This document shows, one piece after another, positions 1 through 56,303 of a stretch of DNA of 56,303 nt. The translations under genes and the position numbers were made by a program. Each line of letters opens with the position of its first letter. Position 1 is the first letter of the stretch. This DNA comes from a virus (taxonomy: Duplodnaviria; Caudoviricetes): the IMG/VR virus record IMGVR_UViG_3300032216_001772, positions 1-56,303 of that record. One strand, given 5' to 3'. The notes under the pieces are model-generated. The model had not been told where the DNA came from. It saw only the letters and a list, made by a program, of their open reading frames with translations, and did not search any database.

Positions 1-144
1 CTCTGTTGCAATGCTGCTAGAAAAATATCTTGACTTAAAAACAATAGGATTTTTTCCACCTAAATCTATCAATTCAATTTTATCTATATTGTTTTTACTA
101 GGTAACTCTGACTCAGGAATCCTAATTGTTTTTTTTATTGCCAT
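1..144 (-). CDS. Hypothetical virion protein, 5' part only (runs off window start)
   Basis: ATG at 144 overlaps the stop of the upstream gene (TAATG); reads MAIKKTIRIPESELPSKNNIDKIELID with no stop before base 1. Confidence 0.65.
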   Translation of the reverse strand, partial: MAIKKTIRIPESELPSKNNIDKIELIDLGGKNPIVFKSRYFSSSIATE

Positions 145-1808
145 TAAATAATATTCCCCTTAACAGTGTTTGTTAAACCAATGTTAAAATTAAACTCTAT
201 ATAGTTTTTGCTGTTTGTATTTTTAAACAATAAAGATTTGTTTTCAAAATTTATTGGAGAATAAGCTGTTAGTCCATATAAAGGATTTCCAGTTTTTGGA
301 TTATCTAATAAAACATTTTCAAATCTTACGCCATCAAGCATTACATAAAATTTATTAGAAGTTGTTTGATCTACACTATAAAGACCAACAATACTTCCTT
401 CAGTTATTACACCAGAAGAAATTATTGTTATTGCACCAGCGGCAGTAGACTCTATAGTTACATCTTCTGTTCCAAGATTTCCACCATCATTAAAAGAACA
501 TACATATTGTCCTTTAGCAAATGATGATGAATTAGATGTTTGAATTGTTGCAATATATTTATTTCCAACATAGCTTACAGGTCCAATTGTAAGAGTATTT
601 GAATCTATAACAGTGGTTCCATATACACTAGCTGAGACTTTAGCAAGTTTTACATTTTTCCAAGAAAAATTAGTACTTGATTTTGTTAATTCTGATATTT
701 TTTTAGAAATAACAACATATCTATTTTTGGTAAAATTGTTTGTTCCATTAAAAGCTATTGATGCATCTAATTTAATATTTTCATATTGAGTATTTGGTAA
801 ATTACCTTCAGTTGTAGCAAATTCTAAAGTTATTTTTACAAGTCCAGGTTGAGCAACTGTTATATTTTTATTACCACTTGCAGCACCTTCTTTATTTATA
901 ACTGAAAATGCAAGTCTTAGTTCATTAACTGATTCACTTGTACCAGAAAGACTTGACAGATCTATTCCATTAATATGAATATGATTAGCAGAGTCTCCAC
1001 GAATTAAAATTGAGCTATTTGCATTCCTACAATCTTCATACCTTGATTTTCTGTCATCATTTGAAAATATTTTATTGTTAATTGTAGTTGCAAAAATATC
1101 TGATACCCCATTAATTCCTCCAACAGTAAAACTGTCTTTAATAATATTGTCAGAGTCAGTATCTAGCGGTGACGATATAGGCAATAAAACTGTAGAGTTT
1201 GTAGAAGTATCATTATGATATTCCCAATTTTCTGTTTGATTAAAAGAAAACAACATTTTACTATTTTGAGATCCTGCAGACGGATTAGAGCTTGATGGAT
1301 AAATTCCTATTTCGCTTATGTTATAAATATTTTGTGATGGCAACTCTGCTAACATAGAAATTGTTGTCGCTCCAAGTTCGTTAGTTGTAGAGCTTCTACT
1401 TATAATTGGTACTCTAAACATTTCAAAATCTAAAGACATTTTATTTGAATTATCAATATTTACAGATGCAATAGCAGCAACAGAACTTGGAGATGTACCA
1501 TCAGAAACATTTGAAGAAACAATTAAAAATGAAAATTTTCTTTTATCTGAAGTAATGCTTGTTATAATATACGTTCCGTCAATGCTTTGTGAAACACCTG
1601 TAACAGTAACAATGTCTCCAACTATAAAATTATGAGTCGTTAGTGTAGTCATTGTTGCAACATTGTTTAAAACTTTATAAGAACTAATTTGAATATCATT
1701 TTTGTGTTGTGGTATTGGACCACAACCCAGTGCAATATAAGAAGCATAGCTTTGCGTCTGACCAAGAAGGTACTTAGTCAAAATATCTTTTCCTGTTTTT
1801 GTAATCAT
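144..1808 (-). CDS. Tail tip/baseplate structural protein
   Basis: 554-aa ORF downstream of the tape measure and tail-tip genes; N-terminus MITKTGKDILTKYL..YIALGCG; THNFIVGDIVTVTGV beta-rich insert. Confidence 0.7.
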   Translation of the reverse strand: MITKTGKDILTKYLLGQTQSYASYIALGCGPIPQHKNDIQISSYKVLNNVATMTTLTTHNFIVGDIVTVTGVSQSIDGTYIITSITSDKRKFSFLIVSSNVSDGTSPSSVAAIASVNIDNSNKMSLDFEMFRVPIISRSSTTNELGATTISMLAELPSQNIYNISEIGIYPSSSNPSAGSQNSKMLFSFNQTENWEYHNDTSTNSTVLLPISSPLDTDSDNIIKDSFTVGGINGVSDIFATTINNKIFSNDDRKSRYEDCRNANSSILIRGDSANHIHINGIDLSSLSGTSESVNELRLAFSVINKEGAASGNKNITVAQPGLVKITLEFATTEGNLPNTQYENIKLDASIAFNGTNNFTKNRYVVISKKISELTKSSTNFSWKNVKLAKVSASVYGTTVIDSNTLTIGPVSYVGNKYIATIQTSNSSSFAKGQYVCSFNDGGNLGTEDVTIESTAAGAITIISSGVITEGSIVGLYSVDQTTSNKFYVMLDGVRFENVLLDNPKTGNPLYGLTAYSPINFENKSLLFKNTNSKNYIEFNFNIGLTNTVKGNII

Positions 1809-1857
1809 TGTTCTTCTATTATACTACAAGTGTCCCGTGCATTATTTTATTTTAAAG

Positions 1858-2712
1858 TTAAAGTATGTATTTAGCATCATAATTATTTTTAGAACTATTT
1901 GAAATATTTTCTGCATCCCAAATTTCTAACTCTACAGTTACCTGGTCAGAAACATTTCCTATTTCTATAACTAAATCTCCAGTTTCAAGATCAACATAAG
2001 CAATATTTGGTTGTTGATATTCATAGGTTTTATATACATATTTTTCAATTACAAAAGTAGTTGGAGTTGGAACGCTATATACATAATTTTGTCCAGAAGT
2101 AATTTGATCTGCACTAGTATTAAAAATATCTGGATTAATTTCATAAATTTTAACGTAAGATCTATCTTGAGCAGTTTCTCCTGTTGGTCCCGAAAGTCCA
2201 TGAGGGGCAGATGTTGTGTACAAAATCTTGGCATTTAATAATTGATAGTCTGGACTTTCTGGTGTAGTTAAAACTTCTTCATAACTATAAGCATCTATAA
2301 TATTAAAAACAGTATCTTCAAAAACAACATACCCTGAATTATTTATCCTATATTCATCTACCTCAAAATCACTTAATTTAATTTGAAAAGAATTAAAATA
2401 CGGATCTGATGCATCTGGAACAGTTAAAATAGTTGTAGGGTTATAGTCTTTATAAATGTTTTGCAAATCTTGAATATTTTGATTTTCTATTTGTTCTTCA
2501 CCGACAAGATCCATTCTAGACATATTCAATATTTCTTCTCCACCAATATCTTGAAATATCAAAGTTTCCATTGCATCAATTGGAACAGCAGATTCTTTTA
2601 ATGGAAGAATTAAATCTGGAGTTGCAATTTTTACATCAGCTGATGGTTTTGTTATAGTTACCGCTTGTGGAATATGAATTGGTATTGGTGATGGTGCTGG
2701 AGTGCTTGTCAT
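1858..2712 (-). CDS. Minor tail/virion structural protein
   Basis: 284-aa ORF tightly coupled to the large tail-tip gene. Confidence 0.65.
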   Translation of the reverse strand: MTSTPAPSPIPIHIPQAVTITKPSADVKIATPDLILPLKESAVPIDAMETLIFQDIGGEEILNMSRMDLVGEEQIENQNIQDLQNIYKDYNPTTILTVPDASDPYFNSFQIKLSDFEVDEYRINNSGYVVFEDTVFNIIDAYSYEEVLTTPESPDYQLLNAKILYTTSAPHGLSGPTGETAQDRSYVKIYEINPDIFNTSADQITSGQNYVYSVPTPTTFVIEKYVYKTYEYQQPNIAYVDLETGDLVIEIGNVSDQVTVELEIWDAENISNSSKNNYDAKYIL

Positions 2713-2713
2713 G

Positions 2714-5700
2714 TTATCCTACCTCACTTAAATAAACTGTCATTGTTGGTCCGTTTAATCCTCTATCATATTGAATACTATAAACAACAAACCTTGTTGA
2801 AGAATCTGAAATTTGATTAATGTTATCATTCTTATAATCTATTGTAACAATATCTCCAAGTTGAAGTGTTGGTGTTGCAAAAATTTCAACTGCCACCGAT
2901 TTTCTTGGCTTAGTAATTTTTGATATCATCCATTCCATAATATTGTTTGCACTGTCTTGATTTTGAATATAATTTGATTGTAAAGTAAATTCTTTTTTCC
3001 CATAGGTTGCTCTGCTATTTTTAATATCTTGAAATGTTTGTTTTGCAATTCCTGCTCCAGCAAGAGTTTGCTGATCACCAATTTGAATTTCACTAAAATC
3101 ACTTATATTGGTAAAATATTCATCAACAGTGAAATCATTTTGAGACTGTTGCGTAAATGTAACCCCTTGAATTCTTAAATAGTTTCCAGTAGTTTCGTCA
3201 AGACTTAAAACGGTATCTGTATTATTAAACACTAAAAACTCTGCACCATAAGATCCTGCTATAAATCCAGAAACAGTATATCCACGAATATTGTTAAATG
3301 TTGGAGAAAGTTTTGCATAAAGTGCAGGGTATGCTTTGTCATATTTAACATTAAAGTACGCAGCTTCTCTCATAATAGTTCCAAATTCATCAAAATAAAG
3401 TTTATAAGATGGTGAACCTATTGAGCCAATTCCAGATAAATACCTGGATTTTATTATTCCACTCATAGCATATTTTGTAAACGCTTCGTTTGTTGTAATA
3501 TCATCATCACCAAATACTGAAGGAACGATGTTTTTGTCTTTGCTATTTGCAAACATTGTATTTGATGTATTTTGACTATAGTCATCGACCATTGCATAAA
3601 CATTTTCAAACATTGCTTTAGATGATCCTCTAACAAATAATGCCAGATTATTATAATTTGGTAATGGGTTTTCATCATCTACAGTACCAACAAGTCTATT
3701 GTTTAGATAAATAAAAAATCTTCTTGTTTTGCCTATATCTATATATTCTACCGCTATATCATATACCGTTGGATTTTGTTCTGCAAAATTTCTTCCTTGT
3801 CCAGTAAATAAACCATCATCACAAAGGAATGGATACGTTGCTCCCCAAAGTTTAGTTGGAATTGCACTTGCAGAATTAGTAGAACCATCCTCTTTATTTA
3901 ATTTATAAAAAATTATATTATTAATACTACTTGAATTTTTGTATTGTCCAACATTTGATTCTGTTAAAGTTATCATTTCTAAATAGTATCCACTATTTGT
4001 TTCTGGATTTACCATAATTGCAATTCCACCACTGCCGCCTCCGACTGTAATAGTTTTATCAGTATTATCTAAAAATGTATAATAGTCTGTACTTCCAATG
4101 GGGTATTGTTTTGGATCTGTAGAGTTTTTATTTGCAACATTTACACTTCCTATCATTCTCATTCTTGTACCAAAATGTTTATATGAATTGTTCATTTTTT
4201 TGTATACATAAGATAAAAAGCTTTTTGGATCAATTGTTAAATCAAACTGCGGTCCTTGAAATACAAAAGCAGATGATTGTACTGTTCCTGGTTTTAAATA
4301 TGTTGGTTCTTTTTCATCAGTATATGCGGAACTCAAAAAGTTTTTAATTAATCCAGTTCTTGTTGACTTTTTTGCTAAATTTATGTAAGAAGAATCATAG
4401 CCTCTTGGAGAAATCCCATTTTTTTCAACAATATTTATTTTATCAGTAATTAAAATTTCATTTATTATTGGCAAACTAGTTTCTGGATCTATATAATCTT
4501 TTAATAAAAGTTCGTCAACTTTTTGATTTAAAGTAATTACATCTGGATTTTCTGTATAAGAAGATAATGCAATAGACGAAACTTTTGTTAATTCACGAAT
4601 TTTTCCAGTACCAGAATAAAGACTTACATATTGACCAACACGAATACCACTTGCATCAGGAACAATAATTTGTTTATCTGTATTTTCTTTTGAGTCATAA
4701 GTTTTTAATGTATGAATACCAGCACTGTTGCCATATAACTGAATTAAACCTGAATCGTCATTTGTTGTTGAAATTGTAAAGGTATTGTGATCAATAATTT
4801 GACGAACATAATATGTTGTAGACTTTATAAGTGGACTAGGAAGTACTCCATCTGTAGTAAAATTAATTGTTTTATTTATAGACAATCTATGAGATTCAAC
4901 AGTTATTCTGCTAGTCCTAGATGCTGTATAAAAATTATTAGATTCTGTTTGTGCAAGTGATTCAGCGGCATTATCTACACATATATCTGTAACTGTACCG
5001 TTTGTAAACGGTAAATCAGATGATAAACCTACGGAACCTCCTGATACCAATCCAGAAAAAACTTTAGAATTTGGAAAAGATCCTGTTCCAGACACAGCTG
5101 TTAATGTTTCATATTTAAGTCCAATAAGTTGACTAAAACCACCAGCAGAAGCTGTTAAAGTTGCAGTATAATATCCATTTGAGTCTGGAGAACTTGTTGC
5201 ATTAGAAATAGTTCCCAAACTAACATAAGAACCTTTTACTGCACTTCCTCCCAATGTTTCTGAAATTGTAATACTTTTACTACTTAATTTTTCTTTTACA
5301 TAATATTTTTTACCACTTTTAAATCCATTACCAGTTATACCTGCAGCATCTGAAATATAAAAATAACCAATTGGAATTGGAATATAAATTATATCTCCAG
5401 TTGCTAGATCTACGTCATATTTTGATGAAAGAATCATAGTAGGAGTATGGCTTGCATAAAAAGAAAAGCTTGTTGCATTTTCTCCTTGAATATTAAATAT
5501 ATAATTTCCATTAGTTGCATTAGTCACAAGTGTACCTTGTATTGATGTAATTTGAAATATATCTTTATACCCTGCCGTTAAAGGATCACTGTAAAGTTGA
5601 ATTTTATAAACATCAGTAGTTGTAACAGGAGAACCACTAGGAACTGATGAAAAAATAATTGTATCTCCATTAGAAAGTCCATGATTTGCAAAAGTAAATT

Positions 5701-8386
5701 TTGTATTTCCTGTTACTACAGCTGTACCTTGTAGTTTATTATTTATTTCAAGTGTTGCTGGACCCCTGGAATCTGTTTCAGAATATACATTTGAAATAAT
5801 ATTTTCTGGTTGTTTTGAAAAAAGAAGATTTGATTTCATTACTGTTCCACGAACATTATTATTATCTGACCAATAACTATCTAAACCAGCTTTATGATGA
5901 ATAATAGGTGTTCCAAATTGACCACGACCATGTTTCATAACAGCACCATTTTTAAGAACAGTTTGACCTCCAACAATTTCATAGTTTGGTTCAGCAAAAA
6001 TTCTTACAAGACCTGTAGCATAAATTTTGCCATTAAATGGCACTTTTGAAAAGTAATATTGATAATCTTTTATGCTATTAATCCAAACATTTCCAATACC
6101 AGATATGTTGTATTCAACAGCATCATATTTAATTATTTCTCCATTTGCAAAAAAGTATCCATTATATCTAGCCATCCATTGAATAGCTTCTCCAAGATCC
6201 ATTGTATTGTTTATAATGACATTAGAACTTACAGATGGAATAGTCGCAGGGAGGTCTGATTTAAGTGGTATGGCTGTAAGAGCATACGAAGACTGTGTAC
6301 CAGATTCATCGTTTTTAGATTTTGTTGCTGCACTTCCAGATACTTCCCAAAGTAGTGCTGGCTTATATACCCAAGTTTTTTCATCATCTAAAACATTGGC
6401 TTGTTTTATTGAACCATAAGATCTTTGAATATATCTTGTATTATAACGAATTACTCCATCATTAAAAATATTATTTGTTGTAGAACTAATACTAATAATA
6501 TTTTCAAGTGCTCCTGAAGACTGTTTATTTTCATTAACTCCATCATCGGACTGCTTACTTGTTCCATAAAGAACAAGGTCTGTATTTCTTTCTGTTAGTG
6601 ATGGCATTATATAATTTTTACTCATTATAATAAAATTATTATTTTCATCAAAGAACATTGCACTTTGAATTGATACTGCTATATCTTGTAAAACTTCTGC
6701 AACGCTTTTATCTGGTCCCACAAAAAAATGTGGAATTATAATATCTGATTCTCCTGGTACATTTTTAAATATATAATTAGAAAATCCAATAGAATCAAGA
6801 AGGAGAGATATTGCTGTGGTTGATGAAACATTTTCCATTAATAACTGTGGAGCAGTTGTTGAATCAAAATAAAACAAAAGATCTTTTAATTTTACAGAAA
6901 CTGATCTTGCATTTCTATCTTGGGAAATTGGCTCATCTACATACAAACTTTTAATTGGTACATAATGTTTTTTGTTGTCTGGTGTAGTAATTACATCATA
7001 AATTTTAACTTGAAACTTATTAATTGTTTTATTATTAATAATACTGTTTACATTATTTTTATTGAATGCATCCTGGTAATCAAACAGGGTCATTGATCCT
7101 GTACCAGCAATAAGTTGCCCTACTGGGATTCCACTTACACCAATATCTGATGCAGTTTTTGTCACACTAACATTTTCTACAATATCAGAAATATCTACAT
7201 TAAGTCTAGGTGAAAGTTCAATAAGATCAAATGTACTTTCATTTTTATTCATTTTAGTTACAACAAGTCTTAAACCTTTTATATATTGAATTTCTCTATA
7301 AATTGTTTGTGAACTTTCTATATATGATGGGCTGTCAACTAGTGCAAAGGTAGTTCCATTAGTTGTAATAGAGTTTTCATCATATATGTCCCATCCATAA
7401 GTTGGGGTAATGTTTATATACTCAGTACCCGACCAAATACGAATAGTACCTTTATCTGTTGAAGATGTTTTAATAAGATATGCATCTCCAATATTGCTAT
7501 CTAAAGGAAGTGCCTCTACTGAACTAACTTCTCCTAACAATTTAAAGCTATTTTTATATGTTGAAGGAATGTTTGTTATTCCATAAAATAATTCAAGGTA
7601 TCCATCCGAATTAATAACGTCAGCAGACGTAATTGTTTTCATGTCTATCCAACTATTTGAAGAATTAAGATATTGAATTTTCCAATTAGATGGAACTGTT
7701 TTATTTTCATTACCATAAAATGGATCATCAAATGATGAATATGTATTTGCAAATGGTCCAAGATTAATTTCTCCAACATTAGTTTGCATTTTTACAACAA
7801 CACGGTTTGCTGGAACAGACTCTTTATAAACTATAAATGGAACAGCATCATCTATATAATACTGACCTCCAGATTTTTTGTAAGATATTCCTCGCTCTGT
7901 TTGTGTTTTAGATTTAACTTCTTTTCTATAAGATGTCCAATACTTAAACTTGTCTGTTTTTGTTGCTATGTAATACCTTGGCCTTTTTGCCAAACTATCA
8001 TTAGAAAAATGACTAAAGTTAAAATCAAAATATCTAAGTTTATTAATACCAGATCTTGGACGGAATCTATTAAAACAATCTTCTAATGAATATAAAAATC
8101 TTTCTTTTTCTTCTTTTGAAATAAAAGAAATTGGAACATTACTGTCACTTAAACCACCATCAACAAGAACATCAGAGTATGTCATATTAGTATAAAGACC
8201 ATCTGCATCTTTTGAATCATAAGTGTTTGTTAAATATGTAATTGACGAAGTTGGACGGTATTTATAATTACCAATTCTTGCAATGTTTTCAGTTATATTA
8301 AGATTCCATTCTGTAATAACTGCAGCATTACTTTGAATACTTGGAGAAGATTCTAAATGTGTTTTTAAAGCTGAGTCTTGATACAT
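2714..8386 (-). CDS. Large minor tail protein (tail tip/baseplate hub-like), ~1890 aa
   Basis: Second gene after tape measure; start placed at MYQDSAL (8386) by TAATG overlap with the upstream stop; C-terminus PTLQLGDIVTI...FVVYSIQY is typical of hub/central-fibre proteins. Confidence 0.75.
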   Translation of the reverse strand: MYQDSALKTHLESSPSIQSNAAVITEWNLNITENIARIGNYKYRPTSSITYLTNTYDSKDADGLYTNMTYSDVLVDGGLSDSNVPISFISKEEKERFLYSLEDCFNRFRPRSGINKLRYFDFNFSHFSNDSLAKRPRYYIATKTDKFKYWTSYRKEVKSKTQTERGISYKKSGGQYYIDDAVPFIVYKESVPANRVVVKMQTNVGEINLGPFANTYSSFDDPFYGNENKTVPSNWKIQYLNSSNSWIDMKTITSADVINSDGYLELFYGITNIPSTYKNSFKLLGEVSSVEALPLDSNIGDAYLIKTSSTDKGTIRIWSGTEYINITPTYGWDIYDENSITTNGTTFALVDSPSYIESSQTIYREIQYIKGLRLVVTKMNKNESTFDLIELSPRLNVDISDIVENVSVTKTASDIGVSGIPVGQLIAGTGSMTLFDYQDAFNKNNVNSIINNKTINKFQVKIYDVITTPDNKKHYVPIKSLYVDEPISQDRNARSVSVKLKDLLFYFDSTTAPQLLMENVSSTTAISLLLDSIGFSNYIFKNVPGESDIIIPHFFVGPDKSVAEVLQDIAVSIQSAMFFDENNNFIIMSKNYIMPSLTERNTDLVLYGTSKQSDDGVNENKQSSGALENIISISSTTNNIFNDGVIRYNTRYIQRSYGSIKQANVLDDEKTWVYKPALLWEVSGSAATKSKNDESGTQSSYALTAIPLKSDLPATIPSVSSNVIINNTMDLGEAIQWMARYNGYFFANGEIIKYDAVEYNISGIGNVWINSIKDYQYYFSKVPFNGKIYATGLVRIFAEPNYEIVGGQTVLKNGAVMKHGRGQFGTPIIHHKAGLDSYWSDNNNVRGTVMKSNLLFSKQPENIISNVYSETDSRGPATLEINNKLQGTAVVTGNTKFTFANHGLSNGDTIIFSSVPSGSPVTTTDVYKIQLYSDPLTAGYKDIFQITSIQGTLVTNATNGNYIFNIQGENATSFSFYASHTPTMILSSKYDVDLATGDIIYIPIPIGYFYISDAAGITGNGFKSGKKYYVKEKLSSKSITISETLGGSAVKGSYVSLGTISNATSSPDSNGYYTATLTASAGGFSQLIGLKYETLTAVSGTGSFPNSKVFSGLVSGGSVGLSSDLPFTNGTVTDICVDNAAESLAQTESNNFYTASRTSRITVESHRLSINKTINFTTDGVLPSPLIKSTTYYVRQIIDHNTFTISTTNDDSGLIQLYGNSAGIHTLKTYDSKENTDKQIIVPDASGIRVGQYVSLYSGTGKIRELTKVSSIALSSYTENPDVITLNQKVDELLLKDYIDPETSLPIINEILITDKINIVEKNGISPRGYDSSYINLAKKSTRTGLIKNFLSSAYTDEKEPTYLKPGTVQSSAFVFQGPQFDLTIDPKSFLSYVYKKMNNSYKHFGTRMRMIGSVNVANKNSTDPKQYPIGSTDYYTFLDNTDKTITVGGGSGGIAIMVNPETNSGYYLEMITLTESNVGQYKNSSSINNIIFYKLNKEDGSTNSASAIPTKLWGATYPFLCDDGLFTGQGRNFAEQNPTVYDIAVEYIDIGKTRRFFIYLNNRLVGTVDDENPLPNYNNLALFVRGSSKAMFENVYAMVDDYSQNTSNTMFANSKDKNIVPSVFGDDDITTNEAFTKYAMSGIIKSRYLSGIGSIGSPSYKLYFDEFGTIMREAAYFNVKYDKAYPALYAKLSPTFNNIRGYTVSGFIAGSYGAEFLVFNNTDTVLSLDETTGNYLRIQGVTFTQQSQNDFTVDEYFTNISDFSEIQIGDQQTLAGAGIAKQTFQDIKNSRATYGKKEFTLQSNYIQNQDSANNIMEWMISKITKPRKSVAVEIFATPTLQLGDIVTIDYKNDNINQISDSSTRFVVYSIQYDRGLNGPTMTVYLSEVG

Positions 8387-9039
8387 TATGCCTCTTCCAG
8401 TGCAAGAGATACCGTCCAATAATCATGAAGGGAATTTCCACGTTTTGTAATATTATAGCTAAAACTAGAAAAGAAAACTTCCATTACCTGGTTATACCTT
8501 CCTAATTTATTATACTCAGTTCCATCTTGAGCAAAATTTGAGTATTTATCATATGCTAAATATACCCAAAAAGATCCTGTGTATTTTTCATACCATTTTA
8601 AAATATCTACTCCCCCAGCACCACCATCAGTTGTATAGTTATATGCATCTACTGTTATTGAATTATTATCTACATCTAAAATTGTTCGTGTTCCTGTAGG
8701 TTTTCCTGTTGTTAAACTAAACTCTGGATCTGTATCAAATGCTCTTGATGGAAGCATTTCCCATGAGGTAGAAATTGTAAGCTTGTCTGCTACATGATAT
8801 GAACGCATTCTTCCATTAACAGTTCTTTTTCTTTCTTCAATTCTTGTAGATTGAATATCAATATTTTGTCTGTTATCATCAGAAAGTATTATAAATTCGT
8901 CTCCATTAAGATCTTCAGATCCTTCATTGCCTAATGGAACATATTTACCATTTATAATAGTTCCTGGGTTATTGGCAAAAAGCAAGCCTTGTGGACGACC
9001 ATATTTTTGTCTGCCAGCCATGTAGTTGTTAGTTGCCAT
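8386..9039 (-). CDS. Minor tail protein (distal tail, Dit-like by position)
   Basis: 217 aa directly after tape measure; RTVNGRMRSYHVADK..SWEMLPSR, ends SLALEEA. Confidence 0.7.
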   Translation of the reverse strand: MATNNYMAGRQKYGRPQGLLFANNPGTIINGKYVPLGNEGSEDLNGDEFIILSDDNRQNIDIQSTRIEERKRTVNGRMRSYHVADKLTISTSWEMLPSRAFDTDPEFSLTTGKPTGTRTILDVDNNSITVDAYNYTTDGGAGGVDILKWYEKYTGSFWVYLAYDKYSNFAQDGTEYNKLGRYNQVMEVFFSSFSYNITKRGNSLHDYWTVSLALEEA

Positions 9040-12000
9040 TAAAATCTATTTCCCTTAACTCTTTGATAGTCAATGTCACGAATTTGCTTTACTACTGTTT
9101 GTGCAATATCATTAGGAGAAGATCCTGCTCCAGCAGTAACACTGATATTATAATTATACACTGGATCAGAACTATTATTAATGATTTTTGCTTCAGATCC
9201 TATACCGCCATTATTTATTCTTGCAAGATTACTTGCACCATAACTATCTACTGCAGGTTTGCTCATTACAAATTCTCCTGCGGTAAGCATAGCAGGAATT
9301 GTGTCTGTACCCTTTTTAGGCATATTTGGGAATCCGCCCTTTGCAAGATAGTTTTTGATCATTCCCCCATTATTCATGTATGAAACAATTCCACCATTTG
9401 AATATCCGTGCCAGTGATAAATCATATCATTAACTCTGTCTTGAATCCATTGATAGTCAGCACCGAGGGCAGTTACTCTTGCTGCACCATTGCCAAATTC
9501 TCCTTGTCTAACCCTCATAGCCATATTATTACGATATTCTTCTGTGTGATAGTCTGCAACAGGAGCTGGAGCAGGAGCAGGAGCAGGTGTGGGCATAGAT
9601 CCAACAGCAGGAACAACACCAGTAGCAAGAGCATTTCCTAATGTAGTTGCAATACTAAGAGCTTCTCGCATTGCATCCTGGAATTCTTTTGTTTTTGTAT
9701 TAGCAAGTTCAAGACTTGTATTAATTGCATCCCATTCATCTTTTGTTTTTCCAAGAACTGTAAGAGCATCAATCTGATCTTGTTGCATTCTATCAAGAAG
9801 TTCCATTTGACGTTGTGCTGGTTCAATTCTTTGTTCTTCAATTTCAAGTACTTGTGCTTTTAGGTCACGAATTTTTTCTTCAATTTGATCTCTTGTAAGA
9901 CCAGATGTTCCAGTAAGAGAATCAATTTCTGATTTTCTTCCCTGATCTAAAAGATTTTTTTGATCTGCAAGCGATGATGTTGCATCTTGACTACGCATAT
10001 CTTGTGCTGCTTTAGCAGCTGCTGCAATATCACCTTGTGTTAATGCTTCTGCAAGTCCAATTTGTGATTTTTGTTGAGCAATAATTCTGTCATTAATTTT
10101 AGAAACTTCATCAAGAGCTTTAATTTTTTCATCATAAGCTTTGTTAATTTCAAATTCTTTATTGGATATTCTTTGAAGATCTGCATCTAAATCGTCAAGT
10201 CCACCAGGTTTATTTTGAATATCTTCAATTGCTCTCTTACCTGCTTCAACAATATCCTTAAAAGGATTTGACTGAACTTTAAATTTAATTTCAATAGCAT
10301 TTTGTTGTGCTGAGAATGCTTGCATGGCATTATCCAGACCCTTTTTCCAAATGTCTTGAAGTCCAGGAATTGTAACTTTCTTAATATTAAATTCATAAGT
10401 ACTTGCATTTTGTGCATCAAGTAGTGCTTTATTAAGTGTTGCTTGATCAAATGTTGGATTCATGTAGAGTCTAGCAGCATCTGCGTTTTCAAGAAGGAAT
10501 CGCTTTTGAATATCTGTAAGTGTATTGTCTGCTGCCAACTTAGCTGCAAGATCATTTTTTTCTTTAATATCTAATGCAGCACTTGCAGCGTTTGTAGCTG
10601 CTGCTAAGTCTTTGGTAGCTTTTTCAGCTTCCCTGGTTTTGGCGGTAAGTTCAGCAAGTTGTGCAGCATTTGCACCATTAGCAATAAGAGCAGCATCTTC
10701 AGCATTAGAAGCAATAGCATATGCATCTGCAAGGCTTAGACCAGCTGCTACAAGTTTTCTAACTGCAGTTGTTTGATCATTGATTGCTGTAATACGTTTT
10801 TGTTGATCTGCAATAACATCTGTAATTGTTCTTGGAGCTTCTTGTTGACTACCGCCACCTCCGCCACCGCTGCTGTCGTAGTTGCCTCCATCACCGCCTC
10901 CAAAAGCTCCTGAAGCATTAAGGCTGTTTGTTATTTGTTGTGTTTGATCTGCTGCATATTGACCAACATATTGTTGCATCAAAGAGTGTGTATAACCAGT
11001 TGTTCTTGCATTTCCGAGCCTACCACTACCTGTACTAGTATTTGTAGCAATTTTATGACTTTTCATCCAAGCTGTTAATTGATCATCTGTTACGCTTGCA
11101 GAAACAGAAACAAAATATTGCAATGCAAATTTCTTTGCTTCTGCTGGTAATCCATTAAACCAGTTAGCATCAAACTTAGCATCTTCAAATCCTGCTGTTT
11201 TAGCAACAATTTCCATTGTGATTGGTCCTTTGGCAGCCATATTGTCAATTGCTTTATACGCTTTGGTTGCTTTGTCTATTTGTGCTTGTGCTTTCTTTGC
11301 AGCAGATGTTGCTTTACCACTTTTATCTGTTTCTTTTGATCTACCAATTAATGCAGCTCCTTCTCCATTTTTAGAATTTGTTACAAGTTTTGTATATGTA
11401 TCAAGTTTTGACGGATCAGCTTGAACTTCTAATGCTAAAGTTCTTACAACTTTTTCTTGTCCTGGACCAAAATTTCCCAAAAGCTGTGTTAATTCACCAG
11501 CAGCAGGACCTCCAAGTGTTGAAGTAATATTTGCAATTGCATCATATGTTGCTTGATTTCCATCTCCTCCTGGATCCATAAATTTTGTTAATTTTTCAAA
11601 TTGAACAACGTCAATATTTCCTGCTTGAATATTTGTTGAAAGTGTAAGCTGTGTTGCATTGGATAGTGCTTGAACTGTATCTGGAGTAGCATTTTGACCA
11701 GGCTTATTGGCTTGTTCAGCAGTAAGTTCTTTTCCATAACCATCTCTATATATAACTCTTGTTGCATTTAATTTTTCTTGAACATTTTTAGCAGCACCCT
11801 CATTTTGTGTTCCAGTGAACTGAGTTTTTAAAGCATCTCTTGACGCAGCAACAATTGCATTTTGATTTTGAATGTTTAATTGTTTCATCGAATCTACTTG
11901 ATCTTGAATAGCTTTATTATTTGCTTGAAGAGCAGTAGTTCTTTGATTTTGATATGTTGCATTTTCAGCTTCTATTCCTGCTAAATCTTCTACAGCTTGT

Positions 12001-15000
12001 AAACTATCAAGTCTTTTTTGATGTTCTACGTCTAAATTATCAATTAATAATTGACTTTGATTAACAAGTGATTGATATCCTATTGCTGCTTGTTGTTCTG
12101 CAGCAACCATTGAGTTCCATTCAGAACTTCCCCAACCAGCTTGACCAGTATTTTTAATAATAGACATGCTTGTTTGTATTTGTGAAGCAGTATCTGAAAT
12201 TAATTTAACATGAACATCCATAGGACTATTAGTAATATCTTTTCCTTCTGAACCAATTAAAGAAACAATTTTTGCATTAACACCGATACCAATTGATTGG
12301 TCTTTTAAAGATTGTCCAAGACTAGTTGCAATTTGTGAAGCATCTACTGCTGTAAGCATTCCTGTCGCAACTGCTGTTGCAAGTTGATTTCCTAATTCAT
12401 TTATAGCTTTTGATTTACCTGCTCCAGAAATTGCATTTTCAAATTCAGATTGCATTTTTTTGCCTGAATCTCCTTGAAAAAATGTATCTCCAAATGTTTG
12501 TGTTTCTGAAGGTTTAAGGCCTGTAAGTTCTGTTTGTCTTTGTCGTTGACGAATTTCTGTTGGACTAACTGTACCAGCTGCTTCTGCATAAGCATTCATT
12601 TTACTTGTAGTAATTGCTGTTGCTTCTGCTGCTTGTTTTGCTGCTTCTCTTGTTGCAATTAACTGATCATACATCATTTTAAGACCAATACCAGCAGCTG
12701 CAAGTCCTGCAACTACTAAGCCTATTGGTCCTGTCATAGCTGCCAAAATTCCTGGAAACATTTGAAAAATAGAAGCAATAGAAGAAATTGCCATAATAGG
12801 TCCAGATAGTTGACCAGCAATATCTCCAACAGGACCACCCATGCCCTGAGTCATCATGGCAGCCATGCCAATGCCCATACCAGCTCCAGCTATTTTATTA
12901 CCAAATTTTGTTCCGCCTTGAATAATTTTTCCTCGCATACCGCCATAAACTTTATTACCTTCAGCATCAATTTCTGGATTTTTTTGACCACCGTTCCACC
13001 AATTACCCATTGTTCCAGGGGCATTTATAGCTGTATTTCCAATATTAATTGCTGCTTCTTTTGTTCTAAGAGCAACACTCTTAATAGAATCTGAAAGCTT
13101 TGTTGCTGCATTAACAGAAAAATCTTTAACAGCAATTGCAGCAGAATCGAGTCCTGCCTTTGTTTTTTGAGCTGCAGTAGTAAGTGCTTCAAGAGGTATC
13201 TTAGATCCAGCCAACATCTTTGTTGCATCTCTAAGTTTTACTTCTGTGGCTGTTAGAATTTTCATCCCGCCCATTTGCGACATTTGTGCTTCAATAACGC
13301 TTCTTGTCATTTTGGCAGAACGTTGAGAAATGAAGTCTCTCATGCCTACAGTTGCAACTGGGGGCATTTGAGGAACACGACCAAATGCAGGATTAGTGTT
13401 TACATTTCTATCTGCTATTGCTTTGCCAACTGTTTTTGCTTTTGCAATACCTTCTTTTGCACCTTCTGTAAATCCTTCAGAGTGAGCAGCACCAACCTTC
13501 TTTGGCACTTTAGCTGGAGAGGCAACGCCCCCCTCTTCTACTGCACCTTCAACAAATGCATCTTTTTGTTCTTTAATAGCTTTTGCACCAGCAGCTTTTG
13601 CCTTTTTAGTCGAGACATTAGAGTTTACTTCAGGAGCTTCTATTACTTGGCCAACTCTTAATTTTTCACGATTTCTAAGTTTTCTTGCAAGTTCTTGTTC
13701 TTCTGGAGTATTTCTTGCGCTTACCTTTGGCTCAGTATAGGTTGTTCTCTTAGAGCTGTCTGTTAAGTGTGCGAAAGAAACGTCTCCTCTTTGAGTAAGT
13801 CCTCTCCTAGCATATTCAAGGGCTGTTGCACGTTTAATTGGGTCTTTTTTATTAGCACTTCTTTCATTAGCATCTCGGGTTACTATAGTCTCTCCCTTTT
13901 TGTTTTTACCCATCTCAACACGTCTAACACCAACATCTGTCAAATCTTGTTCTGTTGCTGCAACAAGTTTTCTTGTAGCAACTCTAAGGGCTGTTGCATT
14001 TTCTGCTGTAACCCTTCCTTCTGCCTCTAGTTTATCAATGTGAGCAATAATTTTTGGATATGTCTTTTGACCAACCTGAGCAACATCTGTTACATCATCA
14101 GTTATTCCTGTTCTATAAATAGTCAAAAGCTCATCTGTAACATCTCCAAGTTCTTGACTAAAAGCCTCATAATTTCTCTGACTTACTGAAACTTCACGCT
14201 CAAACATTACTCCTGACTTTAAGACACCTGCCCAAGCAGCCTTTGCCTCTTCTGAAGTTTTAAGCCAATCTAGATCGATTCCTGGCCCAGTTGCTGTATT
14301 TCCTGGACCCATCATTGCTAATGGTGAATAAGCTCTTTGTTCAAATTCACCACCAGTTACTCTACCAGTAGTTGGTCCAACACGACCACCCTTGACAAAA
14401 CCAGGAATGTTTCCAGCAATAAGACCCTCAACAAGTTTAGGATTTTCCCTAACTGCTTTAGCAGGAATAACGGCTTCTCCACTAGAAAGCATAGCTGGAA
14501 TAGAGTCGGAAGTACCTGTACCTGGCCCTTTAACAATTCCACCACTAGCATATGGTGTTGCCTCTAAATCAAATCCTGGAGTTCCAACCAACCAATTGGT
14601 CATTTCTCCATATCTTTTATTATTAAAACCAACGTAGCCTTCTTTAATTAGTGATTGAATTAAATCACTGTTCCAAGGCACATCATTAAGAGATCTTCCA
14701 GCCTCTTCAAAAATTCCTTTAAATTCTGGATGTTTTTTAACAAAATTTGACAAACTTGCTTGTGTTAAATATCCCTTGCTATTTTTAATTCTTTGTTGTG
14801 CTTCTTTAGATAACCTAATTTTATGCATAGAGGTTCCAAAAATAGCTGCAGTATCACCCTCAAAATCTAAAGAGTCTGCTGGTGTTGGGGTAAAGTATGT
14901 TCCTGGTCCAGCTGATCGACCCATTCTTGTTTCAACTTTACCAGGGTGCTTTGCTTTTTTAATAAGACTATCAGCTCTATGCCTCATTAATTGTGTTTCT

Positions 15001-17795
15001 AGTAATGCACGTTCTCCTGGAGCAAGATTTTCTGAAGTTAGTTTGTCTACAAATCCTGGATAATCTTTTTCGGTTTTTTCTACAACTTTAATTTTTTCTT
15101 TAAATAAATTTGCATCTGTTTTTTCTCCAAGAGCTTTATATCTTCTGTTTTGATACATCCAACCTCTAAGTTTAGGATCTTTTCGCATTGCTTCTGTCCA
15201 CCTAGATCTTGTACTTTTTTGTATTTCTGCATCTTGTGCTAAAGCAGCCTTAATTTTAGCAATCTGTTCATCTTGCTGTTTTGGGGTCATTTCTAAGAAG
15301 CTTTGTGTACCTGGTAAAAATTGCCCCTTTCCAATTGGTACTGATAACACTTCTCCTTTTTTAACAGCAAACCTAGAATCTTTATCATTAAACAAATCAA
15401 GCATTTTATTTATTGATGATTTATTAGACTTCATTGCTCTAAGTTTTTGCATTTGAGCAAGAGCATATTTTTGTTTGCGACGCATATCAAAAAGACCCAA
15501 GTCTTGAAAATAAGATTTTCCAACCATTTGATTCATGCTTGGATTATAAAAACCATCTCTACCCTGAGCCATAGATCCTCTACCCATAGCACCAAAAATT
15601 CCACCAAACGCATATTTAGGAACAGATACTATTCCACCAGTAGCATACCCTGGAAGATTACCAGAAATAAGAGACTGTACAAGTCCTCTATTTGCAGCAA
15701 CATGTTTTGCTGGAATAACCGCTTCACCATTTGAAAGCATCGCAGGTATTGAATCGGAAGTGGCTGTACCTTCTCCAAAAACAATTCCACCATCTGCTTT
15801 TTTAACTGATGCTTTTCTCTTGCCACCTACACCCCCTGAAGCAGACATAAATCTATTTTGAGCAACAACTGCTGCCTGGTATTGAGCAATAAGTTGACCA
15901 ACCGCAGATGATTCAGAAGTAAAAGTTTGTATTAGTTTATTGTGTGCTTGATCAAGAGATGCTGCTACTGTAGCTGCTTGTAATTGCTCTTGACTCATAT
16001 AGCTAAGTTGTTCACCAAGAACTTTTGAACTTCCCCCAGCTTTAAGGAACATGTTCCTAAGTCCCATAAACATTTTAATAATATTTGCAGCACCGTTAGA
16101 AATTAAACCAAATGCCATAAGAAGTATTGGGCCTAATCCAGCAATAGCAATTGTTAAAACTACACCAATATTTTTAGCTTGATCATTCCAACTATTAAAC
16201 CAATCAAGAACTTTTTTACCCCACTCAATAATTGGAGTTATTGCTTTTAAGAATGCTTCACCAACTGGTGCAAGAGAAGCCTTAAAGTCTTCTATTGATT
16301 TTTCAAATTTATATAGTGGTGAATCAGAAACTCTTTTAAGTTCTCGTTCAGATATAATGGCAAGTTCTGTTGCTGATTTAGCAGACAATTCAAGAACACG
16401 ACTTGCTTGTGTTCCATCTTTAGTAACGTTTTGAAACAAAGTTGACATACGAGCAAATTGAAATTTACCAAACATTTGTTCAATTGCTTGTGCTCTATTT
16501 GTTGGATCTAGACTGTTAAGTGCAGCACCTAGATCAATAACCATTTGTTTTACATTGCCTTTGTCCTTGTCCATAATACCCTGGAGATTAATACCAAAAC
16601 TTTGAAGCATTGCTGTTGCTTGTGTTGTTGGGTTAATCATTGAGGCAAGACCAGACTTAAGGGCGTTAGCACCTTCAGAAGCATTAATTCCGCCCTCACG
16701 CATGGCAGTAAGGAAGAACGCCAAATCTTTAACGTTTCCACCAAGCTGTTGAATAACAGGAGCAGCAGTTGGGATAGCAGTAGTTAAATCTTCAATTGAT
16801 GTAATTGTTTGGTTTTCAACTGAGTTAAGGAAGTCAATATTATTAGCCAAATCTTTTGTTGCAATACCAAAGGTACTTGTAAGAGAAGTGGTTGTTTCAA
16901 GTGCTTTTTGTTGATCAACTCCACCAAGAGCAGAAAGCCTACTTGCTTGAGTTACTTGAGCTGTAAGGTCTGCCCCTGTTTTACCCATTGCAGCTGCATC
17001 TGCAGCAAGTTTCATTGTGTTTGCAACAGAAATACCATATTGTGTAAATTCTCTTGCTAAAGTTTTTAGGTTATTTGCCATTGCATCTGTTTCGGCAGTT
17101 GATGTCATAGCATCGCCATAAACACGTTTAAATTTAACTACTTGCTCTTCAATGTTTTTAAACTCTCTAGCAGCAGCTGCACCCATAATTGTAAGGGGTA
17201 CTGTAAAACCAACCATAAGCTGACGACCAGCCCACTGAGTATTTTTACCAAAATTCAAAAGGTTGGTAGAACCTTGACTCATTAATTGATTGAATATTTG
17301 TTGTTTTTGGGCAGCCATAGCTGTTTTAGTTCCCAAATCATTCATATCAAGAGTTAAGGGCCTGATAGCAATGGACCTCATGGCTCCATTAGCATCACGC
17401 CCTAGTTTAATATATTGAGTTTGTAAATCTTTTACACGTTCTCTGGCAACCTTATCAATTGTATTAAACTCTGAAGAAAATAATCTTCCAAAAGTTTTTG
17501 TAGATGCCCCTGCATAACGAAAATATTCTCCCATTGAGAATTTATTTTTCTCCAGGGAGTTTGTAAAAGATTCTGTAGCACTTGAGATTGTTCTCATGCT
17601 GGCAGAGAAATTGCCAGTAGCATTTACTGAATTGACAAGACCTTGCTGTAGTTGTGCAGAGGATGCAGCAGCAGTTGCTCCTCCTTTTGCCATTTGCTGG
17701 TGAAAAGTAGATATCTCCGCTTGGAGTCTCTTGATAGAAGCAAGAGCACTTGACGTATCAATATTTACATTAATATTGGATTCAACATCAGCCAT
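9039..17795 (-). CDS. Tape measure protein (TP901-type core) with accessory domains
   Basis: 2918 aa, Ala/Gly/Gln-rich helical protein with hydrophobic segments; follows the tail chaperones; three GTxTSDSIPAML.xGE motifs and a C-terminal CW_7-like repeat. Confidence 0.95.
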   Translation of the reverse strand: MADVESNINVNIDTSSALASIKRLQAEISTFHQQMAKGGATAAASSAQLQQGLVNSVNATGNFSASMRTISSATESFTNSLEKNKFSMGEYFRYAGASTKTFGRLFSSEFNTIDKVARERVKDLQTQYIKLGRDANGAMRSIAIRPLTLDMNDLGTKTAMAAQKQQIFNQLMSQGSTNLLNFGKNTQWAGRQLMVGFTVPLTIMGAAAAREFKNIEEQVVKFKRVYGDAMTSTAETDAMANNLKTLAREFTQYGISVANTMKLAADAAAMGKTGADLTAQVTQASRLSALGGVDQQKALETTTSLTSTFGIATKDLANNIDFLNSVENQTITSIEDLTTAIPTAAPVIQQLGGNVKDLAFFLTAMREGGINASEGANALKSGLASMINPTTQATAMLQSFGINLQGIMDKDKGNVKQMVIDLGAALNSLDPTNRAQAIEQMFGKFQFARMSTLFQNVTKDGTQASRVLELSAKSATELAIISERELKRVSDSPLYKFEKSIEDFKASLAPVGEAFLKAITPIIEWGKKVLDWFNSWNDQAKNIGVVLTIAIAGLGPILLMAFGLISNGAANIIKMFMGLRNMFLKAGGSSKVLGEQLSYMSQEQLQAATVAASLDQAHNKLIQTFTSESSAVGQLIAQYQAAVVAQNRFMSASGGVGGKRKASVKKADGGIVFGEGTATSDSIPAMLSNGEAVIPAKHVAANRGLVQSLISGNLPGYATGGIVSVPKYAFGGIFGAMGRGSMAQGRDGFYNPSMNQMVGKSYFQDLGLFDMRRKQKYALAQMQKLRAMKSNKSSINKMLDLFNDKDSRFAVKKGEVLSVPIGKGQFLPGTQSFLEMTPKQQDEQIAKIKAALAQDAEIQKSTRSRWTEAMRKDPKLRGWMYQNRRYKALGEKTDANLFKEKIKVVEKTEKDYPGFVDKLTSENLAPGERALLETQLMRHRADSLIKKAKHPGKVETRMGRSAGPGTYFTPTPADSLDFEGDTAAIFGTSMHKIRLSKEAQQRIKNSKGYLTQASLSNFVKKHPEFKGIFEEAGRSLNDVPWNSDLIQSLIKEGYVGFNNKRYGEMTNWLVGTPGFDLEATPYASGGIVKGPGTGTSDSIPAMLSSGEAVIPAKAVRENPKLVEGLIAGNIPGFVKGGRVGPTTGRVTGGEFEQRAYSPLAMMGPGNTATGPGIDLDWLKTSEEAKAAWAGVLKSGVMFEREVSVSQRNYEAFSQELGDVTDELLTIYRTGITDDVTDVAQVGQKTYPKIIAHIDKLEAEGRVTAENATALRVATRKLVAATEQDLTDVGVRRVEMGKNKKGETIVTRDANERSANKKDPIKRATALEYARRGLTQRGDVSFAHLTDSSKRTTYTEPKVSARNTPEEQELARKLRNREKLRVGQVIEAPEVNSNVSTKKAKAAGAKAIKEQKDAFVEGAVEEGGVASPAKVPKKVGAAHSEGFTEGAKEGIAKAKTVGKAIADRNVNTNPAFGRVPQMPPVATVGMRDFISQRSAKMTRSVIEAQMSQMGGMKILTATEVKLRDATKMLAGSKIPLEALTTAAQKTKAGLDSAAIAVKDFSVNAATKLSDSIKSVALRTKEAAINIGNTAINAPGTMGNWWNGGQKNPEIDAEGNKVYGGMRGKIIQGGTKFGNKIAGAGMGIGMAAMMTQGMGGPVGDIAGQLSGPIMAISSIASIFQMFPGILAAMTGPIGLVVAGLAAAGIGLKMMYDQLIATREAAKQAAEATAITTSKMNAYAEAAGTVSPTEIRQRQRQTELTGLKPSETQTFGDTFFQGDSGKKMQSEFENAISGAGKSKAINELGNQLATAVATGMLTAVDASQIATSLGQSLKDQSIGIGVNAKIVSLIGSEGKDITNSPMDVHVKLISDTASQIQTSMSIIKNTGQAGWGSSEWNSMVAAEQQAAIGYQSLVNQSQLLIDNLDVEHQKRLDSLQAVEDLAGIEAENATYQNQRTTALQANNKAIQDQVDSMKQLNIQNQNAIVAASRDALKTQFTGTQNEGAAKNVQEKLNATRVIYRDGYGKELTAEQANKPGQNATPDTVQALSNATQLTLSTNIQAGNIDVVQFEKLTKFMDPGGDGNQATYDAIANITSTLGGPAAGELTQLLGNFGPGQEKVVRTLALEVQADPSKLDTYTKLVTNSKNGEGAALIGRSKETDKSGKATSAAKKAQAQIDKATKAYKAIDNMAAKGPITMEIVAKTAGFEDAKFDANWFNGLPAEAKKFALQYFVSVSASVTDDQLTAWMKSHKIATNTSTGSGRLGNARTTGYTHSLMQQYVGQYAADQTQQITNSLNASGAFGGGDGGNYDSSGGGGGGSQQEAPRTITDVIADQQKRITAINDQTTAVRKLVAAGLSLADAYAIASNAEDAALIANGANAAQLAELTAKTREAEKATKDLAAATNAASAALDIKEKNDLAAKLAADNTLTDIQKRFLLENADAARLYMNPTFDQATLNKALLDAQNASTYEFNIKKVTIPGLQDIWKKGLDNAMQAFSAQQNAIEIKFKVQSNPFKDIVEAGKRAIEDIQNKPGGLDDLDADLQRISNKEFEINKAYDEKIKALDEVSKINDRIIAQQKSQIGLAEALTQGDIAAAAKAAQDMRSQDATSSLADQKNLLDQGRKSEIDSLTGTSGLTRDQIEEKIRDLKAQVLEIEEQRIEPAQRQMELLDRMQQDQIDALTVLGKTKDEWDAINTSLELANTKTKEFQDAMREALSIATTLGNALATGVVPAVGSMPTPAPAPAPAPVADYHTEEYRNNMAMRVRQGEFGNGAARVTALGADYQWIQDRVNDMIYHWHGYSNGGIVSYMNNGGMIKNYLAKGGFPNMPKKGTDTIPAMLTAGEFVMSKPAVDSYGASNLARINNGGIGSEAKIINNSSDPVYNYNISVTAGAGSSPNDIAQTVVKQIRDIDYQRVKGNRF

Positions 17796-17814
17796 CCACC
17801 AGCACCTCTATAAC

Positions 17815-18126
17815 CTAACCCATGAGGTTTGTATCTGACAACTTAACGCCAGATGCCTCTTCTACAATCTTGTAGACTGTAGGTAGATCAAGGTTTTCCT
17901 CCAAAGCTGCAGCATCATCTGCTAGTTCAGGCTTGTACTGTTTCATGGCAATCTGCACACATTCCATAAGAATGCTCATTGATTTGTCATTGTCGTCAGC
18001 CACATCTGCAATTGTCTGAAACTTCTTCATAAATGGTCTAAGAAGAGAAATTTTCAGGGGTCTAACAGAAAGGGTGGTTCCATCGATAAGAGTAATCACC
18101 TTATCTTCGTTTACGGTTGTAGACAT
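17815..18126 (-). CDS. Tail assembly chaperone (short paralog)
   Basis: 103 aa just upstream of tape measure; AAGGAGG RBS; aligns with the N-terminal half of 18165-18842. Confidence 0.75.
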   Translation of the reverse strand: MSTTVNEDKVITLIDGTTLSVRPLKISLLRPFMKKFQTIADVADDNDKSMSILMECVQIAMKQYKPELADDAAALEENLDLPTVYKIVEEASGVKLSDTNLMG

Positions 18127-18164
18127 TAGTCCTCCTTGTTTGTCTTACTCAATTGTATCATAGA

Positions 18165-18842
18165 CTACTCCCATTTTTCATAGGATAATCCTTGACCAAT
18201 ACCAAATCCTGCCATATCTGCATTTATACCTTGTAGTGCCATAACATCATTTGGATCATTAGTAGCTCCACCACTAAATACTTTTGTTTTTAATTTTTCC
18301 CATGCATCTTGTTGACCAGATTCTGCATCAAGATCTACACCTTGGATAGCTGCAAAAAATTTCTTTTCTTTATAATCTAGTTCTCTTTTTGAGGTTAATG
18401 TAAGTGTTACTTCTGGCAACGAAAGAGAAGACTCAAGTTCATCATAATCTTTCCAATTCCCCAGCAAAAATAACTCACCTTCAATTTCTGCCAAATCAAA
18501 CTCTGACCAAGACGATCCTTTTTCTGCTTGTTCTTTTACTGGCTCTTCAGATTCAGCATTAAGTTTAATATTAGCTGCAAATTCAATAATTTTATAGATC
18601 ATTGATATATCACAAACATCTTCTACAAGTTCTTTAGTTGCAATTTCTGGTCTAAATTGTTTCATACATATGGCTACGCATACAGCAAGATTTTCAATTG
18701 CCTCTTCATCACTAGTTGCCTTTTTTACGTTATCAAACTCAATCATAAATTCTCTTAAAAATTTAAGTTTAAGTGGAGAAACAGTAATCACATGCTCATC
18801 AAGTAATTCTATTTCACAAGTGTCGTATACTTTTGTAGCCAT
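18165..18842 (-). CDS. Tail assembly chaperone (long paralog)
   Basis: 225 aa between major tail protein and tape measure; apparently leaderless (TGCTATACT-N6-ATG). Confidence 0.75.
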   Translation of the reverse strand: MATKVYDTCEIELLDEHVITVSPLKLKFLREFMIEFDNVKKATSDEEAIENLAVCVAICMKQFRPEIATKELVEDVCDISMIYKIIEFAANIKLNAESEEPVKEQAEKGSSWSEFDLAEIEGELFLLGNWKDYDELESSLSLPEVTLTLTSKRELDYKEKKFFAAIQGVDLDAESGQQDAWEKLKTKVFSGGATNDPNDVMALQGINADMAGFGIGQGLSYEKWE

Positions 18843-18856
18843 TCTTTAAGTATAGC

Positions 18857-18885
18857 AAAAAGAAAGGCCCAGGTTTCCCTGGGCC
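18857..18885 (-). terminator. Rho-independent terminator after major tail protein
   Basis: GGCCCAGG-GAAA-CCTGGGCC followed by TTTCTTTTT on the minus strand. Confidence 0.85.
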
Positions 18886-18901
18886 AATCTAATGTATTTA
18901 A

Positions 18902-19585
18902 TTATGAACGTGGTGTTGAGTCTGCACTGTATGTGCGATCAACAATCTTGCCGTATGTTCCTGCGTCATTTGGTAGTAGACGGAAAGATACTTCAAACAT
19001 TGTTGCCTCTTCACGCTTTGCTGCAACTGTTACACTCTCAATTGAGAGAGCACGGTATGCAATGTAGATACGCTCAACCTGTTCTGTTGGAGCACAGTCA
19101 CCTGTACCTGGACCAACAGCAACTAGACCTCGCTCGATTGGACATTCTCCAAGCTCTCCTGCCTTTAGGACAAGAGTCTTTTCTGTTCCAATACCATTTG
19201 TTGTCTTGTTTCCAAGATCAGCTGATGATGCTGCAACTGCAAGAAGAAGATTCTCTAAAGTTGATTCTGCGAAAGAAGTCTTTAGGTTTACTTTCATGCC
19301 TTGCTTGTAAAGTTTTGCTGTGTCAAGAATCTGATCAACTTTAACCTCACCAAAGTCAGGCTGGAATTCAATTGAAAGACCGTTGCTAGTGTAACCTACG
19401 TTACGAAAACCGTCAGTTCCAACATTGTTATTTCCTGCGTTTGCACCAATTGACAAAGCTGAAACGTAAGAGTTTGCACTAATTGCTGTGGGTAGATCTG
19501 CATCTGTTAGGAGTCCCTCTTCAAATGTGAAAAGAGACGCTGCACCAACGATAATGTTGTTGCTTGTTCCTTTTGAATATGCCAT
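18902..19585 (-). CDS. Major tail protein
   Basis: 227 aa, NIIVGAA..VGYTSNGL..FQPDFGEVKVDQ..FEVSFRLLP; upstream of chaperones and followed by a terminator. Confidence 0.88.
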   Translation of the reverse strand: MAYSKGTSNNIIVGAASLFTFEEGLLTDADLPTAISANSYVSALSIGANAGNNNVGTDGFRNVGYTSNGLSIEFQPDFGEVKVDQILDTAKLYKQGMKVNLKTSFAESTLENLLLAVAASSADLGNKTTNGIGTEKTLVLKAGELGECPIERGLVAVGPGTGDCAPTEQVERIYIAYRALSIESVTVAAKREEATMFEVSFRLLPNDAGTYGKIVDRTYSADSTPRS

Positions 19586-19649
19586 ATTTATTTCACCTCA
19601 TTTTTCTGTAAAATTTGGGGCGTTTCCTCATTTTAAGTTTATCATTCAT

Positions 19650-20195
19650 TTATGAATAATCTTTTGTGTGGTAACAATAGTCAATAATTATTTTATTACC
19701 AGCATACGTTCTGGCTGTTCCAAAATCAATAATATCTCTTGTTTCTTGTAACTGAAAAACTTTTAGATAGTGAAAATATACTGGCTTAAACTCTCTTGCT
19801 AAAGAACCAGATCCAAAAGTAACAAGTCCATTAACAATTTTAGATTGAAGCCATTCGTTTAACTCTTGTCCTGACTCATCTCCACGATCAAGTAAGTCTG
19901 CAACAATTTGAGTAGTCTCAATAAGAGCTTCTGGATCACTATTTGTTTTATAGAAATAATAAATAACTTGTTCTCTTTTAATATGTGGAAAAGGACCTGG
20001 ACGCATTTTAAGCATTCTGTCATATACAGCAAAAACATCATTTGATGCTTCTGGAAAGCCTTCTGTTAAAGAGTTGATATCTGTTGGCAATGTTGGAAAA
20101 AATCTCATTGCACCAGCAAATCTATTTGGAATTTTATCTGTAACTTTTTCTGCTAAGTATTCATTAATAAATACTGGTGGATATGATATAGCCAT
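19650..20195 (-). CDS. Tail terminator/completion-like protein
   Basis: 181 aa immediately upstream of major tail protein (synteny). Confidence 0.6.
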   Translation of the reverse strand: MAISYPPVFINEYLAEKVTDKIPNRFAGAMRFFPTLPTDINSLTEGFPEASNDVFAVYDRMLKMRPGPFPHIKREQVIYYFYKTNSDPEALIETTQIVADLLDRGDESGQELNEWLQSKIVNGLVTFGSGSLAREFKPVYFHYLKVFQLQETRDIIDFGTARTYAGNKIIIDYCYHTKDYS

Positions 20196-20872
20196 TATTT
20201 AATACCTCCTGAAATCCATCTAAGTCCAACTTGATATCCTAAAGATCTACCACCAGATTTTGATGACGAAAAATTTTGTTTAAACTCCATTGCATTTTCA
20301 AAGTGTTGCCTTAATCCGCTTACATCCATCAATGATTGAGAAACGTACTGAGTAAAAAATTGAGTAAATACATTTTTTAATCCTCCTTGAGCTGAAGCTC
20401 CTCCAGGTTCATTTATTGTAATTGGTTTAGATGTAAATATTGATTCACCATCAACATCAAATTTTAGTGCCTGTCTATTTACAGGTTTAATTGTTACTGG
20501 AATACCTTCTTCCATTATTCTTGCTTTATCATAAAATGGAACACTAGATCCTTGTTTAACTGATGTAGATTGTCCAAGAGTGAAACCAAAAGACAATCCT
20601 CTTGTAGACGGAGTATAAATAATATCAAATAATCTAGCATCAGAACTGCCTGACTGATACCACTCATAAACGTGTGATAATGATGCTGGATCTATTTTTG
20701 CATTTGAATCAATAAAGTTTTCAAGAATTTCTTTAATAATAATTCCCAAATTTTTAAGTAATAATGGCTTTCCAGATTTTGCTCCATCTAAAAATCCAAT
20801 CATATAGTCTGTAATATTTTTCATATCTTTTGTAAATTGAGAATCGTCCATAGTTACGGATATAAGACTCAT
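20195..20872 (-). CDS. Head-tail joining/tail completion protein
   Basis: 225 aa in the neck cluster, overlapping start/stop with both neighbours. Confidence 0.6.
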   Translation of the reverse strand: MSLISVTMDDSQFTKDMKNITDYMIGFLDGAKSGKPLLLKNLGIIIKEILENFIDSNAKIDPASLSHVYEWYQSGSSDARLFDIIYTPSTRGLSFGFTLGQSTSVKQGSSVPFYDKARIMEEGIPVTIKPVNRQALKFDVDGESIFTSKPITINEPGGASAQGGLKNVFTQFFTQYVSQSLMDVSGLRQHFENAMEFKQNFSSSKSGGRSLGYQVGLRWISGGIK

Positions 20873-21321
20873 ACGTCTACTCCCTGGTTTTCAGATCTTC
20901 TTATAACAACCTTATAATATTCTATTTTTCCAAAAGGTCCAACAATTGGATCATTTGTTGCAATTTCAAAGATAGTGGATTTTCCTGCTCTAGGACCAGC
21001 TGTTTCAACGTAAACAGGAGTTCCAGAAGTATCTCTAATATTTGTAATGATTATGTTTGTAATTGCACTAGCTGCAGCACGACTAGAAATACGAATGTCA
21101 GACCTTGTTCTACCAACAAGAGAAGAGTTTTGAGTAATTTGTACATTTGGCTTTACTTCTTGCATATATTTACGACCTGCAGGTCCAAAAAAACATGCTA
21201 ATGTTGCATCAAGCATCCATACTTTTGAAACGTTTCCATAAGCACCTTGCTCTACAGATGGATAGTAAATATCTGCAAGCAATGGGTAAAAAACATTAGT
21301 AGTCTCACAAACAATTTCCAT
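20869..21321 (-). CDS. Head closure (stopper)-like protein
   Basis: 150 aa, beta-rich, second gene after the capsid gene. Confidence 0.6.
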   Translation of the reverse strand: MEIVCETTNVFYPLLADIYYPSVEQGAYGNVSKVWMLDATLACFFGPAGRKYMQEVKPNVQITQNSSLVGRTRSDIRISSRAAASAITNIIITNIRDTSGTPVYVETAGPRAGKSTIFEIATNDPIVGPFGKIEYYKVVIRRSENQGVDV

Positions 21322-22277
21322 TATAATATTCCTGGTTTAAGTAGATTACCCTTATAGTTACTAAGGATTTTATCTACTATAATATTACCAGTACCCTCCA
21401 AAAATTGTGGGGCAAACTTAACATCAAATTGATCTGTACTATATTGTGTAATAAAACGTTTCCAATAATCATTATTACCACACTTAATATCTTCAATTAG
21501 GTATTTAGCTGCAAGTTCAACATCTGGTGGAATAGCTTTATATCCAGCATCAACAATAAAAATATAGTCATAACCTTTTGGAAAAGCTACTCCATATCCG
21601 CTTCTACCATAAAATCCAAGGTCGCCCCATCCAATAGGAAGATGTGTTGGATTGTATTCTAATCTATTATATTCTGAAGCTGGCTTTGTTAACTCAGAGG
21701 TTGAAAATCTATAAATACTTGAGTTATCAAGAGTTACTGCATATTGATATTCCCAATCTGTTTTTGTGTCGTAATCATATACAAGCACATTGTTTTCATA
21801 TACTTTTAATACACGGTTAGTATTATGCCATAAAGGAAAATAATCTGTACCCTGGCCTACTTGTTGAATAATAAGTTTGTGATTATAGAAAGCTCCACCA
21901 GTGCCAGAACCTTCTTGAAGATATGTGTCAATAATTGAACGAGCGACAATCTCAAGTTCTTTATATTCTGCAATTTCTGATGCAGTTGTTGCCAAAATAT
22001 TAGGATCTACATATGGTCTATATACTGTTAGATTTTCATCTATAACAATTTCACCATTAAGGTCTACTTGATATGCACGAAAAAGAAAGTCTCTGTCAAA
22101 TTGAACTTTAGATCTTGGAAGTACATATGTTATTTTTGAATTAGCATCTGATGTTATTGTAGACGTTTCAAATGAGTGATCAACCAAGTCCTCTACATAA
22201 AGTGTATATTCTGCGTTCGCTTCTGGAACATCCCATGTAGTTGTAATAGGATATGGTGGCACTCTTAAAACTTCCAT
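21321..22277 (-). CDS. Head-to-tail adaptor
   Basis: 318 aa after major capsid; AGYKAIPPDVELAA and TGNIIVDKILSNY motifs typical of adaptors. Confidence 0.75.
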   Translation of the reverse strand: MEVLRVPPYPITTTWDVPEANAEYTLYVEDLVDHSFETSTITSDANSKITYVLPRSKVQFDRDFLFRAYQVDLNGEIVIDENLTVYRPYVDPNILATTASEIAEYKELEIVARSIIDTYLQEGSGTGGAFYNHKLIIQQVGQGTDYFPLWHNTNRVLKVYENNVLVYDYDTKTDWEYQYAVTLDNSSIYRFSTSELTKPASEYNRLEYNPTHLPIGWGDLGFYGRSGYGVAFPKGYDYIFIVDAGYKAIPPDVELAAKYLIEDIKCGNNDYWKRFITQYSTDQFDVKFAPQFLEGTGNIIVDKILSNYKGNLLKPGIL

Positions 22278-22312
22278 AAATTGATCAAACTCCTTAATTA
22301 ATTATACAACAC

Positions 22313-22350
22313 AAATAAAGAAGGGGCGAGGACTATTGTCCTCACCCCCT
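22313..22350 (-). terminator. Terminator after major capsid gene
   Basis: GC-rich imperfect hairpin (GGGG.GAGGAC-AATA-GTCCTC.CCCC) followed by TTCTTTATTT on the minus strand. Confidence 0.8.
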
Positions 22351-22364
22351 CAATAGGTTTCTAC

Positions 22365-23474
22365 TTAGGAAGCAGATGGCTTAGTTGCGTAAGCAACAGC
22401 ATCCTGCTCTTCCCAGTTGATACCAAATCGTACAAATACTGTGTACTCAATGGTGTCCTTCTTAGGAACGTAGAAGCGGTTGACAGTAATGTCACGCTGG
22501 AAGCCCCAGATACGGTTCTGTGGGAATGTAAGATCTACATAATCCGCAGGGTAGTAAGGAACCTCAAGCACTGGAATACCAAGAACACGAGTCTGACGAG
22601 CGTTACCAAGTGTCTGGTCAATACCACCAAGGTATGAACCACGAGCTGCCTCAGTTGAACCAATTGAATCAAATACTGTACCGTTGTTCTTTACAATGTT
22701 TGCAAAGGTATCGGTTCCAGCATAGAACTTGAGTCCAGTCTGAAGAGCACGGTAACGACGAGGCATGGCTAGAACTAGCTTCTGCATGTCGTGTACTGTC
22801 CAGTTAGCGTCTCCCTGATCAACAGTAGCAGCGTGAGCATATCCATCGTTATCTACACGATCGATAAATCCCTGCATAATGTTGAGGAAGTCATCTCCAC
22901 CCTGACCTGTACCATTAATGGCAAGATCCTCGATGTCGTTTCCAAATGCTGTAGTCATAAGACGTACTAGGTGGTCCTCAAGAGCACCGCCTTCAATATT
23001 GTCTTCTAGAGCTTCAGCTGAGACTTCCCAGTCTAGACGTAGCTTCTTTGTTGTAAGTTCAACCTTAGTAAAGGTTGCACCTGCGTTAGTAAATGATGCA
23101 TCGCCCTGATTTGCAGCACGAACAACACGCTCACCAACGTTGACCTTTTCTAGCTCCATAGTGTTGGCTCGCATAGTTACGCGACGACCATCGTTAGCGA
23201 GGGTTGTTGCATCCCAAATGTAGTCGATAAAACGACGAGCTTGCTCGGGACGCAGGATACCAGCACCTGGGTAGTTAGGCATTTCGGTGTATGAAGGGTT
23301 AACAGCGTTAGGACCTCCTGTAGAACCATATTCTGCTTCTCCTGGTACGTTGTTACCAACAAAAGCAAAAGCAGGATCTGCTACACCACCAATACCACCT
23401 GCAGCAAACTGACCGTCCGAGTTAGGGAAGACATTGCTTGTTCCAGGGATATTTTTAATGATTTCTTCTGACAT
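22365..23474 (-). CDS. Major capsid protein (HK97 fold)
   Basis: Start MSEEIIK at 23474 with GGAGG RBS; GILRPEQARRFIDY, KLRLDWEVSAEALEDNIEG, DIEDLAINGTG. Confidence 0.93.
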   Translation of the reverse strand: MSEEIIKNIPGTSNVFPNSDGQFAAGGIGGVADPAFAFVGNNVPGEAEYGSTGGPNAVNPSYTEMPNYPGAGILRPEQARRFIDYIWDATTLANDGRRVTMRANTMELEKVNVGERVVRAANQGDASFTNAGATFTKVELTTKKLRLDWEVSAEALEDNIEGGALEDHLVRLMTTAFGNDIEDLAINGTGQGGDDFLNIMQGFIDRVDNDGYAHAATVDQGDANWTVHDMQKLVLAMPRRYRALQTGLKFYAGTDTFANIVKNNGTVFDSIGSTEAARGSYLGGIDQTLGNARQTRVLGIPVLEVPYYPADYVDLTFPQNRIWGFQRDITVNRFYVPKKDTIEYTVFVRFGINWEEQDAVAYATKPSAS

Positions 23475-23506
23475 ATATTTTTCACCTCCAAGTGATTTTT
23501 TATTTT

Positions 23507-24061
23507 TTATTTCAGTAGATCGGCATTTGTGAGGAAACGGCCGCCCCATACTGATTTTTCAACCATTGCTGGTTCCTGTACGATCTCGCCTAGATCGCCA
23601 GACTTGCGGAAAGCGGTATCTGCTTCTACTGCATCAATACGCTTGCCAAGATTATTAAAGTCCTTTTCTGCATCATCAAGTACTTCGTTGACATATCCAA
23701 GAGACTTCTTTAGTGCAGCAACTTCATCGCTAAGTGATTTAACCATTGTTGCCATATCGCTAAAGGCTGATGTAAGAGTATCTGTCATATCGGCAACTGC
23801 CTTCGCAACTACCTCATCATCTGACTTCTTAGTCTTCATGTCCTCGTCAGCTTCTTCCTCAAGGTTATTGACTTCTTCCTGGGATTCCTCTTCAGGACCC
23901 TGGGCAGGAGTCTTAGCCTTAGCTACGACTTCATCTACCTTTTCGGTGTCTGCATCAGTAGTTTCAACTACTTCCTCAGTAACCTTTTCAGTAATTTCGA
24001 CTTCGGCATCTGCCTCTGGAGCGATTTCGACTTCTTCAACATTTGTTGTTTCATCTGTCAT
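23507..24061 (-). CDS. Nested in-frame scaffold protein (internal start MTDETT)
   Basis: AAGGAGG (24067-24073) 5 nt before an in-frame ATG at 24061. Confidence 0.7.
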   Translation of the reverse strand: MTDETTNVEEVEIAPEADAEVEITEKVTEEVVETTDADTEKVDEVVAKAKTPAQGPEEESQEEVNNLEEEADEDMKTKKSDDEVVAKAVADMTDTLTSAFSDMATMVKSLSDEVAALKKSLGYVNEVLDDAEKDFNNLGKRIDAVEADTAFRKSGDLGEIVQEPAMVEKSVWGGRFLTNADLLK

Positions 24062-24820
24062 ATTATCCTCCTTGTTAATCTCAGTATTGTTAATGCCTTT
24101 AGCACTATTAACTAAGAATTTAATCATGTCTACCTTGTCAGAATCTGACTTTTCGACAAAACCAATGTTTTGCATTGGAATTCCATTTGTTGGACTTATT
24201 TCTGATTCGTTATCTGAAAGCATAACTAGTCCAGATTCTTTGTCCCAAAATACATTTTCAATTTGAAGATCTGCAACTTCTCCTTTTATAACTGTATCTC
24301 CATCTTGATTTTTTTCAATTGAGATAACATTAGCAAATTGATTAGCAGGATTGTCTACTAGTGAAAGCTCTACTAAATCATAGTCCTTAATAATACGAAT
24401 TGCTGCATCCATCTTTTCGTCATAACCGTCATCCCACTTGTTCATTTTTCCACCAATAGAAAAACCTGACAGTGTTCCGTCTAGAATTTTTTCCCAGGTA
24501 TCTTGAGCACCCTTTGAAACATAGGCAGAGACAAATACGCCATTGTAAAATTTCTTTGTCTCTGGGTCAAAGTATCTATCTTCTTTAAAATTAACCATTT
24601 TACCTACCGCCATTGGCTGGTGCATTTCACGAATATTACCACGAAATTTAGCAAATGCTTTTAGTGAAGCGTCTGTTGTAACAACGTCAGACTGCTTATC
24701 AATGTTGTCTAGGGTAGCAAAACCAGAGACAATACGTCGCTCTTGATCTACTTTACTGAACGGCATTGAGAGGCGAACGTTGTCGCCTTCTGATTCCCAG
24801 TGTGTTTTTTGAATAGTCAT
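23507..24820 (-). CDS. Prohead protease fused to scaffold domain
   Basis: HK97-type protease motifs IREMHQ, GFSIGG, ELSLVDNPANQ; acidic coiled-coil C-terminal part. Confidence 0.9.
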   Translation of the reverse strand: MTIQKTHWESEGDNVRLSMPFSKVDQERRIVSGFATLDNIDKQSDVVTTDASLKAFAKFRGNIREMHQPMAVGKMVNFKEDRYFDPETKKFYNGVFVSAYVSKGAQDTWEKILDGTLSGFSIGGKMNKWDDGYDEKMDAAIRIIKDYDLVELSLVDNPANQFANVISIEKNQDGDTVIKGEVADLQIENVFWDKESGLVMLSDNESEISPTNGIPMQNIGFVEKSDSDKVDMIKFLVNSAKGINNTEINKEDNMTDETTNVEEVEIAPEADAEVEITEKVTEEVVETTDADTEKVDEVVAKAKTPAQGPEEESQEEVNNLEEEADEDMKTKKSDDEVVAKAVADMTDTLTSAFSDMATMVKSLSDEVAALKKSLGYVNEVLDDAEKDFNNLGKRIDAVEADTAFRKSGDLGEIVQEPAMVEKSVWGGRFLTNADLLK

Positions 24821-24882
24821 ACTAATCTAATTATATTCCCTTTTTGTAGAAAGTTATTATTTTGTTACATTATACAACATTT

Positions 24883-26487
24883 TTAAGATGATGCTCTACC
24901 CTCACCTTTTGGATTTCTTCCAGAGGTAGTGGCATTATTGTCAGCTTGATTTTGTTGACGTTGAGCATCACGAGATCTATTTTGTTGATTATTTGCATTA
25001 GCATCTGTTGCTTGTCTAGCAGTAGGAGTAATCATTTTATCACTGTCTTGACGTTGTGGTAAATTAAGAGCATCACGAGCTTCATTGGGAGCCATAATTT
25101 GATTCTTTACATAGTTTGTAAGAATCTGCGATTGTGCAAGTTCGTCAGTAAGTGTAAGTTCATTAAACTTAAATTCAAGTACATCTGTTTTTTCACGAAT
25201 AATTTTATTAAGAATTTTTTCAAGATTGCGTTGAGCAGGTCTTGCAACTTGTTCTTTAAATGTACGATCTTGTGCAAGTGCTGCAGCAATATTTGATGCT
25301 TCTCCACCACCAAGTTTTGAAAGTGGAACTTGATGTGCAATAAGAATATCATCACGAACTTGTTGACGATACTGATGAAAAGAACCTTCTTGAACACCTG
25401 CTTCAATTGGCTCCATTTTAAAATCAACTTTGTTCATGTCAGAATCGCCTGGAAGTGGAATGTAAAGTGTTCTATGATTTTGACTCTTAAGTCCAGTCTG
25501 AAGGAATCTGAATAGCTTGTCTTCGGCCTCCTGTGACAGCTGAGCACCTTTTAGAGTTACGATGTAACGAGGAACTGCCTTATTTTGAAAATAGTCTACG
25601 TTGTACTGTGAAGCAAATCCATCACCAATCAGAGAAGGCATTGCAGAAATAATATCTGGAACACCATAGAAAGTATTTAATGGAGAGTAATCTTTAATAT
25701 GAATAATCTCATTTGGTCGTGGATCTTGTGTAACTGGATTTTTATTAGATGCCCCAAAATTACGAAAGTAAACAACTTTATTTGCAATTATCTGAACAAA
25801 GCCATCATGAAGACGACGAACACGAACGGTAGTTGCAGGAATGTGACCAATATAACCAATCTGACCGTTTGTGGTACGACCTACCTCAATGTAGCCGTTA
25901 CCTGTTGCCTGAACATCTGTATAAACCTTTTCCATTGTTGTGGTAAAACTATCATCTGAATTAAGGCTTTCCATCCAGTCACGAAGTTCAATTTTTGCTC
26001 TTTGAATACGACTACGAGCACGAGTTACTTTATTTTGATCTGACTCTACTTCAAGACGCATTAGAGTTCTATCTGAAATAACAAAATCGTAACCAAGACC
26101 TACAATATTTTCTACTTTAGCATCAATTGCTGCGTGGTTTGCAAATGATGTATCATAGTATCCAGCAAGCTGATACACATCATATGGTGGAGTAATAATA
26201 TCAAAAATACCGTAAGCATTACGATAAACTGCACCAGGATTTAACTTTTTTGATTTAGCATCTTCACGACCACTATCAATAGCACTTGCAGAATCCATAT
26301 AGGCTTCAGACATAGCTGTTTTTTCAATTCGTGATTCACGACGTTTAAAGTTTGCGTCAAGACCTGTGTAATTCTTAATCTCATCCCAAGACTTTGTAAA
26401 GGGATCATTGTTTACAACAATATCTTGATTAAGATATGAATCATCTTTAATTGGAATTGCAATTTTAGTTAACTCATTCATCGCCAT
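24883..26487 (-). CDS. Portal protein
   Basis: TGNGYIEVGR, YSPLNTFYGVPDI, YFQNKAVPRY, PNEARDALNLP; start at 26487 or 26481. Confidence 0.93.
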   Translation of the reverse strand: MAMNELTKIAIPIKDDSYLNQDIVVNNDPFTKSWDEIKNYTGLDANFKRRESRIEKTAMSEAYMDSASAIDSGREDAKSKKLNPGAVYRNAYGIFDIITPPYDVYQLAGYYDTSFANHAAIDAKVENIVGLGYDFVISDRTLMRLEVESDQNKVTRARSRIQRAKIELRDWMESLNSDDSFTTTMEKVYTDVQATGNGYIEVGRTTNGQIGYIGHIPATTVRVRRLHDGFVQIIANKVVYFRNFGASNKNPVTQDPRPNEIIHIKDYSPLNTFYGVPDIISAMPSLIGDGFASQYNVDYFQNKAVPRYIVTLKGAQLSQEAEDKLFRFLQTGLKSQNHRTLYIPLPGDSDMNKVDFKMEPIEAGVQEGSFHQYRQQVRDDILIAHQVPLSKLGGGEASNIAAALAQDRTFKEQVARPAQRNLEKILNKIIREKTDVLEFKFNELTLTDELAQSQILTNYVKNQIMAPNEARDALNLPQRQDSDKMITPTARQATDANANNQQNRSRDAQRQQNQADNNATTSGRNPKGEGRASS

Positions 26488-26842
26488 GCATCTCCAATGT
26501 TTTCTTAGCTGCAACAACTGCTCCAAGATCATTCATTGATGGTATTAGTCCTTGAGACATTCTATCTTTTTGTTCTGAGAACTCTTCATCTGAAACTCTA
26601 CCAGTACCTTCAAAAAATACAGCTTCTCCATCTGGTTCTCCATAGTAAGCATCTGCTTTTTTAAGTTCTTCAATTTTTGATTGATCTCCACGCATTGAGG
26701 GAATGTTTAAAACATTGTTGTCACCATCTGTAAAAAATTTGCCACTTGCCTTTTTCCATACATAAACACCTGCATTTGTTAGGTTATCATTAACAATTTG
26801 AACCTTGGTCTTACCAATTTGGCCCTTCATAATCTTATCCAT
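26474..26842 (-). CDS. Hypothetical protein upstream of portal
   Basis: 122-aa ORF preceded by TGGTATACT extended -10. Confidence 0.75.
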   Translation of the reverse strand: MDKIMKGQIGKTKVQIVNDNLTNAGVYVWKKASGKFFTDGDNNVLNIPSMRGDQSKIEELKKADAYYGEPDGEAVFFEGTGRVSDEEFSEQKDRMSQGLIPSMNDLGAVVAAKKTLEMHGDE

Positions 26843-26860
26843 GACTACAAGTATACCATA

Positions 26861-29800
26861 TTAAGCAGGATTAACAGTTTTTGTGGTCACAGATACATTT
26901 TGATAATATGATCTAGTAAAGTTATACAACATTAATGTTGATTTATCATTAATAGATATTACATTTCTTCCCATGTACGATCCATGCAATTCAGAAGCAC
27001 TTATTCCATAATAATTTGACAAACCTAGATCTATAGCGTTTCCATTAACATTATCTACATTTTGATATGCAGATATTTGATGAACTACCATTGGATACTT
27101 TATTTTGAATTTTCCAGAATATGATGCCATGCTTAGTGGAGTAGCAAAGGCAAAACTAAGCATGTTCCATTCATTAATATTTATTGTTGGATTAGGTGTT
27201 TTAACTCCATTAATAAAGAAATAAATATTTGAATAAGTATCGTAACCCTTTTTTGCATAAATTTTTGCCCTGGTTCCACTTGGATTTACAGTTTGTGCAT
27301 AAAAAATTATTTTATCAGTTAAATAATTAAGTTCAAAAATTGGAATAGGTTCAATAGAAAATGTATTTTCAAATCTTATTGAAAGCATCATTGATCCTAA
27401 TTTATAGCTTGAGTCTAAAGTTTCATTAATTGGAAAATAAAATCCTGCATCTTCATTTGCATTTAGTCCTGCAAGTGTTTTAATTCCAGAATTTCTTGTT
27501 AAATAAATATATGGTGTTGATTTTTTTGATATTGCACATGCTTTGTTTGTAGTTATTTCTGGTACTAAGTTATTGACCAATTCATACATCATTAAAGATT
27601 TTCCAAATTTTGTTCCAATTTCAGACTCTTTGTTACTATCTAGCACTTTAGATGCTAACTCTAAAGACTTTAATCTAATTGCTTGTTTTTCAACATCTTT
27701 ACTTATAAATTCAAGATGAGTAGAGATTGCAATATTGTCATATTGAGATAATTTTGGTGGATAAAGTATTGTGTGATCTGTAACTTCATATTTTGTATAT
27801 TCCCAATCATTGCCTGGAACAACAATATCTTCTGAATTTGCAAATTGTGTATTTGTAAAATATGACAATGATTTTCTTGTGTTTTGATCATCTATATATT
27901 GAAAAGTTACATACATTTTTAATAAAGAATTATTTGTATTTCTATAATTATTTTGTGAAAAAAGCGGTTTAGGATAATCAATATTAAATTGTATAAAATC
28001 AACTTGGTATCCATCATCTGTATTTTTTGCAAGTAGTGATAATGGAATATAGTCTTCCCAATATGATTTAGCTCCAACCTTAATTCTAAAAGTATTAAAA
28101 TCAATTTTTGGAATAAGAGTATATGTTGAAACATTATCTGAAAGAACTACACTATATGTTGACTCACCAGAGTTATCCACATATCCACCATCAATATAAG
28201 ATCCAAGCTGATTAGCAGTATTTGCATCTATTATATTTTCCCAACTTGTTGGTGGTGTCGGAGTACCTCCATCAAGTGTTGAAGACCAGGAATTAGTATT
28301 ATAACTTCCTCCATCATAAACGGTTTCTGCTGGAATATCTCCATCAATTATACTATCCCAAACAGTTGTTGTTGGAGTACCTCCATCATAAATGATTACT
28401 GGATCGTAATATTCATTTGGATTAAAAGTGTGTATTGTTGCTGGCTTACCGCCGTCTGCAATAAAATCCCAAACAATTGTTGTTGGAGTTCCACCGTCAT
28501 ATAAAATGTCTTTAGAGTCTATAACTCCATCTGATGTAAATAATGAAGATACATCTTTAAAACTATTTGCAGAACAAATTGACATGGTAACTATTCTTCC
28601 AGAAAATGTGTTTGTAAATGTTTTATCTCCACCTACATAAAGTCTAAGTCTAGATGTATTACCAAAAAATGATTGAAGACCATTTCCAAATTGCTGAATT
28701 ATTTTAGGGATCTCAAAACCTATATTAACTTCTGTTCCAGTACTTAAAGAATTTATTGATGTATAAATAGTACTTAAAATGCCATTAAAATAAAATAAAT
28801 ATCTTGTTTTTATATCTGATCCTGATTTAAATATTTCAACTTTAAAATAATTTTCTGTAAGATCATCTTCAATTTTAAAAATTGTTTGAGTACCGCTAAA
28901 ATTTTCTGGTATTTCAAAAATTCCGTAAATTCCATAAATTAATTTATTAAGTTTATTGAAGTTATCAAAATAAAGATACCCATTTACGTCTGACCAAGAA
29001 TCTGTTGGTTTTAAAGTAATGTTATTAATACCACGAGTAGACATTGCAGCATACCAGTCTGACTCTGTATTTATATCAAAGAATGCTGATGGTGCTTCAT
29101 AACTTGGTGAACATAAAGATCCATTAACAATAGAAGTATTTTCATTAATACCTTGAACCCATTTTCCAATACTTGGATAATTGTAATTATTTAAATAGTT
29201 GGCAAATTGATAATCTATAACTGCAGAACTTCCTCCATAAGAAGCATTAATTGTTTCTGGAAACTCTACAGCTTGACCATATACCCATCTTCTTTTTGCT
29301 ACAATATTTGGAACATCATATGGGTAAATTCCAAGACAATCAATATCAATTTGCGGAATATCTGGGTAGGCATAAAATGCAAGCATATCATTTCTATAAC
29401 CATTAACATACTCTTCTGGAAAAGTTATTCCATATTCTTCAGTTATTGGATCTTGATCAAAAGTTAAAAATATAACTTCTTGACCATTTATTGATAATAT
29501 TGCAGCATCTTCCCTATATTTAAACTGAACAAGCATTGGCCTATACCATTCACCAATGTAGTGTGATCCAGTATATTTTCCTACTTTAATACTTATAAAA
29601 GGACCTTCAATATAAATACCGTCGTCAGATGCGACTGGACCAAAAATTCTTTTAGCTGTTACTGTGTCTGGATTAACTCTTAGCCACATCTCAAATGTAG
29701 CTGTTTTCTTTTTTCCACTAGCATTTAAAAATCCTTTACCTGGAAATATAAAAGATGGGCCTAATGTTGGACTTGGAGAAATTGTTGTTATACTACTTGA

Positions 29801-30628
29801 ACCAAAAACCATAGGCATTGATGCATTTCTTGCCAATAATTTGTTTTGCTCTATTATATAAAAAGCAAGATCTTCTTGTTTATTTACAATATCTATTGCA
29901 TCTTGAGATTCATATCCATATGGAAGTGCTTTAATTACACTTGTATTTTGAAGAGATTGTGGTAAATATTGAACAGAGTTTTGTGGTCTTATGATATCAG
30001 ATGTACCAAAACTTGAGCCTTGATAAACCATTGTGCCAAGTGATTGAGTATTATATTCTTCTGCCCATTGACCAAAACTTAATCCATTAAAATAAAAAGA
30101 TTTAACTGAACCACTAACTGGTAAACCTTTTACATCAACATAAAAATCAATTGATTGATCTACGCTATTATAATAATCTGGATAAGGAAAAATAGCAGAA
30201 AGAAAAACCCAAGAATTTCCTTGTTCAATTAAAAAAGTTTTTTCATTTTTTATTTCACCATATGTATAAGCCATACTAACTGTAGTATTACTTGGTGTAA
30301 AATCAAGGTATACCCACAATCCCATTGAAATTGTCCATAAATCATAATTTAAAGAACTATGGCTATAAACATTGTCTAAACTTATACTAAAAGAAGTTCT
30401 TTTTTTATTATTTATTATTCTTGAAATAGGACTAGAAGGAAAAGGGGCAGTATTAACAATATCTTTTTTTACAGTATTGTCTACAATAAACTGAGAACTA
30501 AATGACCAATTCTTAAAATTTCTTTCATTATCACTAAGATAAGACAAATAGTCTGCTTGATCATCAAGAGGCCATAGTATTAATGGATGCTCTGAAGCAA
30601 CTTTTTGAGCGTATAAATTACTAGACAT
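26861..30628 (-). CDS. Large virion/minor tail protein with LamG/concanavalin-like region and internal DGG repeats
   Basis: 1255 aa; HPLILWPLDD N-terminus, TFEMWLRV..GEWYRPM; repeated YDGGTPTT..W block near 28180-28510. Confidence 0.7.
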   Translation of the reverse strand: MSSNLYAQKVASEHPLILWPLDDQADYLSYLSDNERNFKNWSFSSQFIVDNTVKKDIVNTAPFPSSPISRIINNKKRTSFSISLDNVYSHSSLNYDLWTISMGLWVYLDFTPSNTTVSMAYTYGEIKNEKTFLIEQGNSWVFLSAIFPYPDYYNSVDQSIDFYVDVKGLPVSGSVKSFYFNGLSFGQWAEEYNTQSLGTMVYQGSSFGTSDIIRPQNSVQYLPQSLQNTSVIKALPYGYESQDAIDIVNKQEDLAFYIIEQNKLLARNASMPMVFGSSSITTISPSPTLGPSFIFPGKGFLNASGKKKTATFEMWLRVNPDTVTAKRIFGPVASDDGIYIEGPFISIKVGKYTGSHYIGEWYRPMLVQFKYREDAAILSINGQEVIFLTFDQDPITEEYGITFPEEYVNGYRNDMLAFYAYPDIPQIDIDCLGIYPYDVPNIVAKRRWVYGQAVEFPETINASYGGSSAVIDYQFANYLNNYNYPSIGKWVQGINENTSIVNGSLCSPSYEAPSAFFDINTESDWYAAMSTRGINNITLKPTDSWSDVNGYLYFDNFNKLNKLIYGIYGIFEIPENFSGTQTIFKIEDDLTENYFKVEIFKSGSDIKTRYLFYFNGILSTIYTSINSLSTGTEVNIGFEIPKIIQQFGNGLQSFFGNTSRLRLYVGGDKTFTNTFSGRIVTMSICSANSFKDVSSLFTSDGVIDSKDILYDGGTPTTIVWDFIADGGKPATIHTFNPNEYYDPVIIYDGGTPTTTVWDSIIDGDIPAETVYDGGSYNTNSWSSTLDGGTPTPPTSWENIIDANTANQLGSYIDGGYVDNSGESTYSVVLSDNVSTYTLIPKIDFNTFRIKVGAKSYWEDYIPLSLLAKNTDDGYQVDFIQFNIDYPKPLFSQNNYRNTNNSLLKMYVTFQYIDDQNTRKSLSYFTNTQFANSEDIVVPGNDWEYTKYEVTDHTILYPPKLSQYDNIAISTHLEFISKDVEKQAIRLKSLELASKVLDSNKESEIGTKFGKSLMMYELVNNLVPEITTNKACAISKKSTPYIYLTRNSGIKTLAGLNANEDAGFYFPINETLDSSYKLGSMMLSIRFENTFSIEPIPIFELNYLTDKIIFYAQTVNPSGTRAKIYAKKGYDTYSNIYFFINGVKTPNPTININEWNMLSFAFATPLSMASYSGKFKIKYPMVVHQISAYQNVDNVNGNAIDLGLSNYYGISASELHGSYMGRNVISINDKSTLMLYNFTRSYYQNVSVTTKTVNPA

Positions 30629-30648
30629 TATATGTCTAGTTTATCACA

Positions 30649-32151
30649 CTAAGCCCAGTTACCAGAGACAAGTGTAGTTGTTGAAGTTCCTAGTTTTTCT
30701 ACCTGGAAATATGATCCAGCAGTAACTACTGTTGAAGATCCTGTGGTAGACATTTGGAACTGTGGGGTTAGTGTACTTGTTGATGTTGCATGTGTTGTAA
30801 AGTATCCATCAAATTCAATTACATAGTTTACAGTTGCAGTAACTGAAGGAGAAACTTGAATACCAGTCACAGCTGATCCAGTTCCAACTGCAGCCACAGT
30901 AGTAGTAGCGGCAGTTTGATTATAAGTTTTGTAACTGTACTTAATTGCAGTTGGAGCATTGCTAAATCCAAATAATGTTTGAATGTTAGCAGTACCAGAA
31001 GTAAATGTAGAAGTTACATAATATTTACCACTAAACCTATAAAGTTTTGCTGGCTCAAGAACTGATAATACGTCATTTGCGGCTGCAAAAACTGGTTGTG
31101 CAGTGTTTGTTGTTGCTGCAGAAGAGTTTGCCAATGAATAAACCATTTGAGGGGCAGTAACTAGTCCACGACCAACACCAGTAGTTGTTGAACCTGGGTT
31201 TGATGTAACAAATACACCATCTATTGTAGACTCAATTGCACCTGCTTCTGGAATTGCTAGAGTAGTACCACTTGTTGCTTGTGTTAGTTTAAGTGGTGCT
31301 GTTCCTGCTGTTGTAGTACCTGCAGCAATTGTATTACCATTTGCTATTGTTCCAAGAAAGTCTATAGTACCTGCCGAAGCATTTCCAAGGTTTACTGTTC
31401 CATAAATATTTGTAGTTGAAGATCCATCTGATTTTCCAATTGCAACAGTTCCACCATCACCATTAAGAGTAAGCGTTGATCCAACAACTGTTCCTAAAGG
31501 CTGTTCATTATAAACATGAATTTCATTTGCATCAATCAGCAGTCTGTCAAACTGACCAGATGATGGTCCAATTTGAAGAGCATGTTTTGTAGAAGTTGTG
31601 CTTACATCTGTAGTGTCTCCAAGACGAATTCGTGATGCATTTACAATTCCTGCAGTACCGCTAGTATCTCCAGTAGGAGCATTAAGATTTGATACAGTTG
31701 TAATGTTTCCATCTTTATCGATAGATGCTTTTGTTGCTGTATCTACCTTCCAGTTTTGAAGATTTACAGCTTGTGACGCAATAGCATTAATTGTAAGAGG
31801 AACACTATTAATATCTGGAGAAACAATAACATTTGTTGCTCCACCAGTAAGTCTTACATAGCGACTATCATTAGTATCATTTTGAGCACTTTGATTAAAT
31901 GATATGGTTGCTTGTGTTCCAGATACCCCAGGAGGATTAGCTGTCCAAATAATTGGAGAAGTTCCTGCAATATCTGCTTCAAGATCTGTAGCAGTTGCAT
32001 AGTATTTTAAACTTGCCCATATTGTTGAGCCGTCACCAATTTTAAATTTATTTGTATCGGTTTCAAAACCAATTTCACCTGCAGCAAGTGTTGGATTAGC
32101 GGAAGTCCATTCTGCAGCCGTACCTCTACGCTGTTGCATTTTAATAGCCAT
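30649..32151 (-). CDS. Tail fibre/receptor-binding protein with Mtd_N-like N-terminus
   Basis: MAIKMQQRRGTAAEWTSANPTLAAGEIGFETDTNKFKIGDG; Thr/Ser/Gly-rich; leaderless start at 32151 (TGGTATCAT-N6-ATG). Confidence 0.85.
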   Translation of the reverse strand: MAIKMQQRRGTAAEWTSANPTLAAGEIGFETDTNKFKIGDGSTIWASLKYYATATDLEADIAGTSPIIWTANPPGVSGTQATISFNQSAQNDTNDSRYVRLTGGATNVIVSPDINSVPLTINAIASQAVNLQNWKVDTATKASIDKDGNITTVSNLNAPTGDTSGTAGIVNASRIRLGDTTDVSTTSTKHALQIGPSSGQFDRLLIDANEIHVYNEQPLGTVVGSTLTLNGDGGTVAIGKSDGSSTTNIYGTVNLGNASAGTIDFLGTIANGNTIAAGTTTAGTAPLKLTQATSGTTLAIPEAGAIESTIDGVFVTSNPGSTTTGVGRGLVTAPQMVYSLANSSAATTNTAQPVFAAANDVLSVLEPAKLYRFSGKYYVTSTFTSGTANIQTLFGFSNAPTAIKYSYKTYNQTAATTTVAAVGTGSAVTGIQVSPSVTATVNYVIEFDGYFTTHATSTSTLTPQFQMSTTGSSTVVTAGSYFQVEKLGTSTTTLVSGNWA

Positions 32152-32172
32152 ATAAATATGATACCACAAACT

Positions 32173-32210
32173 AAAAAAGAATACCCCCAGATTTCTCCAG
32201 GGGTACTCTT
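32173..32210 (-). terminator. Terminator after endolysin
   Basis: AAGAGTACCCC...GGGGTATTCTT hairpin followed by a T-run on the minus strand. Confidence 0.7.
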
Positions 32211-32220
32211 ATAGTTTTAT

Positions 32221-32487
32221 TTACTTAGCAGTCTTAGGTGCATTTGCAATTGCAAGCGTAGTAAATGGAACAGCAAGGTTCCCTACAATCGCACTAGCAA
32301 CAATGACCCATACTGGAGCCTGAACTCCAGCAGCCATAATTCCTACACCGATATTGCTAACGATTAGTGCAGATAGACCATACAGTGCATAAGCAAGCTT
32401 ACGACCCTTTGGATTTGCAATAAGAATTCCTAGTGCATCTGTTCCTGCATCTGTAGCTTCAGTTGGAAGCGGTTTAATTGTTGGCAT
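32221..32487 (-). CDS. Nested in-frame holin-like membrane protein (88 aa)
   Basis: AAGGAG (32497-32502) upstream of in-frame ATG at 32487 (MPTIKPLP); two predicted transmembrane helices. Confidence 0.55.
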   Translation of the reverse strand: MPTIKPLPTEATDAGTDALGILIANPKGRKLAYALYGLSALIVSNIGVGIMAAGVQAPVWVIVASAIVGNLAVPFTTLAIANAPKTAK

Positions 32488-33354
32488 TGGTTTTGTCTCC
32501 TTATTTGGTTTATTTGTTGTTGACTTGTCAACTGGTTTATCAGTTGGCTTGTCAACTGGGTTTGTTGGCTCAGGCTTAGCAGGTGCTGGAGCAGGAGCTG
32601 GTGCTGGTGCTGGTGCAGTATCTTCTTTCAAAGACTGAGCAAATCCAGCCCATGATAGTGGACCAAGAATTCCATCCAAAGGTCCGCCGTAGTTTCCGTT
32701 CTTTTTACCATACTGTTGGAATCCAGCGTATGTCTTGGGTCCAGGGATTCCATCAATAGGCCCATTGTAGAGGCCATACTTAGCAAGCCAGTTCTGTACG
32801 GCTCGCCACGAGATAGGCCCAAACACGCCGTCAACAACTCCAGAGTAAAGACCTTGGTCTTTAAGGATTTGCTGAATAGAACGTTGTACATCAGCCGAGG
32901 GGGAGAAAGACGAGCCTCCGCCACTACTTCCACCAAGTGCAGCATGCCACGGTTCTGAGTCAAGTGTAAATACGAGTCCCAAACTTTCAGCAATTGAACG
33001 AACAACACTGTTGCCGTGACCAGGATTAATATCAACAGCCATACCCCAACCATGAGATGATGATCCAGGTGTACCTGCAGAAGGTGTTTCACCTCTATGC
33101 ATACGTCCTAATTGAAACCACTGGTTTGATCCACCAGTTGAAGTTTGTGATTCATCTGTTACATACTGATCACCTTCAGAACCTAGTGGTCGATATCCTT
33201 CATTGATGTGAATATTCACACCTTGTGCGGCACACTGATTAATCAGTTGTACCATTACTTGGAACATTGAGGGTTCAAAATACTGACCCTGTAGTTCTCC
33301 CATAGCGGATAATGGAATTTGTCCATTACTGTATCCGCCCCATGCATTAACCAT
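32221..33354 (-). CDS. Endolysin: M15 (VanY-like) peptidase, peptidoglycan-binding repeats, Pro/Ala linker and C-terminal membrane segment
   Basis: EGYRP, PGSSSHGWGMAVD, EPWH metallopeptidase motifs; three Y.G..DG..GP.(S/T) repeats; two C-terminal hydrophobic helices. Confidence 0.9.
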   Translation of the reverse strand: MVNAWGGYSNGQIPLSAMGELQGQYFEPSMFQVMVQLINQCAAQGVNIHINEGYRPLGSEGDQYVTDESQTSTGGSNQWFQLGRMHRGETPSAGTPGSSSHGWGMAVDINPGHGNSVVRSIAESLGLVFTLDSEPWHAALGGSSGGGSSFSPSADVQRSIQQILKDQGLYSGVVDGVFGPISWRAVQNWLAKYGLYNGPIDGIPGPKTYAGFQQYGKKNGNYGGPLDGILGPLSWAGFAQSLKEDTAPAPAPAPAPAPAKPEPTNPVDKPTDKPVDKSTTNKPNKETKPMPTIKPLPTEATDAGTDALGILIANPKGRKLAYALYGLSALIVSNIGVGIMAAGVQAPVWVIVASAIVGNLAVPFTTLAIANAPKTAK

Positions 33355-33394
33355 AATATATCCTCCTTAACAAGTATATCATTGATGTAAAAAA

Positions 33395-33991
33395 TTAGCC
33401 TGTTGCGTATTTGTTCATCACAGACCAAGGATTAACTGGGGTGTCTCCATCATGAATTTCAAAATGTAAGTGAGGACCAGTTGAACGTCCAGTACTTCCT
33501 ACTTGACCAATGGGATCTCCCATTTTTACTATTGCACCTGGCACAATATTTGGCGGTATTGATCCTTCAATCATATGACCATAAATTACTGTATAGTATC
33601 CACCATCATAAATAACAACATGATTTCCAAATGATCCAGAATACTCTGCTGTTACAACTACTCCATCTGTTGCTGAAACAATTGTTGTTCCATACCCTGG
33701 CATTATATCAAGACCCATGTGATAACTTTGAGTTTCTGGCCTCCAAACACCAAATCCTTCATTATAATGATCATGATTAACAGGCCACATAAACTTAGGA
33801 ACGTAAAAGCCACGTTCTCTTAACGGTGCAGTATATGATGATGCCTTAAGAGTTTGTGTTTTTTGTTCTTTAAAACTATAGCTGGCACTTTTATCAACAT
33901 TTGAAAAAGCTGGATTTGTTAAACAAAATGATAATGATATAACACCAATTATAAGAATTATAAAATTTTTAAAACTAAAAATAGATAGCAT
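33395..33991 (-). CDS. Secreted or membrane-anchored M23 family peptidase
   Basis: HMGLD and STGPHLHFE motifs; hydrophobic N-terminus; GGAGG RBS before ATG 33991. Confidence 0.9.
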   Translation of the reverse strand: MLSIFSFKNFIILIIGVISLSFCLTNPAFSNVDKSASYSFKEQKTQTLKASSYTAPLRERGFYVPKFMWPVNHDHYNEGFGVWRPETQSYHMGLDIMPGYGTTIVSATDGVVVTAEYSGSFGNHVVIYDGGYYTVIYGHMIEGSIPPNIVPGAIVKMGDPIGQVGSTGRSTGPHLHFEIHDGDTPVNPWSVMNKYATG

Positions 33992-34060
33992 TGCTACCTC
34001 CAATCATAGGCGGTATTAAATATTACCGCACTTATTGCTTAAAAGCAAACGTAGGTATAA

Positions 34061-34225
34061 CTATACCACATCAGGAGTAGTTGTATTTAAAGTAATATCT
34101 GTGATCTCTGTACCACATGGACCACATACTACATTTATCGGATCAACTTCGTCGGTAATAATTGTGATTGCCATACCCGAATTTGGGCAACCAGCTACAC
34201 GACATACAACAATAGACTCATTCAC
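34061..34225 (-). CDS. Small Zn-binding protein next to fibre genes (54 aa, absent from ORF track)
   Basis: AAGGAG RBS, GTG start; MNESIVVCRVAGCPNSG...VVCGPCGTEITDI (CxxxxC and CxxC). Confidence 0.7.
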   Translation of the reverse strand: MNESIVVCRVAGCPNSGMAITIITDEVDPINVVCGPCGTEITDITLNTTTPDVV

Positions 34226-34237
34226 GATTTCTCCTTA

Positions 34238-36217
34238 TTACCAGTATAGCAGGACACATCCAGTACCTCCCCTGCCACCTTGGGCGACACCGTTGTTTCC
34301 AGAACCACCGCCACCACCGCCACCACGGCCACCGTCACCTCCGTAAGCATCAGTAGCTGTAGCAGAGGCTGTACCAGCACCACCAGCTCCGAGGTAGCCT
34401 CCTCCCCCTCCACCTCCGCAATACTTCAATGAAGTTCCTGTAAGAGTACTCCCAGTTCCACCTGCGTATATTCCAGCTCCTCCATTACCTGCTGTAGCAG
34501 TAGAACTACTACTAACAGTAATCCTGGCTCCGCCGCCACCGCCACCGATCATGCCACTTCCTCCCAAACCGCCAGTAGTTGTCCCACCACTAGCAGAGTT
34601 TGTTGCCCCTCCACCACCTCCACCAGAGGTTCCTGAACCCCCTATGCTTCCAGCAATGGTTCCTGTAGAAATTACAGAGGCTGCTCCACTGCCCCCAACA
34701 GCATAAAGCAAACTGCTTCCTGCAACGGTAGTTCCAGCTGGAGCACTTTCACCAGATCCAAAACCTAAAGACGAAAATGATCCTCCTCCACCACCAGCAG
34801 CATATAGGGTGCTGTAGATACTTGGATCTCCTCCATTACCAGGAGTACCACTATATTGGCCGCCTTCACCAACAGTTATAGTTGTAGATTTGGGTACTAG
34901 GCCATAAACAATTGCTCCAGCACCTCCACCACACCCCTGGGTGAAATTTCCACGACCTCCTCCACCTACAACAATGGCAAATACAAGATCAGGAGTCGGC
35001 TCAGAAAACGTAGATAGAGCTGTCATAGTAGAGTTAATTTTTACAATGCCTTGATAAGTAGAGTCTCCTTGCCAGGAGTTAAAGTATCCTCCAGCAAGGT
35101 ATTGGCCGCTACTTAATTGGATTGCGGCTATAACACTTCCCTCAGAAAATGTAGGAGAAAAACTGACATCTTTCGTACCACTAGCGTTATGCCTTTGGAG
35201 GGTATCGTTGCTTTGGGAGTTTGTAGTGAAAAATTTTCCATTAGATTGAAGAGTGATAGAGTATGGAAAATATCCAGATACGGTATCGTATTGATTCCAG
35301 AGTGCGCTAACAGTTCCATCAGAGTTTAATAGCACCAGACCCCCTGCTCCGTCTACATCGTTCCAATACTGAAACGGACCTCCAATAATAATTTTTCCGT
35401 CACTTCTTATAGCCATACAGGTTACCCTAGTACCCGTAAGGCCAAACTCAGAGTCATAAAACTCAGCACCAGTTCCCAAGTTAGTATTAAAAGCAGTATC
35501 TAATGTGCCATCTGTATTGAGTCGTCCAAACGAACCGTAAAGATAAACTACGTCAGAAAAAGCATAAAGAATTTTTCCATCACTTTGTACTGATACCTGC
35601 TGAACTATTTTGTCACTCGGTCCAGTAGCATATGTACGAGTAAAAGAAGAGTCTATAGTTCCATTAGAATTAAGGCGTAAAATTGAAGAACGGTTTGCAC
35701 CATTCCAGTAAAAAGGAGCCGCACCACCTAAAATTATTTTCCCATCAGGTTGAAGAGCAAGTGCCGTAGGTATGTTGTTGCTTGAACCGATATTAGCAGC
35801 AAAGCCTGTGTCTAAAGTACCATCATAATTTAGACGGATAATACCTTTTACAGAAGTACCATTAAAAGCAGAAAAACCTCCTAAAATAAGAATTTTTCCA
35901 TCATCTTGCAAAACAACTTTTGTTAAAACAGTAGCACTAGCGATTGCTACAAATCCTGTCCCAAGATTTTTAGAAAAAGTGGTGTCTAAGCTATTATCTG
36001 AATTAAGTCTTACAATATATTTTGCAGTTAAAGGAGCACCACACCACTTTGCAAAATCTCCAATAATAATAATTTTGCCATCAGGCTGCTGAATAATATC
36101 GCGTACCGTATTATAATCATAAGTGCTAATAAACGTTCTAATAGCACCAATGTTAGTAAATTGGCCAGCAGTATCCCAGCCTTTTCTAAGGTTAAAGTTG
36201 CTAGGAATAGGAATCAT
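34238..36217 (-). CDS. Putative receptor-binding adhesin: delta-60-like beta-propeller repeats plus glycine-rich C-terminal domain
   Basis: Repeated QPDGKIIxxG...RLNSDGTLDTxF units; poly-Gly C-terminus ending GGTGCVLLYW. Confidence 0.8.
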   Translation of the reverse strand: MIPIPSNFNLRKGWDTAGQFTNIGAIRTFISTYDYNTVRDIIQQPDGKIIIIGDFAKWCGAPLTAKYIVRLNSDNSLDTTFSKNLGTGFVAIASATVLTKVVLQDDGKILILGGFSAFNGTSVKGIIRLNYDGTLDTGFAANIGSSNNIPTALALQPDGKIILGGAAPFYWNGANRSSILRLNSNGTIDSSFTRTYATGPSDKIVQQVSVQSDGKILYAFSDVVYLYGSFGRLNTDGTLDTAFNTNLGTGAEFYDSEFGLTGTRVTCMAIRSDGKIIIGGPFQYWNDVDGAGGLVLLNSDGTVSALWNQYDTVSGYFPYSITLQSNGKFFTTNSQSNDTLQRHNASGTKDVSFSPTFSEGSVIAAIQLSSGQYLAGGYFNSWQGDSTYQGIVKINSTMTALSTFSEPTPDLVFAIVVGGGGRGNFTQGCGGGAGAIVYGLVPKSTTITVGEGGQYSGTPGNGGDPSIYSTLYAAGGGGGSFSSLGFGSGESAPAGTTVAGSSLLYAVGGSGAASVISTGTIAGSIGGSGTSGGGGGGATNSASGGTTTGGLGGSGMIGGGGGGARITVSSSSTATAGNGGAGIYAGGTGSTLTGTSLKYCGGGGGGGYLGAGGAGTASATATDAYGGDGGRGGGGGGGSGNNGVAQGGRGGTGCVLLYW

Positions 36218-36221
36218 GTTA

Positions 36222-37226
36222 TCACCAGTAAATTAATACGCATCCGTTACCGCCAGCACCACCAGCACCACCAGCAGTAGCGGCTCCTCCGCCTCCACCA
36301 CCAGAACCTCCTGCACCACCAGTACGAGCAGTAGTTGAAGTTCCAGCAGTTCCAGTAACTCCTACTGCCAAATATCCTGTACCGCCAGATCCACCTGAAT
36401 TTTTACCAGCTGCAGAAGTTCCAACGGACGCAGTAGCTGCAGTTCCTGCACCGAAATATCCTACTCCACCTGCTCCACCAGTAGCTACACCAGTTGTTGT
36501 GCTGTTTATTGCAGCAGAGCCACCTCCACCACCAGTTTGACCAGCACCACCAGCACCACCAGTTGCACTAAGCGTTGTTGAAGTAGTGAAAGCTCCACCA
36601 CCACCGCCACCAGCTACAGATGTACTTCCTGCAGTTCCTGCGGTCGCCACTGTACCCGAGGTAGCAGAACCACCAGCACCTCCTACACAATACGCAAGAG
36701 ACGATCCAGCAGCTCCTGTAATTGTTCCTGCTGTAGTTGTAACTCCTGAGCCACCACTTCCAGCACCATTAGTGGAAACTGTTGCTGCAGCAGCTTTGCC
36801 ACCAGCCGTTCCACCTTTTGCAAAAAGACCAGCATAGGTAGAGTCTCCACCATCAGTGGGTGCTGTTGCACCAGTAGCACCAGTTCCACCTGTTCCAATA
36901 AAGCAGGTTGCTTGTGCTGAAACCCACCCACTAACAACGGCCCCTCCACCACCACCACCGCCGACTTGGTAGTTTACGTTGTTTCCGTTTCCACCACCAC
37001 CGCCTGCTCCAACAACTACAGCGTAAATAACAGCAGGAGCACCAGTTAGATCAACAGACTGTGTTCCAGTAGCAGAAATTGTTTGACGTAAAATTAAAGT
37101 ATTAGAAGTCCAAGTTGGCGTAGAAGAACTACCTTGAGAAGTTAATACTTGACCAGATGTTCCAGCACTACCAGTTAAAAGAATCGGTGCTCTAAAGTCT
37201 GAACCACTTAATGATTTTTTTGCCAT
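36222..37226 (-). CDS. Glycine-rich tail fibre tip/adhesin protein
   Basis: GSAGTSGQVLTSQG N-terminal motif, polyglycine runs, ends GGNGCVLIYW. Confidence 0.8.
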   Translation of the reverse strand: MAKKSLSGSDFRAPILLTGSAGTSGQVLTSQGSSSTPTWTSNTLILRQTISATGTQSVDLTGAPAVIYAVVVGAGGGGGNGNNVNYQVGGGGGGGAVVSGWVSAQATCFIGTGGTGATGATAPTDGGDSTYAGLFAKGGTAGGKAAAATVSTNGAGSGGSGVTTTAGTITGAAGSSLAYCVGGAGGSATSGTVATAGTAGSTSVAGGGGGGAFTTSTTLSATGGAGGAGQTGGGGGSAAINSTTTGVATGGAGGVGYFGAGTAATASVGTSAAGKNSGGSGGTGYLAVGVTGTAGTSTTARTGGAGGSGGGGGGAATAGGAGGAGGNGCVLIYW

Positions 37227-37241
37227 AAATTAATTATAACA

Positions 37242-38720
37242 CTAACCAATAATGGTTACACGATAAGTATCAGCAGAAACAGTAGATGCTGCATTCCAGG
37301 TAATGGTTACATCACCAGTAGTATCGTTAATTGATACATCTGCTTCTACAACTGCCCCCGAAACTTCCTTCATTTGAACAATGATTGCACCATTAGTAGC
37401 TACCCCATGTGTTGCTGCAGAAATAGACCATGTTGCAGTTCCACTAGATGGCGTAATAGATGTGTTTTTTGCAGAATACTTTGTATTGAATCCAAGATTT
37501 GTTTTAGCTCCAGCAGCTGTTGAAGCCCCAGTACCACCATCTGCTACAGCAATGTCTGTACCATTCCATGTTCCAGATGTAATTGTTCCAACAGTAACAA
37601 TATCATTATCACCTGTATATGTACCTGCAGCAACGGCAGCAAGAGTAGAATTATATGCTTGAACATTTGTGCCAATTGCAAGACCTAAGTTTGTTCTAGC
37701 AGTTGCTGCATCCGTTGCACCAGTACCACCATTAGCAACAGCAATAGCTGTTCCATTCCATGTACCTGTTGCAATTGTTCCAAGAGTTGTAATTGAAGAT
37801 TGACCTGTATATGAAGCTGAAATTTGAACGGTATCAGCATTAACTGTAATACCAGTTCCAGCACCTACGTTAAAATCATTTCCTGAAAGGGTTAAACCAT
37901 TTCCTGCAGTATATACAGATCCTCCATTAAACTGTACCCAGCTTTGTCCAGAGAAGCTTGTTAGATAACCACTAGCTTGTGTCCAAGATGTTTTACCATA
38001 AGTTGTACCCTCAGAAACAAAAACGGTAGCATTAATAAGTTCTGTATAAACATCTGCATCAGTAGAACGAGTAAGAGTATATCCAGAACCTGCATCAGAA
38101 TATGTATAAATACCTTTTTCTGTAGCGGTTGTTTGATTTGTAAGAAGAAGTCTGTATCCATTATGTGTTGCAGTAAGTGCTGCGTGACCATCAATAACTA
38201 GTGATCCTGTAGAACCTGTAAGGGCAACATTTGATGCAGCAAGTAGGTTTACTGCCTGTTTCCAAGTTAAACCTGCAATAGAATCATCAACATATTTTTT
38301 ATTTGCAGCATCATTATCTGCTGTTGGAGTTGCAAGATTTGTAATCTTGTTACTGTTTAAAGATACGTTTGCAGTTGGAACAGCAAATTCATCAAGTCTG
38401 TATCCTTTTACAGTTGTTGCAAGATCTGAAATAGTAGAAGCTGACTGGCTACCTGTGTGATTTGCACGAGCAAGTGGATCGGTAGCAAGTTTAGAAAGAG
38501 CAATAGCAGCATTAGAAGCAATATCTGCATTAACAATTGCACCAGACTGTGTATAGGCTTTCCAAGCTGTACCATTGTATTGCTTAAGAACTTTATCGGT
38601 TGTATTATAATATACCTGTCCATCAACTGGACTACTTGGATCTGAAGCGAGATTCTGAATGGCTACATTCTGTAACTCATTTTTATTCAGATCTATCGCT
38701 GTTAAAAATTTCTTTGCCAT
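37242..38720 (-). CDS. Tail fibre protein
   Basis: KITNLATPTADNDAANKKYVD; two GTWNGTxIAVAxGGTGA..AA.A.TNLG repeats. Confidence 0.85.
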   Translation of the reverse strand: MAKKFLTAIDLNKNELQNVAIQNLASDPSSPVDGQVYYNTTDKVLKQYNGTAWKAYTQSGAIVNADIASNAAIALSKLATDPLARANHTGSQSASTISDLATTVKGYRLDEFAVPTANVSLNSNKITNLATPTADNDAANKKYVDDSIAGLTWKQAVNLLAASNVALTGSTGSLVIDGHAALTATHNGYRLLLTNQTTATEKGIYTYSDAGSGYTLTRSTDADVYTELINATVFVSEGTTYGKTSWTQASGYLTSFSGQSWVQFNGGSVYTAGNGLTLSGNDFNVGAGTGITVNADTVQISASYTGQSSITTLGTIATGTWNGTAIAVANGGTGATDAATARTNLGLAIGTNVQAYNSTLAAVAAGTYTGDNDIVTVGTITSGTWNGTDIAVADGGTGASTAAGAKTNLGFNTKYSAKNTSITPSSGTATWSISAATHGVATNGAIIVQMKEVSGAVVEADVSINDTTGDVTITWNAASTVSADTYRVTIIG

Positions 38721-38734
38721 TTATGCAACAACTC

Positions 38735-39763
38735 CTATGACAAATACGCTTTGCCAGAAATACCAACGGTAAATCTAACTTCAACAGTATTTATATTAGT
38801 ATACCATGTTTCTGCTTCAACAGAGGTTCCTGCTGAGTCAACAACATTAACTGATGGCTTAAATCCAAGATTATGACTTATTATCCAAGTTGATGCAACG
38901 GCTGTTTGATTGTGCTCATATACTCCACCAATATCGCCTTTGTCACCTTTAGGTCCTTGTGTTCCTTGCTGTCCTTGTGATCCAGTGTTACCTTGAATAC
39001 CTTGAATACCTTGAATACCTTGGACACCTTGCAAACCTCTAGGACCAGTATCTCCAATTAAACCTCTAGGACCAGTTGCTCCTGTAAAACCTTGCAGGCC
39101 CTGGAGTCCTCTTTCTCCTTGTTCTCCTTGCAGTCCACGAGGACCTTGAGGCCCCATTTCACCTACATCTCCTTGTGGACCTGGATCTCCTTGTGGACCT
39201 GGATCTCCTTGTAATCCTCTCTGACCTTCAGCACCAGTAAAACCTTGAATTCCTTGAAGACCTCTTTCGCCCCTATCTCCCTGAAGACCTCTAGGTCCTT
39301 GAGGACCGAGTTCTCCTTGAATACCTTGATTTCCTTGTAAACCAATTGGACCACGATCACCTTGAATACCTTTTGGTCCTATAGGTCCTGTAGCACCAGT
39401 TAAACCTCTTGAGCCTGTATCGCCTTTATCACCTTTAGCTCCAGTTAAACCAGTTAAACCAGTAGCACCTTGTGAACCTTGAGAACCAGTATTTCCTTTA
39501 TCTCCTTTAGGCCCTTGCTCACCTTGTGGACCAATTGGTCCTATGTCGCCTTGTTCACCTTGTGGACCTGGCTCACCAGTATCTCCTTTATCACCTTTTG
39601 GTCCAGCTAGTCCTCTTGGACCAGGACCTCCAGGGAATGGAACAATTTTAACAACAAGATCAGTTTCATCTGGAATAACTCTTAAAGAAAAGTCAGCTGG
39701 TTTACGACTAACAACCTTTATGTTGTTTTCAATATTTGGTTCATCATCTTGACCCAATATCAT
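38735..39763 (-). CDS. Collagen-like fibre protein
   Basis: Long uninterrupted Gly-X-Y tract; C-terminal [17 protein letters not shown] domain. Confidence 0.9.
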
Positions 39764-39766
39764 TGA

Positions 39767-40144
39767 CTAAGCTCCAGTCACATCTCCAACAAGAGAGATA
39801 ATCCCTAGAATTGGTGTCCAAACAGTATCTTGATCAATTGTGACTTGTACATCAAAGCTTAGTTCTGCTGTTTTTGTGCCAACACCCCACGCACTTGTCA
39901 TTTGTGGACTTGCTGTAATTTTAATATATCCTGCATGTACTTGAACATCAAGTTCATCATACCTATCAGCTTTTGATTCATATGCCGTTGCTAAATATGT
40001 CCAGGTAGAAGTGTCATAAAATGTAGTTTCATCATTTTCATAAAACTGCACCATAAGTGTGGCAGTATCGCCACGAACGACACGCCACTTAACTTGTGCT
40101 GGTTCTGCACCAATAAACTCGTCAGGGCAACAAGCATCAGACAT
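39767..40144 (-). CDS. Fibre attachment/baseplate upper protein-like protein
   Basis: 125 aa, WRVVRGDTATL...FDVQVT...VWTPILGII beta-sandwich pattern inside the fibre cluster. Confidence 0.6.
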   Translation of the reverse strand: MSDACCPDEFIGAEPAQVKWRVVRGDTATLMVQFYENDETTFYDTSTWTYLATAYESKADRYDELDVQVHAGYIKITASPQMTSAWGVGTKTAELSFDVQVTIDQDTVWTPILGIISLVGDVTGA

Positions 40145-42024
40145 TAGTCAGTCAACCTCAACCCTGAAAGAATCCAACGGTTATCATCTACCTTTAGAAG
40201 AGTTGCTGTTGAATTTGCTGGAACAAAAAAGTTATAGTTAGTTCCATAGTACCCAGCACCATTCTCACCAATTATTGTCATTGCCTCAGTATCTGCAGCA
40301 GAAATAATCCAGCCACTAGTATCAGCTCCAGCAAACTTAATTTCAGAGCCGATAGGAAATGTAAGTGTTGCATCAGTTGGTACAACATAAGTTGGATTAT
40401 CTGAATTCAAGTTTGCATATAGAAGACAACCGACATGAGTAAGGCTTGGAGTAGGGCCATCCGTAGCAAGAATTCTTGGATAGGTATTTTTAGCCGTGGC
40501 GACATAACCATGCGTTGCAATCTGGTTGTCTGGCACGGCTGGATCATTCAAGAACTCTCCACCAGCACCAGAAATTGTGATCGGTGCAGACTGAAAAGTT
40601 GTTATAGTAATAGCTCCACCAAGCGTAGGATCGGCACTATATCCACCTTGAATATAAACTTGACCACCGCCTCCTGTTCCAGTACTATTTTGACCAGCTC
40701 TAATATTAATCTGTCCACCATTTTGAGTATAAGAGTCTCCACCGTATATGTCTACAAATCCACCAGTGCCAGTCTGAGAATATCCTCCGCGTACCTTGAT
40801 AGTTCCACCTTCACCAGATCCAGAACCATTTCCAGCATCAACTTTAATATCTCCACCAGTTCCACCAGCATCTCCACCAACACCTGCCCAAAGATAAATA
40901 TCTCCACCTTCACCAGTGCTTCCTGAGTATCCATCTGAACCAGCAATAACTAATCTTTGAGCATCTGGTCTTACTGATGTACTTGGGGGTCCAGAAATAA
41001 TTGCCTGATAGGCTGATTCATCAAATCTTAAAACATCTCCAGAACCAGTTCTGCTATTAGAAGGTCCAAATGGAAAGTGAATAGAGCCATTATTAGTAAA
41101 ATGCCATGACTGAGAGTATCCACCAGGACCATCTGACCAGTTAGCAATCTTTACAAAAGCACCATCTTCATTTACCTCAAATTGAGAGTAGACAGATGGT
41201 TGTGCAATACTGGCATTAGTTGCATTAAATGTTCCAGGATCAGTTGGGTAGCGAAGTCTAAGAGATGTAGTAGTAGAAGATACAGGATAGAAGTTACCAT
41301 CATAATCAACACTATTTGGAGCAAAAACATTGTAGTAGTGCTCTGATGTAGTAGGGGCATAATCCTGGGTATTAATTGTAAAGTCAACAAAGTAGTCACC
41401 GTCACCAGTAGCTGTAACAACAGCTGCACTTGGAATAAGAGGACTAATAACAACACTAGGAGAATTCTCACGAACATGCCAACGAATAGCAGTAGACTGA
41501 CTTGATTTTAAAGCAATAGCCTCTCCAGCAAGAAGAGGACGAATAGCTTTACTACTTCCGGTTGGGTATCCCCAAGTCTGAGTAACTACACCATCAAGTC
41601 CAGTTACAGCGTTTACTGCATCTTGAACATATCCAATAGTTGCAACCTCATTTGTTGCATTAGGAGAAATAGTAGCATCTCCCCAGTTAATGTAAACTTT
41701 TCCTGGACCATCGTCACCAGGGTAAAGAATAATGTCTCTAGCAGAACGTAGAGCTAAATCATCTTGAACAGCGTGAATACGAGCAACACCAGTATCACCT
41801 TTTTCAAAAACAATTAAATCATTTCCATTTGCATCCTTAATACTTGTTGGAAGCTTTAGGTCTTCATTGGCATAGTAATCAAGTTCGGTCCATGTACTAG
41901 TACCGTCGCCAATTTTAAACTGCTTTGTTGTTGTATCAACACCGATTTCTGCTTGAGCAAGAACAGGATTCTCTGTTTCCCATGCTGTTGTGCTATCGTT
42001 TCTTAACTGAATTTGTTGTGCCAT
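40144..42024 (-). CDS. Tail fibre protein with Mtd_N-like N-terminus
   Basis: MAQQIQLRNDSTTAWETENPVLAQAEIGVDTTTKQFKIGDG; GGxIxIxAG beta-solenoid repeats; C-terminal FPIGSEI..ATLLKVDDNRWILSG. Confidence 0.85.
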   Translation of the reverse strand: MAQQIQLRNDSTTAWETENPVLAQAEIGVDTTTKQFKIGDGTSTWTELDYYANEDLKLPTSIKDANGNDLIVFEKGDTGVARIHAVQDDLALRSARDIILYPGDDGPGKVYINWGDATISPNATNEVATIGYVQDAVNAVTGLDGVVTQTWGYPTGSSKAIRPLLAGEAIALKSSQSTAIRWHVRENSPSVVISPLIPSAAVVTATGDGDYFVDFTINTQDYAPTTSEHYYNVFAPNSVDYDGNFYPVSSTTTSLRLRYPTDPGTFNATNASIAQPSVYSQFEVNEDGAFVKIANWSDGPGGYSQSWHFTNNGSIHFPFGPSNSRTGSGDVLRFDESAYQAIISGPPSTSVRPDAQRLVIAGSDGYSGSTGEGGDIYLWAGVGGDAGGTGGDIKVDAGNGSGSGEGGTIKVRGGYSQTGTGGFVDIYGGDSYTQNGGQINIRAGQNSTGTGGGGQVYIQGGYSADPTLGGAITITTFQSAPITISGAGGEFLNDPAVPDNQIATHGYVATAKNTYPRILATDGPTPSLTHVGCLLYANLNSDNPTYVVPTDATLTFPIGSEIKFAGADTSGWIISAADTEAMTIIGENGAGYYGTNYNFFVPANSTATLLKVDDNRWILSGLRLTD

Positions 42025-42026
42025 CT

Positions 42027-42185
42027 CTAGCCACCTACCGTTCCTAGGTCAGAATGACCAGTAGCGTCTCCGCCATTTATGTTTTGATCTGTTGTATAAA
42101 CACTGCCAGCTCTTCCACCATCAAAGTTTCCAGGTCCTGGATCTCCCTTTGGACCAGGGAAAGGTACAATTTTAATAACAGCCAT
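42027..42185 (-). CDS. 52-aa putative fibre adaptor peptide (absent from ORF track)
   Basis: MAVIKIVPFPGPKGDPGPGNFDGGRAGSVYTTDQNINGGDATGHSDLGTVGG; shares KIVPFPG with the collagen protein; TGATATACT promoter upstream. Confidence 0.75.
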   Translation of the reverse strand: MAVIKIVPFPGPKGDPGPGNFDGGRAGSVYTTDQNINGGDATGHSDLGTVGG

Positions 42186-42211
42186 AGTACTTCTAGTATA
42201 TCATTTATTAT

Positions 42212-42274
42212 AAAATAAAGAGACTAGTAGCTAAGGTAAGTGGGTGTGAGAGAGAAAAACCCTAGCTACTAGTC
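42212..42274 (-). ncRNA. Candidate ~60-nt hairpin small RNA with CU-rich loop
   Basis: TGTTATAAT-N6 puts +1 at 42274, the first base of a 12-bp perfect inverted repeat (42263-42274 and 42222-42233); U-rich tail follows. Confidence 0.5.
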
Positions 42275-42399
42275 AAAATAATTATAACATATCGGTAACG
42301 TTATTAAATCGTTATAAACTTTTTGGGGTATTGGTATCAAGAGTGGCGATTGTGTGTGTATAATAGTAATAATAGGGAAGAGAATAATACTAATAAAAA

Positions 42400-42702
42400 T
42401 TAGTTTCCTAGTTTTTGAATAATAAGTTTCATAACATCGTCAATTTTAGTTTCCAACTTATCAAGTCTTTTGTCGAATCTTTCGTCTTCTTCATGTTGGC
42501 GTTCTATAATTTCTAATTGTTTTGTTTCAAGCCGTGTAACTTGATCCTTTATAGAGGTTCCACCATTTGGCTTTAGTTCATGCCTGATATCATCCATACC
42601 TTCTTTTACATGGTATTTTACAAAGAATCTAACTGCAGCCAAAATAGCTGTAAGTATACCTACGCTACCTAAAATAATTGGGATCCACTCGTACCAAAGC
42701 AT
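42400..42702 (-). CDS. Membrane protein with coiled coil (lysis/holin-associated type)
   Basis: N-terminal transmembrane helix, then ELKPNGGTSIKDQVTRLE, a motif common in actinophages. Confidence 0.75.
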   Translation of the reverse strand: MLWYEWIPIILGSVGILTAILAAVRFFVKYHVKEGMDDIRHELKPNGGTSIKDQVTRLETKQLEIIERQHEEDERFDKRLDKLETKIDDVMKLIIQKLGN

Positions 42703-43085
42703 GATATATCCAGTATATAGTATTATTTAAAATAATTAAGCTCGCTTTTTGTCGGCGGTATATTTCGGCGGCAAGAAGTACTCCATATACTTGTCCAAAC
42801 TATCCAAAATGGAAATATGGACAAATAAATATGATATCGAAGCATTTGTACAAATCGAATATTTGTGATATCCTTATATCGACCCCAGTCATGCCAGCAG
42901 GTTTGATAACAAATCGGAAACCAGCATAACCCCAAATAGGATTGCTCTCTAGTAAAAGTAATAACTTTAATAGGGAGCTTTCTTATTTGATCAATAGAAG
43001 TAATATTACTTGATGTTTGATCAAGACAGCCTTTGGCTGTTGTTATACCCCGAAAATAATGCATCCGAAGTGTTATACTTGATAT

Positions 43086-43316
43086 ATGGAAAACAAAGAA
43101 GATGATGGTCATGAACATGAATCAGATGTAAAGTTTCTTGATTTATTTAATCCAAATGCACCTAGATCAGATGAAGATTTAATCAAAGATAGACTTGAGA
43201 TTTGTAATGCTTGTGAATGGTTAAGAAAATCATCACAGCGTTGTCGTAAGTGTGGTTGTTTCATGACATTAAAAACAACATTAAAACAAGCTAAGTGTCC
43301 ATTAGGTAAATGGTAA
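43086..43316 (+). CDS. Small Cys-rich protein (DUF6171-like)
   Basis: RLEICNAC..RCRKCGCFMTLKT..AKCPLGKW; leaderless (TGTTATACT-N6-ATG). Confidence 0.8.
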   Translation: MENKEDDGHEHESDVKFLDLFNPNAPRSDEDLIKDRLEICNACEWLRKSSQRCRKCGCFMTLKTTLKQAKCPLGKW

Positions 43317-43337
43317 TATCTTTGCTATAATAAATAT

Positions 43338-43469
43338 ATGTGTAATGGAAATTGTACTTGTGATACCCCCGAAGTTCTAAAATATGATCTATCAGAAGAT
43401 TGCAAATGCATCTTTGATGGTGATCCAGAACTTTGTATTTGTATCAATATTGATGAACCCACAGCTTAA
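43338..43469 (+). CDS. 43-aa Cys-rich peptide
   Basis: TGCTATAAT-N6-ATG; MCNGNCTCDTPEVLKYDLSEDCKCIFDGDPELCICINIDEPTA. Confidence 0.6.
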   Translation: MCNGNCTCDTPEVLKYDLSEDCKCIFDGDPELCICINIDEPTA

Positions 43470-43479
43470 GGAGAGAAAC

Positions 43480-43653
43480 GTGGATCCAGTTAAGAATAAA
43501 CTTTATCAGGATAAGACCTGGCTTGCTACTGAGCTTGAAACTAAGTCTACCCGAAAAATTGCTAAAGAACAAAGAGTTAGCTATAAGCTAATCAATGTAT
43601 GGGCTTTGAACTATGGACTTATTAAGCGATCAGAAGAAACAGTTGTTGCATGA
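43480..43653 (+). CDS. Small helix-turn-helix DNA-binding protein
   Basis: AAGGAG RBS, GTG start; KLYQDKTWL...STRKIAKEQRVSYKLINVWALNYGL. Confidence 0.75.
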   Translation: MDPVKNKLYQDKTWLATELETKSTRKIAKEQRVSYKLINVWALNYGLIKRSEETVVA

Positions 43654-43763
43654 TTAATAAATTATCTACCTTGCAAAAAATAGGATTATGTGTTGCAGGA
43701 TTTGTAGTTATCATTGGTGTTGATCTGCTTATTATTATGCTTGCTAAAGCTTTTGGTGCATAA
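43650..43763 (+). CDS. 37-aa membrane peptide
   Basis: ATGA overlap with the HTH gene; MINKLSTLQKIGLCVAGFVVIIGVDLLIIMLAKAFGA. Confidence 0.6.
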   Translation: MINKLSTLQKIGLCVAGFVVIIGVDLLIIMLAKAFGA

Positions 43764-43865
43764 TCTGAAAAATTGTATTTGGAGAAATCTGAATAATTTT
43801 TAGAGATGTATGATGTGGGTCTACAGAATAAATACAAACATTTATATAGTGAGCACACCAAGATC

Positions 43866-43928
43866 GACTACACACCCCTTGATTCTTTTGACTACACACC
43901 CCTCGATTCTTTTGACTACACACCCCTC
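43866..43928 (+). repeat. 24-bp tandem repeat (about 2.6 copies)
   Basis: GACTACACACCCCTYGATTCTTTT at 43866 and 43890, partial at 43914; a further GACTACAC at 43950. Confidence 0.95.
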
Positions 43929-43975
43929 AAATTTCTCAAACTATTTTGTGACTACACGGCGTGTCGCCTTTTCAT

Positions 43976-43997
43976 TGTCTGTCGTGCATGATAGGTT
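43976..43997 (+). promoter_or_regulatory. PafBC/RecA-NDp-like promoter 1
   Basis: TGTCTG-N10-TAGGTT. Confidence 0.7.
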
Positions 43998-44026
43998 ATA
44001 GATAACAACAAAGAATGGATAACAAA

Positions 44027-44164
44027 ATGAAGTGTGAAGTATGTGACTACTTTGACGCTAATGAAGTCATGGTATACAAAACAGAAATACTAAATCTGTC
44101 TATGGTAGTCATGTGTGACTATTGCTTTAGCGAGATAAAGGAGATGAAGAATGCAACGGTCTAA
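44027..44164 (+). CDS. 45-aa Zn-finger protein
   Basis: MKCEVCDY...MCDYCFSEIKEMKNATV, directly after promoter 1. Confidence 0.7.
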   Translation: MKCEVCDYFDANEVMVYKTEILNLSMVVMCDYCFSEIKEMKNATV

Positions 44165-44276
44165 GGCGTACTATATCACTAGGTCTATCGCTAGGCTATT
44201 GGTCATGTGCATACAGGCTGGTCTTATCATCACTGGTATGTATTGGTTTATACTGTTTGCATGGTCACTGTCATAG
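44151..44276 (+). CDS. 41-aa membrane peptide
   Basis: AAGGAG RBS; MQRSKAYYITRSIARLLVMCIQAGLIITGMYWFILFAWSLS. Confidence 0.65.
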   Translation: MQRSKAYYITRSIARLLVMCIQAGLIITGMYWFILFAWSLS

Positions 44277-44361
44277 GCGTGTCGCCTTGACATACCCCTG
44301 GATCGAGGCCCGGCCGCCGTTACCAAATTGTTATAATAAACATGCCATATAGGCTTTTCAT

Positions 44362-44383
44362 TGTCCGATGTCGATGTTAGAAT
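44362..44383 (+). promoter_or_regulatory. PafBC/RecA-NDp-like promoter 2
   Basis: TGTCCG-N10-TAGAAT. Confidence 0.75.
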
Positions 44384-44405
44384 GTAGACATAAGCAAAGA
44401 GAGAA

Positions 44406-44446
44406 TGAGCCTAGCAAATAATCCGCAAGGTGAGCCTAGCAAATAA
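44406..44446 (+). repeat. 16-bp direct repeat in a 5' leader
   Basis: TGAGCCTAGCAAATAA at 44406 and 44431. Confidence 0.9.
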
Positions 44447-44474
44447 GTCTCTCAATAAAGAATAGGAAATAGAA

Positions 44475-44669
44475 ATGACATTAGCAGAAACAGGAATCAA
44501 GCAAGACTTGACTATCGGTAACGTAGTTGCCATTAGCCGTAAAGGTGTAATCCGTGCAAGCGGAATTATCGAATCAGTAAAGCAAATCAACCAAGACCGT
44601 TTTGACGTAACATTCACTAACGGAAAGACTGAGTCAATGGTATGGGGAAAGACGCTCACGGTAGTTTGA
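44475..44669 (+). CDS. 64-aa small beta-barrel (SH3/KOW-like) protein
   Basis: QDLTIGNVVAI...GIIESVKQ...FDVTFTNG pattern; AGGA RBS. Confidence 0.75.
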   Translation: MTLAETGIKQDLTIGNVVAISRKGVIRASGIIESVKQINQDRFDVTFTNGKTESMVWGKTLTVV

Positions 44670-44670
44670 G

Positions 44671-44692
44671 TGTCAGACCCTCATGTTAGAAT
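44671..44692 (+). promoter_or_regulatory. PafBC/RecA-NDp-like promoter 3
   Basis: TGTCAG-N10-TAGAAT. Confidence 0.8.
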
Positions 44693-44716
44693 AAAAACAA
44701 CAAGAAAGGAAAACTA

Positions 44717-44860
44717 ATGTATATAGTAGAAGTAATCAAGAAGGGTATCGGAGTCGTTGAGACTTTCGGTTCACGGTCTAAGGCAGAAGCAGAAGCACAA
44801 AAGAACGCTTATGCTCTCATGTATCCTGACCATGTAGTCATGATGGAATGGTCAAACTAG
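44717..44860 (+). CDS. 47-aa hypothetical protein
   Basis: GAAAGGAAAACTA-ATG; MYIVEVIKKGIGVVETFGSRSKAEAEAQKNAYALMYPDHVVMMEWSN. Confidence 0.75.
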   Translation: MYIVEVIKKGIGVVETFGSRSKAEAEAQKNAYALMYPDHVVMMEWSN

Positions 44861-44943
44861 GGCGTGTCAACTTGACATACCCGAAATTTTGGGCCGGGCG
44901 ATCCGGCCGCCTGTGGATAACTTTTACGTTGCTACGATTTCAC

Positions 44944-44965
44944 TGTCAGACCCTCGTGTTAGAAT
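44944..44965 (+). promoter_or_regulatory. PafBC/RecA-NDp-like promoter 4
   Basis: TGTCAG-N10-TAGAAT. Confidence 0.8.
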
Positions 44966-44991
44966 GAAGACATAAAGAAAGGAAAACTAAA

Positions 44992-45177
44992 ATGGAAACT
45001 ATGACAAAAATGATTCGGACTCAGGGAATCGGTGATGGCTTCACCGTAATCAACCCACAGGATGGATACCGTAAAGATAACACTATCTGGAACGGTACTT
45101 GCTCTGAGTGTGGTGAGCGAGTGTATAACTCAATCATGACTAACTACAAATGGAAACACCAGACCAAATGCGTTTGA
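44992..45177 (+). CDS. 61-aa hypothetical protein with CxxC
   Basis: GAAAGGAAAACTAAA-ATG; GTCSECGERV...WKH. Confidence 0.75.
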   Translation: METMTKMIRTQGIGDGFTVINPQDGYRKDNTIWNGTCSECGERVYNSIMTNYKWKHQTKCV

Positions 45178-45178
45178 G

Positions 45179-45200
45179 TGTCCGTGGCTTGTGTTAGAAT
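45179..45200 (+). promoter_or_regulatory. PafBC/RecA-NDp-like promoter 5
   Basis: TGTCCG-N10-TAGAAT. Confidence 0.75.
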
Positions 45201-45225
45201 AATATCAAATGAAAGGAAAACTAAA

Positions 45226-45348
45226 ATGAAAGAATGTTTCTTGTGTGATGCTGGCACTCTTGCCACTACTGTATCACCATACAACTACCCTGTTTGTGCT
45301 AGTCACTACAGCGAAGACATCCGTGAATTCGCTACCGACTATTCATAA
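45226..45348 (+). CDS. 40-aa Zn-finger protein
   Basis: GAAAGGAAAACTAAA-ATG; MKECFLCDAG...PVCASHYSED (CxxC and CxxH). Confidence 0.75.
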   Translation: MKECFLCDAGTLATTVSPYNYPVCASHYSEDIREFATDYS

Positions 45349-45374
45349 ACCATAAACAACGAAAGGTAAAACTA

Positions 45375-45536
45375 ATGACAAATCACGACCGTATCTCAGG
45401 AATCCTAGAGACAATCCGAATTGCTAAGGGTGCAGACTCTCACGCTGACGTTATGCCCTATGTCATCGGCATGATGACCGCCGTCCTCAACGACTCACAA
45501 CTTGAGGCTATGGAAGAGGTAGCCCAGCAATACTAA
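45375..45536 (+). CDS. 53-aa hypothetical protein
   Basis: GAAAGGTAAAACTA-ATG; MTNHDRISGILETIRIAKGADSHADVMPYVIGMMTAVLNDSQLEAMEEVAQQY. Confidence 0.75.
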   Translation: MTNHDRISGILETIRIAKGADSHADVMPYVIGMMTAVLNDSQLEAMEEVAQQY

Positions 45537-45617
45537 CATATTCCAGAAATGGAATGTGGGCCGGGATGGATCCGGCCGCCCAGTTACGAAATGACATTAA
45601 AAACCCTGGACTTTCAT

Positions 45618-45639
45618 TGTCCGACGTATCTGTTAGTCT
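45618..45639 (+). promoter_or_regulatory. PafBC/RecA-NDp-like promoter 6
   Basis: TGTCCG-N10-TAGTCT. Confidence 0.75.
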
Positions 45640-45667
45640 TGTATTACAAACAACGAAAGGATAACTA

Positions 45668-45856
45668 ATGCGATTCGACCCTATTTTTGGTGAGGCTAAC
45701 GAGATTGTTGGCTACCTCGACGACATGGGCAACGAGTGGACTGTCGAGCAAGTCGAGGACTACTGGGATGTCTCAGGCAACGAGCCTGACGGCATGTGGC
45801 TTGATGAGGACGCTCTTAACTCTGTTGGCTGGGGTAGTGACGAGGCTTATTTCTAA
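45668..45856 (+). CDS. 62-aa highly acidic protein
   Basis: GAAAGGA RBS; 17 D/E against 1 R and no K; ends DALNSVGWGSDEAYF. Confidence 0.8.
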   Translation: MRFDPIFGEANEIVGYLDDMGNEWTVEQVEDYWDVSGNEPDGMWLDEDALNSVGWGSDEAYF

Positions 45857-45925
45857 ACTACTCACAGGGGGGGGCCGGGACCGTTATCAGATCGTTACAT
45901 TGAATTACGTCTATTACGTTTTCAC

Positions 45926-45947
45926 TGTCAGTCGCTCATGTTAGTAT
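45926..45947 (+). promoter_or_regulatory. PafBC/RecA-NDp-like promoter 7
   Basis: TGTCAG-N10-TAGTAT. Confidence 0.8.
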
Positions 45948-45971
45948 TGTAATATAACGAAAGGAAAACTA

Positions 45972-46139
45972 ATGGAAGAAAAAATACTGGTATCGGTTTG
46001 GGTGCTCAATCAGTGGATTGAAAACGCTCGTGGTGAGGAAAAGCACTGGGCAGAGCAGGGCAATATCGCTATGGAAAACTACTACGCTAGTCGTGCTCGT
46101 GCTTTTGAGTTTATTCTCTCTGAGTTTAGAAACAACTAA
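45972..46139 (+). CDS. 55-aa hypothetical protein
   Basis: GAAAGGAAAACTA-ATG; MEEKILVSVWVLNQWIENARGEEKHW... Confidence 0.75.
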   Translation: MEEKILVSVWVLNQWIENARGEEKHWAEQGNIAMENYYASRARAFEFILSEFRNN

Positions 46140-46157
46140 AGAAAAGGACACACTAAA

Positions 46158-46337
46158 ATGATGACACGCAAAGACTATGTTTCGACTGCTAAGATTCTCA
46201 ATGATTTATGGTATGATTTGCCAATCAGTAACATTGAGCTATTTGAGGATACCGTTATGGCTTTCTCTAAGATGTTTGCAGAAGATAATGAACGATTCGA
46301 CCACAAGATTTTTTATAACGCTTGTTTCAAGGAGTAG
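46158..46337 (+). CDS. 59-aa phage protein (MTRKDY...DNxRFD...AC type)
   Basis: AAGGA RBS; MMTRKDYVSTAKIL...FAEDNERFDHKIFYNACFKE. Confidence 0.8.
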   Translation: MMTRKDYVSTAKILNDLWYDLPISNIELFEDTVMAFSKMFAEDNERFDHKIFYNACFKE

Positions 46338-46407
46338 TATCCTCCCTTTCGGGGGCCGGGCCTCGTTACCAAATCGTTACATTGGATTAAGGACATTACG
46401 TTTTCAT

Positions 46408-46429
46408 TGTCAGACCCCTGTGATAGTAT
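46408..46429 (+). promoter_or_regulatory. PafBC/RecA-NDp-like promoter 8
   Basis: TGTCAG-N10-TAGTAT; ATG 6 nt downstream (leaderless). Confidence 0.8.
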
Positions 46430-46435
46430 TTAGTT

Positions 46436-46597
46436 ATGAAGAAGAAAACGAAACCCCAGAAGATTGCCAACACCGCATACATTATTGCTATGCGTGAGTT
46501 GCGTAAGTCAAATGCGGCTACTACTCACGACAACCGACCTAACCGTCAGAGGACTCGTGGGGCAATCAAGCAAGTAGCAATCAAGGAGTTTGCATAA
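46436..46597 (+). CDS. 53-aa basic protein, leaderless
   Basis: MKKKTKPQKIANTAYIIAMRELRKSNAATTHDNRPNRQRTRGAIKQVAIKEFA. Confidence 0.75.
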   Translation: MKKKTKPQKIANTAYIIAMRELRKSNAATTHDNRPNRQRTRGAIKQVAIKEFA

Positions 46598-46746
46598 TGG
46601 ATATGAGAACAAAGAATCGTATTCGTGAACACACAGGCGATGAGCATTGGCTAGTCACGATAAGTAATCATTCGGTACAGCGTGAAGGAAAATCATTGTT
46701 CATGTGTATCTGTGGCTGGCGTGGCTGGCTTGATAATCAGTCGTAA
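46597..46746 (+). CDS. 49-aa hypothetical protein
   Basis: AAGGAG RBS, TAATG overlap; ends FMCICGWRGWLDNQS. Confidence 0.7.
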   Translation: MDMRTKNRIREHTGDEHWLVTISNHSVQREGKSLFMCICGWRGWLDNQS

Positions 46747-46758
46747 TCTTGATACAAT
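46730..46758 (+). promoter_or_regulatory. Sigma-A type promoter for the tRNA pair
   Basis: TTGATA-N17-TACAAT, 8 nt before tRNA-Asp. Confidence 0.7.
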
Positions 46759-46766
46759 GAAGTAAT

Positions 46767-46842
46767 GGCTCTGTAACTCAGTGGTTAGAGTGCCACCCTG
46801 TCACGGTGGAAGTCGCCAGTTCAAGTCTGGTCAGAGTCGCCA
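46767..46842 (+). tRNA. trnD: tRNA-Asp(GTC)
   Basis: Acceptor GGCTCTG/CAGAGTC, anticodon arm CCACC-CTGTCAC-GGTGG, T loop GTTCAAG, encoded CCA. Confidence 0.95.
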
Positions 46843-46843
46843 T

Positions 46844-46915
46844 TCCCCTTTAGCTCAACGGCAGAGCAACGCACTGTTAATGCGTAGGTTCTTGGTTCGA
46901 ATCCAAGAGGGGGAG
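46844..46915 (+). tRNA. trnN: tRNA-Asn(GTT), CCA not encoded
   Basis: Acceptor TCCCCTT/AGGGGGA, anticodon arm ACGCA-CTGTTAA-TGCGT, T arm CTTGG-TTCGAAT-CCAAG. Confidence 0.95.
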
Positions 46916-46938
46916 CAAGGATCCGGCCTCACTTTCAC

Positions 46939-46960
46939 TGTCAGAGGTAGGTGTTAATCT
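46939..46960 (+). promoter_or_regulatory. PafBC/RecA-NDp-like promoter 9
   Basis: TGTCAG-N10-TAATCT. Confidence 0.75.
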
Positions 46961-46986
46961 TGTATTACAACGAAAGGAAAAATATC

Positions 46987-47166
46987 GTGGCTTATGTGTC
47001 TGAGTATGGTAATTATGGCAGTGAGGGAGTGATTGTATTCCCAGACTATCAACTTACCCCCGAACAATGGGATGAGTTAGATGTTCTGCCAGACAACGAC
47101 AAAATGTCGTATGTTAAGGGTATACTGGATGAAAACGAACTAGGATATATGGAGTTTAACGACTAA
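46987..47166 (+). CDS. 59-aa acidic protein
   Basis: GAAAGGAA RBS, GTG start; AYVSEYGNYGSEG...LTPEQWDELDVLPDNDK. Confidence 0.75.
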   Translation: MAYVSEYGNYGSEGVIVFPDYQLTPEQWDELDVLPDNDKMSYVKGILDENELGYMEFND

Positions 47167-47345
47167 TGAAACGTGAATCATTTATTCCACCTAAAGGAAT
47201 GTCAGAAAAAGAGTTTCTCTCTATAGTTGCAAATGACCTATTGGACATGGTAATATTAGGTGAGGTAAACTTTACCTATGTTCCTTCTGCTCGTGACTTT
47301 ATTGTCAAGTATGGAACACCTCGACACCGAAAGGGTAGAAAATGA
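47166..47345 (+). CDS. 59-aa hypothetical protein
   Basis: TAATG overlap, GGAG RBS; MKRESFIPPKGMSEKEFLSIVANDLL... Confidence 0.65.
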   Translation: MKRESFIPPKGMSEKEFLSIVANDLLDMVILGEVNFTYVPSARDFIVKYGTPRHRKGRK

Positions 47346-47485
47346 AAAGTAATCCATTCCCCGATGATGAACAGGCTACCGAAATTATGGAAGCACTAGA
47401 TGACTACTATGCTAATCCACAAGACTATTCGTTTCGTGACCTTGAGGAAATCTTCCAAGACCGTGACCCATTTGAGTTTCTCTAA
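47342..47485 (+). CDS. 47-aa acidic protein
   Basis: ATGA overlap; MKSNPFPDDEQATEIMEALDDYYANPQDYSFRDLEEIFQDRDPFEFL. Confidence 0.7.
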   Translation: MKSNPFPDDEQATEIMEALDDYYANPQDYSFRDLEEIFQDRDPFEFL

Positions 47486-47493
47486 GGAGTAGT

Positions 47494-47700
47494 ATGCCCA
47501 AGTATCGCATAAAGGCGACGGTAACGGTAGAAATGTATCTACCTGATGACTTTGACCCCAATAGGGATAACGAAGGAGACATCCTCTATTCCCTTGATGG
47601 ATATATTCGTGAAGATGGTGTAGACGGTTGGAGACTGTGGAAAGCCGCATTGGCTGACAATGGTATGTGGCATAACGATGCAGACTACAAGGTGATTTGA
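47494..47700 (+). CDS. 68-aa hypothetical protein
   Basis: AAGGAG RBS; MPKYRIKATVTVEM... Confidence 0.75.
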   Translation: MPKYRIKATVTVEMYLPDDFDPNRDNEGDILYSLDGYIREDGVDGWRLWKAALADNGMWHNDADYKVI

Positions 47701-47759
47701 TGGAACCTTGGATAATTATTGTTTTGGCTATTTGTGTGATGGCTATCTTCTTCGCTTAG
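47700..47759 (+). CDS. 19-aa hydrophobic micropeptide
   Basis: TGATG overlap, AAGGTG RBS; MEPWIIIVLAICVMAIFFA. Confidence 0.5.
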   Translation: MEPWIIIVLAICVMAIFFA

Positions 47760-47788
47760 GCGGAGGGGATCGGCCCGGCCGCTTTCAC

Positions 47789-47810
47789 TGTCAGAGGTGG
47801 ATGTCATAAT
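47789..47810 (+). promoter_or_regulatory. PafBC/RecA-NDp-like promoter 10
   Basis: TGTCAG-N10-CATAAT. Confidence 0.7.
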
Positions 47811-47835
47811 GGTATTACAACGAAAGGAAAACGTA

Positions 47836-48330
47836 ATGGGCTTGGATATGTATTTAGAGGTTCGCAAGTTTGTCGAAACCCACGATTGGGTAAACGAGAA
47901 CGGCGAGTTTGTTCGTAAGGAAACTGAAGGTGCAGAGGCTATCAAGGTTGCAGGTCTTGAGAACCTTACTTCGAAAGATGCTGTTGGCATTACTGTTCAG
48001 ACTACCGCCATTTACTGGCGTAAGGTAAACGCTATTCACAACTGGTTTGTCAACACCTGTGCCAATGGTGTAGACGAATGTCAGCAGATTTCTGTAGACC
48101 GTAGCAAGTTGCAAGCCTTGCGTGACCAAGTAGAGTTGGTTGTTCGCAAAAAGAATCCAGCAGTTGCTCAAGAGTTTTTGCCAACCTCATCAGGTTTCTT
48201 CTTTGGCTCAACTGAGTATGACGAGTGGTATTGGTCAGATATGCAATTCACTCTTGATGAACTCAACCGTGTGTTGTCTGAGACGACGGACTCATATGGG
48301 ATTGACTTCTTCTATCAGGCTTCCTGGTAG
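47836..48330 (+). CDS. Conserved phage protein (MGLDMYL...YWRKxNAIHxWF...GFFFG...YQASW family), function unknown
   Basis: GAAAGGAA RBS before ATG 47836; recognisable family motifs. Confidence 0.85.
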   Translation: MGLDMYLEVRKFVETHDWVNENGEFVRKETEGAEAIKVAGLENLTSKDAVGITVQTTAIYWRKVNAIHNWFVNTCANGVDECQQISVDRSKLQALRDQVELVVRKKNPAVAQEFLPTSSGFFFGSTEYDEWYWSDMQFTLDELNRVLSETTDSYGIDFFYQASW

Positions 48331-48401
48331 ACAGACGAGGGGTGCGACTCGCTAACGCATAACCCTTCGGGGGCCGGGCCGCTTGATCTTGCAAGTTTCA
48401 C

Positions 48402-48423
48402 TGTCAGTGGTCAATGTTACGAT
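48402..48423 (+). promoter_or_regulatory. PafBC/RecA-NDp-like promoter 11
   Basis: TGTCAG-N10-TACGAT; ATG 6 nt downstream (leaderless). Confidence 0.8.
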
Positions 48424-48429
48424 AAGTAT

Positions 48430-49152
48430 ATGACAAAGTTGATTCGCTCAAAAGACCGTAAAGTAACCAATGCTGTAACGCCTAATGGCAAGCAAGCCTC
48501 TATCGCTAACACTTTTGGTTTGCCTTCTGGCACTGCTTTTTCATGTCCAGGTGCTACTAGCGTATGCGAAACTATCTGCTACGCTGGCAAGTTGGAAAAG
48601 GTATTTAAGGGTGTGCGTATCAACCTCGAACACAACTGGGCATTAGTCAAAGACGCTGACTATCTTACTATCTATGACCTCATTTATGAAATGATTAGTG
48701 ATTTTGTTGCTGATTGCGAACGTCGTGGTGCAGAAAAGTTGTTCCGCATTCACTGGGACGGTGACTTCTTTAATGAAGAGTACACATACGCATGGCGTGA
48801 TGTTATCTGTGAGTTTGAGGATGTTCAGTTTTGGGCATACACTCGTAGTGCTTTTGCTGTGCCTATCCTAATTGACATTCCTAACCTTGGCTTTTATTTC
48901 TCAACTGATAGTGCTAACAAAGATTTGGCTGTCTCTCTCAAAAAAACTCACGGTATCAAGTTGGCTTACCTTGCTCAGACATTTGCTATTGGTAAGGCTG
49001 ACATTCTTGAGATTACTGGTGAGTCTGCTATCCCATGCCCCGAAAATAACAAAAAGATTCCTATGATTAGCGAAAAGGGTAGTGCCTGTGTTACCTGTGG
49101 GCAATGTATCTTCCAACGCAATGACATTCTATTCTCTGCTACTAAAAAGTAG
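48430..49152 (+). CDS. Gene product 88 (GP88)-like Cys-cluster protein (radical-SAM-like)
   Basis: SCPGATSVCETICYA, FRIHWDGDF, FWAYTRS, CPE...ACVTCGQC. Confidence 0.8.
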   Translation: MTKLIRSKDRKVTNAVTPNGKQASIANTFGLPSGTAFSCPGATSVCETICYAGKLEKVFKGVRINLEHNWALVKDADYLTIYDLIYEMISDFVADCERRGAEKLFRIHWDGDFFNEEYTYAWRDVICEFEDVQFWAYTRSAFAVPILIDIPNLGFYFSTDSANKDLAVSLKKTHGIKLAYLAQTFAIGKADILEITGESAIPCPENNKKIPMISEKGSACVTCGQCIFQRNDILFSATKK

Positions 49153-49239
49153 TGGAGGGTGGGCCGGGGATCCGGCCGCCCACCCCTAATGTTACGATTG
49201 TGTTACGAAACGCTGAAAATAGCCCACAGGACTTGATAT

Positions 49240-49261
49240 TGTCCGTGGTTTCTGTCATACT
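49240..49261 (+). promoter_or_regulatory. PafBC/RecA-NDp-like promoter 12, with overlapping TTGATA -35
   Basis: TGTCCG-N10-CATACT. Confidence 0.7.
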
Positions 49262-49325
49262 AGATATATCAGCAAGACCGCTGGTAATTAGGTTGGCTGG
49301 CTCGCCAACAGAAATGAGGAAGCAA

Positions 49326-49472
49326 ATGAACGCAGTAATCGGAGAAACCTTCACCACGCAGAAGTCTGGCGTATCGGGAACGGTTCAGGAGATTATCAAG
49401 AACTCCAACGGTTCGACTCGTATCCGCTTGTCGCTTGCTAACGGCGACAGCCGTTGGACTACGGTCAAGTAA
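49326..49472 (+). CDS. 48-aa small beta-barrel protein
   Basis: GAGG RBS; MNAVIGETFTTQKSGVSGTVQEIIKNSNGSTRIRLSLANGDSRWTTVK. Confidence 0.8.
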   Translation: MNAVIGETFTTQKSGVSGTVQEIIKNSNGSTRIRLSLANGDSRWTTVK

Positions 49473-49489
49473 GGTCAGACCCTAGTCTG

Positions 49490-49516
49490 CTTGCTGGGCA
49501 TCAAGTCAAACTGCCC
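49490..49516 (+). ncRNA. Candidate H-type pseudoknot element A
   Basis: CTTG-CTGGGCAT-CAAG-TCAAAC-TGCCC; stems CTTG/CAAG and GGGCA/TGCCC. Confidence 0.5.
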
Positions 49517-49551
49517 ACTCAAATCCAAAAGCCAAATGAAAGGAAAACATA

Positions 49552-50001
49552 ATGGCTCGTTCGCTCTCTGTGAAGATTCCCACCGCAAGTCTTATTGCTG
49601 ACGTAGAGGCAAGCATCTCTGACCTTGAGGCTAAAATTGCTACCTACCCTGTTGATATGGAAGCATACCGTGTAGCAACCAAGGCACACCAAGATGTTGT
49701 TCTCAAGACCGTTATCGAGGCTCTCAAGAACCCTGATAATGTTGGTGACGAATATGGCTCTATTGTTCGTGTTCAGCAAAATCGTTATGGTCGTAATGGT
49801 GTAGAGATTGAGGTAAACACCGATTTGCTCGGTATCCCACAGCCTCCTGAGTGTCCCTCTAACCCAAATGCCAAAGAGTCGTTTGGTCGTGACTACACTA
49901 CTCGTCTTGACTTGCTGAAGAAGAACCTCAAGGTTCTCAAGATGACAAACCAGGAAGAAGTCAATGCCTCAACCTACAATACGGTGATTGACCTCCTCTA
50001 G
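49552..50001 (+). CDS. 149-aa hypothetical protein
   Basis: GAAAGGAA RBS; MARSLSVKIPTASLI...EEVNASTYNTVIDLL. Confidence 0.85.
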   Translation: MARSLSVKIPTASLIADVEASISDLEAKIATYPVDMEAYRVATKAHQDVVLKTVIEALKNPDNVGDEYGSIVRVQQNRYGRNGVEIEVNTDLLGIPQPPECPSNPNAKESFGRDYTTRLDLLKKNLKVLKMTNQEEVNASTYNTVIDLL

Positions 50002-50036
50002 ATTCCATACGCCCCATAAGGGATATGTGGAAAAAT

Positions 50037-50064
50037 GACCTGAGTAGGTCTATGTAAACTGCTC
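50037..50064 (+). ncRNA. Candidate H-type pseudoknot element B
   Basis: GAC-CTGAGTAG-GTC-TATGTAAAC-TGCTC. Confidence 0.5.
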
Positions 50065-50194
50065 ACCTCTCCCCTGTGAAGCGTCTGGATAGATTGCTGG
50101 TAAACAGGGGAGGGGAGCCGGGTAGATCAGATCCGGCCCCCGAATGTAACAATTAGGTTACGATGTTATGAAAAATAGGCCTGAGACTTGATAT

Positions 50195-50216
50195 TGTCAG
50201 ACGTTTCTGTCATACT
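50195..50216 (+). promoter_or_regulatory. PafBC/RecA-NDp-like promoter 13, with overlapping TTGATA -35
   Basis: TGTCAG-N10-CATACT; ATG 6 nt downstream. Confidence 0.75.
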
Positions 50217-50222
50217 GGGAAT

Positions 50223-50438
50223 ATGGAAAAAGTAAAAGGAACGTATTTTGTTGTGACTGGTGAGTCTTACTATGTAAAGGCTGACTCTGAAGATGAGGCT
50301 GAGGCTATCTTCAATGTAGGTATGGGATATATGGATGAGTCTAACTATCCTGACTTTGATACCGCCGATGCTTTCAACCGTATCGAGTATACTGATACCT
50401 ACACCACTTATGAGCCTATCACTGATTTCAGTGTCTGA
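50223..50438 (+). CDS. 71-aa acidic protein, leaderless
   Basis: YYVKADSEDEAEA motif. Confidence 0.8.
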   Translation: MEKVKGTYFVVTGESYYVKADSEDEAEAIFNVGMGYMDESNYPDFDTADAFNRIEYTDTYTTYEPITDFSV

Positions 50439-50453
50439 GGCTACTGTTAGACT
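50432..50453 (+). promoter_or_regulatory. PafBC/RecA-NDp-like promoter 14
   Basis: TGTCTG-N10-TAGACT. Confidence 0.7.
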
Positions 50454-50477
50454 AGTAACATAACGAAAGGGAAAAGA

Positions 50478-50735
50478 ATGATTGACAAAGCATTTGCTTT
50501 ACAGGTAGCGGTTCGTGATTCTGCTTTTGCTCCGTCTGTAAAGATGTCTGCTCTGCTTATCCGTGATGGGTATCAGAACATGACTCAGAAAGAGATGGAG
50601 TCTGCTCTCATGGCACTTGTGTCTGAGGCTGTTTGCGTTTCTTCCTACCAAACCACGATGGTTCTTCTTGACGAGGAAGAACAGAACACACTCGCAAAAA
50701 CGATTGACGAACTACAGGGAATGGGGAACGAATAA
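50478..50735 (+). CDS. 85-aa hypothetical protein
   Basis: GAAAGGG RBS. Confidence 0.8.
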   Translation: MIDKAFALQVAVRDSAFAPSVKMSALLIRDGYQNMTQKEMESALMALVSEAVCVSSYQTTMVLLDEEEQNTLAKTIDELQGMGNE

Positions 50736-51220
50736 TGATGGACTATGAAGACATTGAGGTAAAAGATTTGCCAGCCTCACCTACCTTGGTGGGTATTGAG
50801 TCTGGAGCCTTTACCAAACTTGGTGAACTTGAGGCAGAACTTGAGGGTGTCAAGGCAGAACTGGATGCCTCTCGTGCAAACGCTGAGGATTGGTCTAACC
50901 GTCACACCTATATCTATAACCAACTTGGTGAACTACAGGAAAAACTCAAGAAGGCTTTGACCGAATTGGTTTCTTCTGGTTCCATTGAAAAGGAACACGC
51001 AAAGACCATTGCAGACGAATGTGGTCTTGAGGTTACTAAGTATGTTGGTGTGACTGGAAACATTTCATTCTCTGCAAATGTCGAGGTATCGGTATTTGAT
51101 GAAGATGATTTGGATACCTACAGTTTCAGTGCTTCATACCTGAGTCTTGACTATGATGGCGAGGCTGTCGAAGACTTGCAGTATGACATTGAGAATGTTG
51201 AAGAGGACTATAAGTATTAG
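50735..51220 (+). CDS. 161-aa acidic coiled-coil protein
   Basis: TAATG overlap; heptad region LEAELEGVKAELDASR; very acidic C-terminus. Confidence 0.8.
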   Translation: MMDYEDIEVKDLPASPTLVGIESGAFTKLGELEAELEGVKAELDASRANAEDWSNRHTYIYNQLGELQEKLKKALTELVSSGSIEKEHAKTIADECGLEVTKYVGVTGNISFSANVEVSVFDEDDLDTYSFSASYLSLDYDGEAVEDLQYDIENVEEDYKY

Positions 51221-51274
51221 GCCTTGAAGCTAGGGTAGGGACTTGTTAATTCCTTTCTTAGCCTCTACCCTCAC

Positions 51275-51301
51275 GGACCTGAGCATGTCCTTAAAAGGCT
51301 C
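51275..51301 (+). ncRNA. Candidate H-type pseudoknot element C
   Basis: GGAC-CTGAGCAT-GTCC-TTAAAAG-GCTC. Confidence 0.5.
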
Positions 51302-51384
51302 ATTCTCATGCCCAGGGGGGCCGGGCCGATCCGGCCGCCAATGTAACAATCATGTTACGATGATTAAAAATATGCCCCTGAGAC

Positions 51385-51413
51385 TTGTAATTATTTTAGT
51401 TTTGTGTCATACT
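51385..51413 (+). promoter_or_regulatory. Sigma-A type promoter of the DUF932 gene
   Basis: TTGTAA-N17-CATACT with TG extension; lacks the TGTCNG element. Confidence 0.65.
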
Positions 51414-51449
51414 GATATAAGTAAGCAAACCTCTAACGAAAGGCAATAT

Positions 51450-52472
51450 ATGTCACACGAATTGGAACAGGGTCAGAACGGCGAGGTTGCTTTTGCATCC
51501 TTCCGTGAACCTGCTTGGCATGGTCTTGGGACTGTGTTCGAGGAAGAAGTAAAGACAGCAGATATGCTGAAATTGGCACATCTTGACAACTGGAATGTTC
51601 GCCTTGAGGAGATTCCTATTCCCGAGGGATTTGTCTCTGACAAGACTAACTATTTTGTTGCTCGCACTAACCCCTTCAACGCTGAGCAGAATGACATTCT
51701 TGGAATTGTCGGGCAACGCTACAATACGCTTCAGAACGAATCGCTTTTTGAGTTTGGTGATAACCTGCTTGACGGTGGTGGACGTTGGGAGACGGCTGGC
51801 TCTATCAAGGGTGGTCGTGTTGTGTTTGGTGCTTTGGCACTTGAGCGTGAAACGGTGCTTGACCCTAACGGTGTAGCCGACAAGGTAAACACTTACCTAT
51901 TGGTAAACACATCGCACGATGGGTCGGTGTCCATTATGGCGAGCATTACGCCTGTGCGTGTTGTGTGTGCGAACACTCTGAACATGGCTATCGGTTCAGG
52001 CACAGGACATTGGCGTAACGCTAAGCAGTCGTTCAAGATTCGTCACACTCAGACGGCTGAGGGTCGTGTTCAGGCTGCTCGTGAGGCTCTTGGTCTTGCC
52101 AACGAATACATGGACGAGTTTGATAAAATGGCTCAGGCTATGATTGAGACAGAAATCACGAATGACAAGTTCCAGGAGATTCTTCGTGCCGTCTACCCCA
52201 TGCCCGAAAAGGATGCTAAGGGTGCTATGTCAAAGTGGCAGACAAAGTTGGAACTCATCGAGGACATCTACGGTGGACAGTTCAACAACACGATTACAGG
52301 AACGGCTTGGGGTGCATTGAACGGCATCACCGAACGTCTTGACTGGTATCGTGCAGGACGCAAGGGCAACAGCGAAAGCGTGTTGGCTTCTGCTTCTGGC
52401 TTCGACCCTGCTATCAACGCTGAGAAGAATCGTATTCTCAAGATTGTTCAGGAACTGACAATGGCTTCCTAG
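51450..52472 (+). CDS. DUF932 / TIGR03299-type phage-plasmid protein (340 aa)
   Basis: MSHELE...REPAWHGLG, WETAGSIKGGRVVF, NTSHDGS, TPVRVVCANTL, IRHT, GTAWGALNGITE; GAAAGG RBS before ATG 51450. Confidence 0.92.
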   Translation: MSHELEQGQNGEVAFASFREPAWHGLGTVFEEEVKTADMLKLAHLDNWNVRLEEIPIPEGFVSDKTNYFVARTNPFNAEQNDILGIVGQRYNTLQNESLFEFGDNLLDGGGRWETAGSIKGGRVVFGALALERETVLDPNGVADKVNTYLLVNTSHDGSVSIMASITPVRVVCANTLNMAIGSGTGHWRNAKQSFKIRHTQTAEGRVQAAREALGLANEYMDEFDKMAQAMIETEITNDKFQEILRAVYPMPEKDAKGAMSKWQTKLELIEDIYGGQFNNTITGTAWGALNGITERLDWYRAGRKGNSESVLASASGFDPAINAEKNRILKIVQELTMAS

Positions 52473-52652
52473 TCGGTGACTCCCTGCCCTCCCTTGTGGA
52501 GGGTGGGGGGGCCGGGCGATCAGATCCGGCCTCTACTTAGTATATAGATAATCATCTAAATCTAATTACGAAGAAGTAAAAAAATCCCTGGATATTCCAA
52601 CAAACGGAAGAAAAAATTAGGTAATCCGAACCTTTCATGTCATACTGTATAT

Positions 52653-52754
52653 ATGAATGAATTTGAGATAGAGATGAAAGTTATACTGTCAGAGGCTCTT
52701 GATATACTTGAGAGACTATCAGATGAAGATATAGAAAGGTTGTATATTTCCTAA
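52653..52754 (+). CDS. 33-aa acidic peptide, leaderless
   Basis: TGTCATACT-N6-ATG; MNEFEIEMKVILSEALDILERLSDEDIERLYIS; TAATG overlap with next gene. Confidence 0.5.
   Translation: MNEFEIEMKVILSEALDILERLSDEDIERLYIS
52687..52708 (+). promoter_or_regulatory. PafBC/RecA-NDp-like promoter 15
   Basis: TGTCAG-N10-TATACT. Confidence 0.7.
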
Positions 52755-52930
52755 TGGGTAAGTATTATATCAAGACTATGGTTGAGTGGTCAGGCGAGGT
52801 TTATGCCGATACCGCCGAGGAAGCCGAGAAGATGGGTTGGAACTGGGATACAGAACTCATGTATGACGGAGTGTATTCTATCGATGTAGAGGTTGTCGAT
52901 GAAGATGATGACGAAGACGAAGCCTTGTGA
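52754..52930 (+). CDS. 58-aa acidic protein
   Basis: GAAAGG RBS; MGKYYIKTMVEWSGEVYADTAEEAEKMGW...DEDDDEDEAL. Confidence 0.75.
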   Translation: MGKYYIKTMVEWSGEVYADTAEEAEKMGWNWDTELMYDGVYSIDVEVVDEDDDEDEAL

Positions 52931-53027
52931 CGATTGCCAAGCACCTGTTGACGCAGATGTTTGGGTAGAGGAATTAGGCATGTGTATTGATTGTTCAGAT
53001 AAGTATTGGAGTCATGAAGATGAGTAA
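52899..53027 (+). CDS. 42-aa Zn-finger protein
   Basis: GAGG RBS; KPCDDCQAPVDADVWVEELGMCIDCSDKYW. Confidence 0.65.
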   Translation: MKMMTKTKPCDDCQAPVDADVWVEELGMCIDCSDKYWSHEDE

Positions 53028-53181
53028 GTATAAGATTATTGTTGAAGAGGTTGGCACAGCCATCGTTGAGATTGAAGCCGAAGATGAGTTTGTGGCTGAA
53101 GACATTGCTATCGATATGTGGGGCAATGGCGACCTTGATGGTTTGATGATGCGTGATGTGTCTGTGACGGTGGAACACTAA
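53020..53181 (+). CDS. 53-aa acidic protein
   Basis: GGAG RBS; MSKYKIIVEEVGTAIVEIEAEDEFVAEDIA. Confidence 0.75.
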   Translation: MSKYKIIVEEVGTAIVEIEAEDEFVAEDIAIDMWGNGDLDGLMMRDVSVTVEH

Positions 53182-53414
53182 TGGCTAAGCCAAAGGTAGC
53201 CGACCAAACATGGAGGCGAATCTACCATTCCAGGGTAGCAGAGGTATACGAATCGGATAGCGAGAACGACTACTACAAGGTAGTACTAGAAGACATGCGA
53301 CCAAAGTATTTCTATGGTGAGTTGGCATTTCAGAATTACCAACGCTATGTATATGACTTTGAGATGGCTACCCTGTACTCACAGGATAATGCCATGATGA
53401 AGAAGTATCGGTAG
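53181..53414 (+). CDS. 77-aa hypothetical protein
   Basis: TAATG overlap; RPKYFYGELAF. Confidence 0.75.
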   Translation: MAKPKVADQTWRRIYHSRVAEVYESDSENDYYKVVLEDMRPKYFYGELAFQNYQRYVYDFEMATLYSQDNAMMKKYR

Positions 53415-53431
53415 GCGTGGTAAAATAGAAT

Positions 53432-53665
53432 ATGACACCTATTATTTATACTAAACCTAACTGCGTACAGTGTGATGCAACTAAACGTTACTTTGATAAC
53501 AAAGGTGTAGCCTACACTACCGTCGATATTACACAGGACTCAGATGCACTCGATCGACTAATTGCCGAGGGATTCAAAGCAGCTCCTGTTGTTAATATAG
53601 ATACACACTGGTGGAGTGGATTCCAACCAGACTTAATAGATAAACACATAGCTAACTATTCTTAG
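53432..53665 (+). CDS. nrdH: NrdH-like glutaredoxin
   Basis: IYTKPNCVQCDATKR...GFKAAPVV...WSGFQPDLI. Confidence 0.92.
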   Translation: MTPIIYTKPNCVQCDATKRYFDNKGVAYTTVDITQDSDALDRLIAEGFKAAPVVNIDTHWWSGFQPDLIDKHIANYS

Positions 53666-53687
53666 TGTCAGACCCTAATGGTAAGGT
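53666..53687 (+). promoter_or_regulatory. PafBC/RecA-NDp-like promoter 16
   Basis: TGTCAG-N10-TAAGGT; ATG 6 nt downstream. Confidence 0.75.
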
Positions 53688-53693
53688 GGTAAT

Positions 53694-54077
53694 ATGACAG
53701 CAACTATAGACCTATCCTACGATGCGTGGGTAATGAAATACAAGCCTGAGTTAGATTCAGACGGTAGCCCTAAGATGTATGAAACGTATGGTGACGACTA
53801 TGACTATATCGCAGATGTAGACAACGAACACCTTTGGACATGGGTAGACGGAGGCGACTACAGTGTTATTGCTAATGGATTTCACCTTGTTAATCGTTTA
53901 GGCTACTATGTTTGTACCGTGCCATGTAGCACAGACATTTCTGTTGAGGTAGATGTATATGTACCAACAGAGTGTGAAGAAACTGGTAATCATTATTGGA
54001 CAGAGCATGAACGCTATGATGGAACCATAGTGACCATTTGCTCAGAATGCGAGGTAGACAAAGATGGAGAAGAGTAA
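53694..54077 (+). CDS. 127-aa acidic phage protein, leaderless
   Basis: MYETYGDD...WTWVDG...GFHLVNRLGYYVC; C-terminal CxxC. Confidence 0.8.
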   Translation: MTATIDLSYDAWVMKYKPELDSDGSPKMYETYGDDYDYIADVDNEHLWTWVDGGDYSVIANGFHLVNRLGYYVCTVPCSTDISVEVDVYVPTECEETGNHYWTEHERYDGTIVTICSECEVDKDGEE

Positions 54078-54420
54078 GACAATGGGTGAGCAGGCCAACT
54101 ATGACCTGAACATTTACAACAGGGGAGCAGACGAGTCTACCATCCTACCCAAGGAAGATTACTACGATGAGTGGTGGCTATGTCCTTATCAGATTAATGG
54201 AGACATGTCTGGTTATGGCGTAGGAGAAGAGTGTAGTGAATGGAACTTTAAACTAACTGATGAGGAAGCTAAGACTCTTACCCTTGGATGGGGACCTGAG
54301 CTTGGTGGAGACTACACAAACGATAATGATTTCTGGTTAGATAAGAATTCATTCCTAGAAATGTACAAGACCATTCCTCCGAGGGTACAAAGGTATCTTG
54401 ACAGTCTCCCTCCTTACTGA
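54064..54420 (+). CDS. 118-aa acidic hypothetical protein
   Basis: GAGG RBS; ORF track. Confidence 0.75.
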   Translation: MEKSKTMGEQANYDLNIYNRGADESTILPKEDYYDEWWLCPYQINGDMSGYGVGEECSEWNFKLTDEEAKTLTLGWGPELGGDYTNDNDFWLDKNSFLEMYKTIPPRVQRYLDSLPPY

Positions 54421-54426
54421 TACAAT
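54398..54426 (+). promoter_or_regulatory. Near-consensus sigma-A promoter
   Basis: TTGACA-N17-TACAAT. Confidence 0.75.
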
Positions 54427-54435
54427 GGAGAGACA

Positions 54436-54660
54436 ATGAGAATAACCAACAATGAAAAAGCAGCAACTAAGATTCTCGATGCCCTCAATGACCACACACT
54501 AGACACATATATGATTGGATTTCATATCTTTAAGTTTGCTACACTTGACTTATATGTTAAACTAGAAGAAGTAATGGACGGTATTGACAAGGCTATCGAA
54601 GTAGAGAATGAGAGAGTAGAGAAAAAGAATGAACGACGAAAACAAAACGCCCCTTTCTAA
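54436..54660 (+). CDS. 74-aa hypothetical protein
   Basis: GGAG RBS; ORF track. Confidence 0.75.
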   Translation: MRITNNEKAATKILDALNDHTLDTYMIGFHIFKFATLDLYVKLEEVMDGIDKAIEVENERVEKKNERRKQNAPF

Positions 54661-54979
54661 CCAATGTGATATTTTGGCAGAGTTGTGGATTCAGTATAAG
54701 GATGACGAGAACTTTGCAGACTTTATCCAATACAATGATTTGGGCTTGCCTCTTGCCTATGCCTTGTCTAATGGTATTATCGAAGCAAGCGAACGAGCAA
54801 AGGCGTTTGTAGAAGAAACCTTCTCAACCCTTATGTGGGCATTGACTGGTGAAGATGTTGCTGTCACAGACCCTGAAGATGGAAGCGACTACTTTAATAA
54901 GCCAGAGCCTTGGCTAAGTCAAGAGTTCACTACTTTAGAAGATGTGTTCTTGTTCTTTGGAACAGACGTTCCTAACTAA
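54629..54979 (+). CDS. 116-aa hypothetical phage protein
   Basis: CDILAELWIQY..DFIQYNDLGLPLAY. Confidence 0.8.
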   Translation: MNDENKTPLSNQCDILAELWIQYKDDENFADFIQYNDLGLPLAYALSNGIIEASERAKAFVEETFSTLMWALTGEDVAVTDPEDGSDYFNKPEPWLSQEFTTLEDVFLFFGTDVPN

Positions 54980-55107
54980 CTAACACCCTGCCTCCCTTCG
55001 GGGAGGTGGGGCCGGACCCCTCCCAAATACAAATAACCCATATATCAAATAAATAACATTACGAAGGACCTAAAAAAATCGTGGGACTTTTTACGAAAGG
55101 AGATCAA

Positions 55108-55188
55108 GTGGATATTGGACCTATAGTGTTTATTATTACTATGGCAATTATCATTACTACAATCAATTTGTGGTTTGGTAGGCATTAG
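55108..55188 (+). CDS. 26-aa membrane micropeptide
   Basis: GAAAGGAG RBS, GTG start; MDIGPIVFIITMAIIITTINLWFGRH. Confidence 0.45.
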   Translation: MDIGPIVFIITMAIIITTINLWFGRH

Positions 55189-55189
55189 A

Positions 55190-55660
55190 TCTACCCCCGA
55201 TTTTGCGGGGCAGCCAGGGTATTACGAAATCCTACAAATATCCCCTATATATAAACAAATACCTATATAACAAATACATTATCTTTCTTTTTGATCCAAA
55301 ATAGATATGTTTTTATACAGTTATTTGGATACCAATACAGAGTATTTGGCTATACCAATACAGTATTTGGCTATGGGCATACCCTATTTGATGATTTGGG
55401 GCTACATGTAGTGTTGTTTGGCATTACGAACCCCCAGATATAGGTCGCCAATATATCAAACAATATCCTATCAAATAACTTCCTGTCTTTATTTATCTAT
55501 TCAGTCAGATAATTGTGTATAAATCTGTGTAAAACTATGCATATCTGTGGACAAAATCGGGGTATCTAGGTCCTCGCATAGGTGGATATGTGGCAAATAA
55601 CAAAACCCCAATCAGCATGTATTATGACTAGGGTTATTCTTATATATAGGTATTATGAAC
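55190..55660. other. AT-rich non-coding region with short direct repeats and DnaA-box-like 9-mers (possible origin or terminal-repeat boundary)
   Basis: TACCAATACAG..TATTTGGCTAT repeats at 55322-55374; TGTGTATAA 55514, TGTGTAAAA 55526, TGTGGACAA 55546. Confidence 0.4.
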
Positions 55661-55668
55661 GCATCGTT

Positions 55669-56247
55669 TTATACCCTGGAAAATTTCATAGACAACTTCC
55701 ACTCCATCATTGTTTTATTGCTTTTGCTGCTATTACATGAAAAACATAATGATTGCAAGTTGCCCTCACTATGAGTTCCACCACGAGAAATAGGAATAAT
55801 ATGATCAATACTAATATTGTTCGTTGATTCACAAACAACACAAGGTGAGAAGCGTAACTTATTTAAGAATTTAATAGAAACATGATAGACACCATTATTG
55901 TTTAGCCTAGACCTACGACGATGCTTATGCTCACTCTTTGTTTCAGGACGAAGCCTATATCTTTCTCTTTGAAGATAGTTAACTCTGTCTTTGTTATTTT
56001 TATTCCATAAAGAAGTTTGTTGTTTTCTGAGATCTTTATTTTTCTCATAATTGATGTGAGTTTTTTCAAGCTTATGCTCTCTAGTTTTTACATAATACTT
56101 TTTATGATATAAAGATCTAGATTCTTTTGTTTTAGCTAGATAATCTTTTGTACAAGATTTACATTGAGATCTTGGTTTTCCATGATATAGATAAAATTCA
56201 GAATCTGGTTGTATTTGTTTACACTTACTACATGTCTTATGTGTCAT
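55669..56247 (-). CDS. HNH endonuclease with N-terminal Zn ribbon (homing type)
   Basis: KTCSKCK...CKSC; CVVC...IDHIIPISRGGTHSEGNLQSLCFSCNSSK. Confidence 0.93.
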   Translation of the reverse strand: MTHKTCSKCKQIQPDSEFYLYHGKPRSQCKSCTKDYLAKTKESRSLYHKKYYVKTREHKLEKTHINYEKNKDLRKQQTSLWNKNNKDRVNYLQRERYRLRPETKSEHKHRRRSRLNNNGVYHVSIKFLNKLRFSPCVVCESTNNISIDHIIPISRGGTHSEGNLQSLCFSCNSSKSNKTMMEWKLSMKFSRV

Positions 56248-56303
56248 TACGATACCCCCTAAAAGAATGGAGTGTTCTTATCCTTCTTTGACTTCTTAAT
56301 AGC

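Follow-up and report, generated by a model that had tools for sequence, protein, structure and literature searches.

Promoters of PafBC-type architecture arrayed in an uncultured phage family, with host PafBC as candidate reader

PafBC (RecA-NDp) promoters of actinobacteria have the published consensus tGTCgg(N10)tA(N3)T, in which GTC is strictly conserved, and their box forms a '-26 element' at -23 to -28 in promoters described as having no -35 (PMC8635444). According to the same source, PafBC is present in almost every actinobacterial species, and a parallel is drawn there between its mechanism and that of T4 MotA/AsiA (PMC8635444). In T4 middle promoters a MotA box at -30 takes the place of the -35, set at a constant distance from a good -10, and the host primary sigma is kept. 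Cluster A mycobacteriophages carry stoperators, asymmetric repressor sites that recur many times between genes with a shared orientation.

The stretch of DNA analysed here (the window, G000; 56,303 nucleotides) is an IMG/VR phage fragment, 52% complete and not a whole genome, a point overlooked by the initial annotation; a sister contig (G001) holds the missing part, and the two together cover a genome map of ~93 kb. Its closest cultured relatives are Streptomyces phages of the Stanwilliamsviridae (portal 44-45%, capsid 44%, DnaE 55% identity), and its GP88 protein has 390 matches, among them 283 records from phages of Mycobacterium and 101 from phages of Streptomyces. With the Stanwilliamsviridae (cluster BE) it shares the siphovirus build, a DnaE-type polymerase and a G+C content unusually low for actinophages, but its family is uncultured, smaller by the map of the two contigs and lower in G+C, and the motif described below rose above control in none of the five Stanwilliamsviridae tested. 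A relative of the marker gene is encoded in 592 of the 600 candidate stretches examined, and these data suggest that the family, made up of uncultured actinophages of ~93 kb, is widespread. An actinobacterial host is probable, judging from a WhiB gene in G001 (50 bits), the kinship with Streptomyces phages and the GP88 matches.

Searching the window for TGTCHG-N7-TGN-YANNNT led to 17 exact matches. Sixteen are on the plus strand, at exactly the coordinates from which the initial annotation had built its claim of a plus-strand array, and one, absent from its list, is on the minus strand (53916-53937); 100 dinucleotide-preserving shuffles gave a mean of 0.17 and a maximum of 2, none reaching 17. 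When TGn was not demanded, the same 16 + 1 sites were returned, and because the relaxed search adds no site, both the extended -10 (TGn abutting the hexamer) in 16/16 sites and the invariant 10-nt spacer, which had also been claimed, hold. Motif and strict spacing are supported directly. TGTC and the sixth-position G of the box are invariant in all 16 sites, the fifth base is A, C or T but never G, and the hexamers comprise 13 TAnnnT and three CAnnnT. Perfect TATAAT never occurs in the window's box promoters, while it is present in box-less promoters of the same genome, whose hexamers are the stronger ones.

Concerning the start point, which is likewise directly supported, an A invariantly stands 7 nt past the hexamer (motif position 28) in 16/16 sites, a feature overlooked before. 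The four ATGs 6 nt past the hexamer, previously offered as support for the -10, are genuine ORF starts and sit on this A, opening leaderless ORFs at 46436 (53 aa), 48430 (240 aa), 50223 (71 aa) and 53694 (127 aa). Of 566 distinct sites taken from 77 related loci, 47 have an ATG or GTG at position 28, compared with 0-10 at each of 11 neighbouring positions. We infer from the conservation of the A and from the leaderless start codons that it is +1 and that the sites are promoters, which would place the box at -28 to -23. Directly 5' of the box, and also overlooked, T(-6) and A(-2) are both invariant and form tTTTCAy or TTGATA; this -35 to -30 element (tTTTCA or TTGATA, T and A invariant) is seen in the window and in G001. 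TTGATA lies at 17 bp from the -10 in two box sites (promoters 12 and 13), and 3/16 box sites pass a sigma-70 -35/-10 scan. From the sequence, the 16 sites (Table 1) are real promoters with PafBC-type architecture.

Table 1. Box promoters and neighbouring elements of the window (+1, inferred start point)
Feature	Coordinates	Strand	Details
Box promoter 1	43976..43997	+	TGTCTG-N7-TGA-TAGGTT; +1 A 44004; first gene 44027-44164
Box promoter 2	44362..44383	+	-10 TAGAAT; +1 A 44390; first gene 44475-44669; passes sigma-70 scan
Box promoter 3	44671..44692	+	+1 A 44699; first gene 44717-44860; 18-nt leader, GAAAGGA ribosome site
Box promoter 4	44944..44965	+	+1 A 44972; first gene 44992-45177
Box promoter 5	45179..45200	+	TGTCCGTGG, host-like flank; +1 A 45207; first gene 45226-45348
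Box promoter 6	45618..45639	+	+1 A 45646; first gene 45668-45856
Box promoter 7	45926..45947	+	+1 A 45954; first gene 45972-46139, then family-conserved 59-aa gene 46158-46337
Box promoter 8	46408..46429	+	leaderless; ATG of 46436-46597 on +1 A
Box promoter 9	46939..46960	+	directly 3' of two tRNA genes; +1 A 46967; first gene 46987-47166 (GTG)
Box promoter 10	47789..47810	+	-10 CATAAT; +1 A 47817; first gene 47836-48330
Box promoter 11	48402..48423	+	TGTCAGTGG...TGT-TACGAT; leaderless GP88-family gene 48430-49152
Box promoter 12	49240..49261	+	TTGATA at 17 bp from CATACT; +1 A 49268; genes 49326-49472, 49552-50001, both family-conserved
Box promoter 13	50195..50216	+	TTGATA at 17 bp; leaderless gene 50223-50438
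Box promoter 14	50432..50453	+	+1 A 50460; genes 50478-50735, 50735-51220, then DUF932 gene 51243-52472
Box promoter 15	52687..52708	+	+1 A 52715; small genes 52754-53665
Box promoter 16	53666..53687	+	-10 TAAGGT; leaderless gene 53694-54077
Box-less canonical promoter	46730..46758	+	TTGATA-17-TACAAT with TGn; 5' of tRNA-Asp and tRNA-Asn (46767-46916)
Box-less canonical promoter	54398..54426	+	TTGACA-17-TACAAT, 11/12 matches, TGn; downstream of array
G+C-rich hairpin	44892..44908		GGCCGG...CCGGCC, no T tail; example of ten such elements

Since a canonical promoter precedes the tRNA genes, ordinary sigma-A promoters are also used by the phage, and box-less promoters with a perfect extended -10 are found at 43071 and 43323, upstream of the array. 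All ten GGCCGG...CCGGCC hairpins lie within 44310-52531, eight of them 14-78 nt 5' of a box promoter, and they are probably terminators or cassette boundaries. The genes behind the box promoters are small unknowns, one GP88-family gene and one DUF932 gene.

The proposed geometry of PafBC (RecA-NDp) promoters was borne out, with the phage box at -28 to -23 relative to the inferred +1 and at the same 10-nt distance as in the published consensus (PMC8635444). The phage sites share TGTCnG, the 10 nt and TAnnnT with these promoters, have a -10 of the sigma-A type and, in the family-wide logos, show no -35. They differ in forming an array of 16 within 10 kb before small genes of unknown function instead of repair genes, in the obligatory TGn and -35-like TTTCAy/TTGATA of the window's sites, and in a box whose fifth base is never G there and whose flank favours ACC over TGG. 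Specifically, ACC is the commonest flank after the box (206/566 sites), while the host-like TGG is found in 100/566. No DNA-damage or repair gene was present among the annotated genes downstream of the box promoters and, differing again from PafBC promoters, no LexA box within 2 mismatches was found near any of them. Damage genes and a LexA box are traits of the PafBC regulon and not of the promoter type.

Five single-contig genomes of 1.4-1.5 Mb, of the class of the MAG 'uncultured Aquiluna sp.', encode tandem PafB and PafC homologues that keep R46 and R50, the residues which read the DNA, and they represent plausible host types. The recA promoter of these small actinobacterial genomes, TGTCAG-N7-TGN-TACCTT with a LexA box behind it, conforms to the phage pattern in 5/5, also in its TGn, and box promoter 11 is the member of the array nearest to it. 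Bare TGTCNG-N10-TANNNT showed no overall enrichment in the five genomes (15-19 matches vs 20-31 in control); the TGTCRGTG subset alone stands out, with 9/16 matches in one of them (G142).

Conservation across the family is directly supported as well. The sister contig has 16 forward motif sites vs 1 in control, and at least two sites are present in 79/80 related IMG/VR loci, where the control total is 1. On the gene strand of 77 loci, TGTCNG-N10-TANNNT occurs 727 times vs 13 in the reversed control, while other spacers (6-9 and 11-14) gave 15-67 vs 13-28, so that enrichment is confined to the 10-nt spacing. Between the window and G001 unconstrained positions drift, and the box and the -10 are kept.

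These data bear on another explanation, namely that sigma-A alone uses TGn-TAnnnT, aided by TTTCAy/TTGATA, and that the TGTCNG box serves otherwise, for instance as the operator of a shut-off repressor or as a spacer feature. Promoters with an extended -10 but no -35 are frequent among actinobacteria, TGn can free a promoter from needing a -35 or an activator, and the window, with TGn throughout, T(-6) and A(-2) invariant and TTGATA at 17 bp in two sites, agrees with this explanation. However, the box-to--10 distance is exact to a single base in 727 sites of 77 loci, a spacing that a repressor site does not need, and the hexamers of the box promoters are weaker than those of the box-less ones. 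Moreover, TGn accompanies only 460/797 box sites of the 77 related loci, and no -35 hexamer was found in the family-wide logos or in distant relatives; because 337/797 sites have neither TGn nor, by any logo, a -35, many would have TAnnnT alone, and the box must recruit in many sites. Activator-independent promoters therefore appear improbable to us. Cluster A stoperators are comparable, being short, asymmetric, co-oriented sites that recur many times in the short gaps between genes of an actinophage-type genome, and the GP88-family gene is common to these phages and ours, but D29 is without the motif, no integrase was found when searched for, and no repressor was present among the proteins scanned. 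Since the phage site is locked to the -10 at 10 nt and to the start point, it is a promoter part and not a stoperator-like roadblock.

The rest-of-genome search for a WYL protein or sigma factor, proposed by the initial annotation, returned none in the window or G001 and so favours its reading. Specifically, in these two contigs profile search found no WYL domain, tblastn with PafB and PafC found no homologue (best E 0.64), and neither Sigma70_r2 (PF04542) or Sigma70_r4 (PF04545) in six frames nor AsiA (PF09010) or MotCF (PF09158) matched at E <= 1, although a very divergent sigma may escape Pfam. Phages with many identical promoters often supply their own specificity factor, and a phage-encoded sigma factor or RNA polymerase might recognise the whole motif; nevertheless, both contigs, which span the genome map, returned no sigma domain, and a TGn-TAnnnT element with the start point seven nt further on characterises a primary sigma, making this explanation very improbable. 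T4 middle promoters are alike in being a phage promoter class that retains the host primary sigma and has a box where the -35 would stand, but the two contigs hold no AsiA or MotA C-terminal domain, the box differs in sequence and position, and the host of the window phage is probably an actinobacterium.

The main rival is a phage-encoded adaptor, either an early product or injected with the DNA, which in analogy to T4 MotA/AsiA or PafBC would attach to TGTCNG at -26 and connect it with sigma-A; the array would then be of delayed-early type and would not depend on the damage sensor of the host. Most array proteins belong to no known family, and such a reader may be among them. Conserved proteins of 149 aa (71/80 loci), 59 aa (61/80) and 48 aa (76/80), with neither a known family nor a match in cultured phages, are candidates, and the box-less promoters at 43071 and 43323 may serve an immediate-early operon in which a DUF6171 protein (52/80 related loci) is encoded. 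The motif, enriched in 0/10 cultured actinophages of PafBC-bearing hosts (five Stanwilliamsviridae, D29, TM4, phiC31, Bxz1 and Giles), is limited to this phage family, as a phage-specific factor predicts, and its dominant ACC flank is unlike host sites. The PafBC paper also suggests that sigma adaptation is perhaps used by further factors (PMC8635444). On the other hand, no DNA-binding or sigma-binding domain was found among the array proteins, and the one weak 'DNA binding protein' match (57 aa, 43480-43653, E 0.0015) is present in only 2/80 loci. The 149-aa protein has a confident predicted fold (pLDDT 82.7) but no solved structure alike (best E 0.44) and no evident helix-turn-helix. The conserved candidates themselves stand behind box promoters, AsiA and MotA domains are missing, and it would be a coincidence for an independent factor to share with PafBC both the hexamer core and its position. 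Overall, we consider the adaptor unlikely, if less so than promoters that need no activator.

Host PafBC is the best candidate reader of the box, a reading to which we give roughly even chances, and a sigma-A-read array of PafBC-type promoters with host PafBC as reader is the best explanation overall, held with middling confidence. Under host PafBC, the 16 sites would be strong co-oriented promoters for the host housekeeping (sigma-A type) RNA polymerase, each with the box at -28 to -23 and, 10 nt on, TGn with TAnnnT (CAnnnT in three) and an A start 7 nt past the hexamer. Every promoter would fire a short cassette comprising one to four presumably early genes, the majority of them small. These begin on the +1 A or behind a leader of 18-23 nt in which GAAAGGA is the ribosome site, and a G+C-rich hairpin would close most cassettes. 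The host PafB/PafC heterodimer would read the GTC of the box and bridge to region 4 of sigma-A (sigma adaptation), and PafBC activated by ssDNA would switch on or boost the array. Several observations speak against PafBC: its published promoters are without the -35-like element seen in the window and G001, TGn is present in 16/16 window sites, 10/10 cultured actinophages are without the array though their hosts carry PafBC, the ACC flank outnumbers the host-like TGG, no LexA box within 2 mismatches accompanies the sites, the bare pattern is not enriched overall in the five small genomes, and an activator requiring ssDNA is odd for genes that an infection would express first.

The reading that a whole phage family has wired an array of small takeover-type genes to the ssDNA-sensing activator of its host is put forward tentatively, at somewhat less than even chances. 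If true, ssDNA arising from infection or sunlight would be the trigger of phage gene expression, and replicating phage DNA, with its many high-affinity boxes, could titrate PafBC and so blunt the damage and anti-phage response of the host. It would also be the first virus known to exploit sigma adaptation.

Pattern counting in the window returned 17 exact matches to TGTC(A/C/T)G-N7-TGN-(T/C)ANNNT, against a chance expectation of 0.17 and with 0/100 shuffles reaching 17. The sixteen plus-strand sites of the initial annotation were all recovered at their exact coordinates, and its invariant 10-nt spacer held, the same sites being returned when TGn was not required; TGn is present at all 16. The remaining match, absent from the initial list, lies on the minus strand inside gene 53694-54077, has an identical sequence in the sister contig G001 at 25132-25153 (-), and may act as an antisense promoter or may have arisen by chance and been kept by coding constraint. 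Position counts over the 16 sites revealed further invariant letters, namely T 6 bases and A 2 bases upstream of the box and A 7 bases past the hexamer; upstream of the box the sites mostly read tTTTCAy, with TTGATA at two of them. The four ATGs placed initially 6 nt past the hexamer are ORF starts (46436, 48430, 50223, and 53694) on the invariant A itself, and a leader of 18-23 nt containing a GAAAGGA ribosome site precedes nine other array genes. In related phages, an ATG or GTG starts at the invariant-A position in 47 of 566 distinct sites, compared with 0-10 at each of 11 neighbouring positions. Because four ORFs begin on this A and start codons of relatives coincide with it, we take it as the putative transcription start, which would set the hexamer as the -10 element at -12 to -7, TGn as an extended -10 and the box at -28 to -23. 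A palindromic reading of TGTCAGAC was dropped because the symmetry is lost in the TGG, TCC, and AGG variants. The terms "early" and "host-takeover" for the array genes are suggested by gene size and position.

The box motif is a phage-family trait under selection. G001 (72.8 kb), found by a pattern scan of IMG/VR, has 16 forward matches (one in the control), arranged in the order seen in the window; unconstrained positions vary between the two genomes, with box, TGn and hexamer preserved. Using the GP88-family protein as a handle, a relative of which is encoded in 592 of 600 candidate IMG/VR stretches, we found at least two gene-strand matches in 79 of the best 80 loci, with a total of one in the reversed-sequence controls. 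The exception, L173, a GP88-bearing relative of 52% G+C, lacks the motif entirely and may represent a switch of lineage or host accompanied by another type of promoter. Spacing and logo statistics were drawn from 77 loci, the three closest being left out. There, TGTCNG-N10-TANNNT occurs 727 times versus 13 in the control, other spacers between 6 and 14 stay near background (15-67 versus 13-28), and spacer N7 with TGn demanded gives 460 matches versus 0. The family-wide logo of these loci comprises an A/T-rich stretch (AAAW), TGTCAG, W-S-S, (TG)n-TAnAaT and A at +1, with no -35 hexamer, and TGn occurs at only 460 of 797 box sites. The fixed spacing, this logo and the partial occurrence of TGn therefore define the core of the promoter class as box, 10 nt and -10; a TTTCAy element and a TGn at every site characterise the particular lineage of the window. 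Scanning IMG/VR with a loose 14-base pattern, which gave at least 120 stretches, was uninformative, since the matches listed were single except for one locus with two.

The array sites are real promoters of PafBC-type architecture. In the available text of PMC8635444, the in vivo PafBC motif is given as tGTCgg(N10)tA(N3)T with its upstream part at -23 to -28, a -35 consensus is described as absent, and the GTC triplet, read by PafB R46 and R50, as strictly conserved across actinobacteria; these promoters are not recognised by the sigma-A holoenzyme alone, and PafBC is present in almost every actinobacterial species at a level unchanged upon damage. Excerpts of two other sources state that ssDNA activates PafBC (PMC11804915) and, in a review, that its motif is the older RecA-NDp promoter (PMC8223512). 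The structural comparison with PafBC promoters made initially is correct, because the phage motif agrees at every conserved letter and in the exact distance. However, several features speak against a simple PafBC reading: unlike the published promoters, the window sites keep conserved positions at -35 to -30; TGn is universal; the flank after the box is mostly ACC (206/566 sites), whereas the host-like TGG accounts for 100/566; no LexA box accompanies any array site; and none of ten cultured actinophages (Coruscant, BillNye, Wakanda, Annadreamy, TunaTartare, D29, TM4, phiC31, Bxz1, and Giles) showed motif enrichment. Additionally, one would not expect the earliest genes of an infection to depend on an activator requiring ssDNA. 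Concerning the literature on PafBC and phages, no title or abstract among the papers listed describes phage promoters of the box type; a 2025 paper in ACS Infect Dis, cited in PMC12848934, deals with pafBC and resistance to mycobacteriophages.

The ubiquitous TGn and the conserved -35 to -30 stretch of the window sites would also fit activator-independent extended -10 promoters in which the box serves some other function, a reading that we consider improbable. In a sigma-70 scan the -35 to -30 stretch gave a passable promoter in three array sites, and canonical promoters were not enriched over the whole array (33 observed versus 34.3 expected). Perfect TATAAT never occurs in the box promoters and is present in box-less promoters of the same genome, which, together with the single-base-exact spacing, points to an auxiliary factor contacting polymerase at the box promoters. 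For this role host PafBC is the best candidate reader, with chances that we judge about even.

A phage WYL protein or sigma factor could have explained the motif, but six-frame searches of the window and G001 detected no WYL domain and no Sigma70_r2 or Sigma70_r4, making a cryptic phage sigma factor a highly improbable reader. The same searches found neither AsiA nor the MotA C-terminal domain, and tblastn with PafB and PafC of G142, a small actinobacterial genome described below, gave no match in either contig (best E-value = 0.64). Pfam and PHROGs assigned only GP88, DUF932, DUF6171 and one weak match to the array proteins; the last of these, a 57 aa protein, was rejected as a family-wide reader, being present in 2 of the best 80 related loci. 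A phage-encoded reader is therefore without support from these searches. Conserved proteins of no known family nevertheless leave room for a phage adaptor that reads the box, which we regard as unlikely, though worth keeping in view, given that no reader domain or homologue was found in either contig. Specifically, among the best 80 loci, proteins of 149, 59, and 48 aa recur in 71, 61, and 76, respectively. The 149 and 59 aa proteins had no match in cultured phages. The model of the former is confident (pLDDT 82.7), with no match in the PDB at E ≤ 0.001 (best E-value = 0.44) and only viral hypothetical clusters in the Atlas.

The window is the entire IMG/VR virus record, linear and 56,303 bases long, with a CheckV completeness of 52%. 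Both of its ends are overlapped by G001, which adds the absent ~37 kb, for a combined map of ~93 kb. Approximately 42 kb of the minus strand encodes siphovirus virion genes (portal, capsid protein, head decoration protein, and tail fibres), including a tape-measure protein of 2,918 aa, implying an exceptionally long tail. On the plus strand, from ~43 kb onwards, lie about 35 genes, most of them small, along with two tRNA genes, a GP88-family gene and a DUF932 gene; Rfam detected nothing at 42000-56303 beyond the two tRNAs. G+C is 29-38% over much of the virion block (1-42000) versus 43-46% in the array (43900-54000); this contrast is marked within the window, G001 being more even (37-48%). At the right end, the blastn map against G001 stops at 55269, and the HNH endonuclease stretch, without a match in G001, is probably a mobile insertion. 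The part found only in G001 encodes a DnaE-type polymerase, RecA, a class Ib ribonucleotide reductase (NrdEF), ThyX, and whiB. Also encoded in this part of G001 (loci L019 and L020) are at least four glycosyltransferases, a RimK-like ATP-grasp ligase, a PaaA/PaaC-like di-iron protein and a TIM barrel resembling sugar-phosphate isomerases, and the whole may be a module for glycosylating DNA or the surface. Among cultured phages, the nearest relatives are the Stanwilliamsviridae, a family of Streptomyces phages (portal 44-45%, capsid 44%, and G001 DnaE 55% identity). The GP88-family protein matches 390 phage records, among them 283 of Mycobacterium and 101 of Streptomyces phages, and when the array was compared with cultured phages by megablast, the only match was one of 54 nt, in two Brochothrix phages. 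A temperate lifestyle with PafBC as induction switch was rejected, six-frame searches of both contigs having found no tyrosine or serine recombinase domain.

Besides the box promoters, the window has other elements (table below). The box-less promoters have perfect hexamers, so that two or more classes of promoter are present in the phage. The 24-bp repeats resemble iterons and might serve as an origin, as a packaging site or as a landing pad for a regulator. The GGCGTGTC(G/A)(C/A)CTTGACATACCC repeats could be an operator or a hairpin; the 44861 copy holds the inverted repeat TGTCAA-c-TTGACA. The G+C-rich GGCCGG...CCGGCC elements are probably terminators marking cassette boundaries: eight of ten precede a box promoter by 14-78 nt, and 8/9 of the genome's GGCCGG words are inside the array. 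GTTAC-containing repeats often come after them.

Coordinates of promoters, repeats and selected genes in the window
Feature	Position	Strand	Remark
Box promoters, sixteen	43976-53687	+	the array
Seventeenth motif match	53916-53937	-	
Tape-measure protein gene	9039-17795	-	CW_7 cell-wall-binding repeat near C terminus
57 aa protein gene	43480-43653		weak "DNA binding protein" match
HNH endonuclease gene	55669-56247	-	right end of window
Box-less promoter TGTTATACT	43071	+	perfect hexamers
Box-less promoter TGCTATAAT	43323	+	perfect hexamers
Box-less promoter TGTTATAAT	44329	+	perfect hexamers
Box-less promoter TTGTATAAT	near 22300 and 24850	-	perfect hexamers; before capsid/portal region (late genes)
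24-bp unit GACTACACACCCCT(T/C)GATTCTTTT	43866-43957		three tandem copies, third diverging at its end
Fourth copy of 24-bp unit, GACTACAC	43950		directly upstream of first box promoter
GGCGTGTC(G/A)(C/A)CTTGACATACCC	43958, 44276, 44861		three copies, right behind gene ends in first cassettes
GGCCGG...CCGGCC elements	44310-52531		ten, without T tail

Members of the WhiB family are not known outside actinobacteria and the phages that infect them, and G001 encodes one scoring 50 bits (cut-off 23.6). Based on this protein, the phage relatives and the leaderless genes, an actinobacterial host is likely. A search with the phage RecA led to seven phage-like contigs (L234-L240; RecA 65-81% identical to the phage family) within MAGs with discordant titles (Methylococcus, Beijerinckiaceae, Bifidobacterium, Aquiluna, and Lishizhenia); these were rejected as hosts, the contigs being probably phage sequences mis-binned into bacterial genomes. 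Sampling 201 genomes from the class to which the "uncultured Aquiluna sp." MAG belongs brought out five, each a single contig of 1.4-1.5 Mb with two adjacent WYL genes. In G142, one of the five, the pair are full-length homologues of solved PafB (7p5x_AY and 9fnd_X; E-value = 4e-39) and PafC (7p5x_AX and 6sj9), with PafB residues R46, R50, K52, and R56 conserved. Upstream of recA, all five carry TGTCAG-TGGCTCC-TGC-TACCTT or a closely similar sequence, with the LexA box TCGAACagatGTTCGg immediately downstream; these 5/5 promoters fit the phage pattern including TGn and resemble the window promoter at 48402 (TGTCAG-TGGTCAA-TGT-TACGAT). Across the whole genomes the bare pattern is not above control (15-19 matches versus 20-31), and only sites starting TGTCRGTG stand out (9 of 16 matches in G142). 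The recA promoters of the five genomes establish that there are PafBC-bearing actinobacteria of comparatively low G+C that have boxes of the TGTCAG type, as candidate host types.

The array and its counterparts across the family would offer natural, strong and compact promoters that differ in the presence of TGn, in the presence of a -35-like element and in the flank (ACC or TGG), and on which sigma adaptation could be dissected; the published in vitro transcription system makes the PafBC reading directly testable. To our knowledge, PafBC-type promoters are known from actinobacterial chromosomes only, where they run the LexA-independent DNA-damage response. With such an array in a lytic phage, kept across a large environmental family, phages would exploit PafBC or an equivalent of their own.

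Follow-up and report, generated by a model that had tools for sequence, protein, structure and literature searches.

Why does a phage keep restriction-type palindromes in the linkers between its early-type genes, when the genes themselves are nearly free of them? The question arises in a 56,303-nt stretch of viral DNA (the window). Judged by sequence, its source appears to be a large, uncultured relative of Streptomyces phages (identity to the Streptomyces BE phages: portal 44%, DUF932 55%). The genome to which the window belongs has a completeness of 52%. An earlier note proposed that the linker sites are kept on purpose, perhaps as sacrificial cut points. Our results confirm its palindrome observation and partly support its interpretation as a whole.

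Organization of the early block

We define the early block as positions 43866-55040 (+ strand) and positions 1-43865 as the structural/late region. Curation by RBS and open frame gave 31 + strand genes, leaving 8353 bp of coding and 2822 bp of intergenic DNA. The main features are as follows.

43866..55040, + strand: early-type block (31 small genes, 2 tRNAs), with promoter-like units in repeated copies and 13 boundary elements rich in GC
43970..53701, + strand: 13 promoter-like repeats, TTTCACTGTCAG-N10-TAGAAT, one downstream of most elements
46767..46916, + strand: tRNA-Asp and tRNA-Asn, within the early block
48430..49152, + strand: GP88-family gene (PF17338), a core block gene among relatives
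51450..52472, + strand: DUF932 gene, whose Streptomyces-phage homologue is located in a terminal repeat
53432-53665, + strand: glutaredoxin-like gene, carrying the block's sole coding GATC (53552..53555)

The GC content is 41-47% in the block and 26-50%, mostly 30-40%, in the remainder of the window. In a Pfam and PHROGs scan of 30 of the 31 block genes (all but 53020-53181), only the GP88, DUF932 and glutaredoxin genes gave matches, and no DNA-binding protein, nuclease, transposase, integrase or RAYT-like gene was found. For comparison of the promoters we used the PafBC consensus of PMC8635444. The pattern TGTC-N12-TAnnnT has 16 matches on the + strand of the whole window, 14 of them in the block.

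Palindromes are purged from the genes of the block

Among short words it is the palindromes that are purged, and the purge is confined to the block. GATC occurs 14 times in 43866-55040, once in coding DNA (53552) and 13 times in intergenic DNA (Fisher p 1.8e-7); the 13 positions listed in the earlier note are all exact and all intergenic. The partition is also significant for CCGG (coding 0, intergenic 19; p 4e-12) and GGCC (coding 1, intergenic 24; p 8e-14), and one extra GGCC spans a stop codon. As the null for coding depletion, we shuffled synonymous codons in the block genes 500 times. Ten of the 16 palindromic tetramers are depleted, each with none of the 500 shuffles as low as the observed count. 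Observed counts and shuffle means are 1 and 29.2 for GATC, 1 and 13.2 for GGCC, 0 and 6.1 for CCGG, 5 and 36.5 for AGCT, 0 and 9.8 for GCGC, 0 and 8.2 for CGCG, 13 and 36.7 for TTAA, 11 and 30.4 for GTAC, 12 and 33.0 for ACGT, and 15 and 41.1 for AATT. Palindromes make up 10 of the 12 most depleted among all 256 tetramers in these genes, with a median observed/expected ratio of 0.36 versus 1.03 for the other tetramers (p 5e-7).

In the late genes, the synonymous-codon shuffle finds only CCGG, GCGC, CGCG and TCGA low, and GGCC is not avoided (30 vs 30.6 expected). Across 1-43865, GATC is abundant, as previously claimed (173 vs 144 expected), and GGCC reaches 32 against 30-46 expected. CCGG (1, at 41558), GCGC (2) and CGCG (3) hardly occur in this region, as in the block genes. 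A complete 112 kb relative, G004, repeats the pattern: the observed/expected ratio over all palindromic tetramers falls to 0.37-0.47 in just the two bins that hold the block, the 26 full bins (4 kb) off the block giving 0.68-0.94. Nine signature words are confined to 73.4-84.0 kb of this genome.

GC-rich elements between the cassettes

These linker sites all lie in 13 GC-rich elements, to which we assign no strand.

E1, 44301..44319: GATC and GGCCCGGCCGCCG, 14 nt past the TTGACA of the dyad GGCGTGTCGCCTTGACA
E2, 44891..44911: GGGCCGGGC-GATC-CGGCCGCC, predicted 6-bp stem GGCCGG/CCGGCC, followed by a DnaA-box word at 44912
E3, 45558..45581: central GGATCC, predicted 7-bp stem
E4, 45867..45893: G8-CCGGG ... 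GATC, without predicted stem
E5, 46350..46362: CGGGGGCCGGGCC, 3' of the hairpin CCTCCC-TTTC-GGGGG, without GATC (AAATCG, compared with AGATCG in E4)
E6, 46919..46928: GGATCCGGCC, starting 3 nt past the 3' end of tRNA-Asn
E7, 47765..47782: GGGGATCGGCCCGGCCGC, adjoining the next promoter-like repeat without a gap
E8, 48368..48388: CGGGGGCCGGGCCGCTTGATC, 3' of the small hairpin CCC-TTCG-GGG
E9, 49158..49185: long dyad GGTGGGCCGGG-GATC-CGGCCGCCCACC
E10, 50107..50142: two GATC (50125, 50130) in a loop, stem GCCGGG/CCGGC
E11, 51315..51339: GGGGGGCCGGGCC-GATC-CGGCCGCC, 5' of the DUF932 gene
E12, 52505..52531: two GATC (52518, 52523), 3' of the hairpin CCCTCC-CTTGT-GGAGGG downstream of the DUF932 gene
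E13, 55004..55021: block end, GGGGCCGGACCCC 3' of CCTCCC-TTCG-GGGAGG, without GATC

All 13 elements contain GGCCGG or CCGGCC. A stem of at least 6 bp is predicted for 6 of them, and the other 7 have none or one of at most 4 bp, which speaks for a word and against a hairpin. The RNA around E9 (49140-49200) folds at -23.8 kcal/mol. Sense and antisense folds are roughly equal (10 and 7 of 17 islands). Terminator-like hits number 13, compared with 11.3 in shuffles, and include none of the elements; the 10 bases 3' of each element hold 1-5 T, in agreement with the claimed lack of U-tails. The spacing TTGACA-N14/15-word is fixed in the relatives L009, L020 and L024 and in E1 and E2 of the window.

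Of the 159 tetramers in the block's GC-only runs, 42 (26%) are palindromic, compared with 25% expected for GC-only sequence, and all 42 are GGCC or CCGG (GCGC and CGCG, 0). The apparent concentration of GGCC and CCGG in linkers therefore follows from the repeated GC-only word; 18 of the 19 CCGG overlap a GGCC, as GGCCGG or CCGGCC. GATC is clustered, with 12 of the 14 block copies no more than 25 nt from a GC island (islands and flanks occupy 10.5% of the block), but it is undepleted and not enriched in linkers (13 vs 9-11 expected). Outside the block we find 27 shorter GC-only runs, one of at least 9 nt, and the elements are absent from these other 45 kb.

The elements are conserved, and their words differ between lineages

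With the DUF932 gene as the query, we retrieved 80 relative loci; counts over 81 sequences include the window. Compared with the nearest relative, L015, the elements are 90.6% identical (256 columns), versus 77.4% for third codon positions and 82.8% for other intergenic DNA. Same-place elements occur in relatives and in cultured Streptomyces phages, where each lineage has its own GC-rich word in 5-17 copies: GGCGCC in L006/L007/L009, GGGGCCGCC in L011/L012, GGGGCGCA in L016, GGGGCGACC in L017/L022, GGCCGACC in L020, GGCGAGCC in L024, GGGCCC in L030/L039 and GACGTC in L058. The words of L017/L022, L020, L024, L074/L079 and L080 are without any 4-6 bp restriction-type palindrome. The linkers of the cultured phage Coruscant carry about 15 copies of GGCGCCCGGCGCC.

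We further asked in which sequences a palindromic tetramer that is nearly banned elsewhere has at least 4 copies in GC islands. This is seen in 16 of the 81 (CCGG or GCGC) and for no palindromic tetramer in the other 65. As the islands of most relatives avoid the words banned genome-wide, selection acts on the elements too, where possible. The recurrence of banned tetramers in 16 of 81 sequences, together with the 90.6% versus 77.4% identity, supports the idea that linker element sites are held by selection and are not chance leftovers. The claim that the sites are kept on purpose survives to this extent, but nothing shows that they are kept for cutting.

GATC beside the word is kept across the L006-L024 clade despite the change of word, at or beside the dyad centre (181/740 near islands, 44 expected). 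It is a hint that GATC has a role of its own. Among the relatives compared, no gene clearly tracks the word. Where cassettes were gained or lost between the window and L015/L006, the break points lie at linkers or gene edges, which we read as ordinary phage mosaicism. An extra cassette of L015 is flanked by duplicated promoter repeats and has no element of its own.

In the cultured phage Samisti12, the homologous block is a terminal repeat of 10,666 bp (10.7 kb), identical at both ends, which includes the homologue of the DUF932 gene. The word GGGCCC has 15 copies in linkers of the repeat, 2 in its genes and 3 in the 55 kb outside it. Elements are present, GATC is 0 in 66 kb, and no repeat-specific tetramer purge is found, so the early-block purge is not shared throughout the wider group.

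Alternative explanations

The elements might instead act as 3'-end hairpins in RNA, either terminators without a U-tract or stabilisers, homogenised by recombination among linkers. The palindromic words would then be a by-product of GC-only stems, with no lineage-specific factor. Such terminators and stabilisers are reportedly common in actinobacteria. Every cassette does have an element at its 3' end, as does the block itself, the 6 stems of at least 6 bp fit, and with the upstream hairpins the folds reach -13 to -37 kcal/mol. These hairpins have UUCG or GAAA loops and show compensating changes between linkers and phages; the core flip preserves a G-run/C-run stem, and gene conversion could draw on the homology of the 42-58 nt repeated promoter units. 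However, the 7 elements with little or no stem do not fit, the word permits just 3-5 bp stems in L024, L009 and L020, and it is kept even when the stem is lost. The missing T-run, the similar folding of both strands and the fixed TTGACA spacing, a DNA-type feature, also speak against a role in RNA, which we consider unlikely. The palindrome-free words of other lineages come close to what the earlier note named as counting against its view, tolerance of palindrome-removing changes, but they do not show the elements to be plain terminators. Repeats of a selfish or recombinogenic kind (REP-, MITE- or attC-like) that spread among linkers or serve as cassette-exchange joints, too young or mobile for purging, would account for GC-rich near-palindromes that are solely intergenic, lineage-specific and found in either orientation, and for cassette differences between the window and L015/L006/L009 that break at linkers or gene edges. 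Yet syntenic positions are kept across lineages more than 25% apart in DNA, with conservation above the neutral level. The scanned genes include no transposase, integrase or RAYT-like gene, the extra L015 cassette lacks its own element, and the other 45 kb carry none; we regard mobile repeats as improbable.

The sacrificial cut points of the earlier note would have a host or phage endonuclease cut the first-entering repeat solely between cassettes, which stay whole, the ends yielding single-stranded DNA that switches on adjacent PafBC-type promoters. Activation of PafBC by ssDNA is described in PMC11804915, and endonuclease cutting at T5-repeat palindromes is proposed in a preprint (10.1101/866236). 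Nearly every cassette has its own tGTCnn-N10-TAnnnT promoter, a second block copy would exist if the block is a terminal repeat, and, with the G-run-first, C-run-last order, a break in the centre would give 3'-ended strands that are G-rich on either side. The near-banned CCGG or GCGC in the elements of 16/81 sequences and the central GATC of the clade also fit. The evidence does not support this proposal, however. Restriction-type palindromes are missing from the elements of many lineages (65/81 show no recurring banned tetramer), Samisti12 has elements without GATC, and the palindromic share of GC runs equals the compositional expectation. No nuclease was identified among the scanned block genes, and sites in the repeat make T5-like phages restriction-sensitive according to PMC10644984. 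We judge break points very improbable. It is also very improbable that the linker sites are cost-free because they are shielded, by methylation through a longer-word enzyme or by a protein cover, perhaps as decoys or methylation sensors. One GGCC methylase could cover both words, given the overlap of 18/19 CCGG with GGCC, and GGCC is unavoided in late genes. But none of the three families tried (PF01555, PF00145, PF02086) has a match among the records from 5 relatives, two of which are rated complete, and general GGCC methylation would render the GGCC purge in early genes (1 vs 13) needless.

A proposed explanation in two superimposed layers

The best explanation, to which we give about an even chance, combines T5-like restriction avoidance in a first-expressed block with constrained cis-elements that retain sites. 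We infer a host whose RNAP would read 43866-55040 as the early module of a Stanwilliamsviridae-like siphovirus of ~110 kb. Homology would make the block a long terminal repeat, hence the DNA exposed first, and it would be selected for loss of short palindromes read by type II restriction enzymes; later-acting DNA would have few words to avoid (CCGG, GCGC, CGCG, TCGA). Between promoter-gene cassettes stands a conserved cis-element, GC-only and mostly dyad-symmetric, here GGCCGG(G)..GATC..CCGGCC, just 3' of the upstream gene's hairpin and ahead of operator-like repeats and the next gene's promoter. We propose that it is recognized at the DNA level, as an operator, roadblock or boundary, by a sequence-specific factor that is not the same in every lineage. 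Being GC-only and symmetric, such elements would inevitably spell GC palindromes. With their sequence under constraint, neither these sites nor the clade's built-in GATC could be removed cost-free, unlike synonymous sites. The chance of escape would fall multiplicatively with each restriction site, so that a genome which sheds ~100 coding sites yet retains a few dozen under constraint shows the expected balance and poses no paradox. Palindromes thus persist in the linkers most likely since the GC-rich signal is not free to change. Word turnover between lineages may be driven by escape from host restriction.

Several observations count against these two layers. Element and promoter lie anywhere between 0 and 36 nt apart, a variation not usual in operators, and in some lineages the word is merely 8-10 bp with imperfect symmetry. 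The scans found no DNA-binding protein, nor does any gene clearly co-vary with the word. The contig depths (11.4 and 16.6) shift within the block and not at its edge; Samisti12 is without the repeat purge, and GATC is kept across L006-L024. The repeated adoption of banned CCGG/GCGC by elements (16/81) is tolerated, not predicted, by the model.

Comparison with known systems

In PMC10644984, T5-like phages are sensitive to restriction only when sites lie in the first-entering terminal repeat, and PMC12455610 gives the same site rule for the leading region of Murciavirus. We liken the window block to the first-step-transfer repeat of T5, both being proposed to be palindrome-poor through restriction avoidance. 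In Samisti12 the terminal repeat is seen, whereas the window block would be a repeat by homology. GC elements are common to both phages, whereas the palindrome purge of the window block has no repeat-specific counterpart in Samisti12.

Organization of the early block

The window is the entire IMG/VR record (56,303 bp, completeness rated 52%). Minus-strand structural genes occupy 1-43,800 and encode portal, capsid and tail proteins and a tape measure of 2,918 aa. An early block of small genes follows on the plus strand, and the phage looks lytic. The block and its edges hold the following features:

43866-43937: 24 nt unit (GACTACACACCCCT...) in three tandem copies, at the junction of structural genes and early block
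43,866-55,040, + strand: early block with 31 small genes, two tRNAs and 13 promoter-like units
43970-53701, + strand: promoter-like unit of 42 nt, TTTCACTGTCAG-N10-TAGAAT, 13 copies
55669-56247, - strand: HNH endonuclease gene, flanking the block on the opposite strand

The GC content of the block is 41-47%, compared with 26-50% (mostly 30-40%) in the rest of the window. Curating the genes by ribosome-binding site and open frame, we obtained 8,353 bp of coding and 2,822 bp of intergenic DNA. Among the 30 of 31 block genes scanned against Pfam and PHROGs (all but 53020-53181), the only family matches are GP88, DUF932 and glutaredoxin. Megablast of the block against named phages returned a 54 nt tRNA stretch as the sole match. 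An HNH gene is likewise found at one terminal-repeat edge in the cultured Streptomyces phages Samisti12 and Coruscant. Two contigs of the probable source run have depths of 11.4 (38995-46063) and 16.6 (46141-55948). At this contig level the depth step falls within the block, at a strain bubble, and not at the block edge.

Palindromic tetramers are purged from the early genes

The earlier note had listed 13 GATC sites in the block and placed them all in or beside the linkers. All 13 positions are exact, and the partition is confirmed by counting: GATC occurs once in coding DNA (53552) and 13 times in intergenic DNA (Fisher p = 2e-7). CCGG (0 coding vs 19 intergenic, p = 4e-12) and GGCC (1 vs 24, p = 8e-14) behave in the same way, as the note had also said.

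We used 500 synonymous-codon shuffles as the null for coding depletion. Ten of the 16 palindromic tetramers, namely GATC, GGCC, CCGG, GCGC, CGCG, AGCT, TTAA, GTAC, ACGT and AATT, fall below all 500 shuffles in the early genes, where palindromes make up 10 of the 12 most depleted among all 256 tetramers. Palindromes have a median observed/expected ratio of 0.36 there, and the remaining tetramers one of 1.03. In the late genes (23 genes, 40 kb), the palindrome median is 0.89 and only CCGG, GCGC, CGCG and TCGA are clearly low; GATC reaches 155 there vs 140 expected. Because the shuffles reveal this depletion in the early genes and only a few low words in the late genes, the purge is real, broad, palindrome-specific and block-specific.

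From 395 relatives found in viral contigs by a DUF932 protein search we kept 80 loci, and these are syntenic for the block. In a complete relative (G004, 112,245 bp) divided into 4 kb bins, the two bins covering the block have observed/expected ratios of 0.37-0.47 for all palindromic tetramers together; the remaining 26 full bins range over 0.68-0.94. GATC is sparse across about 11 kb around the DUF932 gene in the relatives' loci. The avoided words differ by lineage, with AGCT, TCGA, GGCC or GCGC at zero in some and present in others, in a table that holds block totals and absent words only. We set aside a coding split per locus, since longest-ORF calls in the 80 loci over-call coding DNA (5 of 14 window GATC were 'coding', vs 1 by curation). 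Differing host restriction repertoires would give such lineage differences.

Some further word counts were noticed. G004 has 43% GC, and CCGG, GCGC and CGCG are each zero genome-wide, an absolute ban and not a bias. Two non-palindromic words from the linker repeats are likewise scarce in the window's early genes (TACG 10 vs 29, GTTA 17 vs 33), as if coding DNA avoided the signal words of the linkers (GTTACG). In 1-43865, TGCA occurs 332 times vs 144 expected from base composition, and TCGA is low (20 vs 39-144 expected). The whole window contains 31 copies of CTGCAG and 20 of CAGCTG.

Sequence and placement of the linker elements

Each of the 13 GC-rich linker elements (E1-E13) contains GGCCGG or CCGGCC, and the fullest form is GGGCCGGG-N-GATC-CGGCCGCC. 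All 13 word copies lie in block linkers and none in the other 45 kb of the window. The 13 linker GATC are in or adjoin the elements, and so do all linker GGCC and CCGG but one, a GGCC at 50178 inside a promoter-type repeat and outside every element. The element comes after the cassette stop codon, in most cases directly preceded by a small hairpin whose loop is of UUCG or GAAA type; GTTAC-word repeats and then the next promoter unit follow.

This placement at the end of a transcription unit fits all 13 elements, and a stem of at least 6 bp is predicted in 6 of them. The linkers mostly lack U-tails, as the earlier note had observed: the terminator-like hits include none of the elements, the next ten bases hold 1-5 T, and the U-tract after the stem that marks an intrinsic terminator was found at none of the 13. 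By folding 17 GC islands, we found the sense strand better in 10 and the antisense strand in 7, which is about equal and not decisive.

The concentration of GGCC and CCGG in the linkers, also claimed earlier, holds in so far as the sites are real, but 42 of 159 tetramers in the GC-only runs of the block are palindromic, and this is the 25% expected of GC-only sequence. All 42 are GGCC or CCGG, with zero GCGC or CGCG. Linker GATC is clustered, with 12 of the 14 GATC of the block lying within 25 nt of a GC island, but it is not enriched (13 vs 9-11 expected). We followed the GATC-island association in the window and 42 of the 80 loci, hand-picked for holding most of the block and including some near-duplicates; the association was strong across L006-L024, and most loci past L024 showed little or none of it.

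The elements are sequence-constrained, with an identity to the nearest relative (L015) of 90.6% (256 columns), compared with 77.4% at third codon positions and 82.8% in other intergenic DNA. The gap from element to promoter repeat ranges over 0-36 nt, unlike the fixed position of an operator. The sole fixed spacing is that of the word 14-15 nt downstream of TTGACA, seen in E1 and E2 of the window and in three relative loci (L009, L020, L024). Other signals of the linkers are as follows:

43958-43974, 44276-44292, 44861-44877: dyad GGCGTGTCnnCTTGACA (TGTC..GACA) of the first three linkers; its TTGACA precedes the GC word
51278-51310: hairpin with conserved loop TGAnnTAAAAC; in relatives, within the first 60 nt after the DUF932 stop
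44912: single DnaA-box word in the window
L009 ~630 and ~1315, L020 ~2430 and ~3375, L024 ~9860: paired DnaA boxes in relatives

The DUF932-side hairpin changes its stem by compensating pairs (GAGCA/TGCTC, AGGCA/TGCCT, GGGCA/TGCCC), and a tRNA is often downstream of it in relatives. It looks like a separate structured RNA or DNA signal. The DnaA-box pairs of the relatives' linkers are perfect (TGTGGATAA), stand 3 nt apart and come directly after the GC word.

The linker word changes between lineages

Every lineage has its own GC-rich linker word, in 5-17 copies, and asymmetric words are found in either orientation. In G004, all 9 signature words are inside the block.

Table. Linker words of the window and related loci.
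Word: sequences
GGCCGGG: window, L015 and others
GGCGCC: L006, L007, L009
GGGGCCGCC: L011, L012
GGGGCGCA: L016
GGGGCGACC: L017, L022
GGCCGACC: L020
GGCGAGCC: L024
GGGCCC: L030, L039
GACGTC: L058

The elements use an otherwise nearly banned word in 16 of 81 sequences (CCGG in 11, GCGC in 5), and in the other 65 no word is both banned elsewhere and recurrent in the islands. In most relatives, the elements too avoid banned words, and the elements of many lineages have no restriction-type palindrome. Within the L006-L024 clade, GATC stays beside the element while the word changes. An exact-pattern scan of viral contigs for the window element matched once in each of more than 120 contigs. One of these is a known relative (the contig of L015), and we took the others as probable chance hits, with no bearing on whether phage groups share the word.

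Cultured Streptomyces relatives and the promoter units

Cluster BE phages of Streptomyces (Stanwilliamsviridae) are true relatives, with 44% identity to the window in the portal and 55% in DUF932. The first 10,666 bp of Samisti12 are identical to its last 10,666 bp, and this terminal repeat is published (PMC5764925). It contains a DUF932 homologue and about 20 small genes and is the homologue of the block. The BE repeat linkers resemble those of the window, running from a UUCG hairpin (GGGCCC-TTCG-GGGCCC in Samisti12) through a GC-only dyad (TGTCGGGCCCGGACA in Samisti12, GGCGCCCGGCGCC in Coruscant) to a promoter. In Samisti12, 15 copies of GGGCCC lie in the repeat linkers, two in the repeat genes and three in the other 55 kb; Coruscant has about 15 copies of GGCGCCCGGCGCC at the matching linker position. 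The boundary element is an old feature of the phage group, since both repeats carry GC dyads at that position.

The tetramer purge is not common to the cultured kin. Samisti12, which differs from the window phage in its GC content (~50% vs 38%), has no repeat-specific tetramer depletion and lacks GATC in all 66 kb examined, and Coruscant has 76 GATC in 14 kb. Annadreamy (L216), a more distant Streptomyces relative, differs from the five environmental relatives that we searched in having a gene annotated as DNA methylase (1452-2126) close to its left end.

The PafBC box has the consensus tGTCgg-N10-tAnnnT and no -35 element (PMC8635444). The promoter-like units of the block fit this form, and 14 of the 16 plus-strand matches to TGTC-N12-TAnnnT in the window fall in the block. 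Samisti12 repeat linkers share a PafBC-like form, for example TGTCGG-N10-TAGACT (L086 7986-8127, reverse strand). The Samisti12 dyad TGTCGGGCCCGGACA can be read as a pair of inverted tGTCgg half-boxes.

Possible role of the linker elements

The purge matches the rule known from T5, under which first-entering DNA would be selected to lose its restriction sites. Escape from restriction would be a product over sites, so that each removal helps. If so, sites would be removed at cheap synonymous positions and kept in constrained sequence, and the paradox of purge beside retention dissolves. Two other accounts of the depletion were rejected. Foreign DNA of another composition does not fit G004, whose block has the GC content of the genome, yet alone is purged. 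Inertia after a host switch is countered, as a rough argument, by the 11 sequences that use CCGG: they differ from one another by at least 15% in DNA, and all keep CCGG at 0-3 outside the islands.

The elements are constrained and avoid banned words in most relatives, and we therefore read them as probable functional cis-sites in which restriction words are retained at a cost. The candidate role that fits best is recognition, at the DNA level, by a factor specific to each lineage, as the word persists where the stem does not, is found in the block alone and has a fixed TTGACA spacing, and whole copy sets change together between lineages. No cognate DNA-binding domain was found in the 30 of 31 block genes scanned, in a genome only 52% present. 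Comparison of the GGCCGG with the GGCGCC lineages shows several small genes that diverge faster (47494-47700, 47836-48330, 50735-51220), and no known DNA-binding domain was found in these candidates for a gene covarying with the word. The methylase families PF01555, PF00145 and PF02086 have no match in the records of five environmental relatives. Neither a transposase nor an integrase of REP or attC type was found among the block genes scanned. REP and attC-like elements have GTAG or GTTRRRY as a conserved cleavage core, and the GTTAC words after the elements do not fit GTTRRRY.

The earlier note had proposed that the linker palindromes may be sacrificial cut points, with DNA ends that activate the adjacent PafBC-type promoters. 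This model is coherent, though the odds we give it are low. The lineage-specific GC-rich dyads, partly of words strictly avoided in the rest of the genome, would let a restriction enzyme of the host, or a nuclease of the phage, cut the first-entering repeat copy only between cassettes. The G-run-first, C-run-last design would leave G-rich 3'-ended strands on both sides of the break, and these might halt the host end-processing nuclease in a Chi-like manner. Single strands would activate PafBC, for which single-stranded DNA is the activator (PMC11804915), and the adjacent promoter would fire, while the second repeat copy keeps the genome whole. If true, restriction attack becomes a trigger for early, anti-defence expression. 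The banned words in 16 of 81 sequences and the GATC kept in L006-L024 keep the cutting model alive; against it stand the many lineages with elements that lack a restriction-type palindrome. Overall, we regard programmed breaks between cassettes, with ends that trigger early anti-defence expression via PafBC, as very improbable beside the recognition-site reading.

Site avoidance in first-entering DNA is already known, and the window adds a strong new case through the breadth and sharp confinement of its purge. Ten of 16 tetramer palindromes are lost from an 11 kb block, against four avoided in the rest of the genome, and to our knowledge this is among the sharpest examples of a phage genome shaped by restriction pressure in its first-expressed part only. 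The T5 rule is thereby extended to uncultured phages of a very large group (395 relatives in one scan) allied to Streptomyces phages, and the avoided-word sets could help infer the restriction repertoires of uncultured hosts. The purge also exposes a cis-element, a GC-only dyad at each early cassette boundary, with a word that is lineage-variable and sometimes banned elsewhere. In open-access papers and bioRxiv, we found no published description of such linker elements or lineage-specific GC dyads at cassette boundaries. Their function is directly testable, because the terminal repeats of Samisti12 and Coruscant have the same architecture.

Comparison with known systems

The conserved inverted repeats of phiC31 and the stoperators of L5 are sites of temperate phages with a known repressor. 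Like the elements, they are many copies of one short site in intergenic spaces beside repeated early promoters, differ between related phages and may be symmetric or asymmetric. In contrast, the window word is GC-only, the phage is lytic-looking and no DNA-binding domain was found in the block genes scanned. REP and BIME sequences are GC-rich imperfect palindromes at gene 3' ends, in either orientation and species-specific. REPs are chromosomal, have hundreds of copies and are associated with RAYT transposases, whereas the window has 13 elements in one 11 kb phage block.

Conjugative plasmids have GC-rich leading regions with anti-defence genes (PMC13478746), and the window block is also GC-richer than its surroundings. 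The same paper calls these regions 'not consistently depleted' in 4-8 bp palindromes, whereas the depletion in the window is extreme. In Murciavirus, the position of a restriction motif in the first-injected leading region decides sensitivity (PMC12455610).

A similar layout is described for T5 and BF23 (Tequintavirus; PMC10644984, 10.1101/866236). Their terminal repeat of about 10 kb has many small pre-early genes read by host RNA polymerase. Restriction and CRISPR are effective there only with targets inside the repeat, so the T5 repeat is kept site-free; type I, II and III systems fail against T5-like phages except where the first-entering repeat has sites. The non-coding parts of T5-like repeats have palindromes and paired DnaA boxes 3 nt apart (10.1101/866236), and TGTGGATAA boxes paired at this spacing occur in the linkers of the window's relatives. 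By homology to Samisti12 the block would be a terminal repeat, and two-step injection is a feature of T5. The window has no sequence homology to T5 and probably a host of another phylum. Its purge spans 10 of the 16 tetramer palindromes at once, and its elements stand at every cassette boundary, whereas the T5 palindromes lie in one untranslated region.
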